Of a DNA stretch of 46,166 bases, positions 1-46,166 are shown one piece after another. This stretch comes from a phage. The notes below the pieces were generated by a model. The model worked only from the letters and a program-made list of their open reading frames with translations, was not told the DNA's origin and searched no databases. Where the stretch lies: assembly GCA_017760785.1 (NCBI GenBank), contig GCA_017760785.1_4320.1. One strand, given 5' to 3'. The translations under genes were made by a program, and so were the position numbers. The first letter of the stretch is position 1, and each line of letters opens with the position of its first letter.

Positions 1-38
1 AAAAAAAAGGATGTACCGATTATGGCACATCCAATTCT

Positions 39-512
39 TTACTCTTTAGCTTTTAGTGCTGCTTCGTTAGCGGCCTTAATCTTGCGCCATGATCGACACT
101 CTGGCTTGGTTGCCAATTCTGCCTCCGTGACAACGCGAAGCATATGACGCTTCTTACACCGTAGTGTAAGAGGCTTTCCGTTACCGTCGAATTGCAGGTC
201 TGGTCGGCAGAATGTGGCGCGAAAACCTTCTCCAGTTCGTTTGTAGTAGTTGTGCGATAGCTGGGCTCCACGTGCGGAAATCATACCACGATTAAACCAC
301 TCCTCTACAGCCTGGGGCGTCACCTTTAGCTGTTTTGCGATATTCGCCTTTGTGCCGAAGAAGTCAAGGAGCATCTCAAGCCGTGCGCGCAACCCAGCTC
401 TTACCTCATCTTTTAAAACGTAGTAGCCTGAGGGTCGTTTTCGTTTCTTTTTGTCTTCAGTCCGGACTGTTCCGTTATTTCCGTTAAGAGTACGCTTATC
501 AACTGCATTCAT
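39..512 (-). CDS. hypothetical Lys/Arg-rich protein, possibly nucleic-acid binding
   Basis: 157-aa ORF; ATG at 512 preceded by GAGGT; divergent from helicase gene. Confidence 0.5.
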   Translation of the reverse strand: MNAVDKRTLNGNNGTVRTEDKKKRKRPSGYYVLKDEVRAGLRARLEMLLDFFGTKANIAKQLKVTPQAVEEWFNRGMISARGAQLSHNYYKRTGEGFRATFCRPDLQFDGNGKPLTLRCKKRHMLRVVTEAELATKPECRSWRKIKAANEAALKAKE

Positions 513-613
513 TTCATTACCTCAATAGCATTTTTTGTTAAAAGTCATTCCGATTTGATGGTAGTATTGTACTCAATTAAACGCTACAAGACAATTTTTA
601 TAGGAATTTAGAT

Positions 614-2608
614 ATGTTGCCTATCGAGAAGCTGGTTGCAAACTTCGATAAAGAAAGAATCAAACAGATTCAGAAAGATTATCAGTTTGGTGAGATAACT
701 CCTTACGAATTCCAGTGCGTAACATTTGATGCAATCGGAAAGGCTATTGGGAAGTATGAGTCTCCATTTATCGCTGACCTTTCCGTATCGGCTGGTAAGA
801 CAATCATTCTTGCTATGATAGGAAAGCGCATGGAGCAGCTTGGTCTTCCTTATATGGTTTTATCTCGCCAGTCAGAGATAATCAGCCAGAACTCAGAAGA
901 GCTTCGAAACTTCGGCATCCGTAATAGCGTCTATTGCGCTGGCCTTAACGTTAAATCAGTTTACTATCCAACCATAGTGGCTAGCGAAGGTACGGCAGCC
1001 AACGGCTTATTTAAGGGGCTTGGTGACTATGTTCCGGCGGTTATCGCTATCGATGAATGTCACATGGTGGATCACATGGATATCGTGGAAGCCGAAGAGA
1101 ATGAAGAAACATTTGAGCAAATGAGCACAAAGAAAGGTGAGATGGTATTTAAGGATGGCATAAATACCGGATTGCTTGGCACTGGTCGTGCGCAGTATAC
1201 GCTAATCATTACTGAAATGAAACGCCGTTGTCGTGAGAAGTACGGTCGCGAGCTTAGGATTTTTGGACTAACTGGAAGCCCGTATCGTAACAACGATCAC
1301 ATAGTGGTTAGCAATCCAAATGTTCGTGGATTCTGGCGCAAAACTGTAATACAAGTACCAACCAATTACCTGGTTGATTTGGGATTCGTGGTACCAACTG
1401 TTTACGGTGAAGTTGGCGATTTGGGTTACGACCTTAGCGAATTTGCGCCAGACGGTAGTGATGGTGTTAAAGACTTCAGCAAGAAAGAAATGGATGCGAT
1501 GCAGGAAAAAATTCATCAAAACCAGTCCATGACTCAAAAGATTATACAGTTCGCAGCCAAGTTTATGGAAACTCGTAACGCAGCACTAGTAACTTGCTCA
1601 GGCAAGCGGCATTGCGAGGAAGCAGCCGCGTCGCTTCCTGAGGGTGTAACCTGGGCTATAGTAACTGACTCTACTGGTGAGAAAAAGCGTCGTGAGATTC
1701 TTTCTGACGCAGCTGAAGGTAAGTATAAATTCATCTTTCAGATTGGTTGCCTCACAACCGGCGTGAACGTTCCGCCATGGGACACGTCAATAATTCTTCG
1801 CAAGGTTGGTAGCATCACGTTACTGATTCAGCTTTTGGGGCGAGGTATGCGAATTCTTAAGAAGAAGCATAAGGAAATGGGAATGGTTAAGGATGATCAC
1901 GTGGTGCTGGACTTCGCTGGTACTCTTGATGACATTGCGGAATTGTACTTTGACCCAATCATAGAGGAAGTGCAGGACCAGAAATTTAAGTCTTCACGCA
2001 AAGGCGGCGATAAGCCAAGAATATGTCAGGCCTGTAGTTACGAGAACTCTCCTTTTGCTCGTCGTTGCAATAACGTAATTGACGGGAAGCGTTGTGAGCA
2101 TTTTTTTACATTTCGCTTATGTGAAGATATAGAGGACCCGCAGACAAAAGTTACTATTAAGAAGGGTTGTGGTGAAAAGAATGATATCGCCGCTAAAAAC
2201 TGCCGATGCTGCGGAGAGATGCTTATTGACCCCAACGCTAATCTGACTGGAAAGATGTATCGCCGTGGTGATTACCTTCGCGTTTATGACTTCCAGATTG
2301 GATTGAGTAAGAATCAAACCGGAATTGTTGTTAAGTACAATATCATGGCTCATAACGGAGAGCGGTTTAATGCTTGGGAGTTCTTTAACCCCGAGTCTGA
2401 CCATCGAGTTTGTGGCGTGCTGTGGAAAAACTTTTGCCTTGCTCATATTGAGAATCGCACAGAGGCAGCACGGATTGGTAGGCTGAAAAATGCCAGGATG
2501 ATTATGACTAACGTAGATAAGTTCCGTGCTCCTGTTCAGGTTACTCATCGCAGGAATGGCAAAGGAAAGGACGTGATCGCGTTTAAGAATTTTGGAGAAT
2601 TATTATGA
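614..2608 (+). CDS. SF2 DNA helicase with C-terminal Cys-rich zinc-ribbon region
   Basis: Walker A SAGKT, DECH box, several CxxC pairs near C-terminus; 664 aa. Confidence 0.8.
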   Translation: MLPIEKLVANFDKERIKQIQKDYQFGEITPYEFQCVTFDAIGKAIGKYESPFIADLSVSAGKTIILAMIGKRMEQLGLPYMVLSRQSEIISQNSEELRNFGIRNSVYCAGLNVKSVYYPTIVASEGTAANGLFKGLGDYVPAVIAIDECHMVDHMDIVEAEENEETFEQMSTKKGEMVFKDGINTGLLGTGRAQYTLIITEMKRRCREKYGRELRIFGLTGSPYRNNDHIVVSNPNVRGFWRKTVIQVPTNYLVDLGFVVPTVYGEVGDLGYDLSEFAPDGSDGVKDFSKKEMDAMQEKIHQNQSMTQKIIQFAAKFMETRNAALVTCSGKRHCEEAAASLPEGVTWAIVTDSTGEKKRREILSDAAEGKYKFIFQIGCLTTGVNVPPWDTSIILRKVGSITLLIQLLGRGMRILKKKHKEMGMVKDDHVVLDFAGTLDDIAELYFDPIIEEVQDQKFKSSRKGGDKPRICQACSYENSPFARRCNNVIDGKRCEHFFTFRLCEDIEDPQTKVTIKKGCGEKNDIAAKNCRCCGEMLIDPNANLTGKMYRRGDYLRVYDFQIGLSKNQTGIVVKYNIMAHNGERFNAWEFFNPESDHRVCGVLWKNFCLAHIENRTEAARIGRLKNARMIMTNVDKFRAPVQVTHRRNGKGKDVIAFKNFGELL

Positions 2609-3024
2609 AAATTACAGATAAAGAAGATTACATTGAGTTTTACCCTGGGCCAGTAAAGTCTTGCCCGAAAGAGGATGAAGAACAAATCTTTTGCTCTGAT
2701 TGGGTTAAGTATAACTACCCAGATATGGTATTTTTCCACTGCGTGAATGAGGGAAAGAAAACCATTGGTCAAGCAAGAAAAGACCAGGCTAAGGGTCTTC
2801 TCAAGGGCGTATCAGACTGCGTATTTATGATTCCAGAGAAATACCGTGGCAACTACTCATTTGGAGCCATAGAGCTAAAGAGGGCTGGGAAAACACAGGC
2901 CATCCCAGTTAGTGATGAACAGAAGTCCTTCCTCAAAAGCGTAAGAGAATCAGGTGGCTTCGCCGCAGTGGCCTACGGGCGGGAGGGTTTTTTATCTGCG
3001 TTTAAAGAAATGATTTCAAAATAG
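2605..3024 (+). CDS. VRR-NUC-like PD-(D/E)xK nuclease
   Basis: ATGA overlap with helicase stop; D...ELK motif; 139 aa. Confidence 0.55.
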   Translation: MKITDKEDYIEFYPGPVKSCPKEDEEQIFCSDWVKYNYPDMVFFHCVNEGKKTIGQARKDQAKGLLKGVSDCVFMIPEKYRGNYSFGAIELKRAGKTQAIPVSDEQKSFLKSVRESGGFAAVAYGREGFLSAFKEMISK

Positions 3025-3064
3025 CACTAATTGCTAAAGACGTTTCGGTGAGTTGGTGTATTAT
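3022..3064 (+). promoter_or_regulatory. motif-type promoter (TAGCACTAATTGCTA, 22 bp, TATTAT)
   Basis: palindrome plus spaced -10; CATCGAAACGA leader follows. Confidence 0.55.
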
Positions 3065-3102
3065 CTATTCATCGAAACGAAACGCACAAAGAGAGAAAGA
3101 AA

Positions 3103-3297
3103 ATGGCTACTATCTTTACTGGTAAAATCTACGAATCACGCAAAACTGGTTATGAATATGAATTAGCAATCACCGCTGAGGGTTATGTTCTTGACGATGG
3201 TGAAGGTTATGCATTCGAAGTTAGCCCAACATACAAAGACGACCTGGAAACTGTTAAAAACGCATATGGTGAAAAATTTGATGAGGTATCGGAATAA
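3103..3297 (+). CDS. hypothetical small protein
   Basis: ORF preceded by TAGCAC motif promoter and purine-rich SD. Confidence 0.5.
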   Translation: MATIFTGKIYESRKTGYEYELAITAEGYVLDDGEGYAFEVSPTYKDDLETVKNAYGEKFDEVSE

Positions 3298-3521
3298 TGG
3301 CAATTTTTACATTTGAAAATCAATGGGAAGTTTTCCAGACGATGGTTGTTGAGGAGCTCAGCAAAGCTAAGTATAACAAGGGGGATGCGTGGTATTTGGC
3401 TGCATCACTTGATATGAGTTTCGAGGAAGACTACCTGAACACCGATATTGAAACATGGCGTGACCGTATGGTTGCTGATATCGAAGAAATGAAGAAAGAT
3501 TGCCCGGAGGATTTCTTATGA
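3297..3521 (+). CDS. hypothetical small protein
   Basis: ORF; start overlaps previous stop. Confidence 0.45.
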   Translation: MAIFTFENQWEVFQTMVVEELSKAKYNKGDAWYLAASLDMSFEEDYLNTDIETWRDRMVADIEEMKKDCPEDFL

Positions 3522-3706
3522 TTGGCATCTGCGTAGAAACAAATGGCCACTTTACACTGCTTGAGGATTACGAAATTAATTTCGATTCATACTCAATAAC
3601 ATTGCTAAGCGACTTCGGGTGTTATTGGTTCATTTATGATCAAGGTGATGGTTACTACGGTTGCGTAGATGCAAACGGAAAAGAAGTTAGTTTTTTGGTT
3701 GAATAG
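3518..3706 (+). CDS. hypothetical small protein
   Basis: ATGA overlap with previous stop; ends in TAG of next motif. Confidence 0.4.
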   Translation: MIGICVETNGHFTLLEDYEINFDSYSITLLSDFGCYWFIYDQGDGYYGCVDANGKEVSFLVE

Positions 3707-3748
3707 CACCCTTATTTGTCATTGGTGCAGCATGTAAATTTATATAAT
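3704..3748 (+). promoter_or_regulatory. variant motif promoter (TAGCAC half-site, TATAAT)
   Basis: half motif plus -10 before 3763 ORF. Confidence 0.4.
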
Positions 3749-3762
3749 TAGGAGTATACAAC

Positions 3763-3891
3763 ATGAATAAGGCAAAAATTATCGCTGATATGCTTAAGAT
3801 TGCCGACCGTCTGAATAAAATCGTTGCGGAGATGGAGATCAGAAAGCAAGACATGATCACCAAATCCAAACGACAAACCTCCACTCTTTGA
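3763..3891 (+). CDS. hypothetical 42-aa protein
   Basis: hand-translated ORF below track cutoff; own motif promoter and AGGAG SD. Confidence 0.4.
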   Translation: MNKAKIIADMLKIADRLNKIVAEMEIRKQDMITKSKRQTSTL

Positions 3892-3896
3892 ATAGA

Positions 3897-3939
3897 TAGC
3901 ACTTTTTGTTAAAACTAAAATCCACGGATGGATTATATT
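3897..3939 (+). promoter_or_regulatory. motif-type promoter (TAGCACTTTTTGTTAA, TATATT)
   Basis: motif plus -10 at standard spacing. Confidence 0.5.
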
Positions 3940-3971
3940 AAACACATCAGCAACGAAGAGGATTTTGAATA

Positions 3972-4097
3972 ATGAAAATTGTAGACAAAGAGATTTTCGA
4001 GATTGCGAAGATTTATGCAAAACAAGCAGTTAGGGATAATGACAATTATTGCTGGATGTTCGCTAAAGAATACCTGAAAATGGCTTACGGATTATGA
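3972..4097 (+). CDS. hypothetical 41-aa protein
   Basis: hand-translated ORF below track cutoff; motif promoter at 3897. Confidence 0.4.
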   Translation: MKIVDKEIFEIAKIYAKQAVRDNDNYCWMFAKEYLKMAYGL

Positions 4098-4342
4098 TAG
4101 TTGAAACCGGACGCGCCGCTGTATGGGCGCATTGTGGAGAGGCTGGCTTGCAAGATGACATTAAGCATATATCCAGCTTCTTTTACATAAAAGACATTAG
4201 TGTCGTGTTCAATGGCAAATTCTCTTACATGAATGAGCGCCCAAGAAAATACGTAAGAGTTAAGCCAGGTGTTAGAATTGATGTTAACGAGTTCCTTAAA
4301 TCTGAGGGATTCAAGTTTAAGATAACGAAGCCCAAGGGTTGA
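4094..4342 (+). CDS. hypothetical small protein
   Basis: ORF; start overlaps previous stop. Confidence 0.4.
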   Translation: MIVETGRAAVWAHCGEAGLQDDIKHISSFFYIKDISVVFNGKFSYMNERPRKYVRVKPGVRIDVNEFLKSEGFKFKITKPKG

Positions 4343-4344
4343 TC

Positions 4345-4491
4345 ATGAAGCCGCACGAATATTCAGCGTTAGTTAATGGGTTGCTTGAGGTTGCTATAAA
4401 ATTCAAGGATACGCAGCAGTTAAGAGAGCAGCTATCACGAGAATTTTCAAGGCATGGTATTAGACCGAACCATAAGATGAAAAAGGATTGA
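4345..4491 (+). CDS. hypothetical 48-aa protein
   Basis: hand-translated ORF between track ORFs. Confidence 0.35.
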   Translation: MKPHEYSALVNGLLEVAIKFKDTQQLREQLSREFSRHGIRPNHKMKKD

Positions 4492-4493
4492 GT

Positions 4494-4745
4494 ATGTTGG
4501 GTTTAGATTTTCAGCCAGAGCATTACGATTTAGTGCATGGGCAAAGTGGTGCGAAGTTTAGAGCGATACCTATTACTGATTGGTTCCCTCCGGACTATGT
4601 GGACGTGAACGCAAAAACTAAAGAATGTAAGTTGGTCCAGATTTATTATTCTCCAGCGTGTGGAAACCTTTGCATGACTGACCTTGAACAGAAGCTAACA
4701 ATTAGTGCTGATTTGATTGACTACTGGTTAAAAGAAGTTGAATGA
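4494..4745 (+). CDS. hypothetical small protein
   Basis: ORF; first ATG at 4494 (track start 4488 is TTG). Confidence 0.45.
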   Translation: MLGLDFQPEHYDLVHGQSGAKFRAIPITDWFPPDYVDVNAKTKECKLVQIYYSPACGNLCMTDLEQKLTISADLIDYWLKEVE

Positions 4746-4828
4746 GAGCCCTAACACTAGTAGCATTAGTCCCACTGTTTAGCTTTACTATCTTACACTT
4801 TATCGTAATGAATTAAGGAACTTATATA

Positions 4829-5959
4829 ATGGCAACTGCAAAGATTAGCAACGGACAACTACGCGAAGAACTGGCAAATGGCATGACCAACAAGGCAATC
4901 GCAGAGAAGTACGGAATGAACATTCGCAACGTTGAATTGCGTCGCAGTAAATTGGCTAAGAGTGGAGAGTTGCACGGGAACCCAGGTATCAAGAAGTTAG
5001 TTCCTGACGGTTATTTGGTCAAAGGTACGTCAACCATGATTGATGCTGATGGAAACGAGAAGATTCGCTGGGTTAAGACCTCAATTGATAATGAGCGACT
5101 TGAGGTTTTAATGGAGCAAGCTCGAGAAGCATTCTGTTCTGAGTTGCCAAAAGCAGATGTAGTCACCCACTCAGGTAATGAAGTTAACTCAGAACTAATG
5201 ACTCTTTATCCGATTTTCGATATTCATATCGGTATGATGGCACATCGTCATGAGTCTGGTGAGAATTATGACACGAACACCGCAGAGGAATTAATGGCAT
5301 CATATTTTGACCATTCAATTTCTGTATCTCCAGCCTCAGGGAAAGCCGTGATTTTAGTTGGTGGCGACTTCCTTCACTCTGATGGACTGGAAGCGGTAAC
5401 TCCATCAAGTGGTCACTGCCTTGATCAAGATAGTCGATATGCTAAGTTAGTTTATGTGGCAATTCGCTCAATTCGCGGCGCTGTAGAGAAGATGCTTAAG
5501 AAGCACAGGGAGGTCGAGATTCAAATCATAGAGGGGAACCATGACCAAAGTGGCATGATTTGGCTTCGCGCAGCAATGGCTGCATTTTATGAAAACGAGA
5601 GTCGCGTGCTTGTTGATACCAGTCCGGCAATCATGCATAAAACACGATTTGGCTCAACATTGCTTGGTTACACTCATGGCCACACCATGAAGAAAGCCGA
5701 TGGTCGACTTGCAGCAATGGCAACTGACTACCGAAAAGACTTTGGTGAATGTGAATTTGTTTACTGCCACTCCGGCCATTTCCATCATGCCACTGTTACA
5801 GAGTGCACTCTCGGGATTGATGAGGTTCATCCAGCCCTGGCTAGTAAGGACGCATATGCGGCGCGTGGAGGGTGGCGTTCATATCGACAAGCGGCTGCAA
5901 TTGTTTACCACAAGAACTTTGGCGAGGTTGGTCGACACATTTATCGACCTGGCATGTAA
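4829..5959 (+). CDS. calcineurin-like metallophosphoesterase with N-terminal HTH-like region
   Basis: motifs DIHIG, GGDFLHSDG, GNHD, GHxH; 376 aa. Confidence 0.65.
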   Translation: MATAKISNGQLREELANGMTNKAIAEKYGMNIRNVELRRSKLAKSGELHGNPGIKKLVPDGYLVKGTSTMIDADGNEKIRWVKTSIDNERLEVLMEQAREAFCSELPKADVVTHSGNEVNSELMTLYPIFDIHIGMMAHRHESGENYDTNTAEELMASYFDHSISVSPASGKAVILVGGDFLHSDGLEAVTPSSGHCLDQDSRYAKLVYVAIRSIRGAVEKMLKKHREVEIQIIEGNHDQSGMIWLRAAMAAFYENESRVLVDTSPAIMHKTRFGSTLLGYTHGHTMKKADGRLAAMATDYRKDFGECEFVYCHSGHFHHATVTECTLGIDEVHPALASKDAYAARGGWRSYRQAAAIVYHKNFGEVGRHIYRPGM

Positions 5960-5960
5960 A

Positions 5961-5976
5961 TAGCACCTTTTGTTAA
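5961..5976 (+). promoter_or_regulatory. motif copy TAGCACCTTTTGTTAA, -10 unclear
   Basis: motif after stop of 4829-5959; hairpin downstream. Confidence 0.35.
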
Positions 5977-6032
5977 TAAAGCCTCAAAGGATTGAGGCAA
6001 AATAAATAAACATTAACGAGATGAGATTTTAA

Positions 6033-6506
6033 ATGATTTACGTATTTGATATCGATGGAACAATAGCTAATAATGAGCATAGAAGTCACCTTCTACCATC
6101 TAGTAACCTTCACCTGACTTCAAGTTGGAGCAATTACAACAGGGCCTGCTGGGGTGATTCCCCAATAATTCCAATGATAAACATGATGAATACGTTAGCC
6201 GACTTATCGCCAGTTTACATCATTACCTCAAGAAGTGACGAAGTTGAATGGATGACGCTTGAGTGGCTTCAGGATAATGATATTGAGTATGATTCTATAT
6301 ACATGAGAAGTCGACATGACAACAGAAAAGATTACAAAATGAAAGAGGAATGGCTTAATGAAATCAGTGGTGGCGATAAAAGCAATGTGGTTATTTTTGA
6401 AGATAACCCACAAGTAATTAAGCACCTAAGAAGTTGCGGATACACCGTTATGGCTGTATGTGAATATGAAAAACTACCTAAAGATTGCGAATCTCACGGA
6501 GAATGA
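6033..6506 (+). CDS. HAD-family phosphatase
   Basis: N-terminal FDIDGT motif; 157 aa. Confidence 0.6.
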   Translation: MIYVFDIDGTIANNEHRSHLLPSSNLHLTSSWSNYNRACWGDSPIIPMINMMNTLADLSPVYIITSRSDEVEWMTLEWLQDNDIEYDSIYMRSRHDNRKDYKMKEEWLNEISGGDKSNVVIFEDNPQVIKHLRSCGYTVMAVCEYEKLPKDCESHGE

Positions 6507-7063
6507 AAATGACTAAATTATTTATACTTAATGGCCCAGCTGGAGTTGGTAAGGACACTATAGCGGATATCATGGTTGAGACCGGTGTAGCCAAAGAAAA
6601 GGTATCATTCAAGTCACCAATGTTTAACGTTGCAAAAGGAATGCTATCAAGCGATGAATTTGATGGATTCATCAAGAATTACGACAATAGAGACTATAAG
6701 GAATCACCTCATGGATTTCTTGTCGGTATGACAGTTCGTGAATTTATGATTTGGATTAGCGAGTCTGTAATGAAGCCAGTCTTTGGTGATGATGTTTTCG
6801 GTAAAAGGCTAGCCCAGTCACTTGGTGATGGTTGCTACATTTGCGCTGACGGTGGATTTGCTAGCGAGATTAAGCCACTGATCGACTCTGGTGTTGAGGT
6901 CACGTTAATCAGATTGCATAGGTCAGAGTACACATTTGATGGCGATAGTCGCTCATACATTCACGGTGTGTGCGCAAGAGAAATTGATGTTCGTGTTATT
7001 AGTGGTGATATTGATGGAACATCAGCATTGGTAAGGCACGTAATAAATAGCACTAATTGCTAA
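6503..7063 (+). CDS. P-loop nucleotide/polynucleotide kinase-like protein
   Basis: Walker A GPAGVGKDT; ATGA overlap with phosphatase stop. Confidence 0.55.
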   Translation: MKMTKLFILNGPAGVGKDTIADIMVETGVAKEKVSFKSPMFNVAKGMLSSDEFDGFIKNYDNRDYKESPHGFLVGMTVREFMIWISESVMKPVFGDDVFGKRLAQSLGDGCYICADGGFASEIKPLIDSGVEVTLIRLHRSEYTFDGDSRSYIHGVCAREIDVRVISGDIDGTSALVRHVINSTNC

Positions 7064-7090
7064 GAATTATAAATATCAATGCGGCACAAT
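7048..7090 (+). promoter_or_regulatory. motif-type promoter (TAGCACTAATTGCTAA, weak -10 CACAAT)
   Basis: motif then CATCGAAAAC leader before 7122. Confidence 0.45.
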
Positions 7091-7121
7091 TACCACATCG
7101 AAAACAACAGAGGGTTCAAAA

Positions 7122-7295
7122 ATGACTAAATTATACTGCGTTAAAAACAACTACAAGACGCTGCCATTTACCGTTAACCATCCTTACAATGCGGAGTACC
7201 AGGGTGATGGATATTACAAGATTTACGGCGACGATATGACGCACATCTTAGCGCCAATTGATGGTTCTTTGGTTGAATTTATTATCGCAGACTAG
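7122..7295 (+). CDS. hypothetical 57-aa protein
   Basis: hand-translated ORF; motif promoter upstream, terminator downstream. Confidence 0.45.
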   Translation: MTKLYCVKNNYKTLPFTVNHPYNAEYQGDGYYKIYGDDMTHILAPIDGSLVEFIIAD

Positions 7296-7318
7296 CGCAT
7301 CTAAAACATAGCTTTACA

Positions 7319-7347
7319 AGCGGGGGGCCTTTTGGCCCCCCTTTTTA
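7319..7347 (+). terminator. rho-independent terminator
   Basis: GGGGGGCC/GGCCCCCC stem, TTTT loop, T-run. Confidence 0.7.
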
Positions 7348-7413
7348 TGCTTCTTTTCCGAGCAGTGCTAATGTATCATTCTTTTACTAACTTAAACATT
7401 GACAAATACATAA

Positions 7414-7641
7414 ATGGAGGATCACATGAGGGAAGTAATCAATGCTGCTACGGCGTCAACTGGAGGGGCAGCGGTAACTGGTGCGGCAACTGGTCAGATG
7501 ACCATAGCGATAATCAGCCTTATCGCTTTAATCATTTTTGGTGCCTGGGGCGCTTACTGGAAGTTCAAAGATAGCCAGGCGATTCGAAGAGCGCTTGAAT
7601 CGGGAGACTTGAAAACAGCAATCAATATAAGGAGCAAATAA
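7414..7641 (+). CDS. holin, pinholin-like, possible dual start
   Basis: two Met three codons apart (7414, 7426); weak Gly/Ala-rich TMD1 plus hydrophobic TMD2; directly precedes endolysin. Confidence 0.6.
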   Translation: MEDHMREVINAATASTGGAAVTGAATGQMTIAIISLIALIIFGAWGAYWKFKDSQAIRRALESGDLKTAINIRSK

Positions 7642-8127
7642 ATGAAGCAGAAGCTGCTAATTAGCGCGGCTACGGCTGCGGCAATATACATCGCAGCTCC
7701 GCTTATTGAGCTCGTTGAGGGTGTGGAGAACAAGCCTTACATGGACATTGCCGGAATCCCTACAGTTTGTTCCGGTATTACCGGTCCAGATGTGGTCTGG
7801 GGTAAAACGTACAGCAACAGGGAATGCCGGAACCTGCTGGAGAAGCACATCAAGATTCATGCTAAGTATGTTCAGGATGCTGTAACCTACCCAATTGCAC
7901 CGCAGACAAGGGCGGCGTTAATCAGCTTTAGCTACAATGTTGGTGGTTCAGCGATGAGGAAATCAACTGCCGTTAAGTTAATTAACCAGGGTAAGATTGA
8001 GCGGGGTTGCAAGGCTCTCGGTATGTGGACAAAGGCTACAGTTAATGGCAGGAAGGTTGTCGTTAAGGGTTTAGTAAATCGCAGGAATGAGGAGATTAAG
8101 TTATGTTTAAGCGGATTGCAGCGTTAG
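7642..8127 (+). CDS. SAR endolysin, T4-lysozyme family
   Basis: N-terminal Ala/Gly-rich signal-anchor; catalytic E-x8-D-x5-T spacing. Confidence 0.75.
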   Translation: MKQKLLISAATAAAIYIAAPLIELVEGVENKPYMDIAGIPTVCSGITGPDVVWGKTYSNRECRNLLEKHIKIHAKYVQDAVTYPIAPQTRAALISFSYNVGGSAMRKSTAVKLINQGKIERGCKALGMWTKATVNGRKVVVKGLVNRRNEEIKLCLSGLQR

Positions 8128-8492
8128 TAATGTGCGTAGCTTTGTCTGGATGCTCAGCAACATCCGCACTGACCGGATTAATTGGCAGTAAGCCAGAGGT
8201 TAGCGCCCAGGCTGGCGCCGAGAACAATAAGGTTGGTGTTGGGTTAACGAACAAGTTTGACTCCAGCAACTCCAGTGAAGCCACGGTTAAAGATTCTAAG
8301 GTTGGGTCACTGGATAGCTCGAGCGGAAAAAAGACTGCTGACAACTCGATTAAGGCCTCAAGAATCACTGCCGAAAAGATTGAAATTACCAATAACGAAT
8401 CATCCGCGCTTCCGTGGGTTGGAACGGGAGCTATGGGGTTGCTGGTTTTAATTCTCATGGCATTAATCTTAAGACGTAAAAAAGCCTCCTAA
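8103..8492 (+). CDS. unimolecular spanin-like lipoprotein
   Basis: N-terminal lipobox LSGC plus C-terminal TMD and basic tail; overlaps endolysin end. Confidence 0.6.
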   Translation: MFKRIAALVMCVALSGCSATSALTGLIGSKPEVSAQAGAENNKVGVGLTNKFDSSNSSEATVKDSKVGSLDSSSGKKTADNSIKASRITAEKIEITNNESSALPWVGTGAMGLLVLILMALILRRKKAS

Positions 8493-8510
8493 TGGAGGCT
8501 ATATTTTTAG
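8480..8510. terminator. bidirectional terminator between spanin and minus-strand block
   Basis: AGCCTCC-TAAT-GGAGGCT with A-run before and T-run after. Confidence 0.65.
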
Positions 8511-8842
8511 CTAAATAACTCGTCGTCAGTCATTCCTCCTATATTCATCATCTCTTTTATGTACTTGCTTTGATACCCGTTAAGTGACTCAAAGCTAAAC
8601 TCAAATGGCCTCTTCAAGCTCCCCTTGCTAACAAACTCGCCGCACTTACCATCAATATATCCTGCAGTAAGCATCTTCGCGCAAAACTCCTTTGATGCAG
8701 CGCTGCAAAACTCTCTATGCGATAACCCTGCAGCTTTGCTGAATCTCTGAGAATCCTTGTGTTGGTAGATGAATCGCGCCAAATGCTGGCGCCTAAAGTA
8801 ACTAAAACTTTCACAGAACTTAAATATATCGAGCAGGAACAT
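8507..8842 (-). CDS. hypothetical protein
   Basis: 111-aa ORF downstream of ATPase gene on same strand. Confidence 0.45.
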   Translation of the reverse strand: MFLLDIFKFCESFSYFRRQHLARFIYQHKDSQRFSKAAGLSHREFCSAASKEFCAKMLTAGYIDGKCGEFVSKGSLKRPFEFSFESLNGYQSKYIKEMMNIGGMTDDELFS

Positions 8843-8845
8843 TCG

Positions 8846-10429
8846 TCACCCCAGCAATCGTGGATTAATGTAAACCTTATCACCAATCAGGCACGTATAG
8901 TTTTTCTCATCAAGCATTGGCAGTAAGTGATCTTTAATCTTCGTCATTACTCCAGCTTGGGCCTCGAATGGCTTAACTTTACGAGCAGCTTCATATAATG
9001 AACGAATGCCAACTACTCCCTTCCCATTTTTTCCTTGCTTGATCAGAATATCAATCAGCTTATTCATCTCGGCATTGTCTCCAGCGTGACCGGCGGCGTT
9101 AGCGGATGACAAATAAGTCTTACTCAGTTCCTGGAACATAATTACAGCTTCTTGCATGGTGTCGAGCTCAATCTCTCTGGATTTCTGTGGGCTCCCACCG
9201 TTATGGTTGAACCAGTTACGAACAGTATGAAGTACCGCCGCAATCCTGATGGCCTGCTTATCGAACTTACCCAGAGCGCCGCGCAACATTGTGTGTGAAT
9301 ACTTACCTCCGTCAGCAAGGTGCGGTTCCATTTCCTGGCGTGCTCTGTTGAGGTATTTCATTGCTGAGCTGCTGACTGTCAACTTTACTTCTTGCTCATT
9401 CATTATCTCATGAACTAATCGGAAGTAATCAGCCTTCAGCCCTCCGTCGATAGGCTCGTAAGTTGAATCTCCATTCTCGTCAACGAATACACGCTCGCCC
9501 AGGAATGACTTTTCACGTACAAGCAGGAAACGTTCCGATACACCGATACCTCGCGCACCAGCATTCATGATCGCATTGATTGTCTCATCCTGCGCAATTA
9601 CAGATATACAGCCCATGGCAACGAAACTCATGTTGTTTTCAGCGTTGGCGCGCGCGATAGATACGTTACCCGCATCCCATGCCTTGAGCACGAGCTCGCT
9701 GTTGGTCTTCTTCGAGCCGTCACCGTAAGTCATTCCCAATAGTGAGTTGACGCTCGTTGCCTCATCCGAGATAACCGCAAAGTTGCCCTGGCGGTTGTTT
9801 ATTCGCGCAAGACCTTCAGGTGTGGTATCTGACACTGGAAATACGATATCGCAAAGTTTCTCTAGCTTTTCCTCAAGTTCCTCTTTCTCCTCGAATAGGG
9901 AGGCCATCTCTGACGGAGATTTTTCCTGCTTCATCTCTTTGGATAATGCAGATAGCTTAGCCATAATCTTTTTTCGCTCACGCTTTCGCACTTCATTCAG
10001 CCGCTCAGTCTCGGCAATCATTGGAGCAATGGAGAGTGAGTTAATTGCTGATTTACCAGTCGATGGTGGCTGACTGGTCACGACGTACAAAGAGGTTGGC
10101 TGCTGGGTCCCGTGATACTCAACAGTAAAGCGGCCCAGCATTGCAGCGGAAACACACCCCAGGAAGTGCATGTATGCGGATGACTCAGGAAACTGAACTG
10201 AACGAGCAATGTTGGCTGACAGTTTTCCAACAACATCAATATCATTGCCGAGTGAGATTACAGGATATTTGTCATTTGCAGCATCAATCTCTACTGGCGC
10301 TTTCCAGAATGATTGAGACTGACGATAGCCATTAGCATTAATAGCGACGCGCAAAGGTGGGAGGTTGTCTGCGGAAGCGATTGCCATAACCTGTTCAATA
10401 GATAGTTTATCTTCGTTGAAATCGAACAT
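8846..10429 (-). CDS. P-loop NTPase, DUF3987-like (assignment uncertain)
   Basis: Walker A-like PPSTGKS; GGAGA SD before ATG 10429; own motif promoter; 527 aa. Confidence 0.6.
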   Translation of the reverse strand: MFDFNEDKLSIEQVMAIASADNLPPLRVAINANGYRQSQSFWKAPVEIDAANDKYPVISLGNDIDVVGKLSANIARSVQFPESSAYMHFLGCVSAAMLGRFTVEYHGTQQPTSLYVVTSQPPSTGKSAINSLSIAPMIAETERLNEVRKRERKKIMAKLSALSKEMKQEKSPSEMASLFEEKEELEEKLEKLCDIVFPVSDTTPEGLARINNRQGNFAVISDEATSVNSLLGMTYGDGSKKTNSELVLKAWDAGNVSIARANAENNMSFVAMGCISVIAQDETINAIMNAGARGIGVSERFLLVREKSFLGERVFVDENGDSTYEPIDGGLKADYFRLVHEIMNEQEVKLTVSSSAMKYLNRARQEMEPHLADGGKYSHTMLRGALGKFDKQAIRIAAVLHTVRNWFNHNGGSPQKSREIELDTMQEAVIMFQELSKTYLSSANAAGHAGDNAEMNKLIDILIKQGKNGKGVVGIRSLYEAARKVKPFEAQAGVMTKIKDHLLPMLDEKNYTCLIGDKVYINPRLLG

Positions 10430-10459
10430 TACTTCTCTCCGTATTGTTTCTGAGCGGCC

Positions 10460-10502
10460 ATTATATCAACGACCGCTTATAATACATTATCAATTTGTGC
10501 TA
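10460..10502 (-). promoter_or_regulatory. motif-type promoter (TAGCACAAATTGATAA, 21 bp, TATAAT)
   Basis: minus strand; drives 8846-10429 ATPase gene. Confidence 0.5.
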
Positions 10503-10503
10503 T

Positions 10504-10857
10504 TTACAGGTATTGCGCTTCGAAATGGTACGTATGGCAAAGAGTGTAGAAACCAACATCATCGCTACGGTATAGCTGCCAGGCATTTCCATCCTCATCG
10601 TAAATGTAGCCGGCAGACTGACCAAGCCCCGCATGAAGATTTACTTGGTAACGCTTATTCTCTTTAAAGTCTTTTTTAACTCCTGACTTGTGGTTAACTT
10701 TAGTGCAATAAAGCGTCTTGGTCTTGATATATTTACCACGCTCTTCCAGGCTAACCCATTTGCCATCTTTCTTGATTTGCTCTACACCATCTTTAACGCG
10801 AGCTTTGCATAGTACGTTTTCGTTGCTAATGAAGTTTTTAGTCAGTGTAGTAGTCAT
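10504..10857 (-). CDS. hypothetical protein
   Basis: ORF; first ATG at 10857 (track start is GTG). Confidence 0.45.
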   Translation of the reverse strand: MTTTLTKNFISNENVLCKARVKDGVEQIKKDGKWVSLEERGKYIKTKTLYCTKVNHKSGVKKDFKENKRYQVNLHAGLGQSAGYIYDEDGNAWQLYRSDDVGFYTLCHTYHFEAQYL

Positions 10858-11018
10858 TTTGTTACTCTCTTCGTTGTCCACATGAATTTGTTTGGTACTG
10901 ATTTGCGCACGATGCACACCACAATCTTATCAACCTTCTGAACTAAACCGTAAATCTTTCCGTCTAGCGACGCCCTGAAAACCGTCCACTCCATTTCGTT
11001 GTGAAAGTTATCGAACAT
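10854..11018 (-). CDS. hypothetical 54-aa protein
   Basis: hand-translated ORF directly after motif promoter; stop overlaps next start. Confidence 0.3.
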   Translation of the reverse strand: MFDNFHNEMEWTVFRASLDGKIYGLVQKVDKIVVCIVRKSVPNKFMWTTKRVTK

Positions 11019-11050
11019 GCTTGCTTACTCTCTTTCGTTTCGATGAGGTA

Positions 11051-11093
11051 ACTATACAACAAAAGCACCGAAGGGCTTTAGCAATTAGTGCTA
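11051..11093 (-). promoter_or_regulatory. motif-type promoter (TAGCACTAATTGCTAA, 21 bp, TATAGT)
   Basis: minus strand; CATCGAAACGA leader follows. Confidence 0.55.
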
Positions 11094-11471
11094 TACGCCA
11101 TAATCTATCTTAACCAGTTTCCCTTTGTAGTATCCAAAGTTCTTTGGAAAAGCGTCGTACTCAAAGAAATCACGGTCAAGCGTTCTATATTCATCATTAT
11201 CAACGTCATCATATAGCTTTTGCAGGTCGGATTTAAAAAGCTCCTCATTATCAACTGGCTCAGCCTTATGCATCACAACCATTAGGCCGAACCTGTTTGA
11301 GTATGCTATTGGGCACAGGTTCTTGTTATCAACCCCCTTCCATTGGCCCTCAGTCATGTTGCTGAGCATCCCCTGCACAAAGGCCTTCCAGGAATTAAAT
11401 CTCGGGAACTTAATCGCATACTTTTTTGTGATTAGTACAAGCCTGGTCCCACCACTTCTATTTAGTTTCAT
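11091..11471 (-). CDS. hypothetical protein
   Basis: 126-aa ORF with AAGGA SD; stop lies in TAGCAC motif. Confidence 0.5.
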   Translation of the reverse strand: MKLNRSGGTRLVLITKKYAIKFPRFNSWKAFVQGMLSNMTEGQWKGVDNKNLCPIAYSNRFGLMVVMHKAEPVDNEELFKSDLQKLYDDVDNDEYRTLDRDFFEYDAFPKNFGYYKGKLVKIDYGV

Positions 11472-11616
11472 TCCTTGCCTTCTCTATCGCCTTCAGCATA
11501 ATCTCGTGAGACTCAAGCAAGTCTTCGCGGAACCAGTCACCGCATGGCCAGCCTTTTCCGCTGTAGGCGCTTACTACCTCAAGGTCGAAGTAATTTATCT
11601 CAGATGGTAGTAGCAT
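11458..11616 (-). CDS. hypothetical 52-aa protein
   Basis: hand-translated ORF filling a gap between minus-strand genes. Confidence 0.3.
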   Translation of the reverse strand: MLLPSEINYFDLEVVSAYSGKGWPCGDWFREDLLESHEIMLKAIEKARNETK

Positions 11617-11619
11617 CTT

Positions 11620-11811
11620 TTACGCCTCCATAATGTATTCAAACTCGGATGTAAACAATGGAAGATCCCTTCCGGCAGGAGTCTTGATACTAACCTCGCC
11701 CGACTCATACTGGTGAATAACTTCGTAAACTCCCCCGATCTCCACCCCGTAGAATTCTCTCTCGTATTTACCGTGTTTTGTTTGAAAGTTGATTAATTTA
11801 ATCTTCATCAT
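11620..11811 (-). CDS. small protein, paralogue of 12227-12421
   Basis: shares YG-x3-GGVYEV-x3-YE core with 12227-12421 product. Confidence 0.45.
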   Translation of the reverse strand: MMKIKLINFQTKHGKYEREFYGVEIGGVYEVIHQYESGEVSIKTPAGRDLPLFTSEFEYIMEA

Positions 11812-12047
11812 TTCACCTCATCAAAAGTTGCTATTCCAGGAATAAACATACCAACCTTCCAGCCAGTAATGGCAATCCAACCAGAATCGTGCTTGTGCGG
11901 TCGCTCAGCGCCATTAATCAACCATTCGTTAGGGATTACCTTCCCCTTAATGATTAGCGGCTCAGCGTCGTATACAGAGCCTTTAACGAATGGTGTTAAG
12001 GCTTTCTTGTCAGTGCTGGTAATGCAGTTAGTGCAGCGAATTTTCAT
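11808..12047 (-). CDS. hypothetical small protein
   Basis: ORF; overlap with neighbouring gene. Confidence 0.45.
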   Translation of the reverse strand: MKIRCTNCITSTDKKALTPFVKGSVYDAEPLIIKGKVIPNEWLINGAERPHKHDSGWIAITGWKVGMFIPGIATFDEVK

Positions 12048-12057
12048 ATCTCAATCC

Positions 12058-12237
12058 TCAAATAAATGGTAGGCACTCTTCGCACCCAAGCCCATCACAG
12101 CACAGGAATTCATTCCCTGACTGGAATTTCTTAGCCAGGTCAATATCCAATTTTCCGCGCAACACAAGGTCAGTGTAATCTTCATTAAGCCCAATCAGTG
12201 TGCACTCGCGACGTAATTCATCTTTATCAATCTTCAT
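12058..12237 (-). CDS. hypothetical Cys-rich small protein
   Basis: C-terminal CCDGLGCEEC; start at internal ATG with GAGG SD. Confidence 0.4.
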   Translation of the reverse strand: MKIDKDELRRECTLIGLNEDYTDLVLRGKLDIDLAKKFQSGNEFLCCDGLGCEECLPFI

Positions 12238-12421
12238 AGATTTCAACCTCTCTATTGTAGAGCATAACATTACGGCCATACTTGTTAACCACTACAATTG
12301 CCTCAAGTTCAGCATAAGTAGTTACCACTTCATACACGCCGCCTTGATTGATGCCATAGTACTCATACACTTCATCATAAATATCACCACAGAAATCAAG
12401 CTCAATAACCTTTACTTTCAT
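12227..12421 (-). CDS. small protein, paralogue of 11620-11811
   Basis: first gene after minus-strand motif promoter at 12449-12492. Confidence 0.5.
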   Translation of the reverse strand: MKVKVIELDFCGDIYDEVYEYYGINQGGVYEVVTTYAELEAIVVVNKYGRNVMLYNREVEIYED

Positions 12422-12448
12422 ATCTATGTCCTCGTTGCTGATGAGCTA

Positions 12449-12492
12449 ACTATAGCGTCACCACATTAACATGTCTTTAGCAAAAAGTGCCA
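12449..12492 (-). promoter_or_regulatory. variant motif promoter (TGGCACTTTTTGCTAA, TATAGT)
   Basis: minus strand; drives 12227-12421. Confidence 0.5.
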
Positions 12493-12720
12493 TTCGTTAG
12501 ATTTATGGATTGTTGCAGATATTGAAATGATTAACATGATTATTGCACATATAGTAATATTGCTTCCGATGCAATGATTTTTTTGATTGTTGCGAAAAGT
12601 GAAATAAAGTGGTGAGTGAGTGAATGAAAGATGGATGGACTACCATACAAGTTGATTTTGATTCTGTCCGAGCCGCTTTGCGTATACGCGTTATGAAAGT
12701 TATGCCGTGTAGATAAACCT

Positions 12721-13020
12721 TTCCGCGGAAATTCATCCACGCCGTACCACGCCAGGTTACGCCATAGTTACACTATAATATCTATATATAACAACCTCTT
12801 AGTATTATTATTATTATTATAAATATTACTATGTATATCATGTAACCAATATGCCGGAGGGGGTCGATAGTTTTTTCTATGAAAATGACAATTTCTATAT
12901 ATATAAGGATAGGTGTATACCCTCCGCGTTTTCCGCGGAAATTCATCTACAGGCAAATTACACGAGCTATAGCTGGGCTGGCACGCCAAAAAACGTAACC
13001 AGCGCCAATATAAACACAAG
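12721..13020. repeat. AT-rich divergent control element, copy 1
   Basis: 17-bp direct repeat TTCCGCGGAAATTCATC at 12721 and 12931; (TAT)6 at 12803-12820; ~70 percent identical to 39790-40110. Confidence 0.7.
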
Positions 13021-13096
13021 ATAACACTTGATAACGTGTAGACGTGTGTTATTATGGGTTCACCTTAACGAATGGGAACCAATCAGGAGTAATAAA

Positions 13097-13615
13097 ATGT
13101 CAGAACATAAAGAAGCAGTAAGTCTCGGTGAAGTGGTTCGCTACATGGCTAAGCAAGCACTCAAATCCCCTACAAAATCTTACACCGTCCCGCTGCGTAT
13201 GATTGCTCGACAGGTGTACGGGCTTAGCAAGGAGGAATTTAGCAAGATTTATGAAGAAGATCTTAAGCCTGGCGGTAAGTACAACCTCAATAAGCTAAAG
13301 GCTTCATACGTTTCAAACACAGTAAGCCGAATGCCTGAAATTAAAGCGGCCAATGTTCGCTCAAAGTTTTCTATACATGATGTGGAGATTAATTTTGATG
13401 ATGTTCGTTGTGCGGTAATCTCACTTGTCCCAGGGGCTATAAATGGTGGGTCACGAAGCAAGGCTAAAGAAGAAAAGGAAGCAGCAACCATTGAGAAGTT
13501 CAAGAAACGACTACTGGCAGTCACTCCGAGTGTTATCCACCTGAGCGGGGAAAAGCTCGATGGCGCACTTTTAGCACTGTCCGCTTACCAGGAACTTATC
13601 AAGGAGGCAAAATAA
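13097..13615 (+). CDS. hypothetical protein
   Basis: ATG at 13097 with AGGAGT SD (track start 13028 is TTG). Confidence 0.5.
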   Translation: MSEHKEAVSLGEVVRYMAKQALKSPTKSYTVPLRMIARQVYGLSKEEFSKIYEEDLKPGGKYNLNKLKASYVSNTVSRMPEIKAANVRSKFSIHDVEINFDDVRCAVISLVPGAINGGSRSKAKEEKEAATIEKFKKRLLAVTPSVIHLSGEKLDGALLALSAYQELIKEAK

Positions 13616-13947
13616 TGGGGATGTTTGATTTCAATGATGGGAAGCTAAATGATAATGATATTGCAAGCATTGCGCAGCGAGATGGTTACACAATTCTTCG
13701 CGTAGCAATCAGCAACAACGGCTATCGGCAATCTCAGAAGTTCTGGGGCCAACCTAACGCTTCATCAATCTACGATGGTGACGTGCTATGTATTGTTGTC
13801 AACCGAATAAGAAAAATGGCAGCCGGAGCAAAAGGAGTGATTGAACTCCGTTCTTTGTATAACGATATTCGAAAGATTAAAAGGTTTAATGGTGGAAACG
13901 CTAGATTAATAGCACGACTTAGAGAGGAGATTATCCCGCAACTTTAG
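13615..13947 (+). CDS. internally deleted paralogue of the 8846-10429 ATPase, ended by in-frame TAG at 13945
   Basis: N-terminal ~45 aa and C-terminal ~60 aa align to the 527-aa protein; AAGGAGG SD. Confidence 0.5.
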   Translation: MGMFDFNDGKLNDNDIASIAQRDGYTILRVAISNNGYRQSQKFWGQPNASSIYDGDVLCIVVNRIRKMAAGAKGVIELRSLYNDIRKIKRFNGGNARLIARLREEIIPQL

Positions 13948-14145
13948 AAGATGAAACTCGCTTGCCTCGTTAGGGATAATGTTTATGTCAACCCGGCAAT
14001 CCTGGAGGAAGATTGGGAACCTAACTTCAAAGCCTACGAAGGTGAGCATCCTAGTAGACTACCATACCACTTAATGTACAGTGAGGACTAGGTGGGGATG
14101 GCGATTGAGCTCTACCGGAAAGCTAAATCAATCCTTAGCGGTGAA

Positions 14146-14188
14146 TAGCATGAATTGGTAAATCTTCCGCGAGTCCATTTGCTATAGT
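14146..14188 (+). promoter_or_regulatory. variant motif promoter (TAGCATGAATTGGTAA, 21 bp, TATAGT)
   Basis: same geometry before 14216 ORF. Confidence 0.45.
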
Positions 14189-14215
14189 GGACTCATTGAA
14201 GCGAAACAACAAATC

Positions 14216-14497
14216 ATGATGTTATATATGGAAACTACAGTAGAGTGCATCAAAGATTATCACGGCGAAGAGGCTGAGGTGAAGGTTATTAAGATTGAAT
14301 TTAGCGATAGTGATCTGCATCTCGTAAACATTGATTTTAACCCTGATGACGAATCCTATCCGTCAACATACATGCTGTACACTCCAGATCAGGCGCGCCA
14401 GTTAGCGGTGTATCTGATGGAAGCTGCCAACCGAGCTGATAAGGGGATTCATCCTGACGGGTATAACCAACAAATAAACCACAAGAATGGAAGTTAA
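14216..14497 (+). CDS. hypothetical protein
   Basis: ORF downstream of variant motif promoter. Confidence 0.4.
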   Translation: MMLYMETTVECIKDYHGEEAEVKVIKIEFSDSDLHLVNIDFNPDDESYPSTYMLYTPDQARQLAVYLMEAANRADKGIHPDGYNQQINHKNGS

Positions 14498-14619
14498 GTG
14501 ATCATATACGAACATAAATTAAGCAGCAGGGGTATTGATATGCTCCTGCACTATGTAGACGAAAAATACGCAAAGCTCATGCTTAAGACGCATGGCGGCA
14601 CAATAACGAGGATTAATAT

Positions 14620-14880
14620 ATGAGCAAGTACGATCGTGAGATTATTGGCATTGATGGCACGGTAACAACAATAGATGTTTATCGTGTCCTTGATGCTTTT
14701 TGCGTATCTGACCCAGCAACGCAACACGCGATAAAGAAGATGCTTTGCATGGGCTTGCGTGGTCACAAGGATTACCTTACAGATCTTAATGACTCGATTG
14801 ATTCACTACATAAGGCTAAAGAGCTTTACGGGCAGAAGATGATTCATGAATCAGATAAATCAGTTCTGAGTGGCAAATAG
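14620..14880 (+). CDS. hypothetical protein
   Basis: 86-aa ORF; stop TAG is first triplet of next motif. Confidence 0.45.
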   Translation: MSKYDREIIGIDGTVTTIDVYRVLDAFCVSDPATQHAIKKMLCMGLRGHKDYLTDLNDSIDSLHKAKELYGQKMIHESDKSVLSGK

Positions 14881-14920
14881 CACGAATTGCTAAACGCGAT
14901 CAGGAGGGTTTTGTTATAGT
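14878..14920 (+). promoter_or_regulatory. motif-type promoter (TAGCACGAATTGCTAA, 21 bp, TGtTATAGT)
   Basis: archetype copy; TG-extended -10. Confidence 0.6.
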
Positions 14921-14950
14921 TAGTTCACACCAAACGAGAGGGGATTAAAA

Positions 14951-15181
14951 ATGTCAAGGTTTGAAATTGTTCAGGCCGGTGATAGGAGCAGAAATAAAGC
15001 AGCGATAATGATTGAGCGCAGGCTATTTGGAATAGTCAAAGTTGTGTGGTTGAAGATCTACAGTAATCATCCAGATTTTGACAAGTGGAACAATACGTCA
15101 AGAAGAGATTGTTACGGATATGCAACCATGACAATGAGACATATTGAAGCAGCTTACCTAAGTTTGCTATCAGAGGTTTGA
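14951..15181 (+). CDS. hypothetical protein
   Basis: ORF after motif promoter at 14878. Confidence 0.45.
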   Translation: MSRFEIVQAGDRSRNKAAIMIERRLFGIVKVVWLKIYSNHPDFDKWNNTSRRDCYGYATMTMRHIEAAYLSLLSEV

Positions 15182-15214
15182 TTGTGCACTACAACGTTAA
15201 TAAAGGAGAATAAG

Positions 15215-15445
15215 ATGATTACAATTAACCTGTCAGAAAAGCAAGCCGCAGAACTTAAAGAGGCAATGTCTATAAAAAACATTAGATACGGCCAGTTCGA
15301 GCGACCAGAAGTTATGATAGAGGTAATTAAACAGATCAACAACCAGCAGTTCGACGTTAGTGACTTCGAGAGCTCTCGACAATACGAGGTTCTTAGCGTT
15401 AATGCTGCATACCTCGAAAACTGGGATAGGGCGACTGAGAAATGA
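15215..15445 (+). CDS. hypothetical protein
   Basis: ATG 15215 with AAGGAG SD. Confidence 0.45.
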   Translation: MITINLSEKQAAELKEAMSIKNIRYGQFERPEVMIEVIKQINNQQFDVSDFESSRQYEVLSVNAAYLENWDRATEK

Positions 15446-15615
15446 ATCTTGACAAAGAGGTATTAAGAGGTAATTTCATAGCTCACGGAATTGATGATAA
15501 AGAGTTCCTGGATTGGTTCCTTGATAAAAAAGTTGATGAGCTTGGTTTGTACTGGTTCTCAACTGGTGCGACAATGTACGAGGCATGGATGGCAGCAATG
15601 GAGACTAAGAAATGA
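15442..15615 (+). CDS. hypothetical 57-aa protein
   Basis: hand-translated; ATGA overlap with previous stop. Confidence 0.35.
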   Translation: MNLDKEVLRGNFIAHGIDDKEFLDWFLDKKVDELGLYWFSTGATMYEAWMAAMETKK

Positions 15616-15754
15616 TTTACATTCACACATACTACACAGGCAAGTTCAACAGCGTTAGCATGTTCGGCTACATGAGAAGAAGAGCGATGCGATTAAGCAA
15701 TATGAGGTTCTTGGAGGTGTAGTTATTGAGGCAATGAAAACACAAAACATTAAA

Positions 15755-15797
15755 TAGCGCGAATTGCTAAAACAGAATCGGGGTAATTTGGTATAGT
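15755..15797 (+). promoter_or_regulatory. motif-type promoter (TAGCGCGAATTGCTAA, TGgTATAGT)
   Basis: CCATCGAAACGAA leader follows. Confidence 0.6.
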
Positions 15798-15827
15798 TAC
15801 CCCATCGAAACGAACGAGGAATCAGAA

Positions 15828-16040
15828 ATGAAAATTGAAATTATCGACGTGGACTACAGACCAGAGGTAGACGTACTGACTCTTGGTGAGTGTGGATTTG
15901 AAGTTGGCGACGTAGTTGAAGTGTCCGGTCACTACGTTGATGGCAACCTTTTAATCCAGGCTATCCGTGGTAATGAGTTCGTGAGTGTAGGAAATGAAGT
16001 AAGCGCAAGCGAGCATGAATATAAGGTGGTTGAGGAATGA
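15828..16040 (+). CDS. hypothetical protein
   Basis: ORF after motif promoter at 15755. Confidence 0.45.
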   Translation: MKIEIIDVDYRPEVDVLTLGECGFEVGDVVEVSGHYVDGNLLIQAIRGNEFVSVGNEVSASEHEYKVVEE

Positions 16041-16216
16041 GATTTAGACAAAGCGAGCCTAAGCTACAGGCCAATCACTTCGACGGCTACGCAACATTCA
16101 TCATTGCCCAGGCCTGCGGAATGCGTGATGAGCCACAGGTTCACACCGTCCACTTAACCGAAGAGCAGGCCAGGGAGCTGGCTTACGAAATTCTAGAGCA
16201 ATTGAACCGAATTTAA
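16037..16216 (+). CDS. hypothetical 59-aa protein
   Basis: hand-translated; ATGA overlap with previous stop. Confidence 0.35.
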   Translation: MRFRQSEPKLQANHFDGYATFIIAQACGMRDEPQVHTVHLTEEQARELAYEILEQLNRI

Positions 16217-16267
16217 CGCGCATAAAACGCATTTTGACGAACGATAATTTAAGTAAGGTGATTCATC

Positions 16268-16393
16268 ATGGAAGCACAAGAAAGCCCTGTAGAGTGGTGC
16301 AAGAGAATGCAGGACGAAGCCAAAACTGGCGAAGAGGCCATGTCTTACTACGAGCTAGCGCAAATGTGGATGGAACGGGAGAGGAAACAATGA
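16268..16393 (+). CDS. hypothetical 41-aa protein
   Basis: hand-translated; AAGGTG SD. Confidence 0.35.
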   Translation: MEAQESPVEWCKRMQDEAKTGEEAMSYYELAQMWMERERKQ

Positions 16394-16533
16394 GCTTCAC
16401 TGAATACGTGATCGCATGTGAACGACTGGTCTTTGATATGAAGGCTTTTCACTGGTTCATCATTAAGGATTTAATCAAGCCGTACAAGCAAGGCGTGACA
16501 CCTGAGGCTTTTGTTAAGTCATTCTATAAATAG
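16390..16533 (+). CDS. hypothetical 47-aa protein
   Basis: ATGA overlap with previous ORF; ends in TAG of motif at 16531. Confidence 0.35.
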   Translation: MSFTEYVIACERLVFDMKAFHWFIIKDLIKPYKQGVTPEAFVKSFYK

Positions 16534-16573
16534 CACTAATTGCTAAACGTAGTTGCCACGGATGGCATATAAT
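16531..16573 (+). promoter_or_regulatory. motif-type promoter (TAGCACTAATTGCTAA, TATAAT)
   Basis: standard spacing before 16604 ORF. Confidence 0.55.
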
Positions 16574-16603
16574 TACCCTATCAACACAGCGAGAGATTGA
16601 TAA

Positions 16604-16798
16604 ATGAAAAACTATTTTATATTCGTTAATTACTACCTATCAAACAACTCTTCACCTATTGAATGCGACAGTATACTGCTGACTGATTACAGAGACTGCG
16701 TAGGCGCCTGGGAAACCGCGACATTTTGTTTTGGTCGACATAAAGAGAAGTGTGGATATGCGTCTTTCGTAATAACTGAATTCAAGGAGATTAAATAA
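16604..16798 (+). CDS. hypothetical protein
   Basis: ORF after motif promoter at 16531. Confidence 0.45.
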   Translation: MKNYFIFVNYYLSNNSSPIECDSILLTDYRDCVGAWETATFCFGRHKEKCGYASFVITEFKEIK

Positions 16799-17037
16799 TG
16801 TTCGGACTAGAAGATTCATACTTCAACGCAGTAAAGCACCAGGCTGACAAGCTTAACGATGAGTACGGAAAGCTTAGTTCCAAGCAGCGAAAAGACAATC
16901 ATGTTGTTGCTGCTCTAATCACGAAAGTCTGGGGTCCCGTATCAATGCTCATTAGTCGTGACAAATTCACTTGGATTGCAGGGTACAGGCGAGGCCTGGT
17001 TGGTCATGACGAGAATGGGAATAGCCTTTATGAGTGA
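16798..17037 (+). CDS. hypothetical protein
   Basis: 79-aa ORF; start overlaps previous stop. Confidence 0.45.
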   Translation: MFGLEDSYFNAVKHQADKLNDEYGKLSSKQRKDNHVVAALITKVWGPVSMLISRDKFTWIAGYRRGLVGHDENGNSLYE

Positions 17038-17330
17038 GTTAACAATCTGGTTTATCGCAGGGCTGATTGCTTGTGCTTACTTCCTAATCGTTTAGATGGG
17101 GATTGCTAAAAAGAGCTTGCATCACTGACTGGAATTATCTAATATTAACCACGTAGACAAACGAGGCCACTAAGTGGCAACGGCGCACGGAGCGCACTAC
17201 ACGGTAAGTCCGTAGCTCATTAAGTAGCGTATGCGGCACACCCTTACGGGACTTGCAAGACCTAGCGCAAATAGGCAGATTAATCGGCTGTATCAGGCAG
17301 CCCCGGAGCCGTAACCGGGACTAATTCAAA

Positions 17331-17408
17331 GCTCCGCTAGCTCAATGGGATAGCAGCAACGACCTTCTAAGTCGTAGGTTGCTGGTTCGAATCCAGTGCG
17401 GAGCGCCA
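17331..17408 (+). tRNA. tRNA-Arg (anticodon TCT)
   Basis: acceptor stem GCTCCGC/GCGGAGC, anticodon stem ACGAC/GTCGT with loop CTTCTAA, T-loop TTCGAAT, 3' GCCA; D-arm atypical. Confidence 0.7.
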
Positions 17409-17508
17409 AAAAACGCCAGATTAGCTATCTGGAAGTCTTCGAGTGCAAGCCGCTGGTTATCCTTGTGGTAATTATGCTTGCAGCGGAGCGCAAATAAAGG
17501 AGTTCATT

Positions 17509-17691
17509 ATGTGGGATGTGAAGTTGTCCATTCGCTTAATGGGCAGAAGTTGCAAAAGTTGCACTCAAGATTACATCGCGTCAGTTGCCGCAATCAGCGC
17601 TGAGGATGCGGTAGCGAAAGTAAAGAGTATGTCTGGCGCTGACCCTGATACTCACAAATTCCTGGTAGCTTACGTTCGTGAGCTAAAGTAA
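17509..17691 (+). CDS. hypothetical small protein
   Basis: ATG 17509 with AAGGAG SD; terminator follows. Confidence 0.4.
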   Translation: MWDVKLSIRLMGRSCKSCTQDYIASVAAISAEDAVAKVKSMSGADPDTHKFLVAYVRELK

Positions 17692-17734
17692 AAAGGGTTA
17701 TACCCTCGTTAAGTTTCGTTTCTCTCGTTGTTTT

Positions 17735-17758
17735 AGCCCTCGCTTGAGGGCTTTTTTT
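17735..17758 (+). terminator. rho-independent terminator before terminase genes
   Basis: AGCCCTC-GCTT-GAGGGCT then TTTTTTT. Confidence 0.7.
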
Positions 17759-17769
17759 CGTCTGCAATA

Positions 17770-17778
17770 TGGTATAAT
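17770..17778 (+). promoter_or_regulatory. TG-extended -10 (TGgTATAAT) without upstream palindrome
   Basis: directly after terminator; before terminase small gene. Confidence 0.4.
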
Positions 17779-17801
17779 CTGACCTCAACAAAGGAGGATT
17801 T

Positions 17802-18308
17802 ATGAGCAAAGCAGCATTAAAGATGGGTGAGGGAAATTTCAAGGCGCTCTACAACAAGAAGTATGGCGATATTGCAATGGTGGCAATCAACCGCAAGTAC
17901 ACGCCGGAAGAAGTGTTTGACTTCGCAGTTAGATACTTCTCCTGGGCAGAGAGTGCAGCAATCAAAGCATCCGAGACAGCGTCATTCCAGGGCGTAGTAA
18001 CTGAACACCTCATACACAAGCCGCGCGTGTTCACATTAACCGGGCTGGCGCTCTTCATGGGTGTTAACATCAATAGATTTGCTCGCTGGCGTAATGAGGC
18101 TGGATACTCTGATGTCATGGAGTTCATTGATAACGTAATCTATGAGCAAAAATATCAGCTTGCCGTTACAGGTATGATAAACTCAACCATCGTTGGTAAA
18201 GAGCTTGGTATTGATAAGCCGCAGGAGATTACCATCAGCAATAACTCTACAGCTAACGACGTTGAAAGCATGAAGGAAGCGCTTGAGTCCGTGATTAGCA
18301 AGCTATAA
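17802..18308 (+). CDS. terminase small subunit (positional)
   Basis: 168-aa ORF directly upstream of large terminase; after terminator and TG-extended -10. Confidence 0.5.
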   Translation: MSKAALKMGEGNFKALYNKKYGDIAMVAINRKYTPEEVFDFAVRYFSWAESAAIKASETASFQGVVTEHLIHKPRVFTLTGLALFMGVNINRFARWRNEAGYSDVMEFIDNVIYEQKYQLAVTGMINSTIVGKELGIDKPQEITISNNSTANDVESMKEALESVISKL

Positions 18309-18326
18309 CAATAAGAGGGTATAACA

Positions 18327-19901
18327 ATGAGTGACGTTTTGGTTTGGGAGGAACTGTCCCAATTAGAGAAGAAAGCCATCAAACTTCTGTCTACGCATAA
18401 CTTCGAGACATTCCTTCGGGTATGGTTCAGCTTGACTCAGGGTCAGAAGTACATAATGAACTGGCATCATAGATACCTATGCCGAATAGTTGACGAAATT
18501 ATAAGCGGGGAGAGAAAGGATACAATCATTAACGTATCGCCAGGCGCCGGTAAAACCGAGATCACATCCATCCACTTTCCAGTTTATAGCTATCTAAAGC
18601 TACCAAAGGTTCGCAACCTTAGCCTGTCATTCTCTGATAGTCTGGTTAAGCGAAACTCTAAGAGAGTGCGTGATCTAATTAAGTGTCAGGAATTTCAGGA
18701 ACTATTCCCAAGCAAGTTTGGTACGTGTAAGGATGATGAGATTCAGGTTCTTGATGATTTAGGTAAGGTCAGGTTTGAATCGATATCAAAAGCTGTTGGA
18801 GGCCAGATTACGGGCTCACGCGGTGGATACATTACCGACACTTACAGTGGCTGCCTGATGCTAGATGACGTAGATAAAGTTGATGATATGCTTAGCAAGG
18901 TTCGCCGAGAGTCGGTACACATGCTACTGAAGAACACCATTCGCTCCCGTAGAGCCAGCTCAGTAAAGGGAAAGGCCACGCCAATCATTTCTATACAGCA
19001 GCGATTGCATGTTAACGATAGCTCCTGGTTCATGGCTGAATCTGGTGGCATGGGGATAGACTTCGATGTGGTGAAGATTCCGGCGATAGTAACCGAGGAT
19101 TACATGGATACGCTTCCTGACTGGTTAAAACCACACTTCGAGGCTGACGTTCTATCTAGCGAGTACATCGAGCGAGATGGGGTTAAATACTACAGTTACT
19201 ACCCGCAGAAGGAATCAATTCACGATTTAATGGCCATGCAGGATGCCGACCCTTATACGTTCGCAAGCCAGTACATGCAAAGCCCTATAGCTCTCGGCGG
19301 CAACATGGTGGATACGGATTGGTTTATCCGTTACGGTGGGGATTTTCGAGCGCCATTGAAGTATGATTACCGATTCATCACCGCTGATACTGCACTTACC
19401 ACGAAGTCATACAGTGACTTTAGCGTATTCCAGTTGTGGGGCGCAAAAGACAGAAAGCTATACCTTCTTGATATGGTTAGGGGTAAGTATGAAGCACCCG
19501 AGCTTGAGGAGACGCTATTGGATTTTGAAGCAAAAGCAAGAGCCACAAGTCGAGAGGAGGGTATTCTTCGGAAGGTAATCATCGAGAAGAAAGCGTCTGG
19601 TATCGGTCTGATTCAATCTGCGAGCAGGGTTATGCGCACGCCTATTGAGCCATTCATACCAGATACAGACAAGGTTACGCGAGTGCTATCGGCGATGCCT
19701 CAGATTAAGGCTGGCAATGTCATGATTCCAGAATCAGCGCCGTGGATGAGCGCATTCATCTCTGAGTTTTCAGCATTTACAGCAGACATGAGTCACCGCC
19801 ACGACGATATAGTGGATACGACAACTATGGCAATCAACTGCGAACTAAACCTTGCAGACGACCCTAAATCAAGGATGTTACGCCTCGCAGGAATTAAATA
19901 A
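18327..19901 (+). CDS. terminase large subunit
   Basis: 524 aa; ATPase then nuclease-like acidic motifs; position before portal. Confidence 0.8.
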   Translation: MSDVLVWEELSQLEKKAIKLLSTHNFETFLRVWFSLTQGQKYIMNWHHRYLCRIVDEIISGERKDTIINVSPGAGKTEITSIHFPVYSYLKLPKVRNLSLSFSDSLVKRNSKRVRDLIKCQEFQELFPSKFGTCKDDEIQVLDDLGKVRFESISKAVGGQITGSRGGYITDTYSGCLMLDDVDKVDDMLSKVRRESVHMLLKNTIRSRRASSVKGKATPIISIQQRLHVNDSSWFMAESGGMGIDFDVVKIPAIVTEDYMDTLPDWLKPHFEADVLSSEYIERDGVKYYSYYPQKESIHDLMAMQDADPYTFASQYMQSPIALGGNMVDTDWFIRYGGDFRAPLKYDYRFITADTALTTKSYSDFSVFQLWGAKDRKLYLLDMVRGKYEAPELEETLLDFEAKARATSREEGILRKVIIEKKASGIGLIQSASRVMRTPIEPFIPDTDKVTRVLSAMPQIKAGNVMIPESAPWMSAFISEFSAFTADMSHRHDDIVDTTTMAINCELNLADDPKSRMLRLAGIK

Positions 19902-19913
19902 GCGTGATAAACT

Positions 19914-19937
19914 AGCCCCTACATGGGGCTTTTTATT
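19914..19937 (+). terminator. hairpin with U-tract between terminase large and portal genes
   Basis: AGCCCC-TACAT-GGGGCT then TTTTTATT. Confidence 0.55.
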
Positions 19938-19947
19938 GGAGAAAAAC

Positions 19948-21201
19948 ATGGTCAAGAAAGACAGCTACGCCAATATCTTTCTAGGCGGCAGTGATGGTAG
20001 TGAGATTTACGGGAGCTTGCAGAGCCAAGCCCCTACAATTCTGGCTTCGCTTTATGCGGATAATGCGCTGGTGCGTCGAATCATTGATACAATCCCAGAA
20101 ACGGCATTGGCGGCAGGTTTTCACATTGACGGAATTGATGACGAGCCAGAATTCTGGTCTCGCTGGGACTACCTCGAACTAACAAAGCACATCAATGAAG
20201 CCTGGTCGTGGGCTAGATTGTTCGGGGGTTCTGCAATTGTTGCTATCGTTAAGGACAATAGGGCATTAACAAGTCCAGTCAGGGAAGGTGCTGAACTTGA
20301 AACTGTACGCGTTTACGACCGTACACAAGTAAAAGTCCAAACTCGCGAGGAGAATCCACGCAACGCACGTTTTGGCAAGCCTCTGACCTATCGCATCACC
20401 ACTAATGAGAACGATATGTTCTACGATGTGCATTATAGCCGCATTCACATCATCGACGGGGAGCGAGTTCCTAACGCAATGCGTCGGCAGAATGAAGGCT
20501 GGGGCCGCAGCGTTCTATCAAGTGACATTCTTGACTCAATCAAGGATTACACCAACTGCGAGCGGCTGGCGACTCAGTTACTCAAGCGTAAGCAACAGGC
20601 AGTATGGAAGGCTAAAGGGTTGGCTGAGCTGTGTGATGACAGCGAAGGATTTGGCGCTGCTCGATTACGACTCGCTCAGGTTGATAACAATAGCGGCGTT
20701 GGTCAGGCTATTGGGATTGACGCGGAATCGGAAGAATACAGTGTTCTTAACTCTGATATTGGCGGGATTGATGCGTTCCTGGATAAGAAGTTCGATAGAA
20801 TCGTTGCACTGAGCGGTATCCATGAAATTATCCTGAAGAACAAGAACGTTGGCGGCGTATCTTCAAGCCAGAATACAGCGCTCGAGACATTCCATAAGCT
20901 AGTCGATAGGAAGCGTAACGCTGAACTACTGCCGATTCTCGGGTTTCTGATTCCGTTCATTTCAGACGAGCAAGAATGGTCAGTTGAGTTTAATCCATTA
21001 GCCCAGGAGTCGAGCAAGGATAAAGCTGAGATCCTTGAGAAGAACGTAAACAGCATTGCGACACTAATTGCATCTGGCGCTATGGATACTAACGAGGCGC
21101 GTGATACACTACGAACTATCGCACCAGAGATTAAGATTGGGGATGGTGGTATTGAGGCCGCACAACAAGAACCAGCAGAGGAGGTTGTAATTAATGAGTA
21201 A
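19948..21201 (+). CDS. portal protein
   Basis: size and position; ATG 19948 after hairpin (track start lies in TerL tail). Confidence 0.75.
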   Translation: MVKKDSYANIFLGGSDGSEIYGSLQSQAPTILASLYADNALVRRIIDTIPETALAAGFHIDGIDDEPEFWSRWDYLELTKHINEAWSWARLFGGSAIVAIVKDNRALTSPVREGAELETVRVYDRTQVKVQTREENPRNARFGKPLTYRITTNENDMFYDVHYSRIHIIDGERVPNAMRRQNEGWGRSVLSSDILDSIKDYTNCERLATQLLKRKQQAVWKAKGLAELCDDSEGFGAARLRLAQVDNNSGVGQAIGIDAESEEYSVLNSDIGGIDAFLDKKFDRIVALSGIHEIILKNKNVGGVSSSQNTALETFHKLVDRKRNAELLPILGFLIPFISDEQEWSVEFNPLAQESSKDKAEILEKNVNSIATLIASGAMDTNEARDTLRTIAPEIKIGDGGIEAAQQEPAEEVVINE

Positions 21202-22282
21202 AATCCGCTATGACAGCGCAAAGGTGAAAGCTAGATTTGATGAAAACGGCTTTCTGGTTGATACCCCTATTGTTGCACGCGTCGGGGTGCAAAACTACTA
21301 CCTTCCAGATGGCACAGAACGAAGAGAATTTAGACCAGCCTCAGAGGTCTTTAAGCCTGATTCTCTGGCTAGTTATCAGGGCAAGCCAATTACATTAGGT
21401 CATGTGTTTGTTAACTCAGATAATGCCAAAGAAGTCGTTGTAGGTGCAGTATCTGGCTCGGCTATGCGTGAAGATTCAAATGTGATTGTTCCACTAACTG
21501 TTTACGACAAGGAATCAATTGAGAAGGCCAAAAATGGCATTGCTGGTGAGTTGTCAGTAGGCTACACCACTATTGATGTTGAGTCTAAGGGCTGGGGTAG
21601 TAACGAAACTGGTGAGTATAAGCTGGATGGTGAGTATCAATCACAGGATGAAATTCCCTCTGACTGGGTTAGATTCGATGCGTTGCAAACTGAAATTAAA
21701 GTAAACCATGTCGCGCTGGTATACAAAGGAAGGGCTCAAGTAGCAAAGTTAAATTTTGACGCTCAACAGGAAAACCCGTATACTACTGACGTTGATATCA
21801 ATAAAGAGGATAAACAGGAAATGATTAAGATTAAACTCGACGGCGCACAGGAATTCGAAGTCGCTCCGGAAATCGCTTCACACATCGAAGCACTGAACGC
21901 AAAGGCCGACACCGCAATCGCTGAGCGCGACTCACTGAAAGCTAAAGTAGATGCAATGCCTGCTGAAATCGAGGCTGCTGTGGCTAAAGCGAAAGCTGAT
22001 GCTGATGCCCTGGCTGCTCTGGTAGCTGTCGCTGCTGAAGCTGGTGTCAAGGCTGACGGTCTGGATGCTAAAGGTATTAAAGTTGCCTACGTTAAAGAAA
22101 TCTCCGGCCTTGATGTTAGTGAGAAATCTGACGCGTACATCGACGCGGCGTTCGACATTGCCAAAGAATCTGATAAAATGGCTGAAGTACGTAAAGCAAC
22201 TACCGCTTCCGACAAATCTGACAGCGCCGATGAGCCCAAGAAATTAGACCCGCGTGCTCGTTTAGCTAAAATTAAGAAATAA
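21194..22282 (+). CDS. prohead scaffold/protease-like protein
   Basis: position; C-terminal Ala/Lys-rich coiled-coil region. Confidence 0.6.
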   Translation: MSKIRYDSAKVKARFDENGFLVDTPIVARVGVQNYYLPDGTERREFRPASEVFKPDSLASYQGKPITLGHVFVNSDNAKEVVVGAVSGSAMREDSNVIVPLTVYDKESIEKAKNGIAGELSVGYTTIDVESKGWGSNETGEYKLDGEYQSQDEIPSDWVRFDALQTEIKVNHVALVYKGRAQVAKLNFDAQQENPYTTDVDINKEDKQEMIKIKLDGAQEFEVAPEIASHIEALNAKADTAIAERDSLKAKVDAMPAEIEAAVAKAKADADALAALVAVAAEAGVKADGLDAKGIKVAYVKEISGLDVSEKSDAYIDAAFDIAKESDKMAEVRKATTASDKSDSADEPKKLDPRARLAKIKK

Positions 22283-22294
22283 GGAGTTATAAAC

Positions 22295-22804
22295 ATGGCA
22301 ATTCGTTCCGTAGCACTGGCTGGTATGGTTTCTGATACTTCTCTGTATAACATCGACGGCGCTTGCGTGGTTGGCGGCAGCGATGCAATTCCGGTTGGTA
22401 CTGTTGTTGGCGTAACAGCCGCTCAGCCTGTAGATGGTCACAAGGTTGTTGGCCTTCCTGCCATAACTGGCACGGCAGTTAAACCTTATGGTGTTGTAGT
22501 TAAGTCTCATTACGAGACCCCAGATGGCACCGCTCGCGTAAATGAAGCAGTTAACGTAATGACTCATGGTCGCATCTGGGTGCGCACAACTCTATCAGAT
22601 GCGCCAGTTTTTGGTAGCAAGGTTTTCGTAAACGCAAGCGGCGTCGTTGTCGGAAAAGCGGCAGGCACTACTTGGGATACTGGTTTTACATTTGCTGGTG
22701 GTTACATCGCAAACACTGGCACAGACCCACAAAACCTGAGCGTTGATGGCGCACTGGTTGAAGTCCAGCTTATTCAATCCGCAGACTCAACTGTTGCAGC
22801 TTAA
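22295..22804 (+). CDS. putative capsid-associated (decoration-like) protein
   Basis: 169-aa Gly/Val-rich ORF between scaffold and major capsid genes; terminator follows. Confidence 0.4.
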   Translation: MAIRSVALAGMVSDTSLYNIDGACVVGGSDAIPVGTVVGVTAAQPVDGHKVVGLPAITGTAVKPYGVVVKSHYETPDGTARVNEAVNVMTHGRIWVRTTLSDAPVFGSKVFVNASGVVVGKAAGTTWDTGFTFAGGYIANTGTDPQNLSVDGALVEVQLIQSADSTVAA

Positions 22805-22820
22805 TAATTAAGACATATAA

Positions 22821-22844
22821 AGCCTCCTTCGGGAGGTTTTTTAT
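22821..22844 (+). terminator. rho-independent terminator
   Basis: CCTCC-TTCG-GGAGG then TTTTTT. Confidence 0.7.
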
Positions 22845-22882
22845 TGCCCGCCATCCCACCATTGCGCGGGCCAAAAACTCGT

Positions 22883-22888
22883 GTATAA
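22883..22888 (+). promoter_or_regulatory. -10 hexamer TATAAT before major capsid gene
   Basis: between terminator 22821-22844 and capsid ATG. Confidence 0.35.
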
Positions 22889-22927
22889 TGAACCCGTATA
22901 CACCTAACTGAAAAGGAACAATAAAGA

Positions 22928-23872
22928 ATGGCCATTAAATTTGATGCAGAACAAGCAAAAATCACTGCTCACCTCGAGCAAATGGGCGTAGAGAAAGCAG
23001 ATGCCGCTGGTATCTGGACCGTTAAGCAACTTACAGCTACTCTTAATCGTGCTTACGAAAAAGAATATGCAGACAACTCTGTTGTTAATATCTTCCCTGT
23101 AACCAATGAAATCCCTGGCCACGCGAAGTATTTCGAATATCCAGAGTTTGATGGCGTTGGCATTGCGCAGATTATCGCTGATTACTCTGACGACTTGCCG
23201 CTGGTTGATGCTTTTATGACAGAAAAACAAGGTAAAGTGTTCCGTTTCGGTAACGCATTCCTGATCTCTACTGATGAAATCAAAGCAGGCGCAGCAACTG
23301 GCCAGTCACTGTCAACTCGCAAACAGGAACTTGCTTTCGAAGCGCACGACAACCTGTTGGACAAGCTGGTTTGGTCTGGCTCCGCTCCGCACGGTATTGT
23401 AAGCGTATTCGACCAGCCGAACATCAACAACGTTGTTGCAACTCCAAACTGGAGTTTGCCGCAGAACGCAATTAATGACGTCACTGCGATGATCGATGCA
23501 GTTGAGACTTCAACTCAGGGCTTCCATCATGTGACTGACATTCTGCTTCCGGCTTCTGCTCGTCGAGTGATGCAGCAACTGGTTCCGCAGACAAACCTGA
23601 GTTACGGTGAACTGTTCACTCGTAACAACCCAGGTCTGACTATTCGTTTCTTGCAGTTCCTGGACAACTACGACGGCGCAGGTGGCAAGGCCGCTCTGGC
23701 GTTCGAGAAAAATCCACTGAACGCAAGTATCGAGATTCCAGAAGCTACTAACGTTCTTCCGGGCCAAGTGAAGGATTTACATATCAAATACCCCGTAACT
23801 TCCAAATCGACAGGCTTGGTAATTTACAGACCTTTAACATTTGCAGTTATCAAAGGCATCACATTCCAGTAA
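22928..23872 (+). CDS. major capsid protein
   Basis: 314 aa; own -10 and flanking terminators; position. Confidence 0.75.
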   Translation: MAIKFDAEQAKITAHLEQMGVEKADAAGIWTVKQLTATLNRAYEKEYADNSVVNIFPVTNEIPGHAKYFEYPEFDGVGIAQIIADYSDDLPLVDAFMTEKQGKVFRFGNAFLISTDEIKAGAATGQSLSTRKQELAFEAHDNLLDKLVWSGSAPHGIVSVFDQPNINNVVATPNWSLPQNAINDVTAMIDAVETSTQGFHHVTDILLPASARRVMQQLVPQTNLSYGELFTRNNPGLTIRFLQFLDNYDGAGGKAALAFEKNPLNASIEIPEATNVLPGQVKDLHIKYPVTSKSTGLVIYRPLTFAVIKGITFQ

Positions 23873-23878
23873 TAAACC

Positions 23879-23900
23879 GCCCTCTTAGGAGGGCTTTTTT
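23879..23900 (+). terminator. rho-independent terminator after major capsid gene
   Basis: GCCCTC-TTAG-GAGGGC then TTTTTT. Confidence 0.75.
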
Positions 23901-23964
23901 ACGTCTGTACCAAATGGATTTGTTGAGTTATAATCACTCAATCAGATAAACAAAGGAGACAAAA

Positions 23965-24210
23965 ATGATTCGCTTAGAACACACTGGCGCTTGCCTTATC
24001 GTTTACAAAGGTGAGAAATATTTACCTGGTGACACTTTCGAGGTTGATGTAATTTGCGACGGCCTTAAGCGCTTAATCGCAGAAGGTAAGCTCGCTATTG
24101 AGGGTGACTTCAAAGCAACCAAGCAAATCGCGCAAGAAGTTGTTAGTAAGAAAAAGCGCAAAGAACCGAAAACCATCTCCGAAGCTGAGACTGGTAACGA
24201 GTACAAATAA
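23965..24210 (+). CDS. hypothetical protein, insulated transcription unit
   Basis: 81-aa ORF bracketed by terminators with own -10. Confidence 0.4.
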   Translation: MIRLEHTGACLIVYKGEKYLPGDTFEVDVICDGLKRLIAEGKLAIEGDFKATKQIAQEVVSKKKRKEPKTISEAETGNEYK

Positions 24211-24213
24211 CAA

Positions 24214-24238
24214 ATAGGGCGCTTCGGCGTCCTTTATT
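24214..24238 (+). terminator. probable terminator
   Basis: AGGGCGC-TTCG-GCGTCCT (one G-U) then TTTATT. Confidence 0.5.
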
Positions 24239-24251
24239 GTATGGAGCTAAT

Positions 24252-24359
24252 ATGTTGTTATTTTTAGCAGTTATGTCACTACTACTATTCATCCCGCTAT
24301 CATTGGTTGGTCTGATTCTTCTCATTGGATTCATTAAAGGCGGGGATTACTGGAGGTAA
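24252..24359 (+). CDS. 35-aa single-TM hydrophobic peptide
   Basis: hand-translated MLLFLAVMSLLLFIPLSLVGLILLIGFIKGGDYWR; GGAG SD. Confidence 0.3.
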   Translation: MLLFLAVMSLLLFIPLSLVGLILLIGFIKGGDYWR

Positions 24360-24360
24360 T

Positions 24361-24762
24361 ATGAATGATGCAATTTTGGCGTTTATGCGCTCGCTTGTTC
24401 CTGCTCTCAAAGTAGTGGATGACGAATCAATTAATGTATGGATTGATTTGGCACGTCTATACGTATGCGAAAGCAAGTTTGGCGCAGACAAAGATAAGGC
24501 TGTTGGCCTTTATGCACTACACCTGATGCTTGCTGATGGCGCATTTAAGGGAGAGAGTGAAGGGCTTGAAACATACAGTCGTAGAATGGCGAGTTATGCA
24601 CTGAGCGGTGAGTTCTCTATCACCTATGATAACCAATCAGCAATCCAGGGTGATTTGCCATCTTCCTCCTGGGGCCGTATGTATAAGGCACTTCTCCGCA
24701 AGAAAGGTGGCGGCTTCGGTTTAATTACTTCCGCCGGTGGCGGTGGGTGTGGTTGCCGATGA
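24361..24762 (+). CDS. head-tail connector/head completion protein (positional)
   Basis: ATG 24361 with GGAGGT SD; position. Confidence 0.5.
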   Translation: MNDAILAFMRSLVPALKVVDDESINVWIDLARLYVCESKFGADKDKAVGLYALHLMLADGAFKGESEGLETYSRRMASYALSGEFSITYDNQSAIQGDLPSSSWGRMYKALLRKKGGGFGLITSAGGGGCGCR

Positions 24763-25130
24763 ACTACAACGAAATAGAATCAATCACTCGCGCTGGCATT
24801 AATTTCTTTAGTGATGCCAATGGCGTTTACGAGATGAGCACTGGCGCTGGATATGTTGAAATCGTTAACGGCGTTGAGGTTGAAGTGCCAGCACAAACAT
24901 TCCAGCTAAAAGGCTTGGTGCGAGAAATAAAGACGCGAGATATCGATGGCGAGTTTATCCAGTTTGGCGATAAGCGTGGAATCTTCACGGCACAGGTAGA
25001 AATCAAGCAGGGTTATCAGATTAAAGTTGATGGCGAGACCTTCGTTGTTGTTGACCCGCAACCTGTTAAACCAACTGGTACAGTTGTTGGATATAGACCA
25101 ATTCTTCGTAGGGTGGCTACTTATGGCTAG
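24747..25130 (+). CDS. head-tail joining protein (positional)
   Basis: 127-aa ORF overlapping neighbours. Confidence 0.5.
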   Translation: MWLPMNYNEIESITRAGINFFSDANGVYEMSTGAGYVEIVNGVEVEVPAQTFQLKGLVREIKTRDIDGEFIQFGDKRGIFTAQVEIKQGYQIKVDGETFVVVDPQPVKPTGTVVGYRPILRRVATYG

Positions 25131-25560
25131 AAATATTGGAAGTGTTGCTACTTTTGAGAAATCCATTGCTGACTGGATTGATAGAGCGGATAAGGGCTTT
25201 GAAATTGTAGTGGCAAATACGGTAACTAAAGCAGCCAACGCAATTGTTGACCTTTCTCCTGTCGACACTGGTAGGTTCAAAGCTAACTGGCAAATCACCG
25301 CAAATTCACCAGCCCAACAATCACTGAACGAATACGATCAGACTGGTGGGCAGACGAAAACATATCTCGCCAGGCAGGCCAGGGCAGTTGCTAATTCAAA
25401 GGCCACTAGTGTTATTTATATCACTAACAGACTTGATTACGCAGCAGACCTTGAGTACGGGGCTTCAAATCAGGCTCCAGCTGGCGTTTTAGGCGTTGTT
25501 CAGGCAAGGTTGGGTAGGTATTTCCAGGAAGCGGTAGAGGGGGCTCGTCGTGCAATATGA
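25123..25560 (+). CDS. neck/tail completion protein (positional)
   Basis: ATG 25123 overlapping previous stop. Confidence 0.5.
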   Translation: MARNIGSVATFEKSIADWIDRADKGFEIVVANTVTKAANAIVDLSPVDTGRFKANWQITANSPAQQSLNEYDQTGGQTKTYLARQARAVANSKATSVIYITNRLDYAADLEYGASNQAPAGVLGVVQARLGRYFQEAVEGARRAI

Positions 25561-25951
25561 ATTATCATTAGCAGCAAGGAAATTCGTCAACGATTTGTTG
25601 GTGAATGAATTCCCGGTAAGATATCCAGTTGCGTGGGAGAACGCTAAGTTTACTCCTCCGGTCGATGGAACAATCTGGCTTAAGTACGACTATACTGAGG
25701 TTGATACTGTAACCTACGGATTAAGCAGGAAGTGCAAATACTACGTAGGCATGGTGCAGATCTCTGTTTTCTTCAGCCCTGGAACTGGAATTGACAGACC
25801 CAGACAAATCGCTAATAAATTGGCAGAATCTATCGTTGATGGTACAATGCTTGACAGCGGGACCATTTATGAGTCTGGAGTTGTTAACCCCGTTATCAAA
25901 TCCAAGTCTGGGTGGTTTATCCCGGTTCGTTTTTATATTCGTCTAGACTAA
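25550..25951 (+). CDS. tail terminator-like protein (positional)
   Basis: 133-aa ORF immediately before major tail gene. Confidence 0.5.
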   Translation: MQYELSLAARKFVNDLLVNEFPVRYPVAWENAKFTPPVDGTIWLKYDYTEVDTVTYGLSRKCKYYVGMVQISVFFSPGTGIDRPRQIANKLAESIVDGTMLDSGTIYESGVVNPVIKSKSGWFIPVRFYIRLD

Positions 25952-25966
25952 CAAAAGGAAAAATAC

Positions 25967-26617
25967 ATGGCTCACTTATCAAACGGCACCCAGGTGTTCG
26001 TAGAAGGCTCTCGCGGAGACGCAATTGACGTAACTGCAATTTCCAACGCAGCTAACCCAGTTTTAACTGTATCCGACGCGTCTGATTTGGCTGTAGGTGA
26101 TTACCTGCTCTTCACCTCCTCATCCTCTACGTTCCTGGTTGACAAGCAGGTCAGAATTACTGCGCTTACTGGTACGGCGGCTACTGTTGAGGGTATCGAC
26201 ACCTCCAACGCCACTAAGTTCCCATCTAGTTTAACTGGTGAGGTCGTTAAGATCACGTCCTGGTTCGAGATTCCATGTGTTCAGGACGTATCTACGGACG
26301 GCGGCGAGCAGCAATTCGTTAGCCTCCAGTGTCTTTCAGATGACCGCGAGCAGCAGATTCCAACTTATAAATCTGCCGTAACAAATACATTCACCTTTGC
26401 TCACGAGTACACTAACCCGGTCTATCCTGTTCTGCGTAACTACGATGAATCTGGCCGGGTTGTTGCGATTCGTCTGTTCGTACCTCGCGCTCAGGAAATG
26501 CGTTTACAGTCCGGCACTATCTCTTTCAACGACACCCCTACCATTGGTGTTAACGAAATCGAAACAGTATCCATCGCGGTATCTATTCGCGGCCGACTGT
26601 CCTCTGTGGCAGCTTAA
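25967..26617 (+). CDS. major tail protein
   Basis: 216 aa; position before chaperone genes; terminator follows. Confidence 0.6.
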   Translation: MAHLSNGTQVFVEGSRGDAIDVTAISNAANPVLTVSDASDLAVGDYLLFTSSSSTFLVDKQVRITALTGTAATVEGIDTSNATKFPSSLTGEVVKITSWFEIPCVQDVSTDGGEQQFVSLQCLSDDREQQIPTYKSAVTNTFTFAHEYTNPVYPVLRNYDESGRVVAIRLFVPRAQEMRLQSGTISFNDTPTIGVNEIETVSIAVSIRGRLSSVAA

Positions 26618-26629
26618 GTTTAAAGCACA

Positions 26630-26652
26630 AACCCTCTTCGGAGGGTTTTTTA
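26630..26652 (+). terminator. rho-independent terminator after major tail gene
   Basis: CCCTC-TTCG-GAGGG then TTTTTTATT. Confidence 0.75.
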
Positions 26653-26657
26653 TTGCG

Positions 26658-26700
26658 TAGCACTTTTTGATAAATCACTTATTCAACTTTGATGTATAGT
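26658..26700 (+). promoter_or_regulatory. motif-type promoter (TAGCACTTTTTGATAA, TATAGT)
   Basis: drives moron 26734-26982; CATCGAAACGAAA leader. Confidence 0.55.
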
Positions 26701-26733
26701 TAACTCATCGAAACGAAATGAGAGATTAAAGAA

Positions 26734-26982
26734 ATGAATAACGCTAAAAAAATCATCAAGCTCGCTGCGGTTCTGGTTGCTTTTTATGCGGTAGTTCAGA
26801 TTGTCAACCCAACTTGCGAGGCTGATGCAAACAGCAAGGCAAACAAATATAATTTTGAATTTGCTAAGGCTGAGCGAGCATGTCAGGATCTTGTAGGTGG
26901 TAAAGTTGACCAAATCATGAAATATGGCAAAGAGGTTTGTAAGGACTCGGCTGCTAAGATTGCAAAAGAAAACACTAAGTAA
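26734..26982 (+). CDS. small secreted protein (moron)
   Basis: N-terminal signal peptide; own motif promoter 26658-26700; between terminator and chaperone gene. Confidence 0.5.
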   Translation: MNNAKKIIKLAAVLVAFYAVVQIVNPTCEADANSKANKYNFEFAKAERACQDLVGGKVDQIMKYGKEVCKDSAAKIAKENTK

Positions 26983-27020
26983 TAGAATACATACTCACAA
27001 ACAATAAGAGGATTAACAAA

Positions 27021-27335
27021 ATGGCAAAGTTCAAACTTTCACTGGCGGCGATTCCTGATTTTAAGCTGCCTGTAAAATTCAAGCTGGCTAACGACCAGGA
27101 TGTAGAGGTTATCTTTACAGTCAAGCATAAGAAAACATCTGAGCTGCAGGAACTGCTTAGCAAGGAAGACTTGAGCACCAAAGAGCTTATTATGGCAATT
27201 GCTTCTGATTGGGATCTGGAAGAGGAGTACAACGAAGATAACGTTAATGAGTTCTCAGACCTTTTCCCAGCCTCAACCGTTGCACTGACTACCGCTTATA
27301 TGCAGGCTTTGGCGGGCCAGCGAGTAAAAAACTAA
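27021..27335 (+). CDS. tail assembly chaperone, lambda G-like
   Basis: 104-aa acidic ORF before tape measure; slippery site at 3' end. Confidence 0.65.
   Translation: MAKFKLSLAAIPDFKLPVKFKLANDQDVEVIFTVKHKKTSELQELLSKEDLSTKELIMAIASDWDLEEEYNEDNVNEFSDLFPASTVALTTAYMQALAGQRVKN
27326..27332 (+). promoter_or_regulatory. -1 programmed frameshift slippery heptamer A_AAA_AAC
   Basis: last codons of G ORF; -1 frame stays open to 27655. Confidence 0.6.
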
Positions 27336-27343
27336 AAAAGGCG

Positions 27344-27655
27344 GTGTATCTACAGTACCAGTCAGATCCAACAGATGCCGAACTGGAAGCTATTGGGATG
27401 CGCCGCTCTGATTACGAAGATGAAGAGCCTGAAGTTTTACACTTCGACGACAACATGATGAAGGCGTGGGACATTTATTGTTCAATGGCTACACAGTGGA
27501 GATTCGGAGCCAATGGAGCTACAGGCCTAGATTACAACGTGCTAAACTTCCTCTTTAGAGTGTATAATGTTTCTGAAGAAGAATTGGTGCTCAGCGATTT
27601 ACGCATCCTTGAAGCTAAGGCTCTCGAGATGATGGATAACCTGAGAAAAAAATAA
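27344..27655 (+). CDS. T-frame extension of G-T fusion chaperone (-1 frameshift from 27326-27332)
   Basis: -1 frame open from slippery heptamer A_AAA_AAC through 27655. Confidence 0.55.
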   Translation: MYLQYQSDPTDAELEAIGMRRSDYEDEEPEVLHFDDNMMKAWDIYCSMATQWRFGANGATGLDYNVLNFLFRVYNVSEEELVLSDLRILEAKALEMMDNLRKK

Positions 27656-27678
27656 CCCGCTTCGGCGGGTTTTCTATT
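27655..27678 (+). terminator. hairpin with U-tract before tape measure gene
   Basis: CCCGC-TTCG-GCGGG then TTTTCTATT. Confidence 0.55.
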
Positions 27679-27690
27679 ATGGAGGCTTAG

Positions 27691-30669
27691 ATGGCAACAA
27701 ATGAATTAGCCGGAATCACACTAGCCGTAGATGTATCGCAAGTAGACAGGGGTACACAATCCCTACAGAAGTTCAGGCAGGCAAACCAACAGGCTGCTTC
27801 TGGTATTAGTGAGTTCGTTAATGCCGAGCAGGTTGCTAAAAACCAGGCTAGAGATACAGCGCGCGCACTTGCTGAGCAAAAGGCATCTTTGGCTAAATTG
27901 CAAACTGCCATTGATCCAACTGCGGCAAAGTTCCGTAAACTCCAGGAGGCAGCGGTAGGTCTTGATAAGGCTTTCGCGGCTGGCGTAGTTCCTGATGAGG
28001 AGTTTTTCCGGTTAGGTGAGGCACTTGAAACGCAGAACGCAAAACTTGCTCGCTCACGTGCGGCGCTAACTGAAGAAGGAAGAGCGGCGGCACAGTCTGC
28101 TAAGGATAAGGCAAAAGCAAAGGCTGAAGCGGATAGATTCATTGCATCACTTGAGCGACAGGCTCAGGCTGCAACATTGACGCGTGAGGAGTACTTAAAG
28201 TTACAAGCGGCTCAGCTTGGCGTTAGTTCCCAGGCTGCACCCATCATTGACAGAATCGCCGACGCATCACAGAAGGCAAACACCCAGTTAATTGCTCAGA
28301 GTAAGGCTTTTCAGAAATCAGGATTAAGCGCGGGGCAATACAAGAACGCGATTTCTCAGCTGCCAGCGCAGATTACTGATATAGGTACCTCTCTCGCTGG
28401 TGGCATTCCGATTTGGCTTATTGCAATTCAGCAAGGTGGGCAAATTAAGGATGCTTTTGGTGGTATTGGTAACACCTTTAGATTCGCGCTTGCAGCCTTA
28501 AACCCATTCAATGTAGCTGTTGGTGTTTTGGGTGGGGTACTTGTAGCTCTTGGTGTTGGTGCGGCTCAGGCTGAAAGTGAATTCAGAGCATTAAACTCCG
28601 CAATTGCGTTCTCCAACAACTCTACAATCGCATCAATCTCGCAGGTTAGAGAGTTGGTTAGCTCTGTTTCTGATGCAACAGGTGCCACTAGGGGACTTGT
28701 GACTAGTATCGCAACAATCCTTATTGAGCAGGGGAATCTTACGCTAACGCAGATTGACAAGATTACCAAATCAACCGCCAGATGGGCGCAGCTTACCGGA
28801 AAGGATGCAAAGGAGATTACTGGTTACTATAACCAGATTGCAAGCGACCCAATCCAGGGTTTAGTTGATTTGGATAAGCGCTTTAACTTCCTCACGCAGG
28901 GGCAGTTGACGACAATCGAAAACCTGAGAAAGACAAAGGGAGATGTTGAGGCCGTTACCGCCGCAATTGACATTTTCAGCAAGTCGCAGGAAGCCAACCT
29001 TAACGACATAGCAGCGCAGTTAACTCCACTTGAGTTGGCATGGAATGATTTTAGGAAGTACATCTCTGATATCTGGGATGCAATTAGCCGCAGAACGGTA
29101 GGCGCTTTAAACTTGTTTGTTGATGTAATCGCCGGAACAATTGAGCAAATCAAGGTCTTCATTAACCAGGGCGACGTGCTGATTGGTGAATTTGTAGTTA
29201 GCGCAACCCGGGCATTGCAGAACATTCCTGGTCTTGATGGCGTTGGTGATGATGTTATCAAGGGTCAGCAAAAGATTATCGATGCGGCTAAGAAACAAAA
29301 CCTTGAGCTAGAAAAGTCTATCAGGGAGCGAGATTCAAGAATCAGGGAAGGAGAGCTTGGTTACATTACTCGCAGAGAAAATCAGAATACCAATGAGCAG
29401 TCAGGGACTGATGAGGAGTTCTCAAAAAGGAAGAAGGCACTTCAGGATGAGCTTGATGCGATCAAGAAGAACAGGAAAGAAGAAAATGGTAGAGTTAAGG
29501 AGCAAAGAGACCTTACAATTGGTTACGAATCTGGCGTGTTGGCGCTCCAGGCTCAGCTCAAGGTTATTCAGGAAAACAGGGATATCGGCGCAGTAATAAG
29601 CAATGAGCGCAAGCAGTACCTTCAGGAAGAGGCTAAATTCAGGATCCTTGAGCAAAGGCAAATTGATGGCTCAATTACCAAAGAGCAAGCAAGACTTCTC
29701 ATTGAAAAGGATAAAGTTCTTGAGTTAGCTAGACAGAAAGCTGAGCTAGGTGATCAGATTGTTTTGCAGGAGCGCGCCAATAAGCTGGCTGAAGATAACC
29801 GCAAGAAGATTCTTCAGATTAACAACGAAGCAAGTAACATAGATTTGGGTGCTGGCCTGTCTTCTCGGGAACAGCAAAGAGCTAAAGAGATTCAGGCTCT
29901 TCAGTCCAATCAGATTAATGCTGGTGGTTCTGTTGGTGATGTTGATTTTAAGCAGTTGCTGGAGGCAAGGAAGGAGTACTACAAGCAGGAGGATAATCTT
30001 AGGTCTGATTGGCAATCCGGTGTAACATCCACTCTCGCTGACTTGACTGAGAAGTACACTGACTACAACCAGATTGCTAAGGATTTAACTGTTGCAGCAT
30101 TCGACGGGATTACAGACCAGATCACGAATCTTGTGACCACTGGTGAGACTAATTTCAGAGATTTCACAGCAAGCATCCTCAAAATGATTGCGAAGATTGC
30201 AACTCAGTTACTTTTGGTTAAGGCTATAGAATCAACATTAACTAGTTTTGGTGGTGGAGGAGGTAACGCATTTGGCTCTTTTGCGTCTGCTATAGGTTTT
30301 GCTGGCGGTGGCTACACTGGTGATGGCGGCAAGTATCAGCCAGCAGGAACGGTTCATCGTGGAGAGTTTGTATTCACAAAGGAAGCAACAAGCCGAATTG
30401 GTGTTAAGAACCTATACGCACTAATGAAGGGTTATGCAAACGGCGGCGCTGTTGGTGGTCCATCTGGTTATGCAAATGGCGGCTTTGTTTCTGGTGGTAC
30501 AGATGTTAATGTTAGCGGCATCACCGTTAACGTTAATGGTGGCGTTGGTAGCGACCCAGAACAAGCCAAGGCACTGCAAAGCGGAGTCAAGGCAATCGTA
30601 GCGGAAGAGATTGCGCAGTCTTTCCAGCAGGGTGGAAGGGCTTATGCTTACTTGAGAGGTTTTAACTAA
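27691..30669 (+). CDS. tail tape measure protein
   Basis: 992 aa, coiled-coil rich, Gly-rich C-terminus. Confidence 0.85.
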   Translation: MATNELAGITLAVDVSQVDRGTQSLQKFRQANQQAASGISEFVNAEQVAKNQARDTARALAEQKASLAKLQTAIDPTAAKFRKLQEAAVGLDKAFAAGVVPDEEFFRLGEALETQNAKLARSRAALTEEGRAAAQSAKDKAKAKAEADRFIASLERQAQAATLTREEYLKLQAAQLGVSSQAAPIIDRIADASQKANTQLIAQSKAFQKSGLSAGQYKNAISQLPAQITDIGTSLAGGIPIWLIAIQQGGQIKDAFGGIGNTFRFALAALNPFNVAVGVLGGVLVALGVGAAQAESEFRALNSAIAFSNNSTIASISQVRELVSSVSDATGATRGLVTSIATILIEQGNLTLTQIDKITKSTARWAQLTGKDAKEITGYYNQIASDPIQGLVDLDKRFNFLTQGQLTTIENLRKTKGDVEAVTAAIDIFSKSQEANLNDIAAQLTPLELAWNDFRKYISDIWDAISRRTVGALNLFVDVIAGTIEQIKVFINQGDVLIGEFVVSATRALQNIPGLDGVGDDVIKGQQKIIDAAKKQNLELEKSIRERDSRIREGELGYITRRENQNTNEQSGTDEEFSKRKKALQDELDAIKKNRKEENGRVKEQRDLTIGYESGVLALQAQLKVIQENRDIGAVISNERKQYLQEEAKFRILEQRQIDGSITKEQARLLIEKDKVLELARQKAELGDQIVLQERANKLAEDNRKKILQINNEASNIDLGAGLSSREQQRAKEIQALQSNQINAGGSVGDVDFKQLLEARKEYYKQEDNLRSDWQSGVTSTLADLTEKYTDYNQIAKDLTVAAFDGITDQITNLVTTGETNFRDFTASILKMIAKIATQLLLVKAIESTLTSFGGGGGNAFGSFASAIGFAGGGYTGDGGKYQPAGTVHRGEFVFTKEATSRIGVKNLYALMKGYANGGAVGGPSGYANGGFVSGGTDVNVSGITVNVNGGVGSDPEQAKALQSGVKAIVAEEIAQSFQQGGRAYAYLRGFN

Positions 30670-30712
30670 TAGCACAAAATGGTAAAGCCAAAAGGATTTG
30701 GCTTGCTATAAT
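30670..30712 (+). promoter_or_regulatory. motif-like promoter (TAGCACAAAATGGTAA, TATAAT)
   Basis: immediately after tape-measure stop; drives HNH gene. Confidence 0.45.
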
Positions 30713-30740
30713 CAACTCATTAAAATCATGAGGTGATAAA

Positions 30741-31229
30741 ATGAACTGGAATGATATTTTTGATTATAGAGATGGCGTTCTTTATTGGAAGATAAAGCCA
30801 GGAAAGAACATGCTGCTTGGATCGAGGGCCGGAACAATTAGAAAGAATGGTTATCTTTCTGTTGGTTTTGACAGAAGTGAATTTTACATTCACAGGATAG
30901 TTTGGGAGATGCATAATGGCTCAATACCAGATCTAATGCAGATAGATCATATAGACCAGATAAGGACAAACAATAAGATTGAAAACTTGAGACTTGTAAC
31001 TAGCGCAGAAAATAACAGAAATCAAACAATGCAGTATAATAACACTAGCGGATACACTGGAGTTACATGGAGGAAGGATAGATGCAAATGGTCTGCAAGA
31101 ATCGAGTTTGAAGGCAAGGTTAGATATCTTGGTAACTTTTCAAAATTCGATGAAGCAGTGGCAGCAAGAAAATTAGCAGAGGATATGTTTGGATTTCACG
31201 AAAATCATGGCAAGAGGAAAATAAAATGA
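30741..31229 (+). CDS. HNH homing endonuclease with AP2-like domain
   Basis: N-terminal YWKIK, HID motif, C-terminal GYTGV...W AP2-like; own promoter. Confidence 0.75.
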   Translation: MNWNDIFDYRDGVLYWKIKPGKNMLLGSRAGTIRKNGYLSVGFDRSEFYIHRIVWEMHNGSIPDLMQIDHIDQIRTNNKIENLRLVTSAENNRNQTMQYNNTSGYTGVTWRKDRCKWSARIEFEGKVRYLGNFSKFDEAVAARKLAEDMFGFHENHGKRKIK

Positions 31230-31573
31230 TTGAAAGTTTTAATTGGTGCACACAGGTTCAAAATGGCGGAGGATCATTTACTAACTCTAGTAACGTAAGA
31301 ATTGTTTCATTCGGTAATAGTTATCGGCAAATTGGAGTCGGGGGGTATAACACAAACGTTAGAACATACTCAATGACCTACACAAACAAGGATTGGCGGG
31401 AGGTGATGGAGTTTTGTTTTAACCACATCATTACCCCATTCTTCTGGACTACGCCGCAAGGTGATACATCGATGTTTGTAATCCAGCAGGATAGCATTAG
31501 CGTAACTCCGCTCAGCAATGAAGTTCAGACTGTAAACATGCAATTCGTGGAAGTATTTAGCTCAATGCGTTAA
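31226..31573 (+). CDS. minor tail protein, lambda gpM-like
   Basis: 115 aa; position after tape measure. Confidence 0.65.
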   Translation: MIESFNWCTQVQNGGGSFTNSSNVRIVSFGNSYRQIGVGGYNTNVRTYSMTYTNKDWREVMEFCFNHIITPFFWTTPQGDTSMFVIQQDSISVTPLSNEVQTVNMQFVEVFSSMR

Positions 31574-31577
31574 ACTA

Positions 31578-31600
31578 AGCCCCTGTGAGGGGCTTTTTTA
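31578..31600 (+). terminator. rho-independent terminator after gpM-like gene
   Basis: AGCCCC-TGTGA-GGGGCT then TTTTTTATT. Confidence 0.7.
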
Positions 31601-31612
31601 TTGGAGAAATAT

Positions 31613-32368
31613 ATGTTAAGTCCAAAGTTTGAAAATCAGTTGCAAAGCCTTTTCCCAGGCGAGATTGTGACTCTAATTCAGGTTGACGGAACGTCGTTTG
31701 GTTCTCGCGTTTACAATTTCCACAATGAGAACATTTCATACACACCTGAAGAAATCATGCTAGCACAAATGAATGGCGAGCCACTACCAGAGAAAACCAT
31801 CACCTTCCGTGGTGAAGAGTACGGCCCAAGACCGTTCGGAATCTCTGGCATAAATATGACTTCTGACGGCAAAGCCAACAAAGTGACGCTAACAGTATCA
31901 AACGTAGACCAGCGAATTAGCGCATTGATTCGAACATACAACGGACTTGTTAAAGCTAAGGTTACCATCTGGATTACTACGCGAGATAACATCAATGAAG
32001 ACGGAAGCATTGCTGATGGGGATTATCGCAGATTCGTTTACTTCATTGAGCGGCCGAAGCAGGTTGATTATAAAACAGCGTCATTTGAGCTAAGCTCACC
32101 TATGGATATGGACGGCATTTATATTCCAGCGAGACTTGTTCAGTCTGTTTGCTATTTCGCCTCCAGGGGCTGGTATCGCAGCGGCAATGGCTGCACCTAT
32201 GCTGGAAATCGATACTTCGATAAAGATGATAACCAGGTAGATGACCCTTCATTAGACTTCTGTGCCGGAACGGTCAACAGTTGCAAGATTAGGTTTGGTG
32301 AGAATAATCAGTTAGATTTTGGCGGCTGTGCGGCAGCTAGCCTTCAGGCTAAAGCAAATCAATCATAG
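31613..32368 (+). CDS. minor tail protein, lambda gpL-like
   Basis: C-terminal Cys cluster; ATG 31613 with GGAGA SD. Confidence 0.7.
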   Translation: MLSPKFENQLQSLFPGEIVTLIQVDGTSFGSRVYNFHNENISYTPEEIMLAQMNGEPLPEKTITFRGEEYGPRPFGISGINMTSDGKANKVTLTVSNVDQRISALIRTYNGLVKAKVTIWITTRDNINEDGSIADGDYRRFVYFIERPKQVDYKTASFELSSPMDMDGIYIPARLVQSVCYFASRGWYRSGNGCTYAGNRYFDKDDNQVDDPSLDFCAGTVNSCKIRFGENNQLDFGGCAAASLQAKANQS

Positions 32369-32413
32369 CACTTTTTGTTAAGAGGACGGACCAGATTTGG
32401 GCTATTCTATAAT
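32366..32413 (+). promoter_or_regulatory. motif-like promoter (TAGCACTTTTTGTTAA, TATAAT, spacer +5)
   Basis: drives second HNH gene. Confidence 0.4.
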
Positions 32414-32436
32414 CTCTTAAATTTGGGGGTTAAAAT

Positions 32437-32919
32437 ATGAATTGTCATGATTACTTTAGGTATGAAGATGGTAAAATCTACTGGAAGATAAAACCAAAAA
32501 GAAAGCCTTTCCTTTTTGGTTGCGAAGCTGGTAGCGGTAATCCTGGTGAGTATAAGACCGTTAAGATTGATGGATACAGATACAGGTGTCACAGGGTAAT
32601 ATATGAGATGTTTAATGGCAGTATTAAAGATGGCATGGTTATTGATCACATAAATGGCCTGAAAGATGACAATCGAATTGAAAATCTAAGATGTGTAACT
32701 GTCTCAATTAACGCAAAGAATCAAAAAGTTAATGCTAAAAACAATTCTGGAATTAATGGTGTAAGACTTTACAAGAGGACTGGTAAGTGGATTGCTTACA
32801 GCAAGTCTTTCGGTAAGTGCGTTCATCTTGGATATTTTTATTCTATTGAATCCGCAATTGACGCGAGGGACTTATATAATTCAACAAATGGTTTCACAGA
32901 GAGGCATGGGAAATGTTAA
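32437..32919 (+). CDS. HNH homing endonuclease with AP2-like domain
   Basis: paralogue of 30741-31229; own promoter. Confidence 0.75.
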   Translation: MNCHDYFRYEDGKIYWKIKPKRKPFLFGCEAGSGNPGEYKTVKIDGYRYRCHRVIYEMFNGSIKDGMVIDHINGLKDDNRIENLRCVTVSINAKNQKVNAKNNSGINGVRLYKRTGKWIAYSKSFGKCVHLGYFYSIESAIDARDLYNSTNGFTERHGKC

Positions 32920-33671
32920 CACCAAAAGTTAAACTGGAAATCTTACAGCACGCAAAAGAGGTTTACCCGCATGAGTGTTGTGGGGTTGTCACGCAGAAAG
33001 GTCGCGCGCAGAAATACCACAGAATCAAGAACGCCAGCAAAGACCCAGAGAATGAATTCATCCTTGATTCAAATGAGTATTCTGATATTGCATTTGGATT
33101 ATCCGATAACGAGTCTATTGTTTACGTAGTTCACTCCCACACTGGTGATGGAGCGACAACAAGACCTAGCCCTGCGGATATCTGTAGTTGCAACGAGTGC
33201 GAGATTCCTTACGTTATCGTAAGCATACCAGAAGGAGACATGAGAATCCTTGAACCTTCAACCATGCCGCTGATTGGTCGACCGTGGGGTCTTGGTAGCT
33301 TTGATTGCTGGGAGTTAGTGATGAGTTTTCACAAGAAATACGGTGTCAAACTGAATGACTACCGCGTTAATTACCCTTGGTGGGAGAAACGGTACAATGA
33401 AAATATATATGATGACAATTGGATTAAGGAAGGTTTTCAGCTAGTAAAAACTTCGGATATTCCCATTGGATCAATGATTATGATGCAGGTGCAAAGTGAG
33501 GTGACAAACCACGCCGGAATCTACATTGGCAATAACAGATTCATCCACCATCTCTATGGTAAAATGAGTTCTATTGATATCTACTCCGATTACTGGCGTG
33601 AGCGCACAGTGCGAATCGTTCGCCATAAGGATTTACCAGAGGATGTAATTTATGACCCAGAAACTGATTGA
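32913..33671 (+). CDS. tail assembly protein, lambda gpK-like (MPN plus NlpC/P60)
   Basis: HxH...D metalloprotease-like motif then Cys/His NlpC-like region. Confidence 0.7.
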   Translation: MLTPKVKLEILQHAKEVYPHECCGVVTQKGRAQKYHRIKNASKDPENEFILDSNEYSDIAFGLSDNESIVYVVHSHTGDGATTRPSPADICSCNECEIPYVIVSIPEGDMRILEPSTMPLIGRPWGLGSFDCWELVMSFHKKYGVKLNDYRVNYPWWEKRYNENIYDDNWIKEGFQLVKTSDIPIGSMIMMQVQSEVTNHAGIYIGNNRFIHHLYGKMSSIDIYSDYWRERTVRIVRHKDLPEDVIYDPETD

Positions 33672-34224
33672 TATTAAGTTAGGCCTGTCTCTAGGTAGAA
33701 AGTTTGGCAAGATTTACCAAATGGCAGTAAGTAGCGTGCCCGAGGCAATGCGAGCGCTTTGCTCTCAGGTTCCAGCCTTCAAGGAGTTCATGAACAGTCA
33801 TGTTGGTCAAAACACAAGGTACGCAGTATTTGTCGATGGCAAGAATGTTAACGAACATAGAATTGCTGATTTTAGTGCCGTTCAGGAGATACGTATCCTC
33901 CCGATTCCACAAGGACGCAAGTCTGGCGGTTTGTTTCAGACGATTCTAGGTGCCGCGCTTATCACGGTTGGTATCTTCACTGGCCAGATTTATCTTGTTG
34001 GTGCTGGTGTTTCTCTGGCTGCTGGTGGTATTGCTCAGTTACTTTCACCGCAAGCAACTGGATTAAAGACCCAGAACAACCAAACAAGCAACCGCGCATC
34101 ATATGCATTCGGCTCCGCAGTAAACACGGTTGCCGCTGGATATCCAGTCTGCCTTCCATATGGTTACAGGACGGTTGGCGGCTCGGTATTTTCTGCCGGC
34201 TCGTATAGTGAAGACATTGCTTAA
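33652..34224 (+). CDS. tail assembly protein, lambda gpI-like
   Basis: 190 aa; Gly-rich hydrophobic C-terminal half; position. Confidence 0.6.
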   Translation: MTQKLIDIKLGLSLGRKFGKIYQMAVSSVPEAMRALCSQVPAFKEFMNSHVGQNTRYAVFVDGKNVNEHRIADFSAVQEIRILPIPQGRKSGGLFQTILGAALITVGIFTGQIYLVGAGVSLAAGGIAQLLSPQATGLKTQNNQTSNRASYAFGSAVNTVAAGYPVCLPYGYRTVGGSVFSAGSYSEDIA

Positions 34225-34231
34225 ATATCAT

Positions 34232-34255
34232 ACCCGCCTAGTGCGGGTTTTTTAT
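34232..34255 (+). terminator. rho-independent terminator after gpI-like gene
   Basis: CCCGC-CTAGT-GCGGG then TTTTTTATTT. Confidence 0.7.
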
Positions 34256-34265
34256 TTAGTGTAGA

Positions 34266-37200
34266 ATGGCACAGATGATCAAAACAAACATGGGGCTTTG
34301 TGATATGGCTGAAGAGATTAAGATTTATGGTGCCAAGGGTGGTAGCCAGAAGCAGCGTCAACCAGTGGAGCAGGAAGATAACCTAATTTCACTTAACAAG
34401 GTTAAGGTGTTGCTAGCTGTTGCTGATGGAGAGGTGGATCCAAACTTCTCAATGAAGGATTTATACCTTGCTGACGTTCCAGTGCAAAATCAGAATGGTA
34501 CCTACAACTACGAAGGTGTTCGCGCTGAGTTCCGTGCTGGTACGCAGTATCAGGACTACATCGCTGGCCTTGATGGTGCAAACTCAGAAATACAGGCTTC
34601 CAGAGAAATCACTAACGATACCCCGTATATCATCGCGGTTAATAATACTCAGCTATCAGCAATTCGTGTAAAGCTATATTGGCCTCGACTAGTTAAGCAA
34701 GAAAGCAATGGCGACCTGAACGGAACGACTTGCGAGTACGCAATTGACCTGTCTGTTAATGGCGGGGCATATCAGGAATACACTAGCGGAGTTGCTAACG
34801 GGAAGACAACTACAGGTTACGACCGCAGCATTCGCGTGAACCTTCCGGCAGAGTTCGATAGCGCCCTGGTTCGCATCCGTAAGATTACAGCAGATTCAAC
34901 AAGTAGCACCCTTGTTAACGGTATGCAGATTACAACCTATCAGGAAGTAATCGACGCTAAATTCCGCTACCCGCTTACGGCTCTTGTTTATGTTGAATTT
35001 GGCTCTGACCTTTTCCCTAACGGAATCCCGACAATCTCAATTAAAAAGAGATGGAAGTTGATTCAGGTACCGACAAACTACAATACGGAGACAAGAACTT
35101 ACAGCGGCACATGGAATGGCCTGTTCAAAATGGCGTGGTCAAACAACCCGGCATGGGTTCTTTATGACTTGGTTACAAACCGCCGTTACGGACTTGACCA
35201 GCGGGAACTAGGTGTAGAGATTGATAAATGGGGGCTGTACGAAGCTGCGCAATTCTGTGACCAGATGGTTCCTGATGGTAAGGGTGGAATGGAGCCGCGT
35301 TATCTTTGTGATATGGTAGTGCAAAACAAGGTTGAGGCTTACACGCTAATTCGTGATATCTGCTCAATATTCCGTGGCTTGACTTTCTATGATGGCGAAA
35401 AGATTGGTATCGTTGTTGATAAGCCACGCAATCCATCATACATCTTCACGAATGATAACATTGTAAACGGATTGTTCAGCCGCACCTTTGCCAGTGATAA
35501 GAGCCTTTACACCACAGCAAACGTTCAGTTTGATGATGTTGAGAACAACTATCAGCAGGATGTTGAGCCAGTTTTTGAACTCGAGGCTACTCGTCGATTT
35601 GGATTCAATCCTGTCGACCTCACGGCAATTGGATGTACGCGAAGAAGCGAAGCAAATAGACGCGGCAGATGGCTCCTGAAAACAAACCTGAGAAGCGAAA
35701 CTATTAGCTTCACTACCGGGTTAGAGGGCATGATTCCGATGATTGGCGAGGTTATTGCGGTCAATGATGCCGCATGGTCTAGCAACTATCAGCTAAACCT
35801 TTCCGGTCGTATTGAATCAGTTCAGGGATTGCAGGTTTTTACCCCATTTAAAGTTGACGCAGTGCCTGGTGACAGGATTCTTCTGAACAAGCCTGACGGA
35901 ATCCCAGAGGCGAGAACTATTGCAAGCGTTTCGGAAGATGGTAGAACTATCAACCTGAATACTGCATTTAGTTTTGTAGCTCAGCCTGATACTGTGTTCG
36001 CAATTGATAAGGATAATCTCGCGCTTCAACAGTATGTTGTGACAGGGATTCAAAAGGCAGATTCTGATGGTTCTGATTCATTTCAGTATACGATTACAGC
36101 GGTAGAGTATGACCCGAACAAGTATGACGAGATTGACTATGGCGTTAACATTGTTGATCGCCCGACTTCAATCGTTGAGCCTGACAGATTATCGCCACCA
36201 GAAAACCTAACCGTATCAAGCTATAGCAAGGTTGTTCAGGGCTTGTCAGTTGAGACGATGGTAATTGGTTGGGACAAGGCACCATACGCTAAAACCTACA
36301 ATGTTCAGTGGAGGAAAGAGAATGGTAACTGGATTAACGTACCCAGAACGGCAAGTACAGAGGTTGATATCGAAGGTATTTACGCAGGAATATATGACGT
36401 TAGGGTTCGCAGCGTATCAGATACTGAAAACGTGTCTGCCTGGTCTGGTGTTGTAACCAAAAGCCTAACCGGAAAAATTGGTAAGCCACCAAAGCTAAAG
36501 GTTATAACGGCAAGTGATGACGAAGTTTTCGGTATTAGAGTTAAGTGGGGCTTTGCTGATGGATCTGGTGATACTTCTTACACTGAGCTTCAGCAAGTAA
36601 CTGACAATGGTGACGGTACATACAACCCAGATAATGCTAGCCTATTAACTTTGGTCCCATACCCTCAGTATGAATACTGGCACGCGCCGATTCAACCAGG
36701 AAATGTTATCTGGTATCGCGCAAGGATTATAGATAGGATTGGTAATACATCTGATTGGACGGATTTCGTCAGAGGAATGAGTACTGATGATGCTCAGAAG
36801 ATCGCCGAATATATCAAGGTTGATATCGAGCAGTCTGAGGGCTTTAAATACCTAGAGCAGAATGCGATTAAGAAGAACCAGGAAATTCAGAATCAGGCAG
36901 AGTCAATTCTTGAGAACGCATTGGCAAATGATGGTGATGTTCGCAGGATGACAAAGGAGAATGGGAAGCGTAAGGCTGAATATGTTCAGGCAGTTAATCT
37001 TATAGCCGATGAAACTCAGGCGCGCGTAGAGGCTCTTACTCAGCTTAAAGCGCAGATTGATAATGAGATTGTTGGTCAGATTACAACAATTGAAACAGCG
37101 CTAGCTACAGAGACCGAGGCCAGAGCAACCGCAGATACGGCTTTGAGCGCAAGGCTTGGTCAGAACGAGGCAGCGCTAAACCAGAAGCTAGACGCATTCT

Positions 37201-37691
37201 CCAATGCAACATCCACTGGCGTGCAGTACGGAATTAGTCTTGGACTGAAATACAACGGCCGGACTTACTCTTCAGGTATGAGCATGGAGCTTGTTGGCAC
37301 TGGTGGCAATGTTCGCAGTCAGTTCATCTTTGACGCAAATAGATTCGCTATCAGTAACGGTATTGGTTCTGGTTCCGGTCAGTGGCAACTCCCCTTCGTT
37401 GTCGAGAACGGAGACGTAATCATCCAGAGCGCCGTGATCAAGGATGGATCAATCAGTAACGCGAAGATTGGTAACTTTATTCAGTCAAACAACTACGTTG
37501 CAGGAAGTACAGGCTGGAGGATTGATAAATCAGGAAGTGCAGAGCTAAGCAACGCCACTGTAAGGGGTAATCTTTACGCTAACAATGGTAACTTCGCTTT
37601 CAATGGAACCAATAACACGGTTCAGATTAACGGGAATGGAATCACGGTAAACCTACCAAATGGTGGTCGTGTTGTTGTAGGTACGTTCTAA
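34266..37691 (+). CDS. tail tip/host specificity protein, lambda gpJ-like
   Basis: 1141 aa; position after K and I. Confidence 0.85.
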   Translation: MAQMIKTNMGLCDMAEEIKIYGAKGGSQKQRQPVEQEDNLISLNKVKVLLAVADGEVDPNFSMKDLYLADVPVQNQNGTYNYEGVRAEFRAGTQYQDYIAGLDGANSEIQASREITNDTPYIIAVNNTQLSAIRVKLYWPRLVKQESNGDLNGTTCEYAIDLSVNGGAYQEYTSGVANGKTTTGYDRSIRVNLPAEFDSALVRIRKITADSTSSTLVNGMQITTYQEVIDAKFRYPLTALVYVEFGSDLFPNGIPTISIKKRWKLIQVPTNYNTETRTYSGTWNGLFKMAWSNNPAWVLYDLVTNRRYGLDQRELGVEIDKWGLYEAAQFCDQMVPDGKGGMEPRYLCDMVVQNKVEAYTLIRDICSIFRGLTFYDGEKIGIVVDKPRNPSYIFTNDNIVNGLFSRTFASDKSLYTTANVQFDDVENNYQQDVEPVFELEATRRFGFNPVDLTAIGCTRRSEANRRGRWLLKTNLRSETISFTTGLEGMIPMIGEVIAVNDAAWSSNYQLNLSGRIESVQGLQVFTPFKVDAVPGDRILLNKPDGIPEARTIASVSEDGRTINLNTAFSFVAQPDTVFAIDKDNLALQQYVVTGIQKADSDGSDSFQYTITAVEYDPNKYDEIDYGVNIVDRPTSIVEPDRLSPPENLTVSSYSKVVQGLSVETMVIGWDKAPYAKTYNVQWRKENGNWINVPRTASTEVDIEGIYAGIYDVRVRSVSDTENVSAWSGVVTKSLTGKIGKPPKLKVITASDDEVFGIRVKWGFADGSGDTSYTELQQVTDNGDGTYNPDNASLLTLVPYPQYEYWHAPIQPGNVIWYRARIIDRIGNTSDWTDFVRGMSTDDAQKIAEYIKVDIEQSEGFKYLEQNAIKKNQEIQNQAESILENALANDGDVRRMTKENGKRKAEYVQAVNLIADETQARVEALTQLKAQIDNEIVGQITTIETALATETEARATADTALSARLGQNEAALNQKLDAFSNATSTGVQYGISLGLKYNGRTYSSGMSMELVGTGGNVRSQFIFDANRFAISNGIGSGSGQWQLPFVVENGDVIIQSAVIKDGSISNAKIGNFIQSNNYVAGSTGWRIDKSGSAELSNATVRGNLYANNGNFAFNGTNNTVQINGNGITVNLPNGGRVVVGTF

Positions 37692-37722
37692 AATAAAAGC
37701 CCCGAAAGGGGCTTTATCTTTA
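37690..37722. terminator. bidirectional terminator between gpJ-like gene and minus-strand cassette
   Basis: GCCCC-GAAA-GGGGC flanked by A-run and T-run. Confidence 0.7.
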
Positions 37723-38679
37723 TTAGTACATGTTTGGTATGTATGGCAGCTGCATTGATATGTTTGTATTAAATGGAAATTGTGCGCCAGTCTGTGTTGA
37801 ATAGTTTCCAATTACACTACCAAGCTCCGACCTGACAGATCCATTAGACATTACGACACCTTTGTATCTAAGGTTGTTATATCCGCCAGTTACGCGAGTG
37901 TAAGCGCCAGTCCTAAGTATCGGGAAGTATCCATTACCTATCGACTGAAATGAGTTTGATATCTGAATGAATCCACCCAACACAAAAGGCCTTTTAACAG
38001 TAGAGAATACAACCTGGCCGGCCGGGTTTACTATTGTTATGCCTGGCCCGCCAACTGGTGCGGTGTTGTTGAATATAACCAAATCAACGACAACTGATGC
38101 CGAAACGTTATCTATGCCGCCGTATGTGTTATCCCTGCACAGAAGCCTGGTTCCATCAAACTCGAGCGTAACATTTGGATTACTCCATCTACCAAAAGGG
38201 ATTCCAGTTATTGGTAGTGTATAGCTGCCGTTTACAGTAACCCTTCCAACAAACTGTGCTGTCATCAGCCTTGAATTTGTCGTTATAGATACAAAGTCAG
38301 TTGAGTTAGCAACCAGTATACCTTGCCCAGTCGATGCTCCAGTTATCTCGAAGCAGTTGCCAGAGAAGTTTATCAGCCTTCCATTTGCGCCGTTAAAGTT
38401 GCTAATGTTTATTCTTCCCTGCGTATTTGATACCCTCTGGAATCCATTCATATAATAAACTTCCGGTATAACATCGAAATCGATAACTTCAACCGCCTTT
38501 ATTGGTAAAGCGAATGCTGTTGATCCATTAGTTTGGTTAAGCCCAAATGTCAACCCCCCAGATTCAGAAGCAAATTTTGTAGTTGGAATAGAACCGGTCA
38601 CATTAGGTGCTCTTAATCCAGCTGTTATATGCATTGCAGGTCTACCATCATTTAGATCGATTAAAATACCCTGAGGCAT
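37723..38679 (-). CDS. hypothetical Asn/Gly/Thr-rich protein, coupled to Cor-like gene
   Basis: 318 aa from ATG 38679 (TAATG overlap with upstream stop). Confidence 0.5.
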   Translation of the reverse strand: MPQGILIDLNDGRPAMHITAGLRAPNVTGSIPTTKFASESGGLTFGLNQTNGSTAFALPIKAVEVIDFDVIPEVYYMNGFQRVSNTQGRINISNFNGANGRLINFSGNCFEITGASTGQGILVANSTDFVSITTNSRLMTAQFVGRVTVNGSYTLPITGIPFGRWSNPNVTLEFDGTRLLCRDNTYGGIDNVSASVVVDLVIFNNTAPVGGPGITIVNPAGQVVFSTVKRPFVLGGFIQISNSFQSIGNGYFPILRTGAYTRVTGGYNNLRYKGVVMSNGSVRSELGSVIGNYSTQTGAQFPFNTNISMQLPYIPNMY

Positions 38680-38921
38680 TATTTCCACTCCTTAGAACCA
38701 TGGTCTTTAACTGAGCCACCGTAACCGCCACCAGTAGCCTTAATTCCATCGTAGCGCACGTCAACTTCTCCAGCCGGTACAACCACACCACTTTTCCATT
38801 TAGCCACGCACACGCCATTTGCTTGCGTTGCACACCAGCCATCCGTACGTGGACCAGAAGAGCAACCTACCATCATGATTGCTGCTGCGGCGATGATTGC
38901 TGATTTGATGAAGTTAGTCAT
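38679..38921 (-). CDS. small lipoprotein, Cor-like superinfection-exclusion candidate
   Basis: 80 aa from ATG 38921 (GAGGTA SD); signal peptide with MVGC lipobox-like site. Confidence 0.5.
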
Positions 38922-38960
38922 TTTATATACCTCATTAAGTTTTTTCGTTTCGATGGAGTA

Positions 38961-39003
38961 ATAGTACCGCATCCTTGCGGATTGTCTTTAGCAAACCGTG
39001 CTA
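38961..39003 (-). promoter_or_regulatory. motif-type promoter (TAGCACGGTTTGCTAA, 21 bp, TACTAT)
   Basis: minus strand; CCATCGAAACGAAAAA leader before Cor-like gene. Confidence 0.5.
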
Positions 39004-39677
39004 TTCGCAATAAATACAGCTCTTGCAAATCCACGAGGTGTAAGGCTGCGAATTACCTTTGTTTTCTTGCTCTTGCCTCCCAGCTTCTTGTATTGTTCAG
39101 AGAATCCATCGTCAACGACCACATTGATCGCCTCAGGCCAATTAAAGCCATTACCTGACCAGATGCATGTCTTCTTAGGATATGCGTCGCGAGGCTTTAT
39201 TAGGTCGCTAAAAAACGGGTGTAAATCATCTTCAGGCAAGTATCCACCAAACTCGTAAGGGTGGAGTGTATTGTCAGGTTTTCGCCAAAGAGATGAAAGC
39301 ACGCTAATTGGGTTCTCAATCATATAAGGTACGCCGTACTTCTCAGCCAGGTTAAAAGCAACCTTGCAAGTCTCTGCCGCCTCAATTTGAAAATTAGGAT
39401 TGGCCAGGCGCTTGCGATCAAAGTGTCTTGACCCACTCACGGCTAAATCAGTGCATGGGGGGAATGCCATGATAAAATCAGGCTTCACATCAAAATAAAA
39501 ATTGGCATCTATCCATGCGTTAACGTAGGTGATGTTCTCATGCTCAAATTTTGCATTTAAGTCACCATAGCTCCCGTGGTCAGACTCATCAAAGTTGAAG
39601 CAGTAGCAAGTATGTCCGGCTTCAGCCCAATCCTTTACAGCCAGACCAGAACCATCAAATAAAGACCAGATAACCAT
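38988..39677 (-). CDS. compact DNA C5-cytosine methyltransferase-like protein
   Basis: FDGSG, FPPCT, ENP motifs at C5-MTase-like spacing; ATG 39677 (alternative TTG 39710 lies inside the -10). Confidence 0.5.
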   Translation of the reverse strand: MVIWSLFDGSGLAVKDWAEAGHTCYCFNFDESDHGSYGDLNAKFEHENITYVNAWIDANFYFDVKPDFIMAFPPCTDLAVSGSRHFDRKRLANPNFQIEAAETCKVAFNLAEKYGVPYMIENPISVLSSLWRKPDNTLHPYEFGGYLPEDDLHPFFSDLIKPRDAYPKKTCIWSGNGFNWPEAINVVVDDGFSEQYKKLGGKSKKTKVIRSLTPRGFARAVFIANSTVC

Positions 39678-39711
39678 TTTTAAATCCTCTATCGTTGCTT
39701 GTGTGACCAAC

Positions 39712-39751
39712 TATACCAGGTTTTGCGGATTAGTTTTAGCTATTCGTGCCA
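39712..39751 (-). promoter_or_regulatory. variant motif promoter (TGGCACGAATAGCTAA, 20 bp, TGgTATAGT)
   Basis: minus strand; spacer shares AATCCGCAA with 38961-39003 promoter. Confidence 0.5.
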
Positions 39752-39789
39752 TTGCATACACGTAACCGTTGTAACTAGATGTATACAAT

Positions 39790-40110
39790 CTCATCCGCGG
39801 AAAATGATATACGCGATATTACGCCAATTTACGCATTGGTTACATTAAAATATCTATATATATCAACACTTTACTCTTATTATTATTATTATATATATTA
39901 CTGTGTATATCATGTAACTACTTCTATAGAGTGTTCCGGTTATAATTTTCTAATATGTACATTTATACAGTATCTAGCGACAAGCATACCAATGCACCAA
40001 CCCCCGCGAGAAATGGTATACACTATATACACACTGGTTACATTGAGCTATGCCTCGGATGGGATGCCAAAAAGCGTAACTAACGCCAATATCTACACAT
40101 AATTACAATG
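39790..40110. repeat. AT-rich divergent control element, copy 2
   Basis: shares ATATCTATATATA, (TAT)5 at 39878-39892, TATTACTGTGTATATCATGTAAC and GCCAAAAAGCGTAAC...CGCCAATAT blocks with copy 1. Confidence 0.7.
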
Positions 40111-40135
40111 ATTCACACGTAAGTCTGAATCAACG

Positions 40136-40179
40136 ATTGGATAAACCAATTGGACTGTCTATGGTGCTGAATATATAGT
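40136..40179 (+). promoter_or_regulatory. alternative palindrome ATTGGATAAACCAAT upstream of TATAGT
   Basis: perfect 5-N5-5 inverted repeat at same distance from -10 as TAGCA palindromes. Confidence 0.45.
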
Positions 40180-40218
40180 TAACCCATCGAAAGCAAACAA
40201 CCACAGAGAGATACAGAA

Positions 40219-40413
40219 ATGACCTACTACATTATCAAAGAGAAAAACAACGCACTGTTCTGCGACTGCTACTTTGGTGGCCCAGCCGGATACACCACAG
40301 ATAAGAACGAGGCTGACAGATTCGAGACAAAAGAAAGAGCCAGAGATTTTCTGACTGGTTACCTCACTGAGGAAGATTTAAAGTCGGTTAAAGTAGTTAA
40401 GGTTAAGGGGTGA
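40219..40413 (+). CDS. hypothetical protein
   Basis: 64-aa ORF after ATTGG palindrome promoter. Confidence 0.45.
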   Translation: MTYYIIKEKNNALFCDCYFGGPAGYTTDKNEADRFETKERARDFLTGYLTEEDLKSVKVVKVKG

Positions 40414-40416
40414 AAC

Positions 40417-40578
40417 ATGAAGATAAAGGTGTTTATAACTGAAGAAGAGATGCAGCAGCTAGGCGCTAATACGGACGTTGATGTTGCTAAAATCATAACG
40501 TATGATCTTAAAAACAGTGATTGCTATGATGAGTTTCCATATCCTGACTTTCGAGTTATTGTTAACATAGAGGATTGA
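40417..40578 (+). CDS. hypothetical 53-aa protein
   Basis: hand-translated ORF between track ORFs. Confidence 0.35.
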   Translation: MKIKVFITEEEMQQLGANTDVDVAKIITYDLKNSDCYDEFPYPDFRVIVNIED

Positions 40579-40581
40579 TAT

Positions 40582-41547
40582 ATGTCTTTTAAAGTCTACA
40601 CGCGAGAAGAGTTAAGCAACGAGGATTACCACTCAGAGCAAGACCACATCTCCGGTAGCTCGCTTGTTGAGATTATCCAGGGCTCACCAGCTAAGTGGAA
40701 ATTTAAACAGCGCAATAGCGATAGCAAGGCTCTTAAGTTTGGCACGCTGAGTCACATGTATATCCTCGAAGGTGACATGTTTGATAAAGAGTATCTTAGA
40801 GCAACAGACCTTGATGCGATTGAGGGCTTAATTACAAGCCAGGCTGGATTATCGGCAGCGCTTAAAAAAGTTGGTGTAGCCGGCACATCCGGGAAGGGCT
40901 ATAGCGAGCTAGTAGAGATGATGTATCGCTCTGGTGAGGATTGGGATGTTAAATGGCTAATTGAGCAGCAGGAAAGCGCTCAGGCTCTTGTAGAGGGTAA
41001 GGAGCTGGTTAGCGCAGCAGACTATGACAAGGTTGTAGCTATGCGTGAAGTTCTTTGCAATATCCCGGCATATAATGCAATCGTGAACAGTGAGACGGCT
41101 CAGAAAGAGTTATCGATCTTCGGTGAGATTCTAGGTGTTGGGGTTAAGATCCGAATCGACCATGTTGATGTTATTGATGGCGTTGTCAGGATCACAGATT
41201 ACAAAACGACCGCAGATGCAAGCCCTGAAGGATTTGGTAAGTCAGCATTCAATCACGGATATCTTGCAAAAATGGCACTTCAGCGCGATCTGTTTGTGAA
41301 GGCATTCAACGAGAAACGAAAGGTTGTTGTAGGATTACTGGCGCAGGAGAAGGTAGAGCCATATTTACCAATGCTGTACACCTTGACGGACGAACAGCTA
41401 CGAATTGGCCGCTTGCAGTATCTTGAGGCGCTTGCCACATACAAGAAGTGTAAGGAGCTAGATATCTGGCCTGGATATTCGAACGGCATTGCAGAGCAAG
41501 AGCTATTAGTTCCTGAGTGGGCGATTAAACAATATAGAGAGATATAA
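40582..41547 (+). CDS. PD-(D/E)xK recombination exonuclease
   Basis: RIDHVDVIDG...ITDYKT motif; adjacent to erf and ssb. Confidence 0.6.
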   Translation: MSFKVYTREELSNEDYHSEQDHISGSSLVEIIQGSPAKWKFKQRNSDSKALKFGTLSHMYILEGDMFDKEYLRATDLDAIEGLITSQAGLSAALKKVGVAGTSGKGYSELVEMMYRSGEDWDVKWLIEQQESAQALVEGKELVSAADYDKVVAMREVLCNIPAYNAIVNSETAQKELSIFGEILGVGVKIRIDHVDVIDGVVRITDYKTTADASPEGFGKSAFNHGYLAKMALQRDLFVKAFNEKRKVVVGLLAQEKVEPYLPMLYTLTDEQLRIGRLQYLEALATYKKCKELDIWPGYSNGIAEQELLVPEWAIKQYREI

Positions 41548-41548
41548 A

Positions 41549-42013
41549 ATGAACAAAGATTGCTGGCAGACTCCTTTAGAGTTATTCAAACAACTAGATG
41601 ATAAATACAACTTCGAGGTTGACGTATGCGCCAGCCAAGAAAACGCGCTTTGTGAATGTTTTTGGGCTGTAGATGATGACTGCCTGCAACAGGATTGGGG
41701 AGAAGGCAAAGGTTTTGTCTGGTGTAATCCACCATATAGCAATCCATTGCCATTTGTCGAAAAGTGCCAACAATACGGCTATGCAGTCATGCTGTTGAAT
41801 CAGGACACATCAACAAAATGGGCCAAGATAGTATTTGAAAAAGCGTCAAATGTTATACTTTTATCAGACAGGGTTAGGTTTATAAATCCAGTAACACTGG
41901 AGGTTGGTAAGTCAAATCCTAAATGCCAGATGATTGTGGTTTTCGACAAGAGTAGTAATTCTGGTGTTGATATAAGATGGTGCCCAATAAAAGAAATTCA
42001 TAAGCACATCTAA
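41549..42013 (+). CDS. dam: DNA N6-adenine methyltransferase (Dam-like)
   Basis: NPPY motif and N-terminal WQTP; 154 aa. Confidence 0.8.
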   Translation: MNKDCWQTPLELFKQLDDKYNFEVDVCASQENALCECFWAVDDDCLQQDWGEGKGFVWCNPPYSNPLPFVEKCQQYGYAVMLLNQDTSTKWAKIVFEKASNVILLSDRVRFINPVTLEVGKSNPKCQMIVVFDKSSNSGVDIRWCPIKEIHKHI

Positions 42014-42014
42014 A

Positions 42015-42057
42015 TAGCACGAATCGCTAAAGACAAAATTAAAAGGTGGGGTATGAT
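42015..42057 (+). promoter_or_regulatory. motif-type promoter (TAGCACGAATCGCTAA, TATGAT)
   Basis: after dam stop; precedes erf region. Confidence 0.5.
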
Positions 42058-42088
42058 AACCATATCAACAACAAACGAGGTTAAAGTT

Positions 42089-42163
42089 ATGAATCTTCAC
42101 CCACTTACATATATCCACATTATCGCCTGGATCGTTTTATTCATTTACTTATTCAATCGATAA
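42089..42163 (+). CDS. 24-aa hydrophobic peptide (speculative)
   Basis: hand-translated MNLHPLTYIHIIAWIVLFIYLFNR; GAGGTT SD. Confidence 0.25.
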   Translation: MNLHPLTYIHIIAWIVLFIYLFNR

Positions 42164-42174
42164 GGATTTTAAAA

Positions 42175-42825
42175 ATGCAAATTTCAGAATCGTGCAAGTC
42201 AATTTTAAGCGCACTACACACTGCTAAATCGCTATTTGCGAAGGCTGAAAAGTCTAAGCAGAACTCTCACTTAAAGAATAATTACGCAACCTTAGAAGAC
42301 GTATTGGCCGCTGTTGAGCCTGGCTTGGACGAGTGTGGCTTGGTTATGTTCCAGAGCGTGCTTGATGATGAACAAACGAATCGTTTGAAGGTTGAGACAA
42401 AGCTATTTCACGCAGAATCTGGAGAGTGGGTTAGCTTCTTAATGATTGTCCCAATTAGTAAGAATGACGCGCAAGGTTACGGCTCAGCTTTAACATACGC
42501 TCGACGCTACGGAATCACGGCGGCATTGGGACTTAGCCAGGCAGATGATGATGGCAATCTCGCCGCTAAGGGTGTTAAGGATTTCAAGCGAGAGTTGGAG
42601 AAATGCAATACTCTTGATGAACTTCGTAACGTTTGGAAGGATGCCAAGCAATCACTCGACGCGGCAGGATGGAAGGTTTTTGAACCTCACATTATCGAGC
42701 GAAAGGCAGAGATTGAGGCAAATGCAGCAATTGGCTTCAACCCAGCAACACCAAAGAGAGTCACAGAAAAAAGTAGTCATAAAGAAAAGATTGAAGTAGA
42801 ATCACAACAAATTGACACATTCTAA
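42175..42825 (+). CDS. erf: Erf-family single-strand annealing protein
   Basis: GSALTYARRYG motif; neighbours exonuclease and SSB. Confidence 0.75.
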   Translation: MQISESCKSILSALHTAKSLFAKAEKSKQNSHLKNNYATLEDVLAAVEPGLDECGLVMFQSVLDDEQTNRLKVETKLFHAESGEWVSFLMIVPISKNDAQGYGSALTYARRYGITAALGLSQADDDGNLAAKGVKDFKRELEKCNTLDELRNVWKDAKQSLDAAGWKVFEPHIIERKAEIEANAAIGFNPATPKRVTEKSSHKEKIEVESQQIDTF

Positions 42826-42866
42826 ATTTAACGGGGCTTCGGCCCCAGCAATAGAGAGATAAAAAC

Positions 42867-43292
42867 ATGCACGTAATTACTGGTCAGATTCGCCGCGCTC
42901 CATTCACTAAAGAAGGTCAGAATGCTAATGGTGCCTGGAAAATGTTTGCGGTTGATTTGAGTGAGCGATACAAAGATAAAGATGGTCAGACTCAGTATAG
43001 TAACTATCGCGCCGTCTTCTTCGCTAAAGAGTCAATGCTAGATTGGTACAATGAAGCATTTCAAGAGGGTAAAGTTGTTAGCGTTATCGCGGAGACTCTT
43101 TCTGTTGATGTTAGGGATAAGGATGGCAAGACTTACGTTACTATCAATATGAACAATCCTCGACTTGAATTTAGTCATCGAGGTTACTCGGCACCACAAC
43201 AGCAGCAGCAAGGACAGCAACAGCAACCTCAACCTCAACAGCAGAGACATCCACAACCACAGCAGCAGTTTGATTCGGATATTCCATTCTGA
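42867..43292 (+). CDS. ssb: single-stranded DNA-binding protein
   Basis: Q/P-rich linker and C-terminal DSDIPF tail. Confidence 0.8.
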   Translation: MHVITGQIRRAPFTKEGQNANGAWKMFAVDLSERYKDKDGQTQYSNYRAVFFAKESMLDWYNEAFQEGKVVSVIAETLSVDVRDKDGKTYVTINMNNPRLEFSHRGYSAPQQQQQGQQQQPQPQQQRHPQPQQQFDSDIPF

Positions 43293-43304
43293 TTGGTGAA
43301 CAAA

Positions 43305-43332
43305 TAAGGAGCCTTGTGGCTCCTTTTTTTAT
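43305..43332. terminator. bidirectional terminator between ssb and tail fibre gene
   Basis: AGGAGCC-TTGT-GGCTCCT flanked by A-rich and T-run. Confidence 0.7.
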
Positions 43333-44663
43333 TTGTTATCAATCAAACTATTAATCAATAATTTAAGTTCACCAACCTCAACCTCAAGATTTTCAATTCT
43401 TTTCTTTGCTTCTTCGCTTTCACTTATTGTCACCTTTAGTGCACAAATGGCATCTAAAAGAAGCGCGTTCTGATCAAGAACCAGCCTCTCTCTGAACTCA
43501 GAACTACCAATTTTAACTCCATCATCATCTAAGATATCATTGCCTAATGGCTCAAATGTGTGCTTCACATACTGAGGGTCTATTTTTTCTATCTGTTGAG
43601 CTATAACGCCACGCCTCTCTCTTTTCTTTTCATCATCCTTAAACTTGAATGTAACAAGTTCCATTTTTTTAATGTTATAGACAGATTGCAATCCATCATA
43701 ATTAGATATATCAGTTTTGTAGTTAATGTCAGAAGTTCCTTGCAGCGCCAAGGTTCCTCCTGATGTTGGGAAGTTTATGATATATTGCCCATTATTGTTA
43801 TCAAGATTTCTCGTTGCAAGGTAAAACCCACCAGTTGGTGATATCTCAAAAACCCTTCTAGAACCAACGACATTTGACCCCGATGATGTTAGTGTAATGT
43901 TTGTGTATTCATTACTTATACAGAAAACATTATTACATGAAACTCTACCAGTAGTTGAGACCCCTCTGAATTCAACGTTATCAGTTGTAGACAACTGTAA
44001 GTTAGACCTTGCGGCTGCTTTATCCGGTATGTCCTGGAGATTCTTATCTTTAGCCAGAAAGAGGTCTGGATTAATGCTGTCAGCGTAACCTTTTGCGTTC
44101 GTTTCTGATGTTTTAGCTGCGTTCTGAGATGCAAGTGCCGCCGATGCTGAGTTAGCAGCGGCAGTCTGTGAAGCAGATGCGGCATTCTTACTTGCAAGAG
44201 CTGCCGCCGCAGAACCAGCTGCCGCCGTAGCAGAATCAGCTGCCGCATTTTTGCTTGCGTCTGCCGCCGCAGCGTCAGCCGTGACTTTTTCAGTCGTTAA
44301 TTTAAATTGCTCCCAATCAAATGTTTTGAAAAAATCAATTGCTTCCGCAACCTCAGTTTCTTTTCCCTGGTAGTATCGCAGTGTTTCAGCCACATCCTGG
44401 GCCAGCCCGTCAACCGTGATTGAATCGTGAAGAAGAATGACGTACTGAGATCCGGCGGGAACTACAGCGCCGTTTGTTGTCATTACCCGCAACTCCGTAT
44501 CACTAACTATTTCAGAGATCGTACCAATGGCCCCAACGACCGTAGGAAACATGATTGTTGCGCCAGCGCGGATCAGAGACAGCCTGTTTTGCCACTTAGT
44601 TCCTACGCCAATAGCAACGCCGTTTGAAGACAGTGATGCCGTCCCAGTTCTGTAAATTGCCAT
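43329..44663 (-). CDS. tail fibre protein, possible C-terminal chaperone domain
   Basis: ATG 44663 (track start 44711 lies inside palindrome); Ala-rich repeat region; C-terminal coiled coil. Confidence 0.65.
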   Translation of the reverse strand: MAIYRTGTASLSSNGVAIGVGTKWQNRLSLIRAGATIMFPTVVGAIGTISEIVSDTELRVMTTNGAVVPAGSQYVILLHDSITVDGLAQDVAETLRYYQGKETEVAEAIDFFKTFDWEQFKLTTEKVTADAAAADASKNAAADSATAAAGSAAAALASKNAASASQTAAANSASAALASQNAAKTSETNAKGYADSINPDLFLAKDKNLQDIPDKAAARSNLQLSTTDNVEFRGVSTTGRVSCNNVFCISNEYTNITLTSSGSNVVGSRRVFEISPTGGFYLATRNLDNNNGQYIINFPTSGGTLALQGTSDINYKTDISNYDGLQSVYNIKKMELVTFKFKDDEKKRERRGVIAQQIEKIDPQYVKHTFEPLGNDILDDDGVKIGSSEFRERLVLDQNALLLDAICALKVTISESEEAKKRIENLEVEVGELKLLINSLIDNK

Positions 44664-44688
44664 AATGTAAACCCCATATTTTGATTTA

Positions 44689-44704
44689 TAGCACGAATTG
44701 CTAA
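44689..44704 (-). promoter_or_regulatory. palindrome copy TAGCACGAATTGCTAA, 25 nt from tail-fibre ATG
   Basis: no room for standard -10 plus leader; may indicate leaderless start or other role. Confidence 0.35.
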
Positions 44705-44730
44705 AATTCATTCTACCATCTTCCAGGCAA

Positions 44731-44752
44731 TAAAAAACCTCCCTAGGGAGGT
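44731..44752 (-). terminator. minus-strand terminator after primase gene
   Basis: CCTCCC/GGGAGG palindrome with A-run on plus strand. Confidence 0.55.
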
Positions 44753-45675
44753 TAGTTTAGCAAGTCTTTGGCTTTGTACACTTTCTTGCGTATTCCTGTT
44801 TTAAATGACTTCCCGTCATTAGGTATCACCACATCAACATTGCGATCATCAGCGGCAATAAGTATATCAGTATCACAATAACGGCAAGCAACCCTAAACT
44901 TCCTAGACTTGTCTCTGTGCATAACCATTTCCATATTGTAACAGGAGAAAGCCACAAACACCTCGCGACCGCCAGTAGCCAGATGAATACGTACGCCATC
45001 AATAAAATTATCAACAACATAAGTGTAACCATCAACCTGCCTAGAGCCAATGACAGCAACAGAATCACGAGTGTAATCACCAGCAAGGAACTTAACATTT
45101 GAATCTCCATCAATAAACATTAAGTTGCAGAAATCATCACCAAGCCCATCCTCGTAAACCATCGAGCACGGTACGGCATGAATCATTGAGCCATCCTTAG
45201 CTATGCCAACATCGAATCCATCATCAAGATAAATACCCTCGTATGTTGTGAGTGGGCTTGATTCAACTCTCTCGGTACGCTGCATGACCTCAAGCACTTT
45301 TTCATGATCTACCTGGGCGCCCATTTTGTAACGCTGAGTTCTTGATGCCTGCTTGTTTGCCTTAACTATAACCTCAATTGGTGTTAAGTTCAGCCAGTCA
45401 CCAAGCAAATTTACTGAATCGGCGAAGGACAATCCAGTGCACTTCATGACCCATCCTATACCGGAGTCACTTCCGCATTTCGAACAAACTGCCGCGCCAT
45501 TTCCTTTTTCACTGCCTATTTCGTCGGTAAACCTGAATCTGTCAGTGCCAAAGCAGTATGGGCATGGTCCGTGCTTCTTACTTAGGTGTCTATCATTCCA
45601 ACCAAGTTCCTTTGCATAAAATGATTTCCACAATCCGGCCATCTTAGGTATAACTTCATTCTTATCGTAATTCAT
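44752..45675 (-). CDS. DNA primase-like protein with zinc-binding motif
   Basis: CPYC...CSKC zinc-ribbon-like motif followed by acidic core; 307 aa. Confidence 0.55.
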   Translation of the reverse strand: MNYDKNEVIPKMAGLWKSFYAKELGWNDRHLSKKHGPCPYCFGTDRFRFTDEIGSEKGNGAAVCSKCGSDSGIGWVMKCTGLSFADSVNLLGDWLNLTPIEVIVKANKQASRTQRYKMGAQVDHEKVLEVMQRTERVESSPLTTYEGIYLDDGFDVGIAKDGSMIHAVPCSMVYEDGLGDDFCNLMFIDGDSNVKFLAGDYTRDSVAVIGSRQVDGYTYVVDNFIDGVRIHLATGGREVFVAFSCYNMEMVMHRDKSRKFRVACRYCDTDILIAADDRNVDVVIPNDGKSFKTGIRKKVYKAKDLLN

Positions 45676-46151
45676 TTGCTTAACCCGTGATTTTCGTGAA
45701 AGTTGTATTTTCTCTCTGCTTCAATTCTTACTTTATACGCCTGCTCTGGAGTATCGAAGTTCCCAAGGTGTAGCTGCTTACCGTCAACCTTGATGTGAGC
45801 CTTAAATTTTCCGTGATTTAGCTTTGTCACTCCACAATAACCAGTTGTTGATAAAACGCTAAGCTTGCAATTTCTTGAGTTACCTTGATTTGTTGTTACT
45901 CTTAGGTTTTCTATTCTGTTATCTAATTTGTTATGGTTTATATGATCAATGTAGTCGCCATTTTGAAGTTCTCCATTAAACATCTCCCACACAACTCTAT
46001 GTACATAAGTCCTAAAGCCATTAACAGACACTTTGTAATAGCCAGATGTAGATAGTGAGTTGCACTCATCGCCAACCTTAACACGTCTTGCAGTGCTAAT
46101 CTTCCAATGCAATTTGCCATCTACATAGTAAAAATAATCATGCCAGTTCAT
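45672..46151 (-). CDS. HNH homing endonuclease with AP2-like domain
   Basis: third paralogue (YWKI, HINH, GYCGV motifs); overlaps primase start. Confidence 0.7.
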   Translation of the reverse strand: MNWHDYFYYVDGKLHWKISTARRVKVGDECNSLSTSGYYKVSVNGFRTYVHRVVWEMFNGELQNGDYIDHINHNKLDNRIENLRVTTNQGNSRNCKLSVLSTTGYCGVTKLNHGKFKAHIKVDGKQLHLGNFDTPEQAYKVRIEAERKYNFHENHGLSK

Positions 46152-46166
46152 TTTCTTCTCTCCAAT

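Follow-up and report, generated by a model that had tools for sequence, protein, structure and literature searches.

Phage Rtp, the closest described relative of the phage analysed here, is said to carry '10 conserved inverted repeats' upstream of its genes, and the 2006 abstract of Wietzorrek et al. reportedly proposes the protein Rtp52 as their regulator. The repeat described below is very probably the same one; our scan found 20 copies of it in Rtp, as against the 10 reported there.

In sequence and position the repeat is closest to the marbox (soxbox, robbox) of the E. coli mar/sox/rob system. Each of MarA, SoxS and Rob binds this site as a monomer, using two HTH motifs (PMC5684230, PMC9178005, PMC9638938). 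The site consists of GCAC and YAAA elements about an A/T-rich stretch, with the consensus gcactaattgctaaa (PMC12052159, PMC5684230) and the degenerate form 5'-gcannwwntgnnaaa-3' (PMC12052159). Class II sites are in forward orientation and centred between -36 and -55 (PMC12052159); a soxbox centre has been placed at -41.5 (PMC9638938), and in a class II cryo-EM complex Rob contacts G-47 and A-45 (PMC9178005). Our literature search found no paper tying marboxes to the promoters of T1-like phages.

A repeated element between phage genes

The window, by which we mean the whole stretch of 46,166 nucleotides, is the complete, circularly permuted genome of an Rtp/T1-like coliphage, its host being taken from its relatives only. 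It holds 19 copies of AATAGCACnWWTTGyTAAA, each with a -10 hexamer 21 bp (range 20-22) downstream. Counting TAGCACN5GYTAA with at most one mismatch, as had been suggested, gave 23 matches in the window where 1.86 were expected and where the maximum among 100 shuffles was 6. Both published marbox definitions are over-represented here: the degenerate form has 11 exact matches (0.86 expected), and three copies agree with the consensus at 15 of 15 positions. Promoters of the canonical -35/-10 type show no enrichment (41 vs 35.6, 20 vs 27.4 and 23 vs 25.9). The original prediction listed about 19 copies, and a pattern scan of the window recovered the motif at every coordinate given there; two copies had been missed, at 526 (plus) and 61-46 (minus), and that at 3704 turned out to be a half-site. 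The sites that we read as putative marbox promoters, with two related features, are as follows.

12-62, minus strand: marbox promoter, GCAGCACTAAAAGCTAAAGA, spacer 21 bp, TGcCATAAT, enclosed by a terminator hairpin (32-9); serves the HNH/primase operon, the -10 and leader of this copy (61-46) continuing across the join of the window's ends as far as the HNH gene at 46151
39-512, minus strand: HTH protein of the Rtp52/T1 gp23 family, Cro-like, outside the AraC family; rival candidate for reading the motif
525-574, plus strand: marbox promoter, ATAGCATTTTTTGTTAAAAG (copy 526), upstream of the helicase gene at 614
3021-3071, plus strand: marbox promoter, exact 15/15 consensus marbox GCACTAATTGCTAAA, its TAG doubling as the stop codon of the VRR-NUC gene
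3703-3750, plus strand: left half of a marbox only (ATAGCACCCTTATTTGTCAT, ATAGCACCC...; <10 bits), TATAAT, spacer 23; junction of an insertion of about 190 bp relative to Rtp
3896-3946, plus strand: marbox promoter, GCACTTTTTGTTAAA, spacer 21 bp with hairpin ATCCACGGATGGAT, TATATT
5960-6010, plus strand: marbox promoter, weak -10 CAAAAT, strong spacer hairpin
7047-7097, plus strand: marbox promoter, 14/15 to the consensus marbox, -10 CACAAT
10453-10503, minus strand: marbox promoter, TGaTATAAT, upstream of the DNA helicase gene 10429-8846
11044-11094, minus strand: marbox promoter, exact 15/15 consensus marbox, -10 TATAGT
12442-12493, minus strand: marbox promoter, TGGCAC variant, spacer 22
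14145-14195, plus strand: marbox promoter, GCATGAATTGGTAAA, TGcTATAGT, inverted repeat GAGTCC/GGACTC around the -10
14877-14927, plus strand: marbox promoter, GCACGAATTGCTAAA, TGtTATAGT, TAG being the stop codon of the upstream gene
15754-15804, plus strand: marbox promoter, GCGCGAATTGCTAAA, TGgTATAGT, repeat GGGGTA/TACCCC around the -10
16530-16580, plus strand: marbox promoter, exact 15/15 consensus marbox, -10 TATAAT
26657-26707, plus strand: marbox promoter, lying between the major tail protein terminator and the genes for the tail chaperone and tape measure
30669-30719, plus strand: marbox promoter, TGcTATAAT, upstream of an HNH gene and minor tail genes
32365-32415, plus strand: marbox promoter, -10 TATTCT, upstream of an HNH gene and tail genes
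38954-39004, minus strand: marbox promoter, upstream of lipoprotein (cor-like) and membrane protein genes
39703-39752, minus strand: marbox promoter, TGGCAC variant, spacer 20, TGgTATAGT
42014-42064, plus strand: marbox promoter, upstream of the erf and ssb genes
44688-44707, plus strand: orphan consensus marbox, reversed relative to the tail-fibre gene, with no usable -10

As predicted, placement is between genes, all strong sites being intergenic or lying over the last codons or stop codon of the gene upstream. Also in line with the prediction, the terminase and capsid promoters lack the motif; each consists of a terminator followed by an extended -10.

Sequence and asymmetry of the motif

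An alignment of 71 sites from five phages defined a conserved block from -51 to -33. The 19-bp motif is not symmetric; by majority it reads GCACTAATTGCTAAA, which is the consensus marbox published for E. coli: the majority base agrees with that consensus at all 15 positions, including the five that are N in the degenerate form. It had been proposed that a dimeric regulator binds two 5-bp half-sites, and this finds no support in the conserved block of the 71 sites, which is asymmetric: (i) C6 occurs in 67 sites and its mirror position 10 is T, not G, in 67; (ii) G3 is invariant (71/71) and its mirror C13 is present in only 44; and (iii) A0/A-1 are mirrored by A16/A17, not T/T. Two-fold symmetry holds for four of the five core pairs and breaks down at C6/T10, G3/C13, A0/A16 and A-1/A17. 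A marbox is defined by just these asymmetric positions (GCAC ... YAAA), and the partial dyad TAGCA/TGCTA is already contained within the published consensus. Class II CRP/FNR sites share the position of the centre (-41.5) and the missing -35 element; they are, however, two-fold symmetric and bound by dimers, whereas the phage site is asymmetric and of constant polarity.

The phage sites also depart from the host consensus, in that T1/A2 and T10/T11 are more conserved. T1 (63/71) and A2 (70/71) are conserved far beyond what the marbox consensus specifies (Y and n), and only part of this can be put down to TAG serving as the upstream stop codon. The site is consequently more palindromic than host marboxes, which leaves room for a second, dyad-reading protein.

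Promoter geometry and the candidate activator

The arrangement of the sites resembles that of class II mar/sox/rob promoters such as micF, namely: (i) a 20-bp asymmetric box of marbox sequence; (ii) forward orientation, every strong site being directed at, and co-directional with, the following gene; (iii) the micF distance, the G of GCAC lying 35 nt from the first -10 base in 16 of 21 window sites, as in the native micF promoter (18 bp from the 20-mer to TAGAAT), and the marbox lying 18 bp upstream of the -10 at 19 places in the window; (iv) a poor or absent -35, since positions -35 to -30 read AAAnnn in the 71 aligned sites; and (v) a usable -10, reading TAtaaT with A-11 and T-7 in 71/71. 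If the conserved C-1/A+1 is used to set +1, GCAC occupies -47 to -44, in agreement with the G-47 and A-45 that Rob contacts in the cryo-EM complex. The original prediction of an activator site at a fixed position, with a spacing of 20-21 bp to the -10, agrees well with these data; the position is class II, with the centre at about -40 to -42, and a -10-like hexamer is found at a spacer of 20-22 in 19 of 20 strong sites (background 8.7%, binomial p about 1e-19). Over five phages the spacer is 21 bp in 71 of 81 sites. Differences from the E. coli system are that about 20 sites are carried per 46 kb in a virulent phage genome, that most of them are nearer the consensus than micF or mar, and that the spacers usually hold a GC-rich hairpin which doubles as the terminator of the upstream gene. 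In addition, G-14 is present in most copies and a full TG extended -10 in about 40%; copies of either kind could fire without an activator.

This last feature would also be expected if the upstream block were read by RNA polymerase or some factor outside the MarA family, as a UP-like element or -35 substitute for sigma-70, as a sigma-54-type promoter or as a T4-style MotA/AsiA box, a reading that we regard as highly improbable. Sigma-54 promoters have GG at -24 and GC at -12 (TGGCAC-N5-TTGCW), and the TGGCAC-N5-TTGC variants at 12477 and 39736 do resemble them; however, position 2 is A where GG is needed (70/71), TTGC lies 2 bp too near GCAC and a -10 fixed 21 bp downstream would have no role at such a promoter, so that we reject this assignment. 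As originally noted, TTGCTA is too distant to act as a -35, its 22 bp from the -10 being past any sigma-70 spacer, and UP elements are A/T-rich, unlike this block with its invariant G and C positions. TGCTAA is similar to the MotA box TGCTT, and T4 middle promoters likewise use an activator box in place of the -35 contact upstream of a good -10. The MotA box, however, has its centre near -30, at a distance of 11-13 bp from the -10, and requires both motA and asiA. Here TGCTAA is at -39 to -34, away from the MotA position as the prediction had it, within a block of marbox sequence at -51 to -33; with neither MotA nor AsiA in the annotations of Rtp and T1, T4-type middle promoters are rejected also.

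We favor the possibility that the element is a marbox and that these are activator-dependent sigma-70 promoters, probably read by a monomeric protein of the MarA/SoxS/Rob type, with host Rob the most likely reader. Because the motif matches the MarA/SoxS/Rob site and sits where these proteins activate host promoters, it suggests that most phage genes are switched on via a host stress regulator. In the proposed scheme one AraC-family molecule of this type would read the asymmetric 20-bp site with its two HTH motifs, the first reading GCAC and the second TAAA; placed at about -41, it would take over the contact between sigma region 4 and the -35, touching alpha-CTD and sigma region 4 as at class II micF. 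Marbox sequence identity, geometry, gene context and conservation across phages are seen directly, and from these we infer binding in vivo by MarA, SoxS or Rob, the activation that results and which paralogue acts.

Our reasoning for a host protein is that the phage encodes no such activator: tblastn (best E = 0.16-3.2) and a profile search (best E = 0.67) detected no MarA-family protein in the window, Rtp, T1 or phage 1513, and 1 Mb of T1-like contigs likewise yielded none. In unstressed cells Rob is largely sequestered and MarA and SoxS are scarce, which counts against this scheme. Rob is nevertheless the leading candidate on account of its constitutive, high-level expression (PMC9178005), and MarA and SoxS may add to its effect under antibiotic or oxidative stress.

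The phage HTH regulator and possible consequences

The same promoter module is present in Rtp (20 sites), T1 (19), Klebsiella phage 1513 (15) and Pantoea phage PSKM (8), and 523 distinct sites were found in about 1 Mb of T1-like IMG/VR contigs. The gene for the HTH protein at 39-512 accompanies the motif in all five phages and has its own -35/-10-like promoter at 594-566 with no marbox, making a regulatory cascade possible. These observations, the partial dyad (four of five half-site positions) and the conservation of T1/A2 past marbox needs are what would be expected if the site were instead the operator of this protein, a dimer of which would bind TAGCA-N5-TGCTA and activate from the class II position or later repress, the marbox match being coincidence or mimicry. 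We consider this unlikely for several reasons: (i) conserved positions beyond the half-sites are asymmetric and fit a marbox (C6/T10, AAA versus AA); (ii) the motif is 15/15 to the consensus marbox and keeps the micF geometry to the base pair; (iii) all copies share one polarity relative to the -10, for which a symmetric dimer would have no need; and (iv) the resemblance of the protein to Cro is weak (P22_Cro, E = 8.8e-6, which does not reach the Pfam cut-off). Furthermore, the recognition helix differs strongly among four lineages, the window phage, T1, 1513 and PSKM (AVEEWFNRG / TVQGWKERN / VVQQWRKRG / GVRSWKR), while the DNA motif is constant, so the covariation of operator and helix expected of a phage HTH operator is lacking. 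An invariant motif beside a diverging phage helix fits a conserved host reader. Our reading thus differs from the Rtp52 proposal in taking the repeat as a host marbox in class II geometry that does not track the Rtp52-family helix. A mixed version, in which a host activator and the phage protein compete for the same DNA, is possible. PSKM, with the same promoters, does encode a MarA-like protein (gp47; 28% identity, E = 7.5e-12), which we take as weak support for reading by a MarA-type protein, as its recognition-helix residues differ from those of MarA.

With host MarA/SoxS/Rob activation as a working model, T1-family phages may have handed promoter recognition to the host mar/sox/rob system, most of their transcription units being in effect members of its regulon; judged from the DNA we put this forward only tentatively. 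If so, phage development would be sensitive, via Rob, to bile salts and fatty acids, via MarA to antibiotics and salicylate, and via SoxS to oxidative stress; the phage DNA, as it replicates and multiplies its roughly 20 consensus sites per genome, would titrate the activators off host resistance genes. The reversed marbox at the fibre start and the marbox-free head-gene promoters would then make falling free activator a timing switch, in which the Rtp52-family protein may compete at the pseudo-dyad.

The orphan marbox at 44688-44707 had been singled out as exceptional, and it has no usable -10; it had been assigned to the minus strand, whereas its GCAC is on the plus strand. It lies just 3' of a minus-strand TGgTAGAAT, covering roughly positions +1 to +16 of the fibre transcript, and this layout at the tail-fibre gene is also kept in Rtp and T1.

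Promoter element and its likeness to the marbox

The original prediction described a palindromic element that recurs at a fixed distance from -10 hexamers, and this observation is confirmed. Counting the pattern TAGCACN5GYTAA with up to one mismatch gave 23 occurrences in the window against 1.86 expected, and a weight matrix derived from these sites scored 20 copies as strong, at 20 bits or above, the best match below these reaching 10 bits and lying within a gene. The element had been said to occur only between genes; every copy is indeed intergenic or shares sequence with the end of the gene before it, the TAG of TAGCAC doubling as that gene's stop codon in several copies, and all are directed towards the next gene. 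A -10-like hexamer follows at a spacer of 20-22 bp in 19 of the 20 copies, compared with 8.7% of random positions (p ~1e-19), and the G of GCAC is exactly 35 nt from the hexamer in 16 of 21 sites, so that the positional inference from the fixed distance was right. The coordinates proposed earlier all exist in the window. As a list of copies they are real, with these corrections: two copies were omitted (526 on the plus strand and 61-46 on the minus strand), only the left half-site is present at 3704, and the supposed minus-strand copy at 44689 is actually a plus-strand copy without a -10. Also as predicted, the terminase and capsid promoters lack the element. The head-completion promoter does likewise, and in all of them a terminator precedes an extended or perfect -10.

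On sequence grounds the copies are best regarded as a new set of class II marbox promoters carried by a phage, the marbox (soxbox or robbox) being the asymmetric E. coli site read by MarA, SoxS and Rob. The conserved block in an extended alignment, AATAGCACnWWTTGyTAAA, fits two independent published marbox definitions. One of them, 5'-gcannwwntgnnaaa-3' (PMC12052159), has 11 exact matches in the window against 0.86 expected, and the other is the consensus marbox of PMC5684230. A separate, older 20-mer form, AYnGCACnnWnnRYYAAAYn, has 11 matches at up to one mismatch against 0.95 expected. In an alignment of 71 sites taken from five phages (the window phage, Rtp, T1, Klebsiella phage 1513 and Pantoea phage PSKM) the majority base reproduces the published consensus at all 15 positions, the five left open in the degenerate form among them.

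The promoter geometry can be compared with that of micF, the only E. coli class II promoter measured. The native micF promoter of MG1655 reads ACAGCACTGAATGTCAAAAC, then 18 bp, then TAGAAT, and its G of GCAC is 35 nt before the hexamer, which is the phage value. In the phage alignment C-1/A+1 is conserved seven nucleotides past the hexamer; numbered from this start, GCAC occupies -47 to -44. In the cryo-EM structure of Rob and RNA polymerase on micF, Rob contacts G-47 and A-45 and occludes sigma region 4 from the -35 (PMC9178005). A class II promoter is one in which the marbox is forward and overlaps the -35 (PMC12052159); the class II soxbox is located at -41.5 (PMC9638938), and the phage copies are all forward. 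The alignment reads AAAnnn from -35 to -30; thus a -35 hexamer is lacking. Of the 71 sites, 58 have G-14, which, together with the extended -10 elements, may permit substantial activator-independent activity. Canonical -35/-10 matches were not enriched anywhere in the window and, therefore, the phage promoter set would comprise marbox promoters plus a few bare extended -10 promoters.

Other readings of the element were ruled out: (i) a sigma-54 site (TGGCAC-N5-TTGC), by position 2, which is A in 70/71 sites, and by a spacing that is 2 bp off; (ii) TTGCTA as a -35, by its 22-bp spacer; (iii) an UP element, by the invariant G and C positions; and (iv) a MotA box, by position.

The element had also been taken for the site of a dimeric regulator. 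The TAGCA/TGCTA dyad stands at four of its five positions, but the surrounding conserved positions are asymmetric: C6 is found in 67/71 sites and its mirror position 10 is T rather than G; A0/A-1 lie opposite A16/A17 instead of T/T; and G3 is invariant, its mirror C13 occurring in only 44/71. These asymmetric positions coincide with the marbox's own recognition elements, and MarA-family proteins are monomers that use two HTH motifs on non-palindromic sites (PMC5684230, PMC9638938). This asymmetry leaves the dimer model unsupported; the polarity with respect to the -10 never varies among the copies, which likewise points to a monomeric reader. Box positions T1 (63/71) and A2 (70/71) are conserved far beyond what a marbox requires. 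Stop-codon use accounts for only some of this conservation, and a second protein that reads the dyad could make use of the extra symmetry.

Candidate readers of the element

We favor, with moderate confidence, the possibility that the element is read by the host proteins MarA, SoxS and Rob, with Rob first among them; the argument is one from sequence and promoter geometry. The alternative of a phage-encoded MarA, SoxS or Rob was rejected. These three proteins, used as tblastn queries, gave nothing in the window (best E = 3.2), in Rtp, in T1 or in phage 1513, and a custom profile made from the three and PSKM gp47 gave a best E of 0.67 against all six-frame ORFs of these four genomes. No MarA-family match was seen among the listed T1-like IMG/VR loci either (~1 Mb). 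PSKM gp47 itself, a 136-aa AraC-family protein (36886-37296 in that genome), is the only MarA-like protein found (28% identity to MarA, E = 7.5e-12) and has a marbox promoter at its gene's stop codon; PSKM carries eight such promoters. Because the residues in the recognition helix of gp47 are not those of MarA, SoxS and Rob, we count it as a hint only. Since Rob is constitutive and MarA and SoxS are inducible, Rob is the first candidate for an unstressed cell; without inducers it is mostly sequestered. Rob has been described as constitutively abundant (PMC9178005). A conserved host reader would impose an invariant site on phages with divergent capsid proteins, and these proteins are just 41-53% identical across the phages compared here.

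The main rival, which we think improbable as the reader although it is possibly a co-reader, is the phage's own HTH regulator of the Rtp52/T1 gp23 family (39-512, minus strand). It is the sole phage DNA-binding candidate and is present in all five phages, yet its putative recognition helix differs strongly among them, whereas the DNA motif and spacing are identical. The protein is weakly Cro-like with a single HTH (a weak Pfam match), carries the PHROGs label 'transcriptional regulator' and has no relative that we found in the PDB; these results give no help in identifying its target. The abstract of the 2006 Rtp genome paper reportedly describes '10 conserved inverted repeats' located before genes, with Rtp52 as the protein assigned to them.

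Hairpins, leaders and atypical copies

The hairpin between marbox and start is much stabler than shuffled controls in 53 of 81 promoters (counted at z below -1.5 against shuffles; mean z = -2.45). These hairpins are GC-rich and lie inside the spacer abutting the -10 or have arms that bracket it; the arms vary in sequence from site to site and the pairing is preserved. They occur likewise in Rtp, T1, phage 1513 and PSKM (L001 and L006-L008). Several are annotated as rho-independent terminators in the T1 record, so that the upstream gene's terminator seems to be nested in the next promoter, the A/T-rich -10 appearing to act as its U-tract. Such a hairpin in the promoter spacer, with the -10 as U-tract, would offer a compact template for synthetic insulated expression units. 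The predicted transcripts start with a conserved AUCGAAACGAA-type leader of ~21-33 nt; their predicted +1 positions include 3071, 3946, 7097, 14195, 14927, 15804, 16580, 26707, 30719 and 42064 (plus strand) and 12, 10453, 11044, 12442, 38954 and 39703 (minus strand). The discriminator is C-rich (taCCCC), and C-1 and A+1 are followed by TCGAAACGAA, the stretch to +11 being poor in G and U; a Shine-Dalgarno sequence and start codon lie ~21-33 nt downstream of the conserved start.

Hairpins and conserved starts in marbox promoters of the window
16552-16565: spacer/-10 hairpin
3918-3931: spacer/-10 hairpin
14170-14193: spacer/-10 hairpin
15779-15802: spacer/-10 hairpin
10481-10457, minus strand: spacer/-10 hairpin
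32-9, minus strand: spacer/-10 hairpin
3071-3081: start and leader, +1 to +11
15804-15814: start and leader, +1 to +11
26707-26717: start and leader, +1 to +11

The orphan marbox at 44689 (44688-44707, in the region 44688-44720) is reversed relative to the tail-fibre gene and lies directly downstream of a minus-strand TGgTAGAAT, itself after the primase terminator. Being immediately past this -10, it spans roughly +1 to +16 of the transcript for the tail fibre, where a repressor or roadblock may act. Conservation extends over three phages, namely the window phage, Rtp (~33763) and T1 (~34903), the Rtp counterpart of TGgTAGAAT being TGcTACAAT.

At 3703-3896 the left half of a marbox at 3704 is followed by a ~190-bp segment with a 42-codon ORF (3763-3891), a segment that is missing between rtp57 and rtp58 in Rtp. 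This looks like an insertion with its junction inside a marbox promoter, and suggests that recombination at the repeated promoters contributes to mosaicism. The promoter at 40130-40195 keeps the TATAGT, taaCCCATCGAAAG start and leader typical of the set, but the marbox before it (CAACGATTGGATAAAC) has decayed, with GCAC gone and a 1-bp indel; it is an example of an eroded marbox promoter.

At 555-600 the -10 regions of the helicase marbox promoter (plus strand) and the TTGTCT-17-TACAAT promoter of the HTH regulator gene (minus strand) overlap in a face-to-face, bidirectional arrangement. A canonical-looking sigma-70 promoter (TTGATA, 16 bp, TGnTATTAT) at 13028-13055 on the plus strand is faced by minus-strand promoter candidates at 13078-13007, in the divergent region that separates the two arms of small early genes. 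They may serve as immediate-early promoters that need no activator.

Distribution among T1-like phages and genome organization

The promoter module is present in ~20 copies in Rtp, 19 in T1, 15 in Klebsiella phage 1513 and 8 in PSKM. Among the IMG/VR matches listed, which are T1-like contigs of 41-53 kb only (T1 size) and so do not represent other phage families, there are at least 523 distinct sites, at least 415 of them with a -10 at exactly 21 bp, a proportion inflated by the preselection of at least one site per locus for that spacing. In literature other than the Rtp and T1 genome papers, where the repeat may have been described earlier, we found nothing linking marboxes or Rob, MarA or SoxS to T1-like phage promoters. 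As a repeat, the element has probably been observed before; what appears to be new is that it is identical with the marbox.

T1 is a classic T phage whose transcription programme, run without an RNA polymerase or sigma factor of its own, has to our knowledge never been worked out. The Drexlerviridae and relatives include many Klebsiella and E. coli therapy candidates as well as notorious fermentation contaminants. Only a few sigma-70 promoters are reported in genome papers on T1 relatives (PMC4070988). Should the marbox reading be true, it would supply the missing promoter class for this very large family and tie phage gene expression to the regulators behind intrinsic antibiotic resistance; phage productivity could then change with antibiotics, bile or oxidants, and drug tolerance with infection.

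Rtp-like and T1-like siphophages (Drexlerviridae) match the window at ~82-89% identity, relatives at that level being vB_EcoS-12397V, CEB_EC3a and Rtp. With Rtp proteins as tblastn queries, 58 of the 75 Rtp genes have homologues in the window, in the same, circularly permuted order. The minus-strand promoter from 61 runs over the window end and reaches an HNH gene at 46151, which shows that the two ends join up and that the window is an entire genome. This HNH endonuclease gene (45672-46151, minus strand) is, relative to Rtp, an insertion between the primase and regulator genes, and the gene sizes around it agree with the table for industrial phage DTL (PMC5816109). Two further HNH endonuclease genes are at 30741-31229 and 32437-32919, both on the plus strand. 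A tRNA-Arg gene (anticodon TCT) lies at 17331-17408, in an ORF-free gap of ~400 bp upstream of the terminase genes.

Follow-up and report, generated by a model that had tools for sequence, protein, structure and literature searches.

The repeated sequence CATCGAAACGA of a T1-like phage probably comprises the start site and the initial transcribed segment of sigma70 promoters in cassettes of the PeSL type, and would act mainly on transcription. The window, i.e. the whole stretch of DNA that was analysed (46,166 nt), is from a T1-like phage (Drexlerviridae), and about 20 promoters are scattered across this phage genome, with no single late promoter. They are mostly located 5′ of small ORFs of unknown function.

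Five exact copies of CATCGAAACGA are present in the window, and in all five the -10 hexamer and the motif are separated by 5 nt. The common layout of these five promoters is a box TAGCACnnnTTGnTAAA, 20 nt, the -10 hexamer, and a 6-nt discriminator that ends in the C of the motif. When up to one mismatch was allowed, six matches were found compared with 0.70 expected, and none of 100 shuffles reached six; the sixth match (17088-17098, minus strand) is away from any promoter. From the spacing and by analogy, the C is predicted to be position -1 and the A the start site, +1. This A is 7 nt past the -10, where a sigma70 transcript is expected to begin. Spacers, discriminators (ctattc, tacctc, tacccc, taactc, and tactcc), and the sequences beyond +12 differ among the five copies, and an origin by duplication was rejected because all three are unlike. 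Three further promoters (7096, 40185, and 14194) have variants with two mismatches. The features are:

3070-3080, plus strand: exact CATCGAAACGA (-1 to +10); box 3022-3038; -10 TATTAT 3059-3064; ORF start 3103.
11035-11045, minus strand: exact CATCGAAACGA; box 11077-11093; -10 TATAGT 11051-11056; ORF start 11018.
15803-15813, plus strand: exact CATCGAAACGA; box 15755-15771; -10 TATAGT 15792-15797; ORF start 15828; discriminator TACCCC pairs with GGGGTA of the spacer.
26706-26716, plus strand: exact CATCGAAACGA; box 26658-26674; -10 TATAGT 26695-26700; ORF start 26734; within the tail gene region, 3′ of a terminator.
38945-38955, minus strand: exact CATCGAAACGA; box 38987-39003; -10 TACTAT 38961-38966; lipoprotein ORF start 38921; discriminator TACTCC as in phi80 pL.
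7096-7106, plus strand: variant CATCGAAAACA; box 7048-7064; -10 CACAAT 7085-7090; ORF start 7122; discriminator TACCAC as in T7 A3.
40185-40195, plus strand: variant CATCGAAAGCA; no box; TTGGAC, 18 nt, TATAGT 40174-40179; ORF start 40219.
14194-14204, plus strand: variant CATTGAAGCGA, ATTGAAG subtype; box 14146-14162; -10 TATAGT 14183-14188, enclosed by the hairpin GAGTCC...GGACTC.
3945-3955, plus strand: start CATCAGCAACG, context of the first 10 nt as in lambda pL CACATCAGCA; box 3897-3913; -10 TATATT 3934-3939.
12433-12443, minus strand: start CATCAGCAACG; box 12476-12492; -10 TATAGT 12449-12454.
14926-14936, plus strand: start CACACCAAACG, ACACCAA subtype; box 14878-14894; -10 TATAGT 14915-14920.
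16579-16589, plus strand: start TATCAACACAG, ATCAACA subtype; box 16531-16547; -10 TATAAT 16568-16573; spacer hairpin TGCCAcggaTGGCA.
42063-42073, plus strand: start TATCAACAACA; box 42015-42031; -10 TATGAT 42052-42057.
10444-10454, minus strand: start CTCAGAAACAA; box 10486-10502; -10 TATAAT 10460-10465; hairpin GCGGTC...GGCCGC around the -10.
30718-30728, plus strand: start CATTAAAATCA; box 30670-30686; -10 TATAAT 30707-30712; spacer hairpin GCCAAAaggaTTTGGC.

An earlier, sequence-only reading of this DNA had proposed a conserved leader element after the promoters, and its interpretation is partly supported. The repeat itself was confirmed, with five exact copies in the same register to the -10, and its assignment to the first transcribed bases agrees with the predicted sigma70 start and with the annotated starts of T7 A1 and A3. 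The element does not follow directly after the -10, as had been described, since the variable 6-nt discriminator is in between. The “TTAcCC” that had been included in the element is this discriminator, and a hairpin around the -10 often has it as its 3′ arm. The first base of the copy placed at 26705 is 26706, and the 14194 variant had not been listed. At 40185, the start holds as a two-mismatch variant, but the promoter is not of the motif type, because the upstream box is absent and a poor -35-like hexamer is found (TTGGAC, 3/6 to TTGACA, with an 18-nt spacer to TATAGT). The supposed looser versions (14926, 16579, and 42063) have 5-7 mismatches and belong to other start subtypes that recur in the family (ACACCAA, ATCAACA), not to decayed copies.

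The Drexlerviridae consensus was derived from 527 unique promoters with a box, which were drawn from about 120 IMG/VR loci and from T1, TLS, 12210I, and the window. It consists of the box ATAGCACnnnTTGnTAAA, 20 nt, (TGn)TATAAT, TACCCC, and ATCGAAACGAAAC. The base frequencies are 73% for C-1, 85% for A+1, 63% for T+2, 69-72% for A+5 to A+7, and 84% for G-14, while T accounts for just 3-14% at +4 to +17. The depletion of U extends to the Shine-Dalgarno (SD) motif and ends past it. The exact 11-mer occurs in 89 of the 527 promoters, and 170 have it with up to two mismatches. The register of the motif is fixed to the -10, not to the start codon, and this holds for each class of leader length between 20 and 40 nt. 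Within ~1.2 Mb of T1-like DNA, 135 of 147 unique occurrences of CATCGAAAC are at promoters with box and -10, and four more are at -35/-10 promoters.

The element, for which conservation in relatives had been expected, is strongly conserved in them and is under purifying selection. Nucleotide diversity, calculated over 25 orthologue clusters, is 0.035 at +1, 0.02-0.044 at +5 to +7, and ~0.09 at +2 to +4, compared with 0.10-0.17 in the spacer and 0.216 at third codon positions; from +8 on it is back to the spacer level. Orthologue alignments revealed wholesale replacement of spacers and discriminators with retention of ATCGAAACGAAA, as in the orthologues of the 3070 promoter, in which the spacer has diverged.

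The start module is not T1-specific: several unrelated phage groups have it in their promoters as well. Among the IMG/VR matches to TAnnnT-N5-CATCGAAACGAA that have no box (n=86), 69% have a hexamer with at least 4/6 to TTGACA at 16-18 bp, compared with 12.5% for the control. The annotated -35 and -10 of phi80 pL are followed by the same start (TTTAAT-TACTCC-ATCGAAACGAAAC), with the N gene ~410 nt downstream. RB49-type PeSLs have TTGACA-17-TAAGAT-ACTCCC-ATCGAAACGAAAC, and the same discriminator and start are also found in RB43, KP15, Erwinia phage SunLIRen (FelixO1-like), and PB1-like phages of Pseudomonas (phiKTN6). In the T4-like Klebsiella phage KP15, the T1-type module is complete with its GGGGTA..TACCCC hairpin and stands 5′ of unrelated ORFs, and the 34-nt module has matches in 1459 phage records. 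Because of this recurrence across unrelated phage groups, the module is most likely there for the host RNA polymerase and is not a special leader of the mRNA.

In the explanation that we favour, CATCGAAACGA would consist of C-1, A+1, and then TCGAAACGA, in promoters for the host RNA polymerase (sigma70). The compact cassette begins with the upstream box, within which the preceding gene has its stop codon, followed by the variable 20-nt spacer, in which a hairpin is usual, alone or together with the discriminator. Next come the -10, in many cases extended, and the discriminator, rich in C; the CAT start then leads into an initial transcribed sequence with much A and little T, a ribosome-binding site, and the ATG. 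CA(+1)T would set the start point, and the purines G+4, A+5, A+6, and A+7 together with the near absence of T to about +17 would evade the pyrimidine-purine initiation pause near +6. The T-poor start would also evade -10-like sequences, and with both obstacles avoided the polymerase would therefore be quick to clear the promoter. By-products would be a leader almost without structure and an identical stretch of 12-25 bp adjoining the -10, which could act as a homology patch for cassette recombination and spread between phages.

The conservation had been regarded as exceeding what RNA polymerase needs. This view is not supported: the first ~10 transcribed bp are known to alter promoter escape, by up to about three orders of magnitude (PMC5961368). 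Slow-escape sequences have 2-3 T (TG) in the first ~7 bp, T or TG near +5/+6 slows escape, GG or GA near +6 aids it, and -10-like sequences inhibit it (PMC5961368). The T-free, purine-rich start fits these published rules. As counterpoints to the escape reading, the CG at +3/+4 and at +8/+9 is a pyrimidine-G step, a type of step at which pausing can occur, and the identity of 13-19-mers across unrelated phage groups exceeds the prediction from a loose physical optimum; it may stem from horizontal cassette spread or from a specific function at the RNA level. Furthermore, leaders that are less structured than their own shuffles represent an RNA-level property under selection.

A conserved mRNA 5′ end could confer stability, a structure-free landing site for ribosomes, or a site for an RNA-binding factor of host or phage, and in the stability version RppH or RNase E would act poorly on the U-poor end. 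The predicted leaders are A/C-rich and near-unstructured (-2.15 kcal/mol compared with -3.11 for shuffles, a significant difference, and -6.54 for genome-like random sequences), U is depleted up to the SD motif and not past it, and specific recognition explains the exact cross-family identity more easily than a loose optimum. We nevertheless consider this reading rather unlikely, because the motif is tied to the -10 and not to SD or ATG at leader lengths of 20-40 nt, because phi80 pL (~410 nt from the N gene) and T7 A1/A3, distant from their genes, have the same start, and because selection is focused on +1 and +5 to +7 and fades from +8. In addition, complementarity to 16S is absent (the longest match, 6 nt, is usual for shuffles), and comparison of the leader with Rfam matched no family. 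The anchoring, the phi80 pL case, and the missing 16S complementarity also disfavour the translation control that had been suggested, whereas the element might still contribute to the stability or processing of the mRNA. Alternatively, the identity could be kept chiefly by a mobile regulatory cassette, with the -10 and the start patch as homology for gene-cassette exchange in PeSL-like shuffling. This is compatible with the T1-type module and hairpin before unrelated ORFs in KP15, with a start module common to many unrelated phage groups, with window promoters mostly before small ORFs of unknown function, and with RB49/phi1, for which PMC2839356 reports crossovers mapped between the -10 and SD/ATG and the detection of mini-circles. 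It is unlikely as the chief cause, since a homology patch has only to be identical, in whatever sequence or register, whereas the constraint is position-specific (A+1, A+5 to A+7, T avoidance), in agreement with current knowledge of initiation. The box-to--10 spacers are unrelated among copies, so that the identical stretches are just ~17 and ~25 bp, and the same start is present at single-copy promoters, e.g. phi80 pL.

The spacer covaries with the discriminator and the first transcribed bases, and thus the start might be conserved as the 3′ arm of a hairpin enclosing the -10, i.e. as an attenuator/terminator or a processing signal for read-through transcripts. Native folding energies are lower than those of swapped sequences (window, -5.72 versus -4.20; T1, -8.72 versus -4.34; TLS, -8.53 versus -4.30), with p ~0.001 for the window; in T1 and TLS, none of the permutations gave a value as low as the native one. 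Complementarity is highest for six column pairs, -19:-6 to -24:-1, and in the fixed register 52.4% of the cells are paired compared with 42.2% in shuffles (0/500 reached the observed value), with a covariation score of 0.301 versus 0.174. At three promoters (3022, 11093, and T1 6532) CATCGAA/CATCGAC is itself paired with TTCGGTG/GTCGGTG. The hairpin accounts for the “TTAcCC” part, but it is very unlikely to explain the start: the start is fixed while the arms vary freely with compensation, so that the spacer adapts to the start and not the reverse, the in-register helix spans -6 to -1 and not +1 to +10, and the same start is kept where the hairpin is wholly within the spacer (3897, 16531, and 39003 promoters). 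An operator at +1 to +12 for a repressing DNA-binding regulator is hardly credible. The phage encodes an HTH regulator (39-512, minus strand) with a weak match to P22 Cro (E 8.8e-6, below the Pfam cut-off), and TCGAAACGA contains a short TCG..CGA symmetry. However, the element has no operator-sized palindrome, it is shared by phage families without this Cro-like regulator, and its conservation fades at +8.

In sequence, the upstream box agrees with the E. coli marbox AYnGCACnnWnnRYYAAAY (11 instances with up to one mismatch in the window compared with 1.28 expected), and it is a candidate site for binding or activation by MarA, SoxS, or Rob. It is in forward orientation, overlaps the -35 position, and is 18 bp from the -10, a class II geometry. 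Exactly the same geometry is found at micF in the regulon of MarA/SoxS/Rob (ACAGCACTGAATGTCAAAAC, 18 bp, TAGAAT), whereas the phage box carries extra invariant bases (TTG). The likeness concerns the box and not the start sequence. The TLS paper lists the repeats with unknown function, and our literature search gave no publication that connects marboxes with T1-like phages.

The closest layout is that of the promoter-early stem-loop (PeSL) cassettes described for T4-type phages (Arbiol et al. 2010, PMC2839356). They consist of a stop codon, a promoter, a stem-loop that either separates -35 from -10 or overlies the -10, SD, and ATG, with ~100 bp conserved and often with GGGG..CCCC stems that include G-T pairs. 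The window promoters share the stop codon in a 5′ A/T-rich part, the sigma70 -10, the stem-loop, the short leader, SD, ATG, and the position before small ORFs. RB49-like kaaroe has the identical discriminator and start (ACTCCC-ATCGAAACGAAAC, ACCCCC-ATCGAAACGAAAT, and ACTCCC-ATACCAAAAC), and RB43 and KP15 also share them literally. In contrast to PeSLs, the window promoters have no -35 TTGACA but the 17-20 bp box ATAGCACnnnTTGnTAAA, with 20 bp between its end and the -10, so that it lies 5 bp farther upstream than a -35 would, and the phage is a siphovirus of the T1-like type rather than a T4-type myovirus. The start sequence is not singled out in the available text of the PeSL description (PMC2839356).

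Identical or near-identical discriminators and starts are found at T7 A1 (annotated ..TACAGCC|ATCGAGAGG, sharing the CC|ATCGA context), T7 A3 (annotated GTACCAC|ATGAAACGAC, sharing CAC|ATGAAACGA), lambda pL (GAGCAC|ATCAGCAGG), and phi80 pL (TACTCC|ATCGAAACGAAAC). In each of them a T at +2 precedes a long stretch free of T, and the T7 starts are annotated at the same A. These promoters have good -35 hexamers, operators, and long leaders, with nut sites and with genes at distances of hundreds of nt, whereas the leaders in the window are 24-32 nt long and serve one or few small genes each. The pause element of lambdoid late promoters (lambda PR′, AACGAT), at which pausing is promoter-proximal and sigma70-dependent, likewise consists of conserved early transcribed bases, with a superficial AACGA resemblance. 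Such a pause element requires a -10-like AnnnT, whereas the T1-family start is nearly T-less from +4 to +17 and belongs to ~20 dispersed promoters, not to a single late one.

Work by Gentz & Bujard in 1985 and by Kammerer et al. in 1986 is said to have described a conserved downstream transcribed region in T5 early promoters such as PN25. The likeness is that strong promoters of a phage have sequence past +1 in common. The N25 start is ATAAATTTGAGAGAGG, T-rich at +6 to +8, and thus unlike the T1-family start. A further parallel concerns escape, in that the first ~10 nt govern abortive cycling and escape and purines are favourable (Heyduk & Heyduk 2018, PMC5961368). For the window phage, the start point and an effect of ATCGAAACGA on promoter escape are inferred.

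The window is a T1-like siphophage genome (Drexlerviridae, Braunvirinae), complete or almost so, and its closest relatives are Veterinaerplatzvirus phages, e.g. vB_EcoS-12210I with ~87% nucleotide identity. Five exact copies of CATCGAAACGA are present, at 3070, 15803, and 26706 on the plus strand and at 11035-11045 and 38945-38955 on the minus strand. When up to one mismatch was allowed, six matches were found versus 0.70 expected, and none of the shuffles reached six. All five exact copies occupy the same position of one repeated intergenic unit, which comprises an upstream element, the box (TAGCACnnnTTGnTAAA), a variable 20-nt spacer, the -10 hexamer (TATAGT or similar), a 6-nt discriminator, ATCGAAACGA, a Shine-Dalgarno (SD) motif, and an ATG 24-32 nt downstream of the A of the motif. 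The C of the motif is at the same time the last base of the discriminator. A recent duplication was rejected as the origin of the five copies, because their spacers, discriminators, and sequences past +12 are unrelated. In all five cases, C-1 and A+1 are located 6-7 nt past the -10 hexamer, the distance expected for the start of E. coli RNA polymerase (~7 nt), and this spacing, together with the analogy to T7, suggests that transcription starts at that A, with predicted 5′ ends at 3071, 15804, and 26707 on the plus strand and at 11044 and 38954 on the minus strand. The window contains 18 such units, plus one boxless promoter at 40174 with the start sequence.

The sequence-only reading had reported a conserved initial transcribed sequence after at least ten promoters and had suggested a leader function. 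The observation is confirmed and extended here, and the coordinates were correct save for small offsets. The "TTAcCC" that had been included is present, but it is the discriminator, and it is variable. The "looser versions" belong to other recurrent start subtypes.

Features of the promoter units in the window
3022-3038, 11077-11093, 14878-14894, 16531-16547, 38987-39003, 42015-42031: box, examples from the 18 units
3022-3024, 14878-14880, 16531-16533, 32366-32368, 7061-7063: stop codon of the upstream gene within the box (ORF ends)
15772-15802, 14163-14193, 10455-10485 (minus strand), 3039-3080: example spacers of units with the -10 in a hairpin loop; the arms differ between promoters, yet covary
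3914-3933, 5978-5997, 16548-16567, 30687-30706, 38967-38986 (minus strand): hairpins wholly within the spacer, all five with an aGGAt or cGGAt loop

Regularly, the upstream gene terminates inside the box, with the TAG in aaaTAGcac or the TAA in gcTAAa as its stop codon, so that the whole intergenic region of ~75 nt is a promoter cassette. For the ORF at 38679-38972 (minus strand), the mechanical start at 38972 falls within the promoter; translation probably begins at the ATG at 38921, which results in an 80-aa lipoprotein. The boxless promoter (40135-40195) is located upstream of recombination genes (40219 onward), and an inverted repeat across its -35 region, ATTGGataaaCCAAT, may be an operator. 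The sole Rfam match reaching the gathering score is one tRNA-Arg (match at 17331-17405, tRNA at 17331-17408), and a covariance-model search over the leaders of the window matched no Rfam family. The ~290 nt 5′ of the tRNA (17038-17330) are non-coding and apparently structured, match no Rfam family, and include half a box (TTGCTAAAAA, ~17095), with no clear promoter unit.

The TLS paper (2024), the most recent analysis, described a 21-nt repeat, aaATAGCACnnnTTGnTAAAA, in TLS, T1, Rtp, and Rogue1 with "function unknown", proposed stoperators, enhancer sites, or UP elements, and reported only three sigma70-like promoters; its tables give neither a -10 nor a start. In each case, the T1-family repeat makes up the upstream half of a full promoter cassette. 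The box ATAGCACnnnTTGnTAAA fits the marbox consensus of E. coli, AYnGCACnnWnnRYYAAAY (MarA/SoxS/Rob), which has 11 matches with up to one mismatch in the window versus 1.28 expected. The marbox of the E. coli mar operon itself is ATGCCACGTTTTGCTAAATC in the consensus orientation. The box is oriented forward, overlaps the -35 position, and is centred near -40.5, i.e. it has the orientation and position found at class II MarA/SoxS/Rob promoters, and it is 18 bp away from the -10, the same geometry as at the class II promoter micF of E. coli. By sequence, a class II marbox is thus a lead for what the box may be; a search for papers linking marboxes to T1-like phages retrieved none. Three other candidates were rejected: a sigma54 promoter (TGGCAC-N5-TTGC), as the GG-to-GC spacing is 2 bp short and most boxes have TAGCAC; a T4 MotA box, which TTGCTAAA resembles, but at 20 bp instead of 12-13 bp from the -10; and a UP element, with which the invariant GCAC is incompatible. 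Canonical -35/-10 matches occur at chance level (42 versus 41.7 in shuffles, window 1-20000), and the box units appear to be the main promoters of the phage, including those of the earliest genes.

The same units are present in T1, TLS, and 12210I. A pattern scan of IMG/VR (box plus TATAGT) yielded ~120 stretches of T1-like contigs, and a looser scan of these resulted in 527 unique promoters. Their consensus consists of AAATAGCACtaaTTGcTAAA, N13, tG, g, TATAAT, TACCCC, and ATCGAAACGAAAC. The frequencies are 84% for G-14, 73% for C-1, 85% for A+1, 63% for T+2, and ~70% for A+5 to A+7. Purines account for 75-89% at +5 to +7, and T for only 3-14% at +4 to +17 and 3-7% at +4 to +11. The start module, i.e. 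the 11-mer at -1 to +10, is exact in 89 of the 527 promoters and has up to two mismatches in 170; ACACCAA, ATCGACA, ATTGAAG, and ATACCAA are further recurrent starts. The register to the -10 is constant in all leader-length classes (20-40 nt). Within ~1.2 Mb of T1-like DNA, 135 of the 147 unique occurrences of CATCGAAAC are at box promoters, and four more are at ordinary -35/-10 promoters. GATC is found in 21% of the family promoter spacers (positions -28 and -19) versus 8% expected; across the whole window it is depleted (74 versus ~174 expected), and a Dam methylase gene is present in the phage (41549-42013).

As a measure of selection, nucleotide diversity was calculated for orthologous promoters, which formed 25 clusters.

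Nucleotide diversity in the 25 clusters
+1: 0.035
+2 to +4: ~0.09
+5 to +7: 0.02-0.044
+8 onward: 0.11-0.16, i.e. spacer level
Spacer: 0.10-0.17
Third codon positions: 0.216

Selection in the orthologues is strongest at +1 and at +5 to +7. Direct alignments showed that the start is kept while spacers and discriminators differ, i.e. ATCGAAACGAAA or ATCGAAACGAAG in the orthologues of the promoters with boxes at 3022, 26658, and 39003, and ATCGAAACGGGA in those of 11093; the Rtp locus (L002) is included from these alignments onward, the earlier runs having been made without it. The element is conserved in relatives: the downstream half of the cassette, the start module, is under purifying selection.

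The promoter-early stem-loop (PeSL) cassettes of the T4-type phages RB49 and phi1 consist of an upstream stop codon within A/T-rich sequence, a host sigma70 promoter, a stem-loop, an SD motif, and a start codon (PMC2839356). The stem-loop is located between -35 and -10 or overlaps the -10, often has the form GGGG..CCCC with G-T pairs, and acted as terminator or attenuator; the conservation over ~100 bp served recombination, with crossovers mapped between the -10 and the SD/ATG (PMC2839356). This published layout fits the units of the window point by point, and the RB49-like phage kaaroe, RB43, and KP15 have the same or nearly the same -10, discriminator, and start. In contrast to PeSLs, a -35 at 16-18 bp is missing from the T1-family units; the box, 5 bp farther upstream, is in its place.

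The likeness extends to the hairpin. In the window and in relatives, the spacer covaries with the discriminator and the first transcribed bases. Native pairings fold more stably than swapped ones, with -5.72 versus -4.20 kcal/mol in the window (p ~0.001), -8.72 versus -4.34 kcal/mol in T1, and -8.53 versus -4.30 kcal/mol in TLS. Over 510 promoters, the best six complementary column pairs are -19:-6 to -24:-1 (z 7-10). For this helix, 52.4% of the cells are paired in 139 promoters versus 42.2 +/- 1.2 in shuffles (0 of 500 as high), and the covariation score is 0.301 versus 0.174 in shuffles and 0.14-0.21 in slid registers. In about half of the units the spacer is complementary to the discriminator, and at times to the first transcribed bases, enclosing the -10 in a loop of 12-19 nt; in the rest the hairpin lies within the spacer and ends at the -10. 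Spacer hairpins of T1 coincide with annotated rho-independent terminators (38973-39001, 39998-40024, and 41980-42007). Two promoters of the Pseudomonas phage phiKTN6 show compensatory changes, GATGAGGTGA..TTACCTCATC versus GATGAGATGA..TCATCTCATC.

Promoters of phiKTN6 (locus L245)
KP340288 64610-64680 and 64922-64992: 10-bp stem around the -10, 3′ arm ending in CTCATC, followed by GAAAC

The annotated MEME motif of phiKTN6 (71 nt) extends across the start sequence. In a strand test of the hairpin, RNA versus DNA, sense and antisense folds were equally stable, with no significant difference; the structure may form in DNA or in RNA. Examples of the GGA-loop spacer hairpins are CCGCAaggaTGCGG, TGCCAcggaTGGCA, and GCCAAAaggaTTTGGC; a hairpin loop of aGGAt or cGGAt is the shape of CsrA binding sites. 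The spacer hairpins of T1 and TLS have GAAA or UACG loops instead.

The start is also found beyond T1-like phages: IMG/VR has 124 matches to TAnnnT-N5-CATCGAAACGAA, only 13 of which have a box. The 86 unique non-box matches are real sigma70 promoters, since 69% have at least 4/6 matches to TTGACA at 16-18 bp, compared with 12.5% of control TAnnnT sites. Among the non-box groups, pL of phi80-type lambdoid phages is the biggest. The phi80 record annotates TTGACC as the -35 and TTTAAT as the -10 of pL, and TACTCC-ATCGAAACGAAACATCGAC follows, with nutL boxA ~59 nt and the N gene ~410 nt downstream; TACTCC-ATCGAAACGAAA of phi80 is identical to the promoter with the box at 39003 in the window.

Start sequences in other phages
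kaaroe (RB49-like Krischvirus): TTGACA-17-TAAGAT-ACTCCC-ATCGAAACGAAAC; also a ATACCAAAAC variant
RB43 (Pseudotevenvirus): TATATT-ACACAC-ATCGAAACGAAAC
KP15 (Klebsiella Slopekvirus, T4-like; loci L013/L128, NC_014036 10042-10085, minus strand): complete T1-type unit, ATAGCACTTTTTGTTAAA-acattctGGGGTAgctttgg-TATAGT-TACCCC-ATCGAAAC
S13/LPCS28 (Cronobacter, 182 kb): several -35/-10 promoters, followed by CATCGAAACGAAA
SunLIRen (Erwinia Ounavirinae): TTGACA-17-TAAAGT-AACCCC-ATCGAAACGAAAC
phiKTN6 (Pseudomonas Pbunavirus, PB1-like): TATAGT-TACCTC-ATCGAAACG
234P10 (Vibrio phage): TATTAT-TACCTC-AACGAAACGAAAC

The KP15 unit includes the box and a GGGGTA..TACCCC hairpin and is annotated as "putative middle promoter; discovered using MEME". 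The 34-nt module consensus matches 1459 phage records. A stretch of 13-19 nt, TACyCC followed by ATCGAAACGAAAC, is letter-identical in at least five unrelated phage groups of gamma-proteobacteria, i.e. T1-like, T4-type (RB49, RB43, KP15), phi80-type pL, FelixO1-like, and PB1-like, and a one-base variant occurs in a Vibrio phage. The literature searched contained nothing useful on transcription-start mapping for T1-like phages. For the PB1-like Pseudomonas phage 14-1, ONT-cappable-seq transcription-start data are published (PMC10914365); the candidate start there would be the A of CTCATCGAAAC.

The first ~10 transcribed bases can alter promoter escape by about three orders of magnitude: escape is slow when the first ~7 bp contain two to three T, particularly as TG, because the initiating polymerase pauses near +6, GG or GA near +6 favours escape, and -10-like sequences inhibit it (PMC5961368). 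In the family start, T is confined to +2, a purine run follows (G+4, A+5, A+6, A+7), and T is nearly absent up to ~+17, i.e. the properties of fast escape, with few early T/TG, purines near +6, and no -10-like element. A T/TG-rich sequence for +3 to +10, contrasting with the native start, is exemplified by ATCTGTGTGA. By analogy with the escape data, the start sequence would influence escape: the CAT start would fix the start point, and the T-poor, purine-rich start would speed up escape. On balance, we slightly favour the view that such a start-site and escape module fits better than every alternative tested. A Q-type sigma70-dependent promoter-proximal pause element was rejected, as it needs a -10-like hexamer with A at position 2 and T at position 6 within the first ~25 transcribed nt and T is nearly absent at +4 to +17, and an operator for a Cro-like regulator of the phage is unlikely.

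The sequence-only interpretation is partly right, in that the element is predicted to be transcribed and is conserved in relatives. However, the best explanation for the conservation is that the element belongs to the promoter itself, in a PeSL-type cassette, rather than to a leader for translation control. A translational enhancer in the 5′-UTR is disfavoured, since the motif is anchored to the -10 and not to the SD or the start codon, remains unchanged in leaders of 20-40 nt, and is also found at phi80 pL, far from the N gene, as well as at T7 A1 and A3; one complementary to 16S rRNA was rejected, the longest match of 6 nt being the modal value of shuffles. A role of the leader at the RNA level is supported to some extent: the leaders are predicted to have almost no structure (-2.15 kcal/mol, compared with -3.11 when they are shuffled and -6.54 in genome-like random sequence), and the letter-perfect identity across families hints at specific recognition. 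Because this identity spans at least five unrelated groups, a reading beyond a good polymerase start was considered, albeit as a rather improbable one: the 5′-terminal AUCGAAACGAAAC could be a specific RNA tag for a conserved host factor, for example protecting or licensing early phage mRNAs or evading a host nuclease, or a dedicated cassette-recombination system could act on the DNA patch. Cassette recombination via the shared patch probably explains part of the spread. Use of such patches is experimentally documented in PeSLs (PMC2839356), and the intact T1-type unit in KP15 precedes ORFs for which no homologues were found in the T1-like sample, but recombination leaves the position-specific constraints unexplained. 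The hairpin as the cause of conservation explains the discriminator, but does not account for the start sequence.

T1-like phages are common contaminants as well as therapy candidates, and their transcription signals have been essentially undescribed. The unexplained T1-family repeats are turned into a testable promoter model, which is usable for the annotation of Drexlerviridae. In addition, the analysis names a natural start sequence that is a candidate for very efficient promoter escape, with a possible use in expression design, and supplies the hypotheses that the box depends on Rob/MarA/SoxS and that cassettes are exchanged between phage families through the shared patch.

The T1-family start has the same style as the annotated starts of T7 A1 (TACAGCC followed by ATCGAGAGG) and T7 A3 (GTACCAC followed by ATGAAACGAC), both of which are annotated at the A homologous to that of the motif, and as lambda pL (GAGCAC followed by ATCAGCAGG). 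The window promoters with boxes at 3897 and 12492 start with CATCAGCAACG, as lambda pL does. The downstream half of the cassette is the same as in PeSL cassettes and in several classical early promoters.

What the first reader, a model, noticed from the sequence alone, without database searches (positions are those of the whole stretch)
4829..7063. Cluster of three phosphoryl-transfer enzymes in the early region
Three consecutive genes encode a calcineurin-like metallophosphoesterase with an N-terminal extension (4829-5959), a HAD phosphatase (6033-6506) and a P-loop kinase (6503-7063); the last two are translationally coupled (ATGA overlap). Phosphatase plus kinase resembles a split polynucleotide kinase/phosphatase end-healing enzyme, but no ligase is visible in the window. 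Alternatives are nucleotide-pool remodelling or degradation of host signalling nucleotides.
Basis: inference. Interest (0 to 1): 0.45.

Follow-up and report, generated by a model that had tools for sequence, protein, structure and literature searches.

The report
Phage nuclease, 3'-phosphatase, dNMP-kinase gene cassette
Three neighbouring genes of a T1-like coliphage encode a DNA-nuclease-type metallophosphoesterase, a T4-Pnkp-type 3'-phosphatase and a T4-gp1-type nucleotide kinase; this is a conserved and already annotated cassette that most likely recycles DNA into precursors for phage replication, so it is largely ordinary, though no experimental test of it turned up in my searches.

Summary

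The phosphatase lies upstream of the kinase, on the same strand, in 13 of 16 dereplicated kinase lineages. The contiguous trio also occurs as an overlapping operon in the unrelated Kagunavirus K1G. A 2026 Drexlerviridae paper already describes "DNA repair exonuclease - PNK - dNMP kinase".

Most likely function (confidence about 0.5): DNA-to-dNDP salvage in phages that have no DNA polymerase gene and no other nucleotide-synthesis genes. I rate it a new member of a known kind, interest 0.3.

The parts
4829..5959 (+). Gene 1: HTH-MPE protein, 376 aa. GenBank relatives call it 'DNA repair exonuclease', 'phosphoesterase' or 'hypothetical'.
4850..4960 (+). N-terminal helix-turn-helix (residues 8-44) of gene 1, GerE/LuxR or sigma-70 region 4 type.
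   Evidence: Three helices in the AF2 model. Weak GerE hits in Pfam (E = 0.054) and in the PDB profile search (1fse, E = 0.083). PF08281 is precomputed on homologue P0116.
5186..5956 (+). Metallophosphoesterase catalytic domain (residues about 120-376). Metal and catalytic residues: D131, H133, D180, N237, H238, H283, H317, H319.
   Evidence: These columns are invariant or nearly invariant in 48 homologues of 29-58% identity. MPE fold matches.
5981..5998 (.). Intergenic inverted repeat GCCTCAA-AGGA-TTGAGGC between gene 1 and gene 2. There is no T-run on the + strand.
   Evidence: Sequence. The scan flags it as terminator-like on the minus strand only.
6033..6506 (+). Gene 2: stand-alone HAD 3'-phosphatase of the T4 Pnkp type, 157 aa. 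It has no kinase part, although databases call it 'polynucleotide kinase'.
   Evidence: PF25109, 57.3 bits. phrog_415, E = 1.9e-51. Profile hits to 4xrp (9e-23), 5uj0 and 1ltq. D6, D8, R17, R67, D100, K104 and D124 are invariant.
6498..6501 (+). GGAG Shine-Dalgarno for gene 3, inside the end of gene 2.
   Evidence: Sequence. It is 7 nt from ATG 6509 and 1 nt from ATG 6503.
6509..7063 (+). Gene 3: P-loop kinase of the T4 gp1 dNMP-kinase family, 184 aa. The alternative start 6503 would give 186 aa and the ATGA overlap.
   Evidence: phrog_139, E = 5.1e-41. T4 gp1 hits the same PHROG. AF2 pLDDT 90.9. Foldseek top hit 1dek. Homologues are mostly 184 aa.
7322..7341 (+). Terminator-like G+C hairpin followed by a T-run. 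It probably ends the transcription unit that carries the cassette.
   Evidence: 8 G-C pairs followed by TTTTT.

Best explanation
The cluster is a DNA-turnover and nucleotide-salvage cassette. It sits in a phage that has no DNA polymerase gene and, apart from these genes, no annotated nucleotide-metabolism genes.

- Gene 1 is a DNA-directed nuclease: an MPE of the DP1/Mre11 type carrying its own HTH. It breaks DNA down (host chromosome, or replication and recombination intermediates) to 5'-dNMPs.
- Gene 2 is a Pnkp-type HAD 3'-phosphatase. It removes 3'-phosphates from DNA ends or nucleotides. Such phosphates would otherwise block 3'-5' exonucleolysis and priming.
- Gene 3 is a gp1-type kinase that converts the released dNMPs to dNDPs. 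Host NDP kinase then makes dNTPs for replication by the host polymerase.

Shown here: gene existence, family and fold assignments, conservation of catalytic residues, a conserved phosphatase-then-kinase order with tight coupling, and recurrence of the contiguous trio in two unrelated phage lineages. Inferred: every substrate, and the idea that the three enzymes act in one pathway.
For: Kinase:
- It is in the same PHROG as T4 gp1.
- Its top PDB fold match is 1dek, TM 0.62.
- hhalign to gp1 extends 73 columns, beyond the P-loop and through the Y-D-x-R motif. Against T4 PNK it aligns only 24 P-loop columns.

Phosphatase:
- It is homologous over the full domain to the T4 Pnkp phosphatase. D165, D167, R176, R213, D254, K258 and D278 are conserved, and D277 is replaced by E.

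MPE:
- All metal-binding motifs are conserved.
- The nearest folds are DNA exo- and endonucleases.
- It has an HTH domain.

Synteny:
- The phosphatase lies upstream of the kinase on the same strand in 69 of 80 kinase loci, or 13 of 16 clusters at 70% identity.
- The trio is contiguous in 40 of 79 phosphatase loci.
- The same trio is an overlapping operon in Kagunavirus K1G, inserted antiparallel within the tail-gene module.

Genome and literature context:
- No ligase, DNA polymerase, RNR or ThyA is annotated in the close relative PCEc3.
- T1 and TLS are reported to degrade host DNA and reuse the nucleotides, and the responsible genes are not identified (PMC11447400).
- The authors of PMC13164509 read the PNK and dNMP-kinase genes as nucleotide supply.
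- From my own knowledge: T4 uses gp46/47 (Mre11/Rad50-like) together with gp1 for the same flow.
Confidence: 0.5

Rival explanations
1. Nucleic-acid end healing. The phosphatase removes 3'-phosphates and the kinase phosphorylates 5'-OH ends of broken tRNA or DNA. The kinase would be a non-orthologous replacement of the PNK kinase domain. A host ligase (RtcB or LigA) then seals the break, countering anticodon nucleases or other nucleases that leave 3'-P and 5'-OH ends. The MPE could open 2',3'-cyclic phosphates, as the MPE domain of Clostridium thermocellum Pnkp does (from my own knowledge).
For: The phosphatase is unambiguously Pnkp-type and keeps the catalytic residues. The phosphatase-then-kinase order is conserved and tightly coupled in many lineages. 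A phosphatase partnered with a kinase is the PNKP logic. The window carries a tRNA-Arg(TCT) gene, a weak hint that tRNA supply matters to this phage.
Against: The kinase belongs to the gp1 dNMP-kinase family, whose characterised member T4 gp1 phosphorylates the phosphate of a dNMP. It has only P-loop similarity to T4 PNK. No ligase is found in the window or in close relatives. From my own knowledge, E. coli RtcB joins 3'-P or 2',3'-cyclic-P ends to 5'-OH ends without any healing step.
Confidence: 0.15
2. Counter-defence by editing nucleotide pools or signals. The phosphatase and/or kinase would remove mononucleotide danger signals made during genome degradation (for example m6dAMP, which the Metis and PUA-Cal-HAD systems sense), or would rebuild dNTP pools depleted by defence enzymes. 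The MPE might degrade signalling nucleotides.
Against: There is no direct evidence. PADLOC models give no hits. The MPE carries a DNA-binding HTH and is closest to nucleases. It is a persistent core gene of the Drexlerviridae (508 of 522 genomes; PMC13164509), which is unlike typical anti-defence genes. The phosphatase's nearest characterised relatives act on 3'-phosphates, not on 5'-dNMPs.
Confidence: 0.15
3. There is no three-gene pathway. The MPE is a replication or recombination nuclease (a stand-alone DP1-like or Mre11-like enzyme). The phosphatase-kinase pair is a separate accessory unit that merely landed in the permissive intergenic slot downstream of it.
For: The same slot holds homing endonucleases or the SH3-like gene in other phages (PMC13164509). 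The MPE occurs without the pair in Dhillonvirus-like Psq-1 and in Jerseyvirus. The pair occurs without a nearby MPE in 27 of 79 phosphatase loci.
Against: The contiguous trio recurs in two unrelated lineages. In K1G all three genes overlap start to stop. It is contiguous in 40 of 79 phosphatase loci.
Confidence: 0.15

Closest known systems
Drexlerviridae 'DNA repair exonuclease - PNK - dNMP kinase' locus, as annotated in GenBank and described in PMC13164509 (KanT1 paper, 2026)
   Same: Same genes, same order, and same position upstream of the holin-endolysin-spanin cassette. About 90% nucleotide identity to SU57, MSK and PCEc3.
   Different: The window also keeps the SH3-like DUF7244 gene between the kinase and the holin. 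That paper reports this combination in only seven instances. No experimental characterisation of the locus turned up in my literature searches.
T4 polynucleotide kinase/phosphatase (Pnkp, PseT; PDB 1ltq)
   Same: Gene 2 is homologous to the C-terminal HAD 3'-phosphatase domain over its full length and keeps the catalytic residues. A kinase gene is its immediate partner.
   Different: Two separate genes in the reverse order (phosphatase first). The kinase is not PNK-type. There is no RNA ligase partner.
T4 gp1 deoxynucleoside monophosphate kinase (PDB 1dek)
   Same: Same PHROG family, best fold match, and shared GKDT P-loop and Y-D-x-R motif.
   Different: Only 16% identity. The window protein has 184 aa against 241 and lacks the gp1 insertion. 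Its substrate range is unknown.
Nuclease-type metallophosphoesterases: archaeal PolD DP1, Mre11/SbcD, Pseudomonas putida MPE (PdeM)
   Same: Same fold and metal-binding motifs, including an Mre11-like G-D-x-x-H motif II. Weak sequence hits to PdeM and SbcD.
   Different: No Rad50/SbcC or DP2 partner is encoded. It has its own N-terminal HTH. Identity is 11-18%, and Pfam Metallophos models do not detect it.
Mycobacteriophage cluster A metallophosphoesterase Gp48 (PMC12287305)
   Same: A phage MPE expressed early that damages host genomic DNA, which is a functional precedent.
   Different: I did not test homology to the window protein. Gp48 has not been reported with a phosphatase or kinase partner.

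Membership tests
Calcineurin-like metallophosphoesterase superfamily | Motifs DxH, GD, GNH(D/E), H and GHxH that bind the two metal ions | tested here: met
   D131, H133, G179, D180, N237, H238, H283, G316 and H319 are invariant and H317 is nearly invariant in 48 homologues.
Calcineurin-like metallophosphoesterase superfamily | Beta-sandwich MPE fold | tested here: met
Calcineurin-like metallophosphoesterase superfamily | Detection by the Pfam Metallophos models | tested here: not met
   No Pfam MPE family is reported even at E <= 1. The protein is a divergent branch that sequence models miss.
Mre11/SbcD nuclease | Rad50/SbcC ATPase partner encoded alongside | tested here: not met
   No SMC-like or long coiled-coil ORF in the window. 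The largest ORFs are the tail protein, the tape measure protein and helicases.
Mre11/SbcD nuclease | DNA nuclease activity | not testable with these tools
   Inferred only, from fold ranking and the HTH domain.
HAD superfamily | Motif I DxDxT, motif II S/T, motif III K, motif IV acidic pair | tested here: met
   D6-I-D8-G-T10, T65/S66, K104, E123-D124.
T4 Pnkp 3'-phosphatase domain (PF25109) | Score above the Pfam gathering threshold, and full-length alignment with the essential residues D165, D167, R176, R213, D254 and D278 (list recalled from the T4 mutational literature, not re-read here) | tested here: met
   57.3 bits against a cut-off of 27.6. 1ltq E = 2.5e-17 over residues 162-301. The equivalent residues D6, D8, R17, R67, D100 and D124 are invariant.
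Bifunctional polynucleotide kinase/phosphatase (PNKP) | PNK-type 5'-kinase domain, fused or as a partner | tested here: not met
   Gene 2 has no kinase part. Gene 3 matches phrog_139, whereas T4 Pnkp matches phrog_505, 415 and 2071. Alignment to the T4 PNK kinase domain covers the P-loop only. No chain described as a polynucleotide kinase is among the top 50 fold hits.
RNA repair system (Pnkp + ligase) | RNA or DNA ligase encoded in the same genome | tested here: not met
   No ligase is annotated in the 90%-identical relatives, and none is found among the 10 ORFs scanned from the window-specific segments.
T4 gp1-type dNMP kinase | P-loop GxxxxGKDT, family-level homology and NMP-kinase fold | tested here: met
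   Walker A motif GPAGVGKDT. phrog_139 E = 5e-41, with T4 gp1 at 1.8e-65 in the same PHROG. Foldseek top hit 1dek.
T4 gp1-type dNMP kinase | Phosphorylation of dNMPs | not testable with these tools
   Needs an enzyme assay.

The most novel reading that the evidence does not exclude
The phosphatase-kinase pair, with or without the HTH-MPE nuclease, could be a mobile cassette that manages the mononucleotides released when the phage degrades DNA. It would feed replication and at the same time erase the "genome is being degraded" signal (for example m6dAMP) that defences such as Metis and PUA-Cal-HAD sense. Alternatively, the gp1-like kinase could have been recruited as a non-orthologous polynucleotide 5'-kinase, making the pair a new split PNKP.
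Probability: 0.12. Interest if true: 0.65.

Novelty: new member of a known kind. Interest (0 to 1): 0.3.

Why it matters
T1-like phages are reported to rebuild their DNA from the degraded host chromosome, yet the genes responsible have not been identified (PMC11447400). This cassette is the obvious candidate, and it is easy to test genetically.

The analysis also corrects a widespread database label. The gene annotated "polynucleotide kinase" in this locus, and in the related phage loci I examined, has no kinase domain. It is a phosphatase that is almost always paired with a gp1-type kinase.

If the pair turned out to act on nucleic-acid ends, or on danger-signal nucleotides, it would be a new counter-defence route. 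As a salvage pathway it is expected biology.

Tried and rejected
- Pfam gave nothing useful for gene 1 or gene 3.
- NCBIfam gave only sub-threshold hits: PdeM, an SbcD-related family and guanylate kinase.
- Single-sequence PDB searches found nothing for genes 1 and 3. Profile PDB searches for them gave only P-loop or HTH noise.
- PADLOC gave no hits.
- Rfam found only the tRNA.
- The search for related loci with the MPE alignment failed because no stretch of the alignment was conserved enough.
- Several papers were checked and were not relevant to these genes: retron Eco2, the phage Tn-seq preprint, NARP3, and a CRISPRi-ART plus Drexlerviridae search that returned nothing.
- Minus-strand ORFs inside the region are 41-74 aa long. 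I did not examine them further and treated them as incidental.
- I considered and rejected membership of the Mre11-Rad50 type (no partner gene) and of the bifunctional PNKP family (the kinase is of the wrong family).
- I considered that the ATGA overlap marks the true kinase start. The Shine-Dalgarno spacing and the homologue lengths favour 6509.
Full report
**Context.** The window is essentially a whole T1-like siphovirus genome. The 2.2 kb region matches six phage records end to end at 89-91% nucleotide identity: PCEc3, PsgS01F, OzMSK, Msk, SU57 and FP. SU57 is classified in Drexlerviridae, subfamily Braunvirinae. Upstream on the same strand lie a helicase (614-2608), a VRR-NUC nuclease (2605-3024) and a run of small ORFs. 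Downstream lie a DUF7244 SH3-like gene (7122-7295), a strong terminator-like hairpin (7322-7341), then holin, endolysin and u-spanin genes.

**Observation.** They are real genes: the PHROG E-values are 1.4e-148, 1.9e-51 and 5.1e-41, and homologues are abundant.
- One detail needs correcting. The ATGA at 6503-6506 exists, but the GGAG at 6498-6501 is 1 nt from ATG 6503 and 7 nt from ATG 6509.
- Most homologues are 184 aa and start at the equivalent of 6509.
- The SU57 and PCEc3 annotations leave a 2-nt gap between the two genes.
- Coupling is tight with either start.

**Gene 1 (4829-5959).** Pfam does not detect a metallophosphoesterase (MPE) domain here; its only hit is a weak GerE match at residues 14-41.
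- An exhaustive HMMER search found 4667 cluster representatives at E <= 0.001.
- In an alignment of 48 of them (29-58% identity), D131, H133, G179, D180, N237, H238, H283, G316 and H319 are invariant and H317 is nearly so. This is the full MPE metal-binding signature, and motif II has the Mre11-like form G-D-x-x-H.
- The AF2 model (pLDDT 90.8) shows three N-terminal helices (8-44), a beta-hairpin (62-86), a helix (88-103) and the MPE core (120-376).
- Viral structure matches are numerous, and several are auto-named "DNA polymerase II small subunit".
- The protein occurs in 2017 phage records: Drexlerviridae, Guernseyvirinae, Dhillonvirus-like phages, and Vibrio and Rhodobacter phages.
- It is a persistent core gene in 508 of 522 Drexlerviridae genomes (PMC13164509).
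- No Rad50/SbcC-like partner is encoded.
- I conclude that it is a stand-alone MPE with an HTH domain, most likely a DNA nuclease. The fold ranking is suggestive, not decisive.

**Gene 2 (6033-6506).** It passes Pfam PF25109 (HAD_PNKP) at 57.3 bits against a cut-off of 27.6.
- A 14-sequence profile hits Pnkp1 (4xrp, 9e-23) and the T4 Pnkp phosphatase domain (5uj0 at 3.4e-18, 1ltq at 2.5e-17) over the whole domain.
- Reading the printed alignment, T4 D165, D167, R176, S211, R213, D254, K258 and D278 correspond to D6, D8, R17, T65, R67, D100, K104 and D124. All of these except T65 are invariant in the family. T4 D277 corresponds to E123.
- That these T4 residues are essential is my recollection of the T4 mutational literature; I did not re-read it here.
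- The protein has no kinase part, so the database label "polynucleotide kinase" is a misnomer. It is a phosphatase-only protein (phrog_415, to which the T4 phosphatase half also matches).

**Gene 3 (6509-7063).** Pfam and PDB sequence searches see only the P-loop.
- PHROG 139, "deoxynucleoside monophosphate kinase", matches at 5.1e-41 over profile positions 80-240.
- The T4 gp1 sequence I used is 100% identical to 1dek_A. It hits the same PHROG at 1.8e-65 over positions 83-261. T4 Pnkp instead hits PHROGs 505, 415 and 2071.
- The AF2 model (pLDDT 90.9) has 1dek as its best Foldseek PDB match (E = 1.1e-5, TM 0.62). Adenylate, gluconate, shikimate and phosphomevalonate kinases follow. No chain described as a polynucleotide kinase appears in the top 50.
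- hhalign against gp1 aligns 73 columns, running through the Y-D-x-R motif (probability 76%). Against the T4 PNK kinase domain it aligns only 24 P-loop columns.
- The kinase is therefore gp1-type, not PNK-type.

**Synteny.** I searched the open reading frames of the fetched IMG/VR loci with HMMs of the three proteins.
- Among 80 kinase loci (41-88% identity), 69 have the phosphatase upstream on the same strand within 5 kb, and 22 have the contiguous MPE-phosphatase-kinase trio.
- After single-linkage clustering of the kinases at 70% identity there are 16 clusters. Four have the trio, three have an adjacent pair without a nearby MPE, six have the pair separated by other genes, and three have the kinase alone.
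- Among 79 phosphatase loci, 40 carry the contiguous trio, 27 have the kinase within about 3 kb downstream with no MPE nearby, and 9 have neither a kinase nor an MPE nearby. The remaining three have an adjacent kinase with the MPE more distant or absent.
- These loci are redundant, because many come from a single metagenome. The cluster counts are the safer figures.
- In Kagunavirus K1G (Guernseyvirinae, a lineage unrelated to Drexlerviridae), ORF20, ORF19 and ORF18 are the same trio. Their stops and starts overlap, and the operon sits antiparallel between a tail-protein gene and genes adjoining the tape measure gene.
- The link to the MPE is not obligatory. In AugustePiccard, and by sequence motifs in Jerseyvirus dunkel, a homing endonuclease follows the MPE. 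In Psq-1 the MPE stands without either partner, beside the lysis genes.

**Mechanism.** The close relative PCEc3 has no annotated ligase, DNA polymerase, RNR or thymidylate synthase. The parts of the window that PCEc3 does not cover encode HNH endonucleases, two DNA methyltransferases, a tail fibre and proteins of unknown function, and no ligase. T1 and TLS are reported to degrade host DNA and reuse its nucleotides, and the responsible genes are unknown (PMC11447400).
- The most economical reading is a DNA-to-dNDP salvage line: the nuclease produces 5'-dNMPs, the gp1-type kinase produces dNDPs, and the Pnkp-type phosphatase clears 3'-phosphate blocks. This parallels T4 gp46/47 plus gp1 (from my own knowledge). 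It also agrees with the "nucleotide supply" reading in PMC13164509. I give it 0.5.
- The phosphatase step is the weakest link in that reading.
- Rivals, at about 0.15 each: end healing with a non-orthologous kinase; counter-defence through pool or signal editing (Metis and PUA-Cal-HAD sense m6dAMP released during genome degradation); and no real three-gene pathway, with the pair sitting in an insertion hot spot.

**Comparison and verdict.** Each protein is a member of a known family. The locus is annotated in GenBank, and its arrangement was described in 2026 (PMC13164509). No experimental characterisation turned up in my searches. Three points go beyond the annotation:
- the "PNK" gene in this locus is a phosphatase only;
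- its conserved partner is a gp1-type kinase;
- the trio travels as a cassette in two unrelated lineages.

I rate it a new member of a known kind, interest 0.3.

Noticed in passing
window 7122-7295 (+): A 57-aa DUF7244 SH3-like protein (Pfam E = 4.9e-28) lies between the kinase and the holin. PMC13164509 reports that the SH3 gene and the two kinase-annotated genes (PNK and dNMP kinase) occur together in only seven instances, so this window shows the rarer combined arrangement.
   Followed up: partly
window 7414-8492 (+): Lysis cassette directly downstream: a holin-like 75-aa ORF, a phage lysozyme (PF00959, E = 1.4e-34) and an overlapping u-spanin-like ORF. A bidirectional terminator-like hairpin sits at 8483-8500.
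   Followed up: partly
window 17331-17408 (+): A single tRNA-Arg (anticodon TCT), found by both ARAGORN and Rfam. The relative PCEc3 is annotated with tRNA-Arg and tRNA-Ile.
   Followed up: no
window 30741-31229 (+), 32437-32919 (+), 45672-46151 (-): Three paralogous HNH homing endonucleases (phrog_99, E = 1e-51 to 1e-65) lie in segments absent from the 90%-identical relative PCEc3. Two of them interrupt the tail-gene region.
   Followed up: partly
window 38988-39710 (-), 41549-42013 (+): Two DNA methyltransferase genes (phrog_757, E = 8.5e-84; phrog_111, E = 8.3e-54) lie in window-specific segments. They may be relevant if methylated mononucleotides matter for defence sensing.
   Followed up: no
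window 5981-5998: A perfect 7-bp inverted repeat with a 4-nt loop lies in the 73-nt spacer between the MPE and phosphatase genes. There is no T-run on the coding strand, so it may be an mRNA processing or stability element rather than a terminator.
   Followed up: no
L083 (Escherichia phage K1G, GU196277.1) 2389-4555: The same MPE-phosphatase-kinase trio forms an overlapping three-gene operon. It is inserted antiparallel between a tail-protein gene and genes adjoining the tape measure gene in a Kagunavirus. In the related Jerseyvirus dunkel (L164), a protein with HNH-endonuclease motifs follows the MPE instead.
   Followed up: partly
window 8846-10429 (-): A 527-aa DUF3987 protein (E = 1.6e-41), annotated as a helicase in relatives, is transcribed convergently towards the lysis cassette.
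   Followed up: no

What the first reader, a model, noticed from the sequence alone, without database searches (positions are those of the whole stretch)
7414..8492. Lysis cassette reads as pinholin, SAR endolysin and unimolecular spanin
The endolysin (7642-8127) begins with a weakly hydrophobic Ala/Gly-rich segment (LLISAATAAAIYIAAPLI) typical of signal-anchor-release endolysins, and has E-x8-D-x5-T catalytic spacing. The holin (7414-7641) has a matching weakly hydrophobic first TMD and two candidate starts (MEDHM). The third gene encodes a lipoprotein with a C-terminal TMD, the unimolecular spanin design described for phage T1.
Basis: partly seen in the sequence, partly recalled or inferred. 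Interest (0 to 1): 0.35.

Follow-up and report, generated by a model that had tools for sequence, protein, structure and literature searches.

The report
Known T1-type phage lysis cassette

Summary
The three ORFs exist exactly as described, in an Rtp-like Drexlerviridae coliphage. All three are homologous to phage T1 gp13, gp12 and gp11 (56%, 45% and 38% identity). The spanin is 95% identical to phage Rtp's, which is already listed in the published T1 gp11 u-spanin family. That paper also classifies those cassettes as pinholin + SAR endolysin + u-spanin.

- **Endolysin:** its best solved relatives are the phage 21 SAR endolysin R21 and RrrD. It has E26-x8-D35-x5-T41, an Ala-rich (not Gly-rich) N-terminal segment about as hydrophobic as RrrD's SAR domain, no Cys there, and a conserved Pro that blocks the only well-placed signal-peptidase site. 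A 2026 preprint reports azide-sensitive, holin-independent lysis for a near-identical ortholog.
- **Spanin:** LSGC lipobox, C-terminal TMD, no periplasmic Cys.
- **Holin:** "pinholin" stays a prediction. There is no similarity to S21, and T1's record says "single TMD". Its first segment is nevertheless as weakly hydrophobic as S21's TMD1.
- **Dual start (MEDHM):** not supported. The first ATG lies inside the Shine-Dalgarno sequence, has none of its own, is not conserved, and adds acidic rather than basic residues.

Verdict: correct and already known, so low interest.

The parts
7122..7295 (+). 57-aa DUF7244 (SH3-clan) protein, homolog of T1 gp14. A 2026 paper proposes it as an accessory component of the lysis module; its function is untested.
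   Evidence: Pfam DUF7244 4.9e-28, full length. 42% identity to T1 ST14. PMC13164509.
7322..7346 (+). Intrinsic terminator (8 G-C pair stem at 7322-7341, then TTTTT) separating the upstream genes from the lysis genes.
   Evidence: RNA fold -21.3 kcal/mol, z -2.96. A hairpin plus T-run sits at the same place in 73/73 related loci, with clade-specific but still paired stems.
7374..7379 (+). Candidate -10 hexamer TATCAT of a lysis-cassette promoter (weak -35 TTCTTT at 7351-7356). Inferred only.
   Evidence: Recurs 40-52 nt upstream of the holin ATG in several divergent clades. BPROM promoter annotated at the equivalent place in SU57. The strict sigma-70 scan did not call it.
7416..7421 (+). Shine-Dalgarno GGAGGA serving the holin start at 7426. 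It overlaps the spurious upstream ATG at 7414-7416.
   Evidence: Sequence. SU57 annotates the RBS and a 71-aa holin. An SD is present at this position in all clades.
7426..7641 (+). Holin, 71 aa, T1 gp13 family. It has a weakly hydrophobic Ala/Gly/Thr-rich segment at residues 4-22 (7435-7491), a strongly hydrophobic TMD2 at residues 25-45 (7498-7560) and a basic C-terminal tail. Predicted pinholin.
   Evidence: PHROG 2877 6.5e-37, matching residues 5-75 of the 75-aa form. 56% identity to T1 gp13. Hydropathy. Gapless 71-aa family alignment.
7642..8127 (+). SAR (signal-anchor-release) endolysin, a GH24 lysozyme of the R21 type. SAR segment is residues 5-22 (7654-7707). Catalytic E26 (7717-7719), D35 (7744-7746), T41 (7762-7764). 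SD AGGAG at 7630-7634.
   Evidence: Pfam PF00959 1.4e-34. PDB RrrD 4zpu 6e-28 and R21 3hde 3e-27. Hydropathy against RrrD. Family features. Ortholog experiments in bioRxiv 10.64898/2026.09.09.750462.
8103..8492 (+). Unimolecular spanin, T1 gp11 family. Signal peptide with lipobox LSGC (8142-8153; Cys17), 85-aa Cys-free periplasmic domain, C-terminal TMD at residues 106-123 (8418-8471), RRKKAS tail. Overlaps the endolysin gene by 25 nt. SD AGGAG at 8090-8094.
   Evidence: PHROG 1804 1.4e-48. 38% identity to T1 gp11 and 95% to Rtp's spanin. Features. Rtp is listed in the T1 u-spanin family.
8483..8508 (.). Two-way intrinsic terminator. The hairpin is 8483-8500 with the spanin stop codon in its loop, a T-run downstream on the + strand, and an A-run at 8477-8482 that gives the T-run for the convergent minus-strand gene (8507-8842).
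   Evidence: Folds at -14.1 and -13.8 kcal/mol, z -3.6 and -4.0. A terminator is annotated at the same place in SU57 and T1.

Best explanation
This is the late lysis operon of an Rtp-like (T1-relative, Drexlerviridae) coliphage. It is a compact unit bounded by two intrinsic terminators, with three translationally close-packed genes.

1. **Holin.** The 71-aa holin (start 7426) accumulates in the inner membrane, anchored by TMD2 with its basic C-terminus in the cytoplasm. Its Ala/Gly/Thr-rich first segment is as weakly hydrophobic as the releasable TMD1 of the phage 21 pinholin. At a programmed time the holin permeabilises and depolarises the membrane.
2. **Endolysin.** It is exported by Sec and held inactive on the periplasmic face by an uncleaved N-terminal signal-anchor (residues 5-22). 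That anchor ends only 3 residues before the catalytic Glu26. Depolarisation lets the anchor leave the bilayer, and the enzyme refolds into an active T4-type lysozyme, as in R21, with no disulfide switch.
3. **Spanin.** It is lipidated at Cys17 and sorted to the outer membrane (Ser at +2), while its C-terminal TMD stays in the inner membrane, so it spans the periplasm. Once the murein is degraded it disrupts the outer membrane, probably by membrane fusion.

**Shown here:** homology, sequence features, conservation and gene layout. **Inferred:** every functional step. These rest on T1 gp11, S21/R21 and one preprint on an ortholog.

My probabilities: u-spanin 0.95; exported and tethered (SAR) endolysin 0.85; small-hole 'pinholin' behaviour of the holin 0.6; functional dual start 0.07.
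For: - **Homology to T1:** gp13, gp12, gp11 and gp14 at 56%, 45%, 38% and 42% identity. Family HMM hits.
- **Distribution:** 85 phage records carry the region at 88-92% identity, with annotations such as holin / SAR endolysin / unimolecular spanin.
- **Endolysin fold:** R21 and RrrD are the best solved relatives, and the alignment reaches into the SAR region.
- **Hydropathy:** endolysin N-segment KD 1.82 against 2.11 for RrrD. Holin segment 1 is 0.91 against 0.68 for EssD TMD1. Holin TMD2 is 2.28 and spanin C-terminal TMD 2.36-2.54.
- **Family-wide conservation in 74 loci:** catalytic triad, Glu at 24-27, basic N-terminus, no Cys in the anchor (one exception), Pro before the Glu in 73/74, lipobox, and 0 periplasmic Cys in 57/57 spanins.
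- **Signal peptidase:** the only well-placed site, IAA|P, has Pro at +1, which blocks cleavage (PMC8385771).
- **Ortholog experiments:** an ortholog with the same first 20 residues lyses E. coli when expressed alone, and azide suppresses this.
- **Published classification:** Rtp is in the T1 u-spanin family, whose cassettes are classed as pinholin + SAR endolysin.
- **Terminators:**
Against: - The holin has no detectable similarity to S21/EssD (E 0.075), no Pfam or NCBIfam holin model, and T1's record calls it single-TMD.
- Only two uncharged residues (G23, Q24) separate the two putative holin TMDs, which is a very tight hairpin.
- SAR endolysins also work with large-hole holins (PMC6116005).
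- I found no report of a membrane-release or cleavage assay for any T1-family endolysin. The preprint authors say azide is an indirect test.
- My structure models were too poor to use, and I could not run SignalP, LipoP or TMHMM.
- No convincing sigma-70 promoter was found for the cassette.
Confidence: 0.85

Rival explanations
1. The holin is not an S21-like pinholin. Either it is a single-pass N-out/C-in protein whose polar Ala/Gly/Thr-rich N-terminal 24 residues never insert in the membrane, or it forms large, protein-permeable holes. The SAR endolysin would simply not need those holes.
For: - No similarity to S21/EssD.
- T1's RefSeq note says 'single transmembrane domain'.
- Segment 1 has a KD of only 0.49-0.99 across the family and an unfavourable insertion energy (about +6.7 on a scale I recalled from memory).
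- Only G-Q separates it from TMD2.
- P1 pairs a SAR endolysin with a canonical holin (PMC6116005).
- Segment 1 is conserved in exact sequence (NAAT..GG....G.ATGQ), more than a mere membrane anchor would need.
Against: - The validated SAR-type TMD1 of S21/EssD scores just as low on the same scales (KD 0.68, +7.2), so low hydrophobicity is what a pinholin TMD1 is expected to show.
- 15/19 residues are Ala/Gly/Ser/Thr, the classic SAR composition.
- The Young laboratory survey classifies these cassettes as pinholin-encoding.
Confidence: 0.3
2. The endolysin's N-terminus is an ordinary cleavable Sec signal peptide, as turned out to be the case for T4 RI. The enzyme would then be secreted as a soluble periplasmic protein and controlled in some other way.
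For: - T4 RI was long mis-assigned as having a SAR domain (PMC8385771).
- Small-x-small motifs exist at residues 12-14.
- The preprint reports that SignalP 6 recognises the first 20 residues as a signal peptide.
- Azide sensitivity shows Sec dependence only, not tethering.
Against: - The sites at 12-14 lie in the middle of the hydrophobic core, only 8-10 residues after Lys4.
- The only site at the end of the core, A19|P20, has Pro at +1, and that Pro is conserved in 73/74 loci.
- Cleavage would leave 6 or fewer residues before the catalytic Glu26, removing the segment that aligns with the part of R21's SAR region.
- A freely active periplasmic lysozyme would lyse the cell prematurely.
Confidence: 0.08
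3. The holin gene has a true dual-start motif: a 75-aa antiholin from ATG 7414 (MEDHM...) and a 71-aa holin from ATG 7426, as in lambda S107/S105 or S21 71/68.
For: - Two in-frame ATGs lie 4 codons apart, with a stop codon just before the first.
- 4 of 11 close relatives keep the ATG and 5 have an in-frame GTG one codon closer.
- A dual start has been proposed for the TLS holin (PMC11447400).
Against: - ATG 7414 overlaps the SD (aATGGAGGA) of ATG 7426, and nothing SD-like lies upstream of it.
- In other clades the 'upstream start' is whatever the SD happens to spell (GGTGG, GAGGTTG). It is absent in T1-like and several other clades, while the 71-aa start is invariant.
- The PHROG model and the relatives' annotations begin at the second Met.
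- Known antiholin extensions add a positive charge (PMC9636201), whereas MEDH adds two acidic residues.
- No conserved RNA structure surrounds the starts.
Confidence: 0.07

Closest known systems
Phage T1 lysis cassette: gp13 holin, gp12 endolysin, gp11 u-spanin (plus gp14 SH3/DUF7244)
   Same: Same gene order and the same four protein families, at 56%, 45%, 38% and 42% identity. Shared features: a 71-aa holin, catalytic Glu at 26/27, an identical LSGC lipobox, a terminator before the holin and another after the spanin.
   Different: - Here the endolysin and spanin genes overlap by 25 nt; in T1 they overlap by 1 nt.
- The window's endolysin anchor is more hydrophobic than T1's (KD 1.82 against 1.13).
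- T1 has no in-frame start codon near its SD.
- Here, PNK-phosphatase and kinase genes precede the SH3 gene rather than an HNH endonuclease.
Phage Rtp rtp63-65 and other Braunvirinae (SU57, DTL, CEB_EC3a, 12210I, vB-EcoS_57-3)
   Same: 88-92% DNA identity across the cassette. Proteins are 97%, 90% and 95% identical to Rtp's. The annotations are already holin / SAR endolysin / unimolecular spanin. 57_3Lys has the same first 20 residues and the same E26/D35/T41.
   Different: Only allelic differences. The window as a whole is a distinct genome (87% identity over 69% of its first 25 kb to the nearest record). Rtp has GTG where the window has the upstream ATG.
Phage 21 / DLP12 lysis genes: pinholin S21 (EssD), SAR endolysin R21 (RrrD), Rz/Rz1
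   Same: The endolysin is a true homolog (41% identity, E 8e-36 to RrrD; PDB 3hde and 4zpu are the top hits). It has the same triad motif EGV..PY.DI.G..TVC.G.TG and a Cys-free anchor. The holin has the same size (71 aa), the same two-segment hydropathy pattern and the same basic C-tail.
   Different: - The holin is not detectably homologous.
- The anchor-to-Glu linker is 9 residues shorter (Glu26 against Glu35), and R21's Gly-rich stretch is absent.
- One unimolecular spanin replaces the two-component Rz/Rz1.
- There is no positively charged dual-start extension.
Phage P1 Lyz (class I SAR endolysin, disulfide-regulated)
   Same: N-terminal SAR design and a lysozyme fold.
   Different: There is no cysteine in the window's anchor, so the disulfide-isomerisation switch cannot apply. 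P1 also uses a canonical holin.

Membership tests
T1 gp11 unimolecular spanin family (Kongari et al. 2018) | N-terminal lipoprotein signal with lipobox [LVI][ASTVI][GAS]C | tested here: met
   LSGC with Cys17. The +2 residue is Ser, which implies outer-membrane sorting. The lipobox is conserved in 57/57 distinct family spanins. LipoP was not available.
T1 gp11 unimolecular spanin family (Kongari et al. 2018) | C-terminal transmembrane domain with cytoplasmic tail | tested here: met
   Residues 106-123, KD 2.54, followed by RRKKAS. The AF2 model shows a helix at 106-127, its only region with pLDDT around 80.
T1 gp11 unimolecular spanin family (Kongari et al. 2018) | At least 40% identity over at least 40% of length to a family member | tested here: met
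   95% identity over 129 aa to Rtp's spanin (L017). RTP is listed in the T1 family in Table 5. Identity to T1 gp11 itself is 38% over 123 aa.
T1 gp11 unimolecular spanin family (Kongari et al. 2018) | No periplasmic cysteine | tested here: met
   0 Cys between Cys17 and the TMD, as in 57/57 relatives.
T1 gp11 unimolecular spanin family (Kongari et al. 2018) | Periplasmic domain predicted mostly beta-strand | tested here: inconclusive
   The single-sequence AF2 model gave no structure there (pLDDT 44-54). The published table scores the RTP domain (86 aa) at 6% helix and 30% strand.
T1 gp11 unimolecular spanin family (Kongari et al. 2018) | Functions in outer-membrane disruption (complements lambda RzRz1) | not testable with these tools
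   Shown only for T1 gp11 (PMC6139136).
Class II (R21-type) SAR endolysin | T4/GH24 lysozyme domain with E-x8-D-x5-T triad | tested here: met
   PF00959 1.4e-34. E26, D35, T41. R21 and RrrD are the top PDB hits.
Class II (R21-type) SAR endolysin | N-terminal weakly hydrophobic, small-residue-rich TMD after basic residues | tested here: met
   K2 and K4, then an 18-residue segment with 9 of 18 Ala/Ser/Thr. KD 1.82 against 2.11 for RrrD. The feature is conserved across 74 loci.
Class II (R21-type) SAR endolysin | No cysteine in the SAR domain (distinguishes it from the P1 Lyz and Lyz103 classes) | tested here: met
   0 Cys in residues 1-25.
Class II (R21-type) SAR endolysin | Anchor not cleaved by signal peptidase | tested here: inconclusive
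   By the -3/-1 rule only IAA|P is well placed, and Pro at +1 blocks it. That Pro is conserved in 73/74 loci. SignalP could not be run and no processing data exist.
Class II (R21-type) SAR endolysin | Sec-dependent export, membrane tethering, release on depolarisation | not testable with these tools
   Only indirect evidence: azide-sensitive lysis by the ortholog 57_3Lys, in a preprint.
Pinholin (S21-type class II holin) | Two TMDs, N-in/C-in, with TMD1 of SAR character | tested here: inconclusive
   TMD2 is clear (KD 2.28). Segment 1 has KD 0.91 and is 15/19 small residues, comparable to EssD TMD1 at 0.68. But T1's record says single TMD, and the loop is only G-Q.
Pinholin (S21-type class II holin) | Sequence homology to S21 | tested here: not met
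   BLASTP E 0.075 over 28 residues against EssD. No Pfam or NCBIfam holin family hit.
Pinholin (S21-type class II holin) | Dual-start antiholin carrying an extra positive charge | tested here: not met
   The upstream ATG lies within the SD, is not conserved, and gives an acidic extension.
Pinholin (S21-type class II holin) | Encoded next to a SAR endolysin | tested here: met
   The holin stop codon TAA (7639-7641) abuts the endolysin ATG at 7642.
Pinholin (S21-type class II holin) | Forms ~2 nm channels that depolarise the membrane but do not pass folded endolysin | not testable with these tools
   No experimental data found for any T1-family holin.
T1 gp13 holin family (PHROG 2877) | Full-length match to the family profile and to T1 gp13 | tested here: met
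   6.5e-37, profile positions 1-71 of 71. 56% identity to gp13. Gapless alignment of 41 distinct members.

The most novel reading that the evidence does not exclude
The T1-family holin may be its own class rather than an S21-like pinholin. In this reading it is a single-pass N-out protein, and its strictly conserved Ala/Gly/Thr-rich N-terminal segment (NAAT..GG....G.ATGQ) works in the periplasm or at the membrane surface as a specific interaction or timing element. That element might act together with the adjacent DUF7244/SH3 protein, which would make this a four-component lysis system.
Probability: 0.12. Interest if true: 0.45.

Novelty: already known. Interest (0 to 1): 0.08.

Why it matters
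It matters little beyond correct annotation. The cassette belongs to a family catalogued since 2007-2018, and close orthologs are already labelled this way in GenBank. What remains of value is a reminder that two of the three labels (pinholin, SAR endolysin) rest on prediction for the whole T1 family. Simple experiments on any member would settle them, and would also test the role of the neighbouring SH3-like gene.

Tried and rejected
- **Structure prediction.** Single-sequence AlphaFold2 of the endolysin (pLDDT 42.6) and the spanin (pLDDT 57.2) was too poor to use, so I made no fold search.
- **RNA switch at the holin start.** CATTGA (7397) can pair with TCAATG (7438) around the SD and ATG. 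The fold is weak (z -1.65) and the pairing is broken in the closest relatives, so I rejected it as chance.
- **TTGACA at 7399-7404.** It sits 21-22 nt before the holin ATG in several clades. That is too close to be the -35 of the holin mRNA, and it is not a recurring motif elsewhere in the window. It remains unexplained.
- **Promoter.** The strict sigma-70 scan found no promoter between the terminator and the holin. A relaxed scan gives only a candidate TATCAT -10.
- **NCBIfam.** No model exists for the holin or the SH3 protein.
- **Primary papers not held.** The papers on R21 structure, S21 topology and T1 gp11 localisation, and Young's 2014 review, were unavailable. Those mechanisms are cited through open reviews or from general knowledge.
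- **Identity with vB-EcoS_57-3.** I considered that the window might be this phage. The genome length (45,774 against 46,166 bp) and the endolysin mass and pI differ slightly, so it is a close relative and not the same record.
Full report
**1. What is there**

The + strand carries three tightly packed ORFs at exactly the coordinates given:

| Coordinates | Length | Notes |
|---|---|---|
| 7414/7426-7641 | 75 or 71 aa | holin |
| 7642-8127 | 161 aa | endolysin; its ATG directly follows the holin stop codon TAA |
| 8103-8492 | 129 aa | spanin; overlaps the endolysin gene by 25 nt in another frame |

- Each gene has its own Shine-Dalgarno sequence: GGAGGA at 7416-7421, AGGAG at 7630-7634 and AGGAG at 8090-8094.
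- The unit is bracketed by two terminators. A strong hairpin plus T-run lies at 7322-7346 (-21.3 kcal/mol). A two-way terminator lies at 8483-8508, with the spanin stop codon in its loop.

**2. Where it comes from**

- The 1.2-kb region matches 85 phage records at 88-92% identity. All are Rtp-like Drexlerviridae (Braunvirinae) coliphages.
- Several records already annotate holin / endolysin or 'SAR endolysin' / 'Rz-like' or 'unimolecular spanin'.
- The window as a whole is a distinct genome of this group. It is 87% identical over 69% of its first 25 kb to the nearest record.
- All three proteins, plus the small ORF upstream, are homologs of phage T1 gp13, gp12, gp11 and gp14 (56%, 45%, 38% and 42% identity).

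**3. The spanin**

- It has a lipobox LSGC with Cys17, and Ser at +2.
- Its 85-residue periplasmic domain has no cysteine.
- Its C-terminal hydrophobic helix (106-123, KD 2.5) is followed by RRKKAS.
- The same features hold in all 57 distinct relatives extracted from 74 loci.
- It is 95% identical to Rtp's 129-aa spanin. Kongari et al. 2018 list that protein in their u-spanin database and in the T1 gp11 family.
- T1 gp11 itself complements lambda RzRz1 mutants (PMC6139136).

Membership in this family is secure. Only the beta-rich fold could not be confirmed here, because the single-sequence model was uninformative.

**4. The endolysin**

- It is a Pfam Phage_lysozyme at 1.4e-34.
- Its best solved relatives are RrrD (4zpu, 6e-28) and phage 21 R (3hde, 3e-27). 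The alignment extends into the N-terminal anchor.
- The catalytic residues are E26, D35 and T41, within the R21-like motif EGV..PY.DI.G..TVC.G.TG.
- Residues 5-22 (LLISAATAAAIYIAAPLI) follow K2 and K4. This segment has 7 Ala and no Gly, and scores KD 1.82 against 2.11 for RrrD's validated SAR domain.
- The design is family-wide: basic N-terminus, a ~16-18-residue small-residue-rich segment, then Glu at 24-27. There is no Cys in the anchor, with one exception.

The main alternative is a cleavable signal peptide, as T4 RI turned out to have (PMC8385771). That is unlikely here for two reasons:
- The only small-x-small site at the end of the hydrophobic core is IAA|P. Pro at +1 blocks signal peptidase, and that Pro is conserved in 73/74 loci.
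- Cleavage would remove the segment that aligns with R21's refolding SAR region.

A September 2026 preprint on the related phage vB-EcoS_57-3 describes endolysin 57_3Lys:
- It is 161 aa, has the same first 20 residues and the same E26/D35/T41.
- The authors class it as a 'class II SAR endolysin'.
- They report lysis on expression of the endolysin alone, suppressed by the SecA inhibitor azide in a dose-dependent way.
- The window's protein is a close ortholog, not the identical one (17.57 kDa, pI 9.83 against 17.55 kDa, pI 9.7).

The window's anchor-to-Glu distance is 9 residues shorter than in R21. When the enzyme is tethered, the catalytic Glu therefore sits essentially at the membrane surface. 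This mechanistic point is my inference.

**5. The holin**

- It matches PHROG 2877 ('holin') at 6.5e-37, and the match starts at residue 5 of the 75-aa form.
- Forty-one distinct homologs align without a single gap, and all are 71 aa.
- TMD2 (residues 25-45) is strongly hydrophobic (KD 2.28), and the C-tail is net basic.
- Segment 1 (residues 4-22) is 15/19 Ala/Gly/Ser/Thr, with KD 0.91 (family range 0.49-0.99).
- That is about as weakly hydrophobic as the experimentally established, releasable TMD1 of S21, measured on its DLP12 copy EssD (KD 0.68).

The pinholin reading is therefore reasonable, and it is also what the literature assumes. It is not demonstrated, for these reasons:
- There is no sequence similarity to S21, and no Pfam or NCBIfam holin model hits it.
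- T1's record states 'single transmembrane domain'.
- The two segments are separated only by G-Q.
- SAR endolysins can work with large-hole holins.
- Segment 1 is conserved in exact sequence, at least as well as TMD2. That suggests a specific role beyond anchoring.

**6. The 'two candidate starts'**

- ATG 7414 is the first three bases of aATGGAGGA, that is, it lies inside the SD for ATG 7426. A stop codon directly precedes it, and nothing SD-like lies upstream.
- In 75 loci (50 distinct) the 71-aa start is invariant. An in-frame upstream start exists only where the SD happens to spell one (ATGGAGG, GGTGG, GAGGTTG). It is absent in T1-like and several other clades.
- Known dual-start antiholins add a positive charge (PMC9636201). 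MEDH adds Glu and Asp.
- No conserved RNA structure surrounds the site.

I rate a functional dual start at about 7%.

**7.

- The 57-aa ORF at 7122-7295 is a full-length DUF7244 (SH3 clan; 4.9e-28). A 2026 paper proposes this protein as an accessory part of the Drexlerviridae lysis module.
- A terminator lies between it and the holin in 73/73 loci. Its stems covary between clades. The three lysis genes therefore form their own unit and need a promoter within the ~80 nt spacer.
- The best candidate is a TATCAT -10 at 7374-7379 with a weak -35. It recurs in divergent clades, and BPROM placed a promoter there in SU57. This remains tentative.

**8. Verdict**

The dual-start idea is not supported, and 'pinholin' remains a prediction. 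Novelty: already known. Interest: low.

Noticed in passing
window 7122-7295 (+): A 57-aa full-length DUF7244 (SH3-clan) protein lies immediately upstream of the lysis genes. It is a homolog of T1 gp14. A 2026 paper proposes it as an accessory lysis-module component. Here it follows PNK-phosphatase (6033-6506) and kinase/ATPase (6509-7063) genes.
   Followed up: partly
window 7322-7346 (+); equivalent positions in L013-L085 and T1 (L003 6782-6808): An intrinsic terminator between the SH3 gene and the holin is present in 73/73 related loci. The stem sequences differ between clades but stay paired. It is not annotated in the T1 RefSeq record. It implies the lysis genes form a separate transcription unit or need read-through.
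   Followed up: partly
window 7351-7379 (+): Candidate lysis promoter: a -10-like TATCAT (7374-7379), often preceded by CTAATG, with a weak -35. It recurs 40-52 nt before the holin start in several divergent clades and coincides with a BPROM call in SU57.
   Followed up: partly
window 7399-7404 (+): A perfect TTGACA sits 21 nt before the holin ATG. It is conserved at 21-22 nt in several otherwise divergent clades (L020, L055-57, L081). It is too close to the start codon to be the -35 of the holin mRNA, and the spacing is not repeated at other genes in the window. It remains unexplained.
   Followed up: partly
L028-L039 (T1-like) and L040-L084 (Klebsiella-phage clade), -30 to +27 around the holin ATG: In these clades, but not in the window, the holin Shine-Dalgarno is predicted to pair with nearby sequence. 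In T1-likes CTCACT pairs with GGTGAG. In the Klebsiella-phage clade GAGGTTGC pairs with codons 8-9 (-9 to -11 kcal/mol). This may be translational damping of the holin.
   Followed up: no
window 8483-8508 and 8507-8842 (-): The spanin gene and a convergent 111-aa minus-strand ORF with no Pfam match share one two-way terminator. The spanin stop codon lies in the hairpin loop.
   Followed up: partly
window 17331-17408 (+): A single tRNA-Arg (anticodon TCT), also found in the related phages (12210I, vB-EcoS_57-3).
   Followed up: no
window 12708-12846 and 39780-39918: A 139-nt direct repeat at 79% identity, with copies 27 kb apart. I did not examine what it is.
   Followed up: no

What the first reader, a model, noticed from the sequence alone, without database searches (positions are those of the whole stretch)
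8507..12492. Leftward accessory block with a 527-aa P-loop ATPase and small genes
A block of about nine minus-strand genes (12421 down to 8507) is transcribed opposite to the surrounding early genes from three motif promoters (12449-12492, 11051-11093, 10460-10502) and ends at a bidirectional terminator (8480-8510). Its largest gene (8846-10429) has a Walker A-like PPSTGKS and resembles the DUF3987 family in overall layout; that family name is from memory, not a search. The phage already has a helicase (614-2608) and a primase (44752-45675), so this ATPase is additional. The other products are short, including a Cys-rich peptide (12058-12237), with no recognisable domains. Such blocks are where phages commonly keep host-takeover or anti-defence functions.
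Basis: inference. Interest (0 to 1): 0.55.

Follow-up and report, generated by a model that had tools for sequence, protein, structure and literature searches.

The report
T1-type early operon with replicative helicase
The block is the conserved leftward early operon of T1/Rtp-like coliphages: its large ATPase is the family's core MCM-like (DUF3987) helicase, not an accessory gene, while the small genes upstream are the variable part and include a homologue of a known defence trigger and a 126-residue kinase-like protein.

Summary
Ten minus-strand ORFs (8507-12421) sit behind three copies of a genome-wide promoter motif and end at a bidirectional hairpin terminator (8483-8500). The 527-aa protein is Pfam DUF3987 (E 1.6e-41).

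The ATPase is not accessory.
- It is full length in 907 phage records, across all Drexlerviridae subfamilies tested.
- It keeps the same position, followed by the 111-aa gene and convergent with the lysis cassette.
- In more distant phages it lies next to the primase.
- The phage's other helicase is SF2, and no DnaB-like helicase or polymerase was found, so this is the likely fork helicase.

The upstream genes are variable. The 117-aa gene is homologous to the SECphi27 128-aa protein that triggers Mokosh type I; that gene can be lost by frameshift. The 126-aa ORF, absent from all ten comparison loci searched, is predicted to have a minimal protein-kinase-like fold with invariant Lys, Glu and Asp. 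It is 84-86% identical to copies in T4-like phages. Overall an ordinary block with one interesting accessory gene.

The parts
12449..12492 (-). Promoter motif copy 1 (GCACTTTTTGCTAAAG ... TATAGT), upstream of the first small gene
   Evidence: also found by the sigma-70 scan as AAGACA-17-TATAGT
12227..12421 (-). 64-aa ORF, phrog_14327; paralogue of the 63-aa ORF (35% identity); sporadic among relatives
12058..12237 (-). 59-aa Cys-rich ORF (rtp74-like, phrog_9053); found in Braunvirinae relatives only
11808..12047 (-). 79-aa ORF (rtp73-like, phrog_4448); function unknown
11620..11811 (-). 63-aa ORF, phrog_14327; sporadic among relatives
11458..11616 (-). 52-aa ORF (rtp72-like, phrog_4548)
11091..11471 (-). 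126-aa minimal protein-kinase-like protein (phrog_4301). It sits in a variable slot, and its TAG stop codon is the TAG of the next promoter's TAGCAC element
11051..11093 (-). Promoter motif copy 2
10854..11018 (-). 54-aa ORF (rtp70-like, phrog_5407)
10504..10857 (-). 117-aa protein (T1 gp07 / rtp69-like, phrog_2684), homologous to the SECphi27 128-aa trigger of Mokosh type I
   Evidence: BLASTP 40% identity, E 4e-22
10460..10502 (-). Promoter motif copy 3, directly upstream of the helicase gene
   Evidence: the same site is present in Rtp
8846..10429 (-). 527-aa DUF3987 / MCM-like AAA+ helicase (T1 gp09 / rtp67 orthologue)
8507..8842 (-). 111-aa protein (T1 gp10 / rtp66-like, phrog_2794). It starts 3 nt after the helicase stop codon and follows the helicase gene in every Drexlerviridae genome examined; function unknown
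   Evidence: no Pfam or PDB match
8483..8500 (.). Bidirectional intrinsic terminator shared with the convergent lysis cassette
   Evidence: T1 annotates a terminator at the equivalent position
44752..45675 (-). Stand-alone zinc-ribbon DNA primase, the presumed functional partner of the helicase (outside the block)
   Evidence: lies next to the DUF3987 gene in Vi II-E1 and pIS4-A

Best explanation
The window is a complete Rtp-like Drexlerviridae genome. The block is this family's conserved leftward early operon, the counterpart of T1 genes ST1-ST10 and Rtp rtp66-75.

Three copies of the family-wide promoter drive transcription towards one bidirectional terminator shared with the lysis cassette.

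The promoter-proximal genes are a changeable set of small early genes. The promoter-distal trio is family-wide: the 117-aa gp07-like gene, the 527-aa gene and the 111-aa gp10-like gene.

The 527-aa protein is an MCM-like AAA+ (DUF3987, 'SF6') helicase. It has an N-terminal helical domain, a coiled-coil hairpin after the Walker A helix, and a C-terminal winged helix.

Inferred steps, not shown here:
- It assembles as a ring at the phage origin or on recombination intermediates.
- It unwinds the fork using ATP.
- It works with the stand-alone zinc-ribbon primase and the phage SSB, while host Pol III copies the DNA. No phage polymerase or DnaB-like helicase was found.

The 117-aa protein is a dispensable early protein that some hosts sense through Mokosh type I. 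The 126-aa protein is a horizontally acquired accessory nucleotide-binding, kinase-like protein, probably used in host takeover or counter-defence.
For: Identity of the window and synteny:
-.

Family assignment:
- Pfam DUF3987, 143 bits.
- phrog_2373 'DNA helicase'.

Motifs invariant across 27 homologues at 35-89% identity:
- Walker A G125-K126-S127.
- Walker B E223.
- S-E-R300-F, resembling the MCM SRFD arginine-finger motif.
- R383.

Structure:
- pLDDT 88.9, pTM 0.86.

Conservation:
- 925 phage records, 907 of them full length, covering T1 (57%), Webervirus (66%) and Tlsvirus (73%).
- The host-genus counts are similar to those for the primase.

Link to the primase:
- In Vi II-E1 and pIS4-A the gene lies beside the primase and the SF2 helicase.

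Replication inventory:
- Among the ORFs scanned, mainly those of 100 aa or more outside the structural and packaging region, the only other helicase is SF2 with a VRR-NUC partner. There is an SSB, Erf and an exonuclease, but no polymerase and no DnaB-like protein.

Literature:
- DUF3987 proteins are predicted replicative SF6 helicases, and N4 dns is essential for replication (PMC4889955).
- A PriCT-DUF3987 protein is a 5'-3' helicase that binds its primase-polymerase (PMC11724360).

Mokosh link:
-.

Kinase-like protein:
-.
Against: - No biochemical or genetic data exist for any Drexlerviridae DUF3987 protein. None was found in the literature held here.
- In this phage the helicase gene is about 11 kb from the primase gene.
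- The primase is mosaic: it is 63% identical in phages whose helicase is 98% identical. That argues against tightly co-evolved contacts between the two.
- No iterons were found next to the gene, so the site of loading is unknown.
- 'Early' timing is inferred from position and promoter type only.
- The kinase-like protein lacks the whole C-lobe after the DFG-equivalent. Its catalytic-loop positions vary across the family (D/E and N/S), so phosphotransfer is unproven.
Confidence: 0.78

Rival explanations
1. One reading: the whole block, including the ATPase, is an accessory host-takeover or anti-defence module that varies between phages, and the ATPase is surplus to replication.
For: - The distal small genes are variable.
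- One conserved member is a defence trigger that can be lost by frameshift.
- A kinase-like accessory gene is present.
- A second helicase and a primase exist elsewhere in the genome.
Against: - The ATPase is full length in 907 phage records.
- It is syntenic in every Drexlerviridae genome examined.
- It is 57% identical to the T1 protein.
- It lies next to the primase in distant relatives.
- The other helicase is SF2, not a ring helicase.
- There is no PADLOC hit.
Confidence: 0.05
2. The DUF3987 protein is mainly an initiator or remodeller. It would recognise the origin through its winged helix, melt DNA or load another helicase (host DnaB), or restart forks. It would not itself be the processive fork helicase.
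For: - It has a C-terminal winged helix like those of ORC/Cdc6.
- A paralogue made of only the N-terminal and winged-helix domains exists at 13615-14091, which suggests these domains act on their own.
- The gene is separated from the primase gene.
Against: - The full set of AAA+ catalytic motifs is invariant.
- A family member unwinds forked DNA in vitro (PMC11724360).
- The phage encodes its own primase and SSB, which is usual for phages that bring their own fork helicase.
- The initiator and fork-helicase roles do not exclude each other.
Confidence: 0.15
3. The 126-aa kinase-like protein is not an enzyme. It would be a nucleotide-binding pseudokinase or decoy, for example an ATP or signal-nucleotide binder or an inhibitor that mimics a kinase N-lobe.
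For: - The protein ends 1-3 residues after the DFG-equivalent, so it has no activation segment or substrate-binding lobe.
- The catalytic-loop Asp is Glu in about half of 49 diverse members, and the Asn is Ser in about 40%.
- It has no Pfam kinase hit.
Against: - The Lys-Glu-Asp triad and the glycine loop are invariant across members at about 30% identity. Such conservation is typical of active sites.
Confidence: 0.4

Closest known systems
T1 gp09 (ST9) and Rtp rtp67, with the flanking T1 ST7/ST10 and rtp69/rtp66 genes
   Same: Orthologues: 57% (T1) and 96% (Rtp) identity over the full length. Gene order is the same, the block is convergent with the spanin-endolysin-holin genes in the same way, and a terminator sits at the same place.
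   Different: T1 carries an HNH endonuclease (ST8) between ST7 and ST9, and its upstream small genes are unrelated. The window has the 126-aa insertion. RefSeq labels these proteins 'DNA helicase' by similarity only; no experiment was found.
AgaPH, a PriCT-DUF3987 helicase associated with a pAgo-linked primase-polymerase (PMC11724360)
   Same: [quoted passage not shown] AgaPH forms an oligomer, unwinds 5'-overhang and forked DNA, and binds its primase.
   Different: AgaPH has an N-terminal PriCT domain and pairs with an adjacent AEP primase-polymerase. The phage protein has a different N-terminal helical domain, and its primase is a zinc-ribbon type encoded 11 kb away. Identity between the two was not measured here.
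Archaeal and eukaryotic MCM helicases
   Different: Identity is only 11-19%. The MCM N-terminal OB-fold/zinc domain is absent. A roughly 55-residue coiled-coil hairpin follows the Walker A helix. The one DUF3987 helicase tested runs 5'-3', whereas MCM runs 3'-5'.
SECphi27 128-aa protein, the trigger of Mokosh type I (bioRxiv 10.1101/2022.08.27.505566)
   Same: It is homologous to the window's 117-aa protein (40% identity, E 4e-22) and occupies the same position just upstream of the DUF3987 gene.
   Different: Whether the window's copy triggers Mokosh is untested. The biochemical function of either protein is unknown.
Small protein kinases: OspG, archaeal RNA kinases Ark1/ArkI, Bud32, Rio; and the phage T7 kinase gp0.7
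   Same: The predicted fold matches the kinase N-lobe plus the catalytic and Mg-binding loops, with 95-113 residues aligned. A Lys-Glu-Asp triad is present.
   Different: At 126 aa it is far shorter than any of them and lacks everything after the DFG-equivalent. It shows no profile similarity to T7 gp0.7. No activity is known.

Membership tests
Pfam DUF3987 (PF13148) | HMM score above the gathering threshold over most of the model | tested here: met
   143.2 bits against a cut-off of 27; residues 81-430 match model positions 3-349 of 364
AAA+ MCM-like (SF6) helicase | Walker A GK[ST], a Walker B acidic pair, and an arginine finger before strand beta-5 | tested here: met
   G125-K126-S127, D222-E223 (E223 invariant) and S298-E299-R300-F301 are invariant or nearly so in 27 homologues. 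Their placement relative to the strands is read from the model's secondary structure.
AAA+ MCM-like (SF6) helicase | AAA+ core that superposes best on MCM-clade structures | tested here: met
AAA+ MCM-like (SF6) helicase | Pre-sensor-1 beta-hairpin pore loop | tested here: inconclusive
   The model has two short strands, 255-258 and 267-270, with invariant R260, just before the sensor-1 strand 273-279. The coordinates could not be inspected.
MCM family proper | N-terminal OB-fold/zinc domain and 3'-5' polarity | tested here: not met
   The N-terminal 100 residues are predicted to be all-helical, and only about 250 residues align to MCM. Polarity cannot be tested here. The protein is therefore filed as MCM-like, not as an MCM.
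Replicative helicase of the phage | Conserved and syntenic across the virus family | tested here: met
   907 full-length records; synteny in T1, Rtp, JulesPiccard, 2725-N35, ACG-M12, LL5, KP1801, GaoY1-9D and SECphi27
Replicative helicase of the phage | Genetic linkage to the primase | tested here: inconclusive
   The two genes are not adjacent in this window (about 11 kb apart) but are adjacent in Vi II-E1 and pIS4-A. The primase is mosaic relative to the helicase.
Replicative helicase of the phage | Ring assembly, unwinding activity, and essentiality for DNA synthesis | not testable with these tools
   Needs biochemistry and genetics
Protein-kinase-like superfamily (126-aa ORF) | Kinase-like fold | tested here: met
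Protein-kinase-like superfamily (126-aa ORF) | Beta-3 Lys, alpha-C Glu and DFG Asp | tested here: met
   K21, E41 and D123 are invariant in 49 members at 29-50% identity
Protein-kinase-like superfamily (126-aa ORF) | Catalytic loop D-x4-N | tested here: inconclusive
   D106 and N111 are invariant among close homologues. Across the wider family the counts are D 26 / E 23 and N 29 / S 20.
Protein-kinase-like superfamily (126-aa ORF) | Activation segment and C-lobe helices; match to Pfam kinase models | tested here: not met
   The protein ends at IDYGV, as do nearly all of the best 150 relatives listed out of 1015 related clusters. No Pfam kinase hit.
Mokosh type I trigger family (117-aa ORF) | Homology and synteny with the SECphi27 128-aa protein | tested here: met
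   40% identity, E 4e-22, end to end. Both genes lie directly upstream of the DUF3987 gene. The SECphi27 gene sequence is taken from the paper's supplement.
Mokosh type I trigger family (117-aa ORF) | Activates Mokosh type I | not testable with these tools
   Needs a co-expression toxicity or plating assay
Sigma-70 promoter | -35 and -10 hexamers 16-18 nt apart; a mapped transcription start | tested here: inconclusive
   The -10 hexamers are good (TATAGT/TATAAT) and the motif is strongly enriched. The conserved TTGCTA lies about 22 nt upstream, leaving a weak -35 (one search scores 9 of 12). Transcription starts are not mapped.
Intrinsic terminator | G+C-rich hairpin followed by a T-run | tested here: met
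   on both strands

The most novel reading that the evidence does not exclude
The 126-aa ORF (11091-11471) would represent a large, undescribed family of the smallest self-contained protein-kinase-like enzymes. Members are about 110-135 aa and end right after the DFG-equivalent. At least 1015 clusters at 50% identity belong to it. The gene moves horizontally among unrelated virulent phages: T4-like, N4-like, jumbo and T1-like. It would phosphorylate a host or defence component, or a nucleic acid or small molecule, early in infection.
Probability: 0.3. Interest if true: 0.65.

Novelty: new member of a known kind. Interest (0 to 1): 0.38.

Why it matters
For the finding as written, the result is a correction. 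The large P-loop protein of T1-like phages should be read as the phage's own MCM-like replicative helicase, not as a candidate anti-defence gene. This matters for annotation and for anyone deleting 'accessory' genes in Drexlerviridae.

Two by-products are more useful.

1. The conserved small gene upstream of the helicase is the homologue of the only reported phage trigger of Mokosh type I. This places that trigger in a defined, family-wide operon next to the replication helicase.

2. A 126-residue kinase-like protein sits in a variable slot. Its family is large and absent from Pfam, and no paper describing it turned up in the searches made here. If it is active, it would set a new lower size limit for the kinase fold and add a second class of mobile phage kinases beside T7 gp0.7.

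Tried and rejected
- Sequence search of the PDB with the helicase found nothing significant (best E 0.096). Fold comparison was needed instead.
- Pfam, NCBIfam and PADLOC scans of all ten block proteins gave no significant hit apart from DUF3987.
- The 111-aa gp10-like protein had no hit as a profile against the PDB or with its members scanned singly against Pfam.
- I first took the 126-aa ORF for the T1 gp07 homologue. A local tblastn showed that the gp07/rtp69 homologue is the 137/117-aa ORF, and that the 126-aa ORF has no counterpart in the ten comparison loci.
- I tested whether the 126-aa family is related to T7 kinase gp0.7, because a 2026 paper lists phage G17 among T7K-like hits. hhalign gave no relation (probability 0.1).
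- I asked whether a missing C-lobe is encoded by a neighbouring ORF, making a split kinase. The 267-aa Kc263 homologue has a C-terminal extension with no similarity to anything in the window or in the T4-like and GaoY1-9D loci. The idea was dropped.
- I looked for iterons or an origin near the helicase gene. Only short matches of chance quality turned up, apart from the promoter motif and a 21-nt direct repeat in the 12.4-13.1 kb intergenic region.
- The afdb50 fold library was not available.
- The T1 genome paper (PubMed id 14972552) is not held. The classical T1 gene 1 and gene 2 DNA-synthesis mutants could therefore not be mapped onto this gene.
- Weak DUF3440 hits to some 126-aa family members (best E 4.5e-4, 6 of 20 members) were treated as noise.

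Full report
**What the window is.** The 4.2-kb region matches Rtp-like coliphages of Drexlerviridae, subfamily Braunvirinae (2725-N35, JulesPiccard, JeanPiccard, DTL, Rtp), at 86-88% nucleotide identity. The 46-kb window has the gene content of a complete phage genome of that type.

**Check of the observation.** Ten minus-strand ORFs run from 12421 down to 8507.
- PHROG alignments and ATGA overlaps favour internal starts for two of them: 10504-10857 (117 aa) and 12058-12237 (59 aa).
- Flanking genes are on the plus strand, and GC skew reverses over 9-13 kb.
- The three 'motif promoters' align with each other. The shared motif GCACWWWTTGMTAAWG occurs 15 times in the window, against 1.2 expected.
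- Most copies, including the three in the block, are followed by a TATAGT/TATAAT-like hexamer and a CATCGAAAC-like stretch and face the adjacent genes.
- The same architecture is found in T1, KP1801, LL5 and Rtp. It is absent from the non-Drexlerviridae relatives Vi II-E1 and pIS4-A.
- The conserved part is a dyad, TAGCA-N5-TGCTA, whose TTGCTA half lies about 22 nt from the -10 hexamer. It is therefore not a textbook -35 element.
- The terminator is real in form: a 7-bp stem at 8483-8500 with T-runs on both strands, -14.1 and -12.5 kcal/mol, z about -3.4. T1 annotates a terminator at the equivalent spot.
- The 527-aa product has QPPSTGKS at residues 120-127 and matches Pfam DUF3987 (E 1.6e-41, 143 bits against a cut-off of 27).

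**The ATPase: family and structure.** PHROGs places it in phrog_2373, 'DNA helicase' (E 4.5e-258). An alignment of 27 homologues down to 35% identity keeps four elements invariant:
- the Walker A motif G125-K126-S127;
- the Walker B glutamate E223, in the motif VISDEA;
- an S-E-R300-F motif placed just before a strand, like the MCM SRFD arginine finger;
- R383 in the lid.

This agrees with the literature. DUF3987 proteins were classed as divergent SF6, MCM-related helicases with a C-terminal winged helix. They are often fused to or encoded beside primases, and were proposed to be phage replicative helicases; N4 dns, which is essential for replication, is a member (PMC4889955). A PriCT-DUF3987 protein has since been shown to be an oligomeric, ATP-dependent 5'-3' helicase that binds its primase-polymerase (PMC11724360).

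**The ATPase: core or accessory?** A tblastn search finds it in 925 phage records, full length in 907.
- These span Rtp-like phages (90-98%), Tlsvirus and others (about 71-73%), Webervirus (66%) and T1 and its relatives (57%).
- They also include non-Drexlerviridae relatives at 36-38%.
- The host-genus counts are close to those obtained with the primase.
- In every Drexlerviridae genome examined the local order is the same: small genes, the gp07-like gene, the helicase and the gp10-like gene, convergent on spanin, endolysin and holin.
- In Vi II-E1 and pIS4-A, which lack the intervening lysis genes, the gene lies directly beside the DNA primase and the SF2 helicase.
- Within the window, the 'helicase' at 614-2608 is an SF2 enzyme (Helicase_C, phrog_16) followed by a VRR-NUC nuclease. 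The primase is a stand-alone zinc-ribbon type.
- There are an SSB, Erf, a RecE-like exonuclease and a repair exonuclease. No DNA polymerase and no DnaB-like helicase turned up among the ORFs scanned.

The DUF3987 protein is thus the only candidate ring helicase.

**The two conserved neighbours.**

The 111-aa gene starts 3 nt after the helicase stop codon. It has homologues after the helicase gene in T1 (52%), LL5 (50%), KP1801 (45%) and SECphi27 (60%). No family or structure match was found, so its role is unknown. A helicase cofactor is a guess based on linkage alone.

The 117-aa gene (rtp69 / T1 gp07-like) also occurs across the family. It is homologous end to end (40% identity, E 4e-22) to ORF 6629-7015 of phage SECphi27, which sits directly upstream of that phage's DUF3987 gene. 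The nucleotide sequence of that ORF is the one listed by Stokar-Avihail et al. as the 'protein of unknown function (128aa)'.
- Its expression is toxic only in cells carrying Mokosh type I.
- The escape mutant is a +T frameshift at codon 7.

The gene is therefore dispensable in the laboratory and is sensed, directly or indirectly, by a defence system.

**The variable part.**
- Four small genes (54, 52, 79 and 59 aa) are shared with Rtp, JulesPiccard, 2725-N35 and ACG-M12, but not with T1, LL5, KP1801 or SECphi27.
- The 63-aa and 64-aa genes are paralogues of each other and occur sporadically.
- The 126-aa ORF has no counterpart in any of the comparison loci (L001-L010) or in SECphi27. It occupies the slot where Rtp, JulesPiccard and 2725-N35 each have a small unrelated gene.
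- A 48-kb metagenomic relative carries it in the same slot, and GaoY1-9D carries a 70% identical copy elsewhere in the same operon.
- Its best matches among annotated phages are not Drexlerviridae. They are T4-like and other large phages at 84-86% identity, then N4-like, Felix O1-like and jumbo phages. This points to horizontal transfer.

**The 126-aa protein.** Close homologues keep G7-G8-T9-R10, K21 (AIKFP), D106-x4-N111 and I-D123-Y-G. This reads like a kinase glycine loop, VAIK lysine, catalytic loop and DFG motif.
- The AlphaFold2 model (pLDDT 86, pTM 0.77) has the matching secondary structure.
- Foldseek against viral models puts 'Protein kinase domain-containing protein [Ralstonia phage RP12]' first (E 1.2e-8).
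- A profile search of 1.84 billion representatives finds 1015 clusters at E of 1e-3 or better (406 at 1e-10). Nearly all of the best 150 listed are 110-135 aa and end at the profile end.
- Across 49 diverse members, G7, R10, V12, K21, G34, E41 and D123 are invariant. Position 106 is D or E, and position 111 is N or S.
- No Pfam model covers the family, and it is unrelated in profile to T7 gp0.7.
- A few jumbo-phage homologues carry an unrelated C-terminal extension and are annotated as Ser/Thr kinases.

I conclude that it is a minimal nucleotide-binding kinase-like module. Whether it transfers phosphate is open.

**How the block most likely works.**

Shown: the gene content, the conserved promoter motif, the terminator, the fold and family of the helicase, and the conservation pattern.

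Inferred:
- Host RNA polymerase transcribes the block leftward early in infection from the three promoters, with read-through to the shared terminator.
- The distal small proteins act on the host.
- The DUF3987 protein forms a ring helicase that opens phage DNA for the zinc-ribbon primase, the SSB and host Pol III, alongside the Erf/exonuclease recombination functions.

Points against, or open:
- The helicase and primase genes are 11 kb apart.
- The primase is mosaic: it is 63% identical in phages whose helicase is 98% identical.
- No iterons flank the gene.
- No experiment on a Drexlerviridae member was found.

The main rival for the helicase is an initiator or loader role that uses the winged helix. 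It does not exclude fork helicase activity.

**Novelty.** The block is an orthologue of a known, annotated operon, and the helicase is a new member of a known, partly characterised family. The link between T1 gp07-like genes and the Mokosh trigger follows from published data, but I did not find it stated. The minimal kinase-like family is the least expected element. I found no paper that describes it in the searches made.

Noticed in passing
window 13615-14091 (+): A paralogue of the helicase made only of its N-terminal domain (aa 1-45, 56% identity) and its C-terminal winged helix (aa 458-526, 33%), with no ATPase domain (phrog_7327). In the window an in-frame TAG at 13945-13947 splits it into 110-aa and 46-aa pieces. 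JulesPiccard (bas03_0065) and GaoY1-9D have an intact protein of about 180 aa. It could be a regulator, an origin binder or a decoy. The stop codon may be a real nonsense mutation or a sequencing error.
   Followed up: partly
window, at least 13 sites (e.g. 3022, 7048, 10502, 11093, 12492, 14878, 16531, 26658, 39003); also L001, L003, L005, L006, L009: The family-wide promoter carries a dyad, TAGCA-N5-TGCTA, centred roughly 42 nt upstream of the likely transcription start. Its TTGCTA half is about 22 nt from the -10 hexamer, and a conserved CATCGAAAC lies downstream. This looks more like the site of a dimeric factor, or an unusual RNA polymerase contact, than a plain -35. It is present in T1, Webervirus and Tlsvirus, and absent from the Vi II-E1 and pIS4-A loci.
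   Followed up: partly
window 12422-13096, repeats at 12720-12740 and 12930-12950: The AT-rich divergent intergenic region of about 670 bp corresponds to the genome ends in the Rtp and T1 records. It holds a 21-nt direct repeat, TTTCCGCGGAAATTCATC(C/T)AC, that contains a palindrome, with the two copies 210 nt apart. The repeat was not found in any of the relatives' loci fetched. It could be related to pac or the origin, or mark a small insertion.
   Followed up: partly
window 44752-45675 (-): The primase is mosaic. It is 91.5% identical to that of one phage (phiA2-1) but only about 63% identical to that of the vB_EcoS Rtp-like group, whose DUF3987 helicase is 98% identical to the window's. An HNH endonuclease gene (45672-46151) abuts it.
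   Followed up: no
window 11091-11093: The TAG stop codon of the 126-aa kinase-like gene is the TAG of the TAGCAC element of the next promoter. The acquired gene is therefore inserted flush against the promoter.
   Followed up: no
L012 (PaulHMueller, Bas45) 2501-2881: In T4-like phages the 126-aa kinase-like gene lies in the variable region between ipI and the tRNA gene cluster, about 0.9 kb upstream of the first tRNA. Archaeal RNA kinases (Ark1/ArkI) are among its structural neighbours. This is only a coincidence worth testing.
   Followed up: no
L004 (Vi II-E1) 2916-3171: Two annotated 25-nt repeats (GTGGGGCAACCAACCTGCCCCACGA) lie just upstream of the DUF3987 helicase gene of this distant relative. 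They are a possible origin. No equivalent was seen in the window.
   Followed up: no
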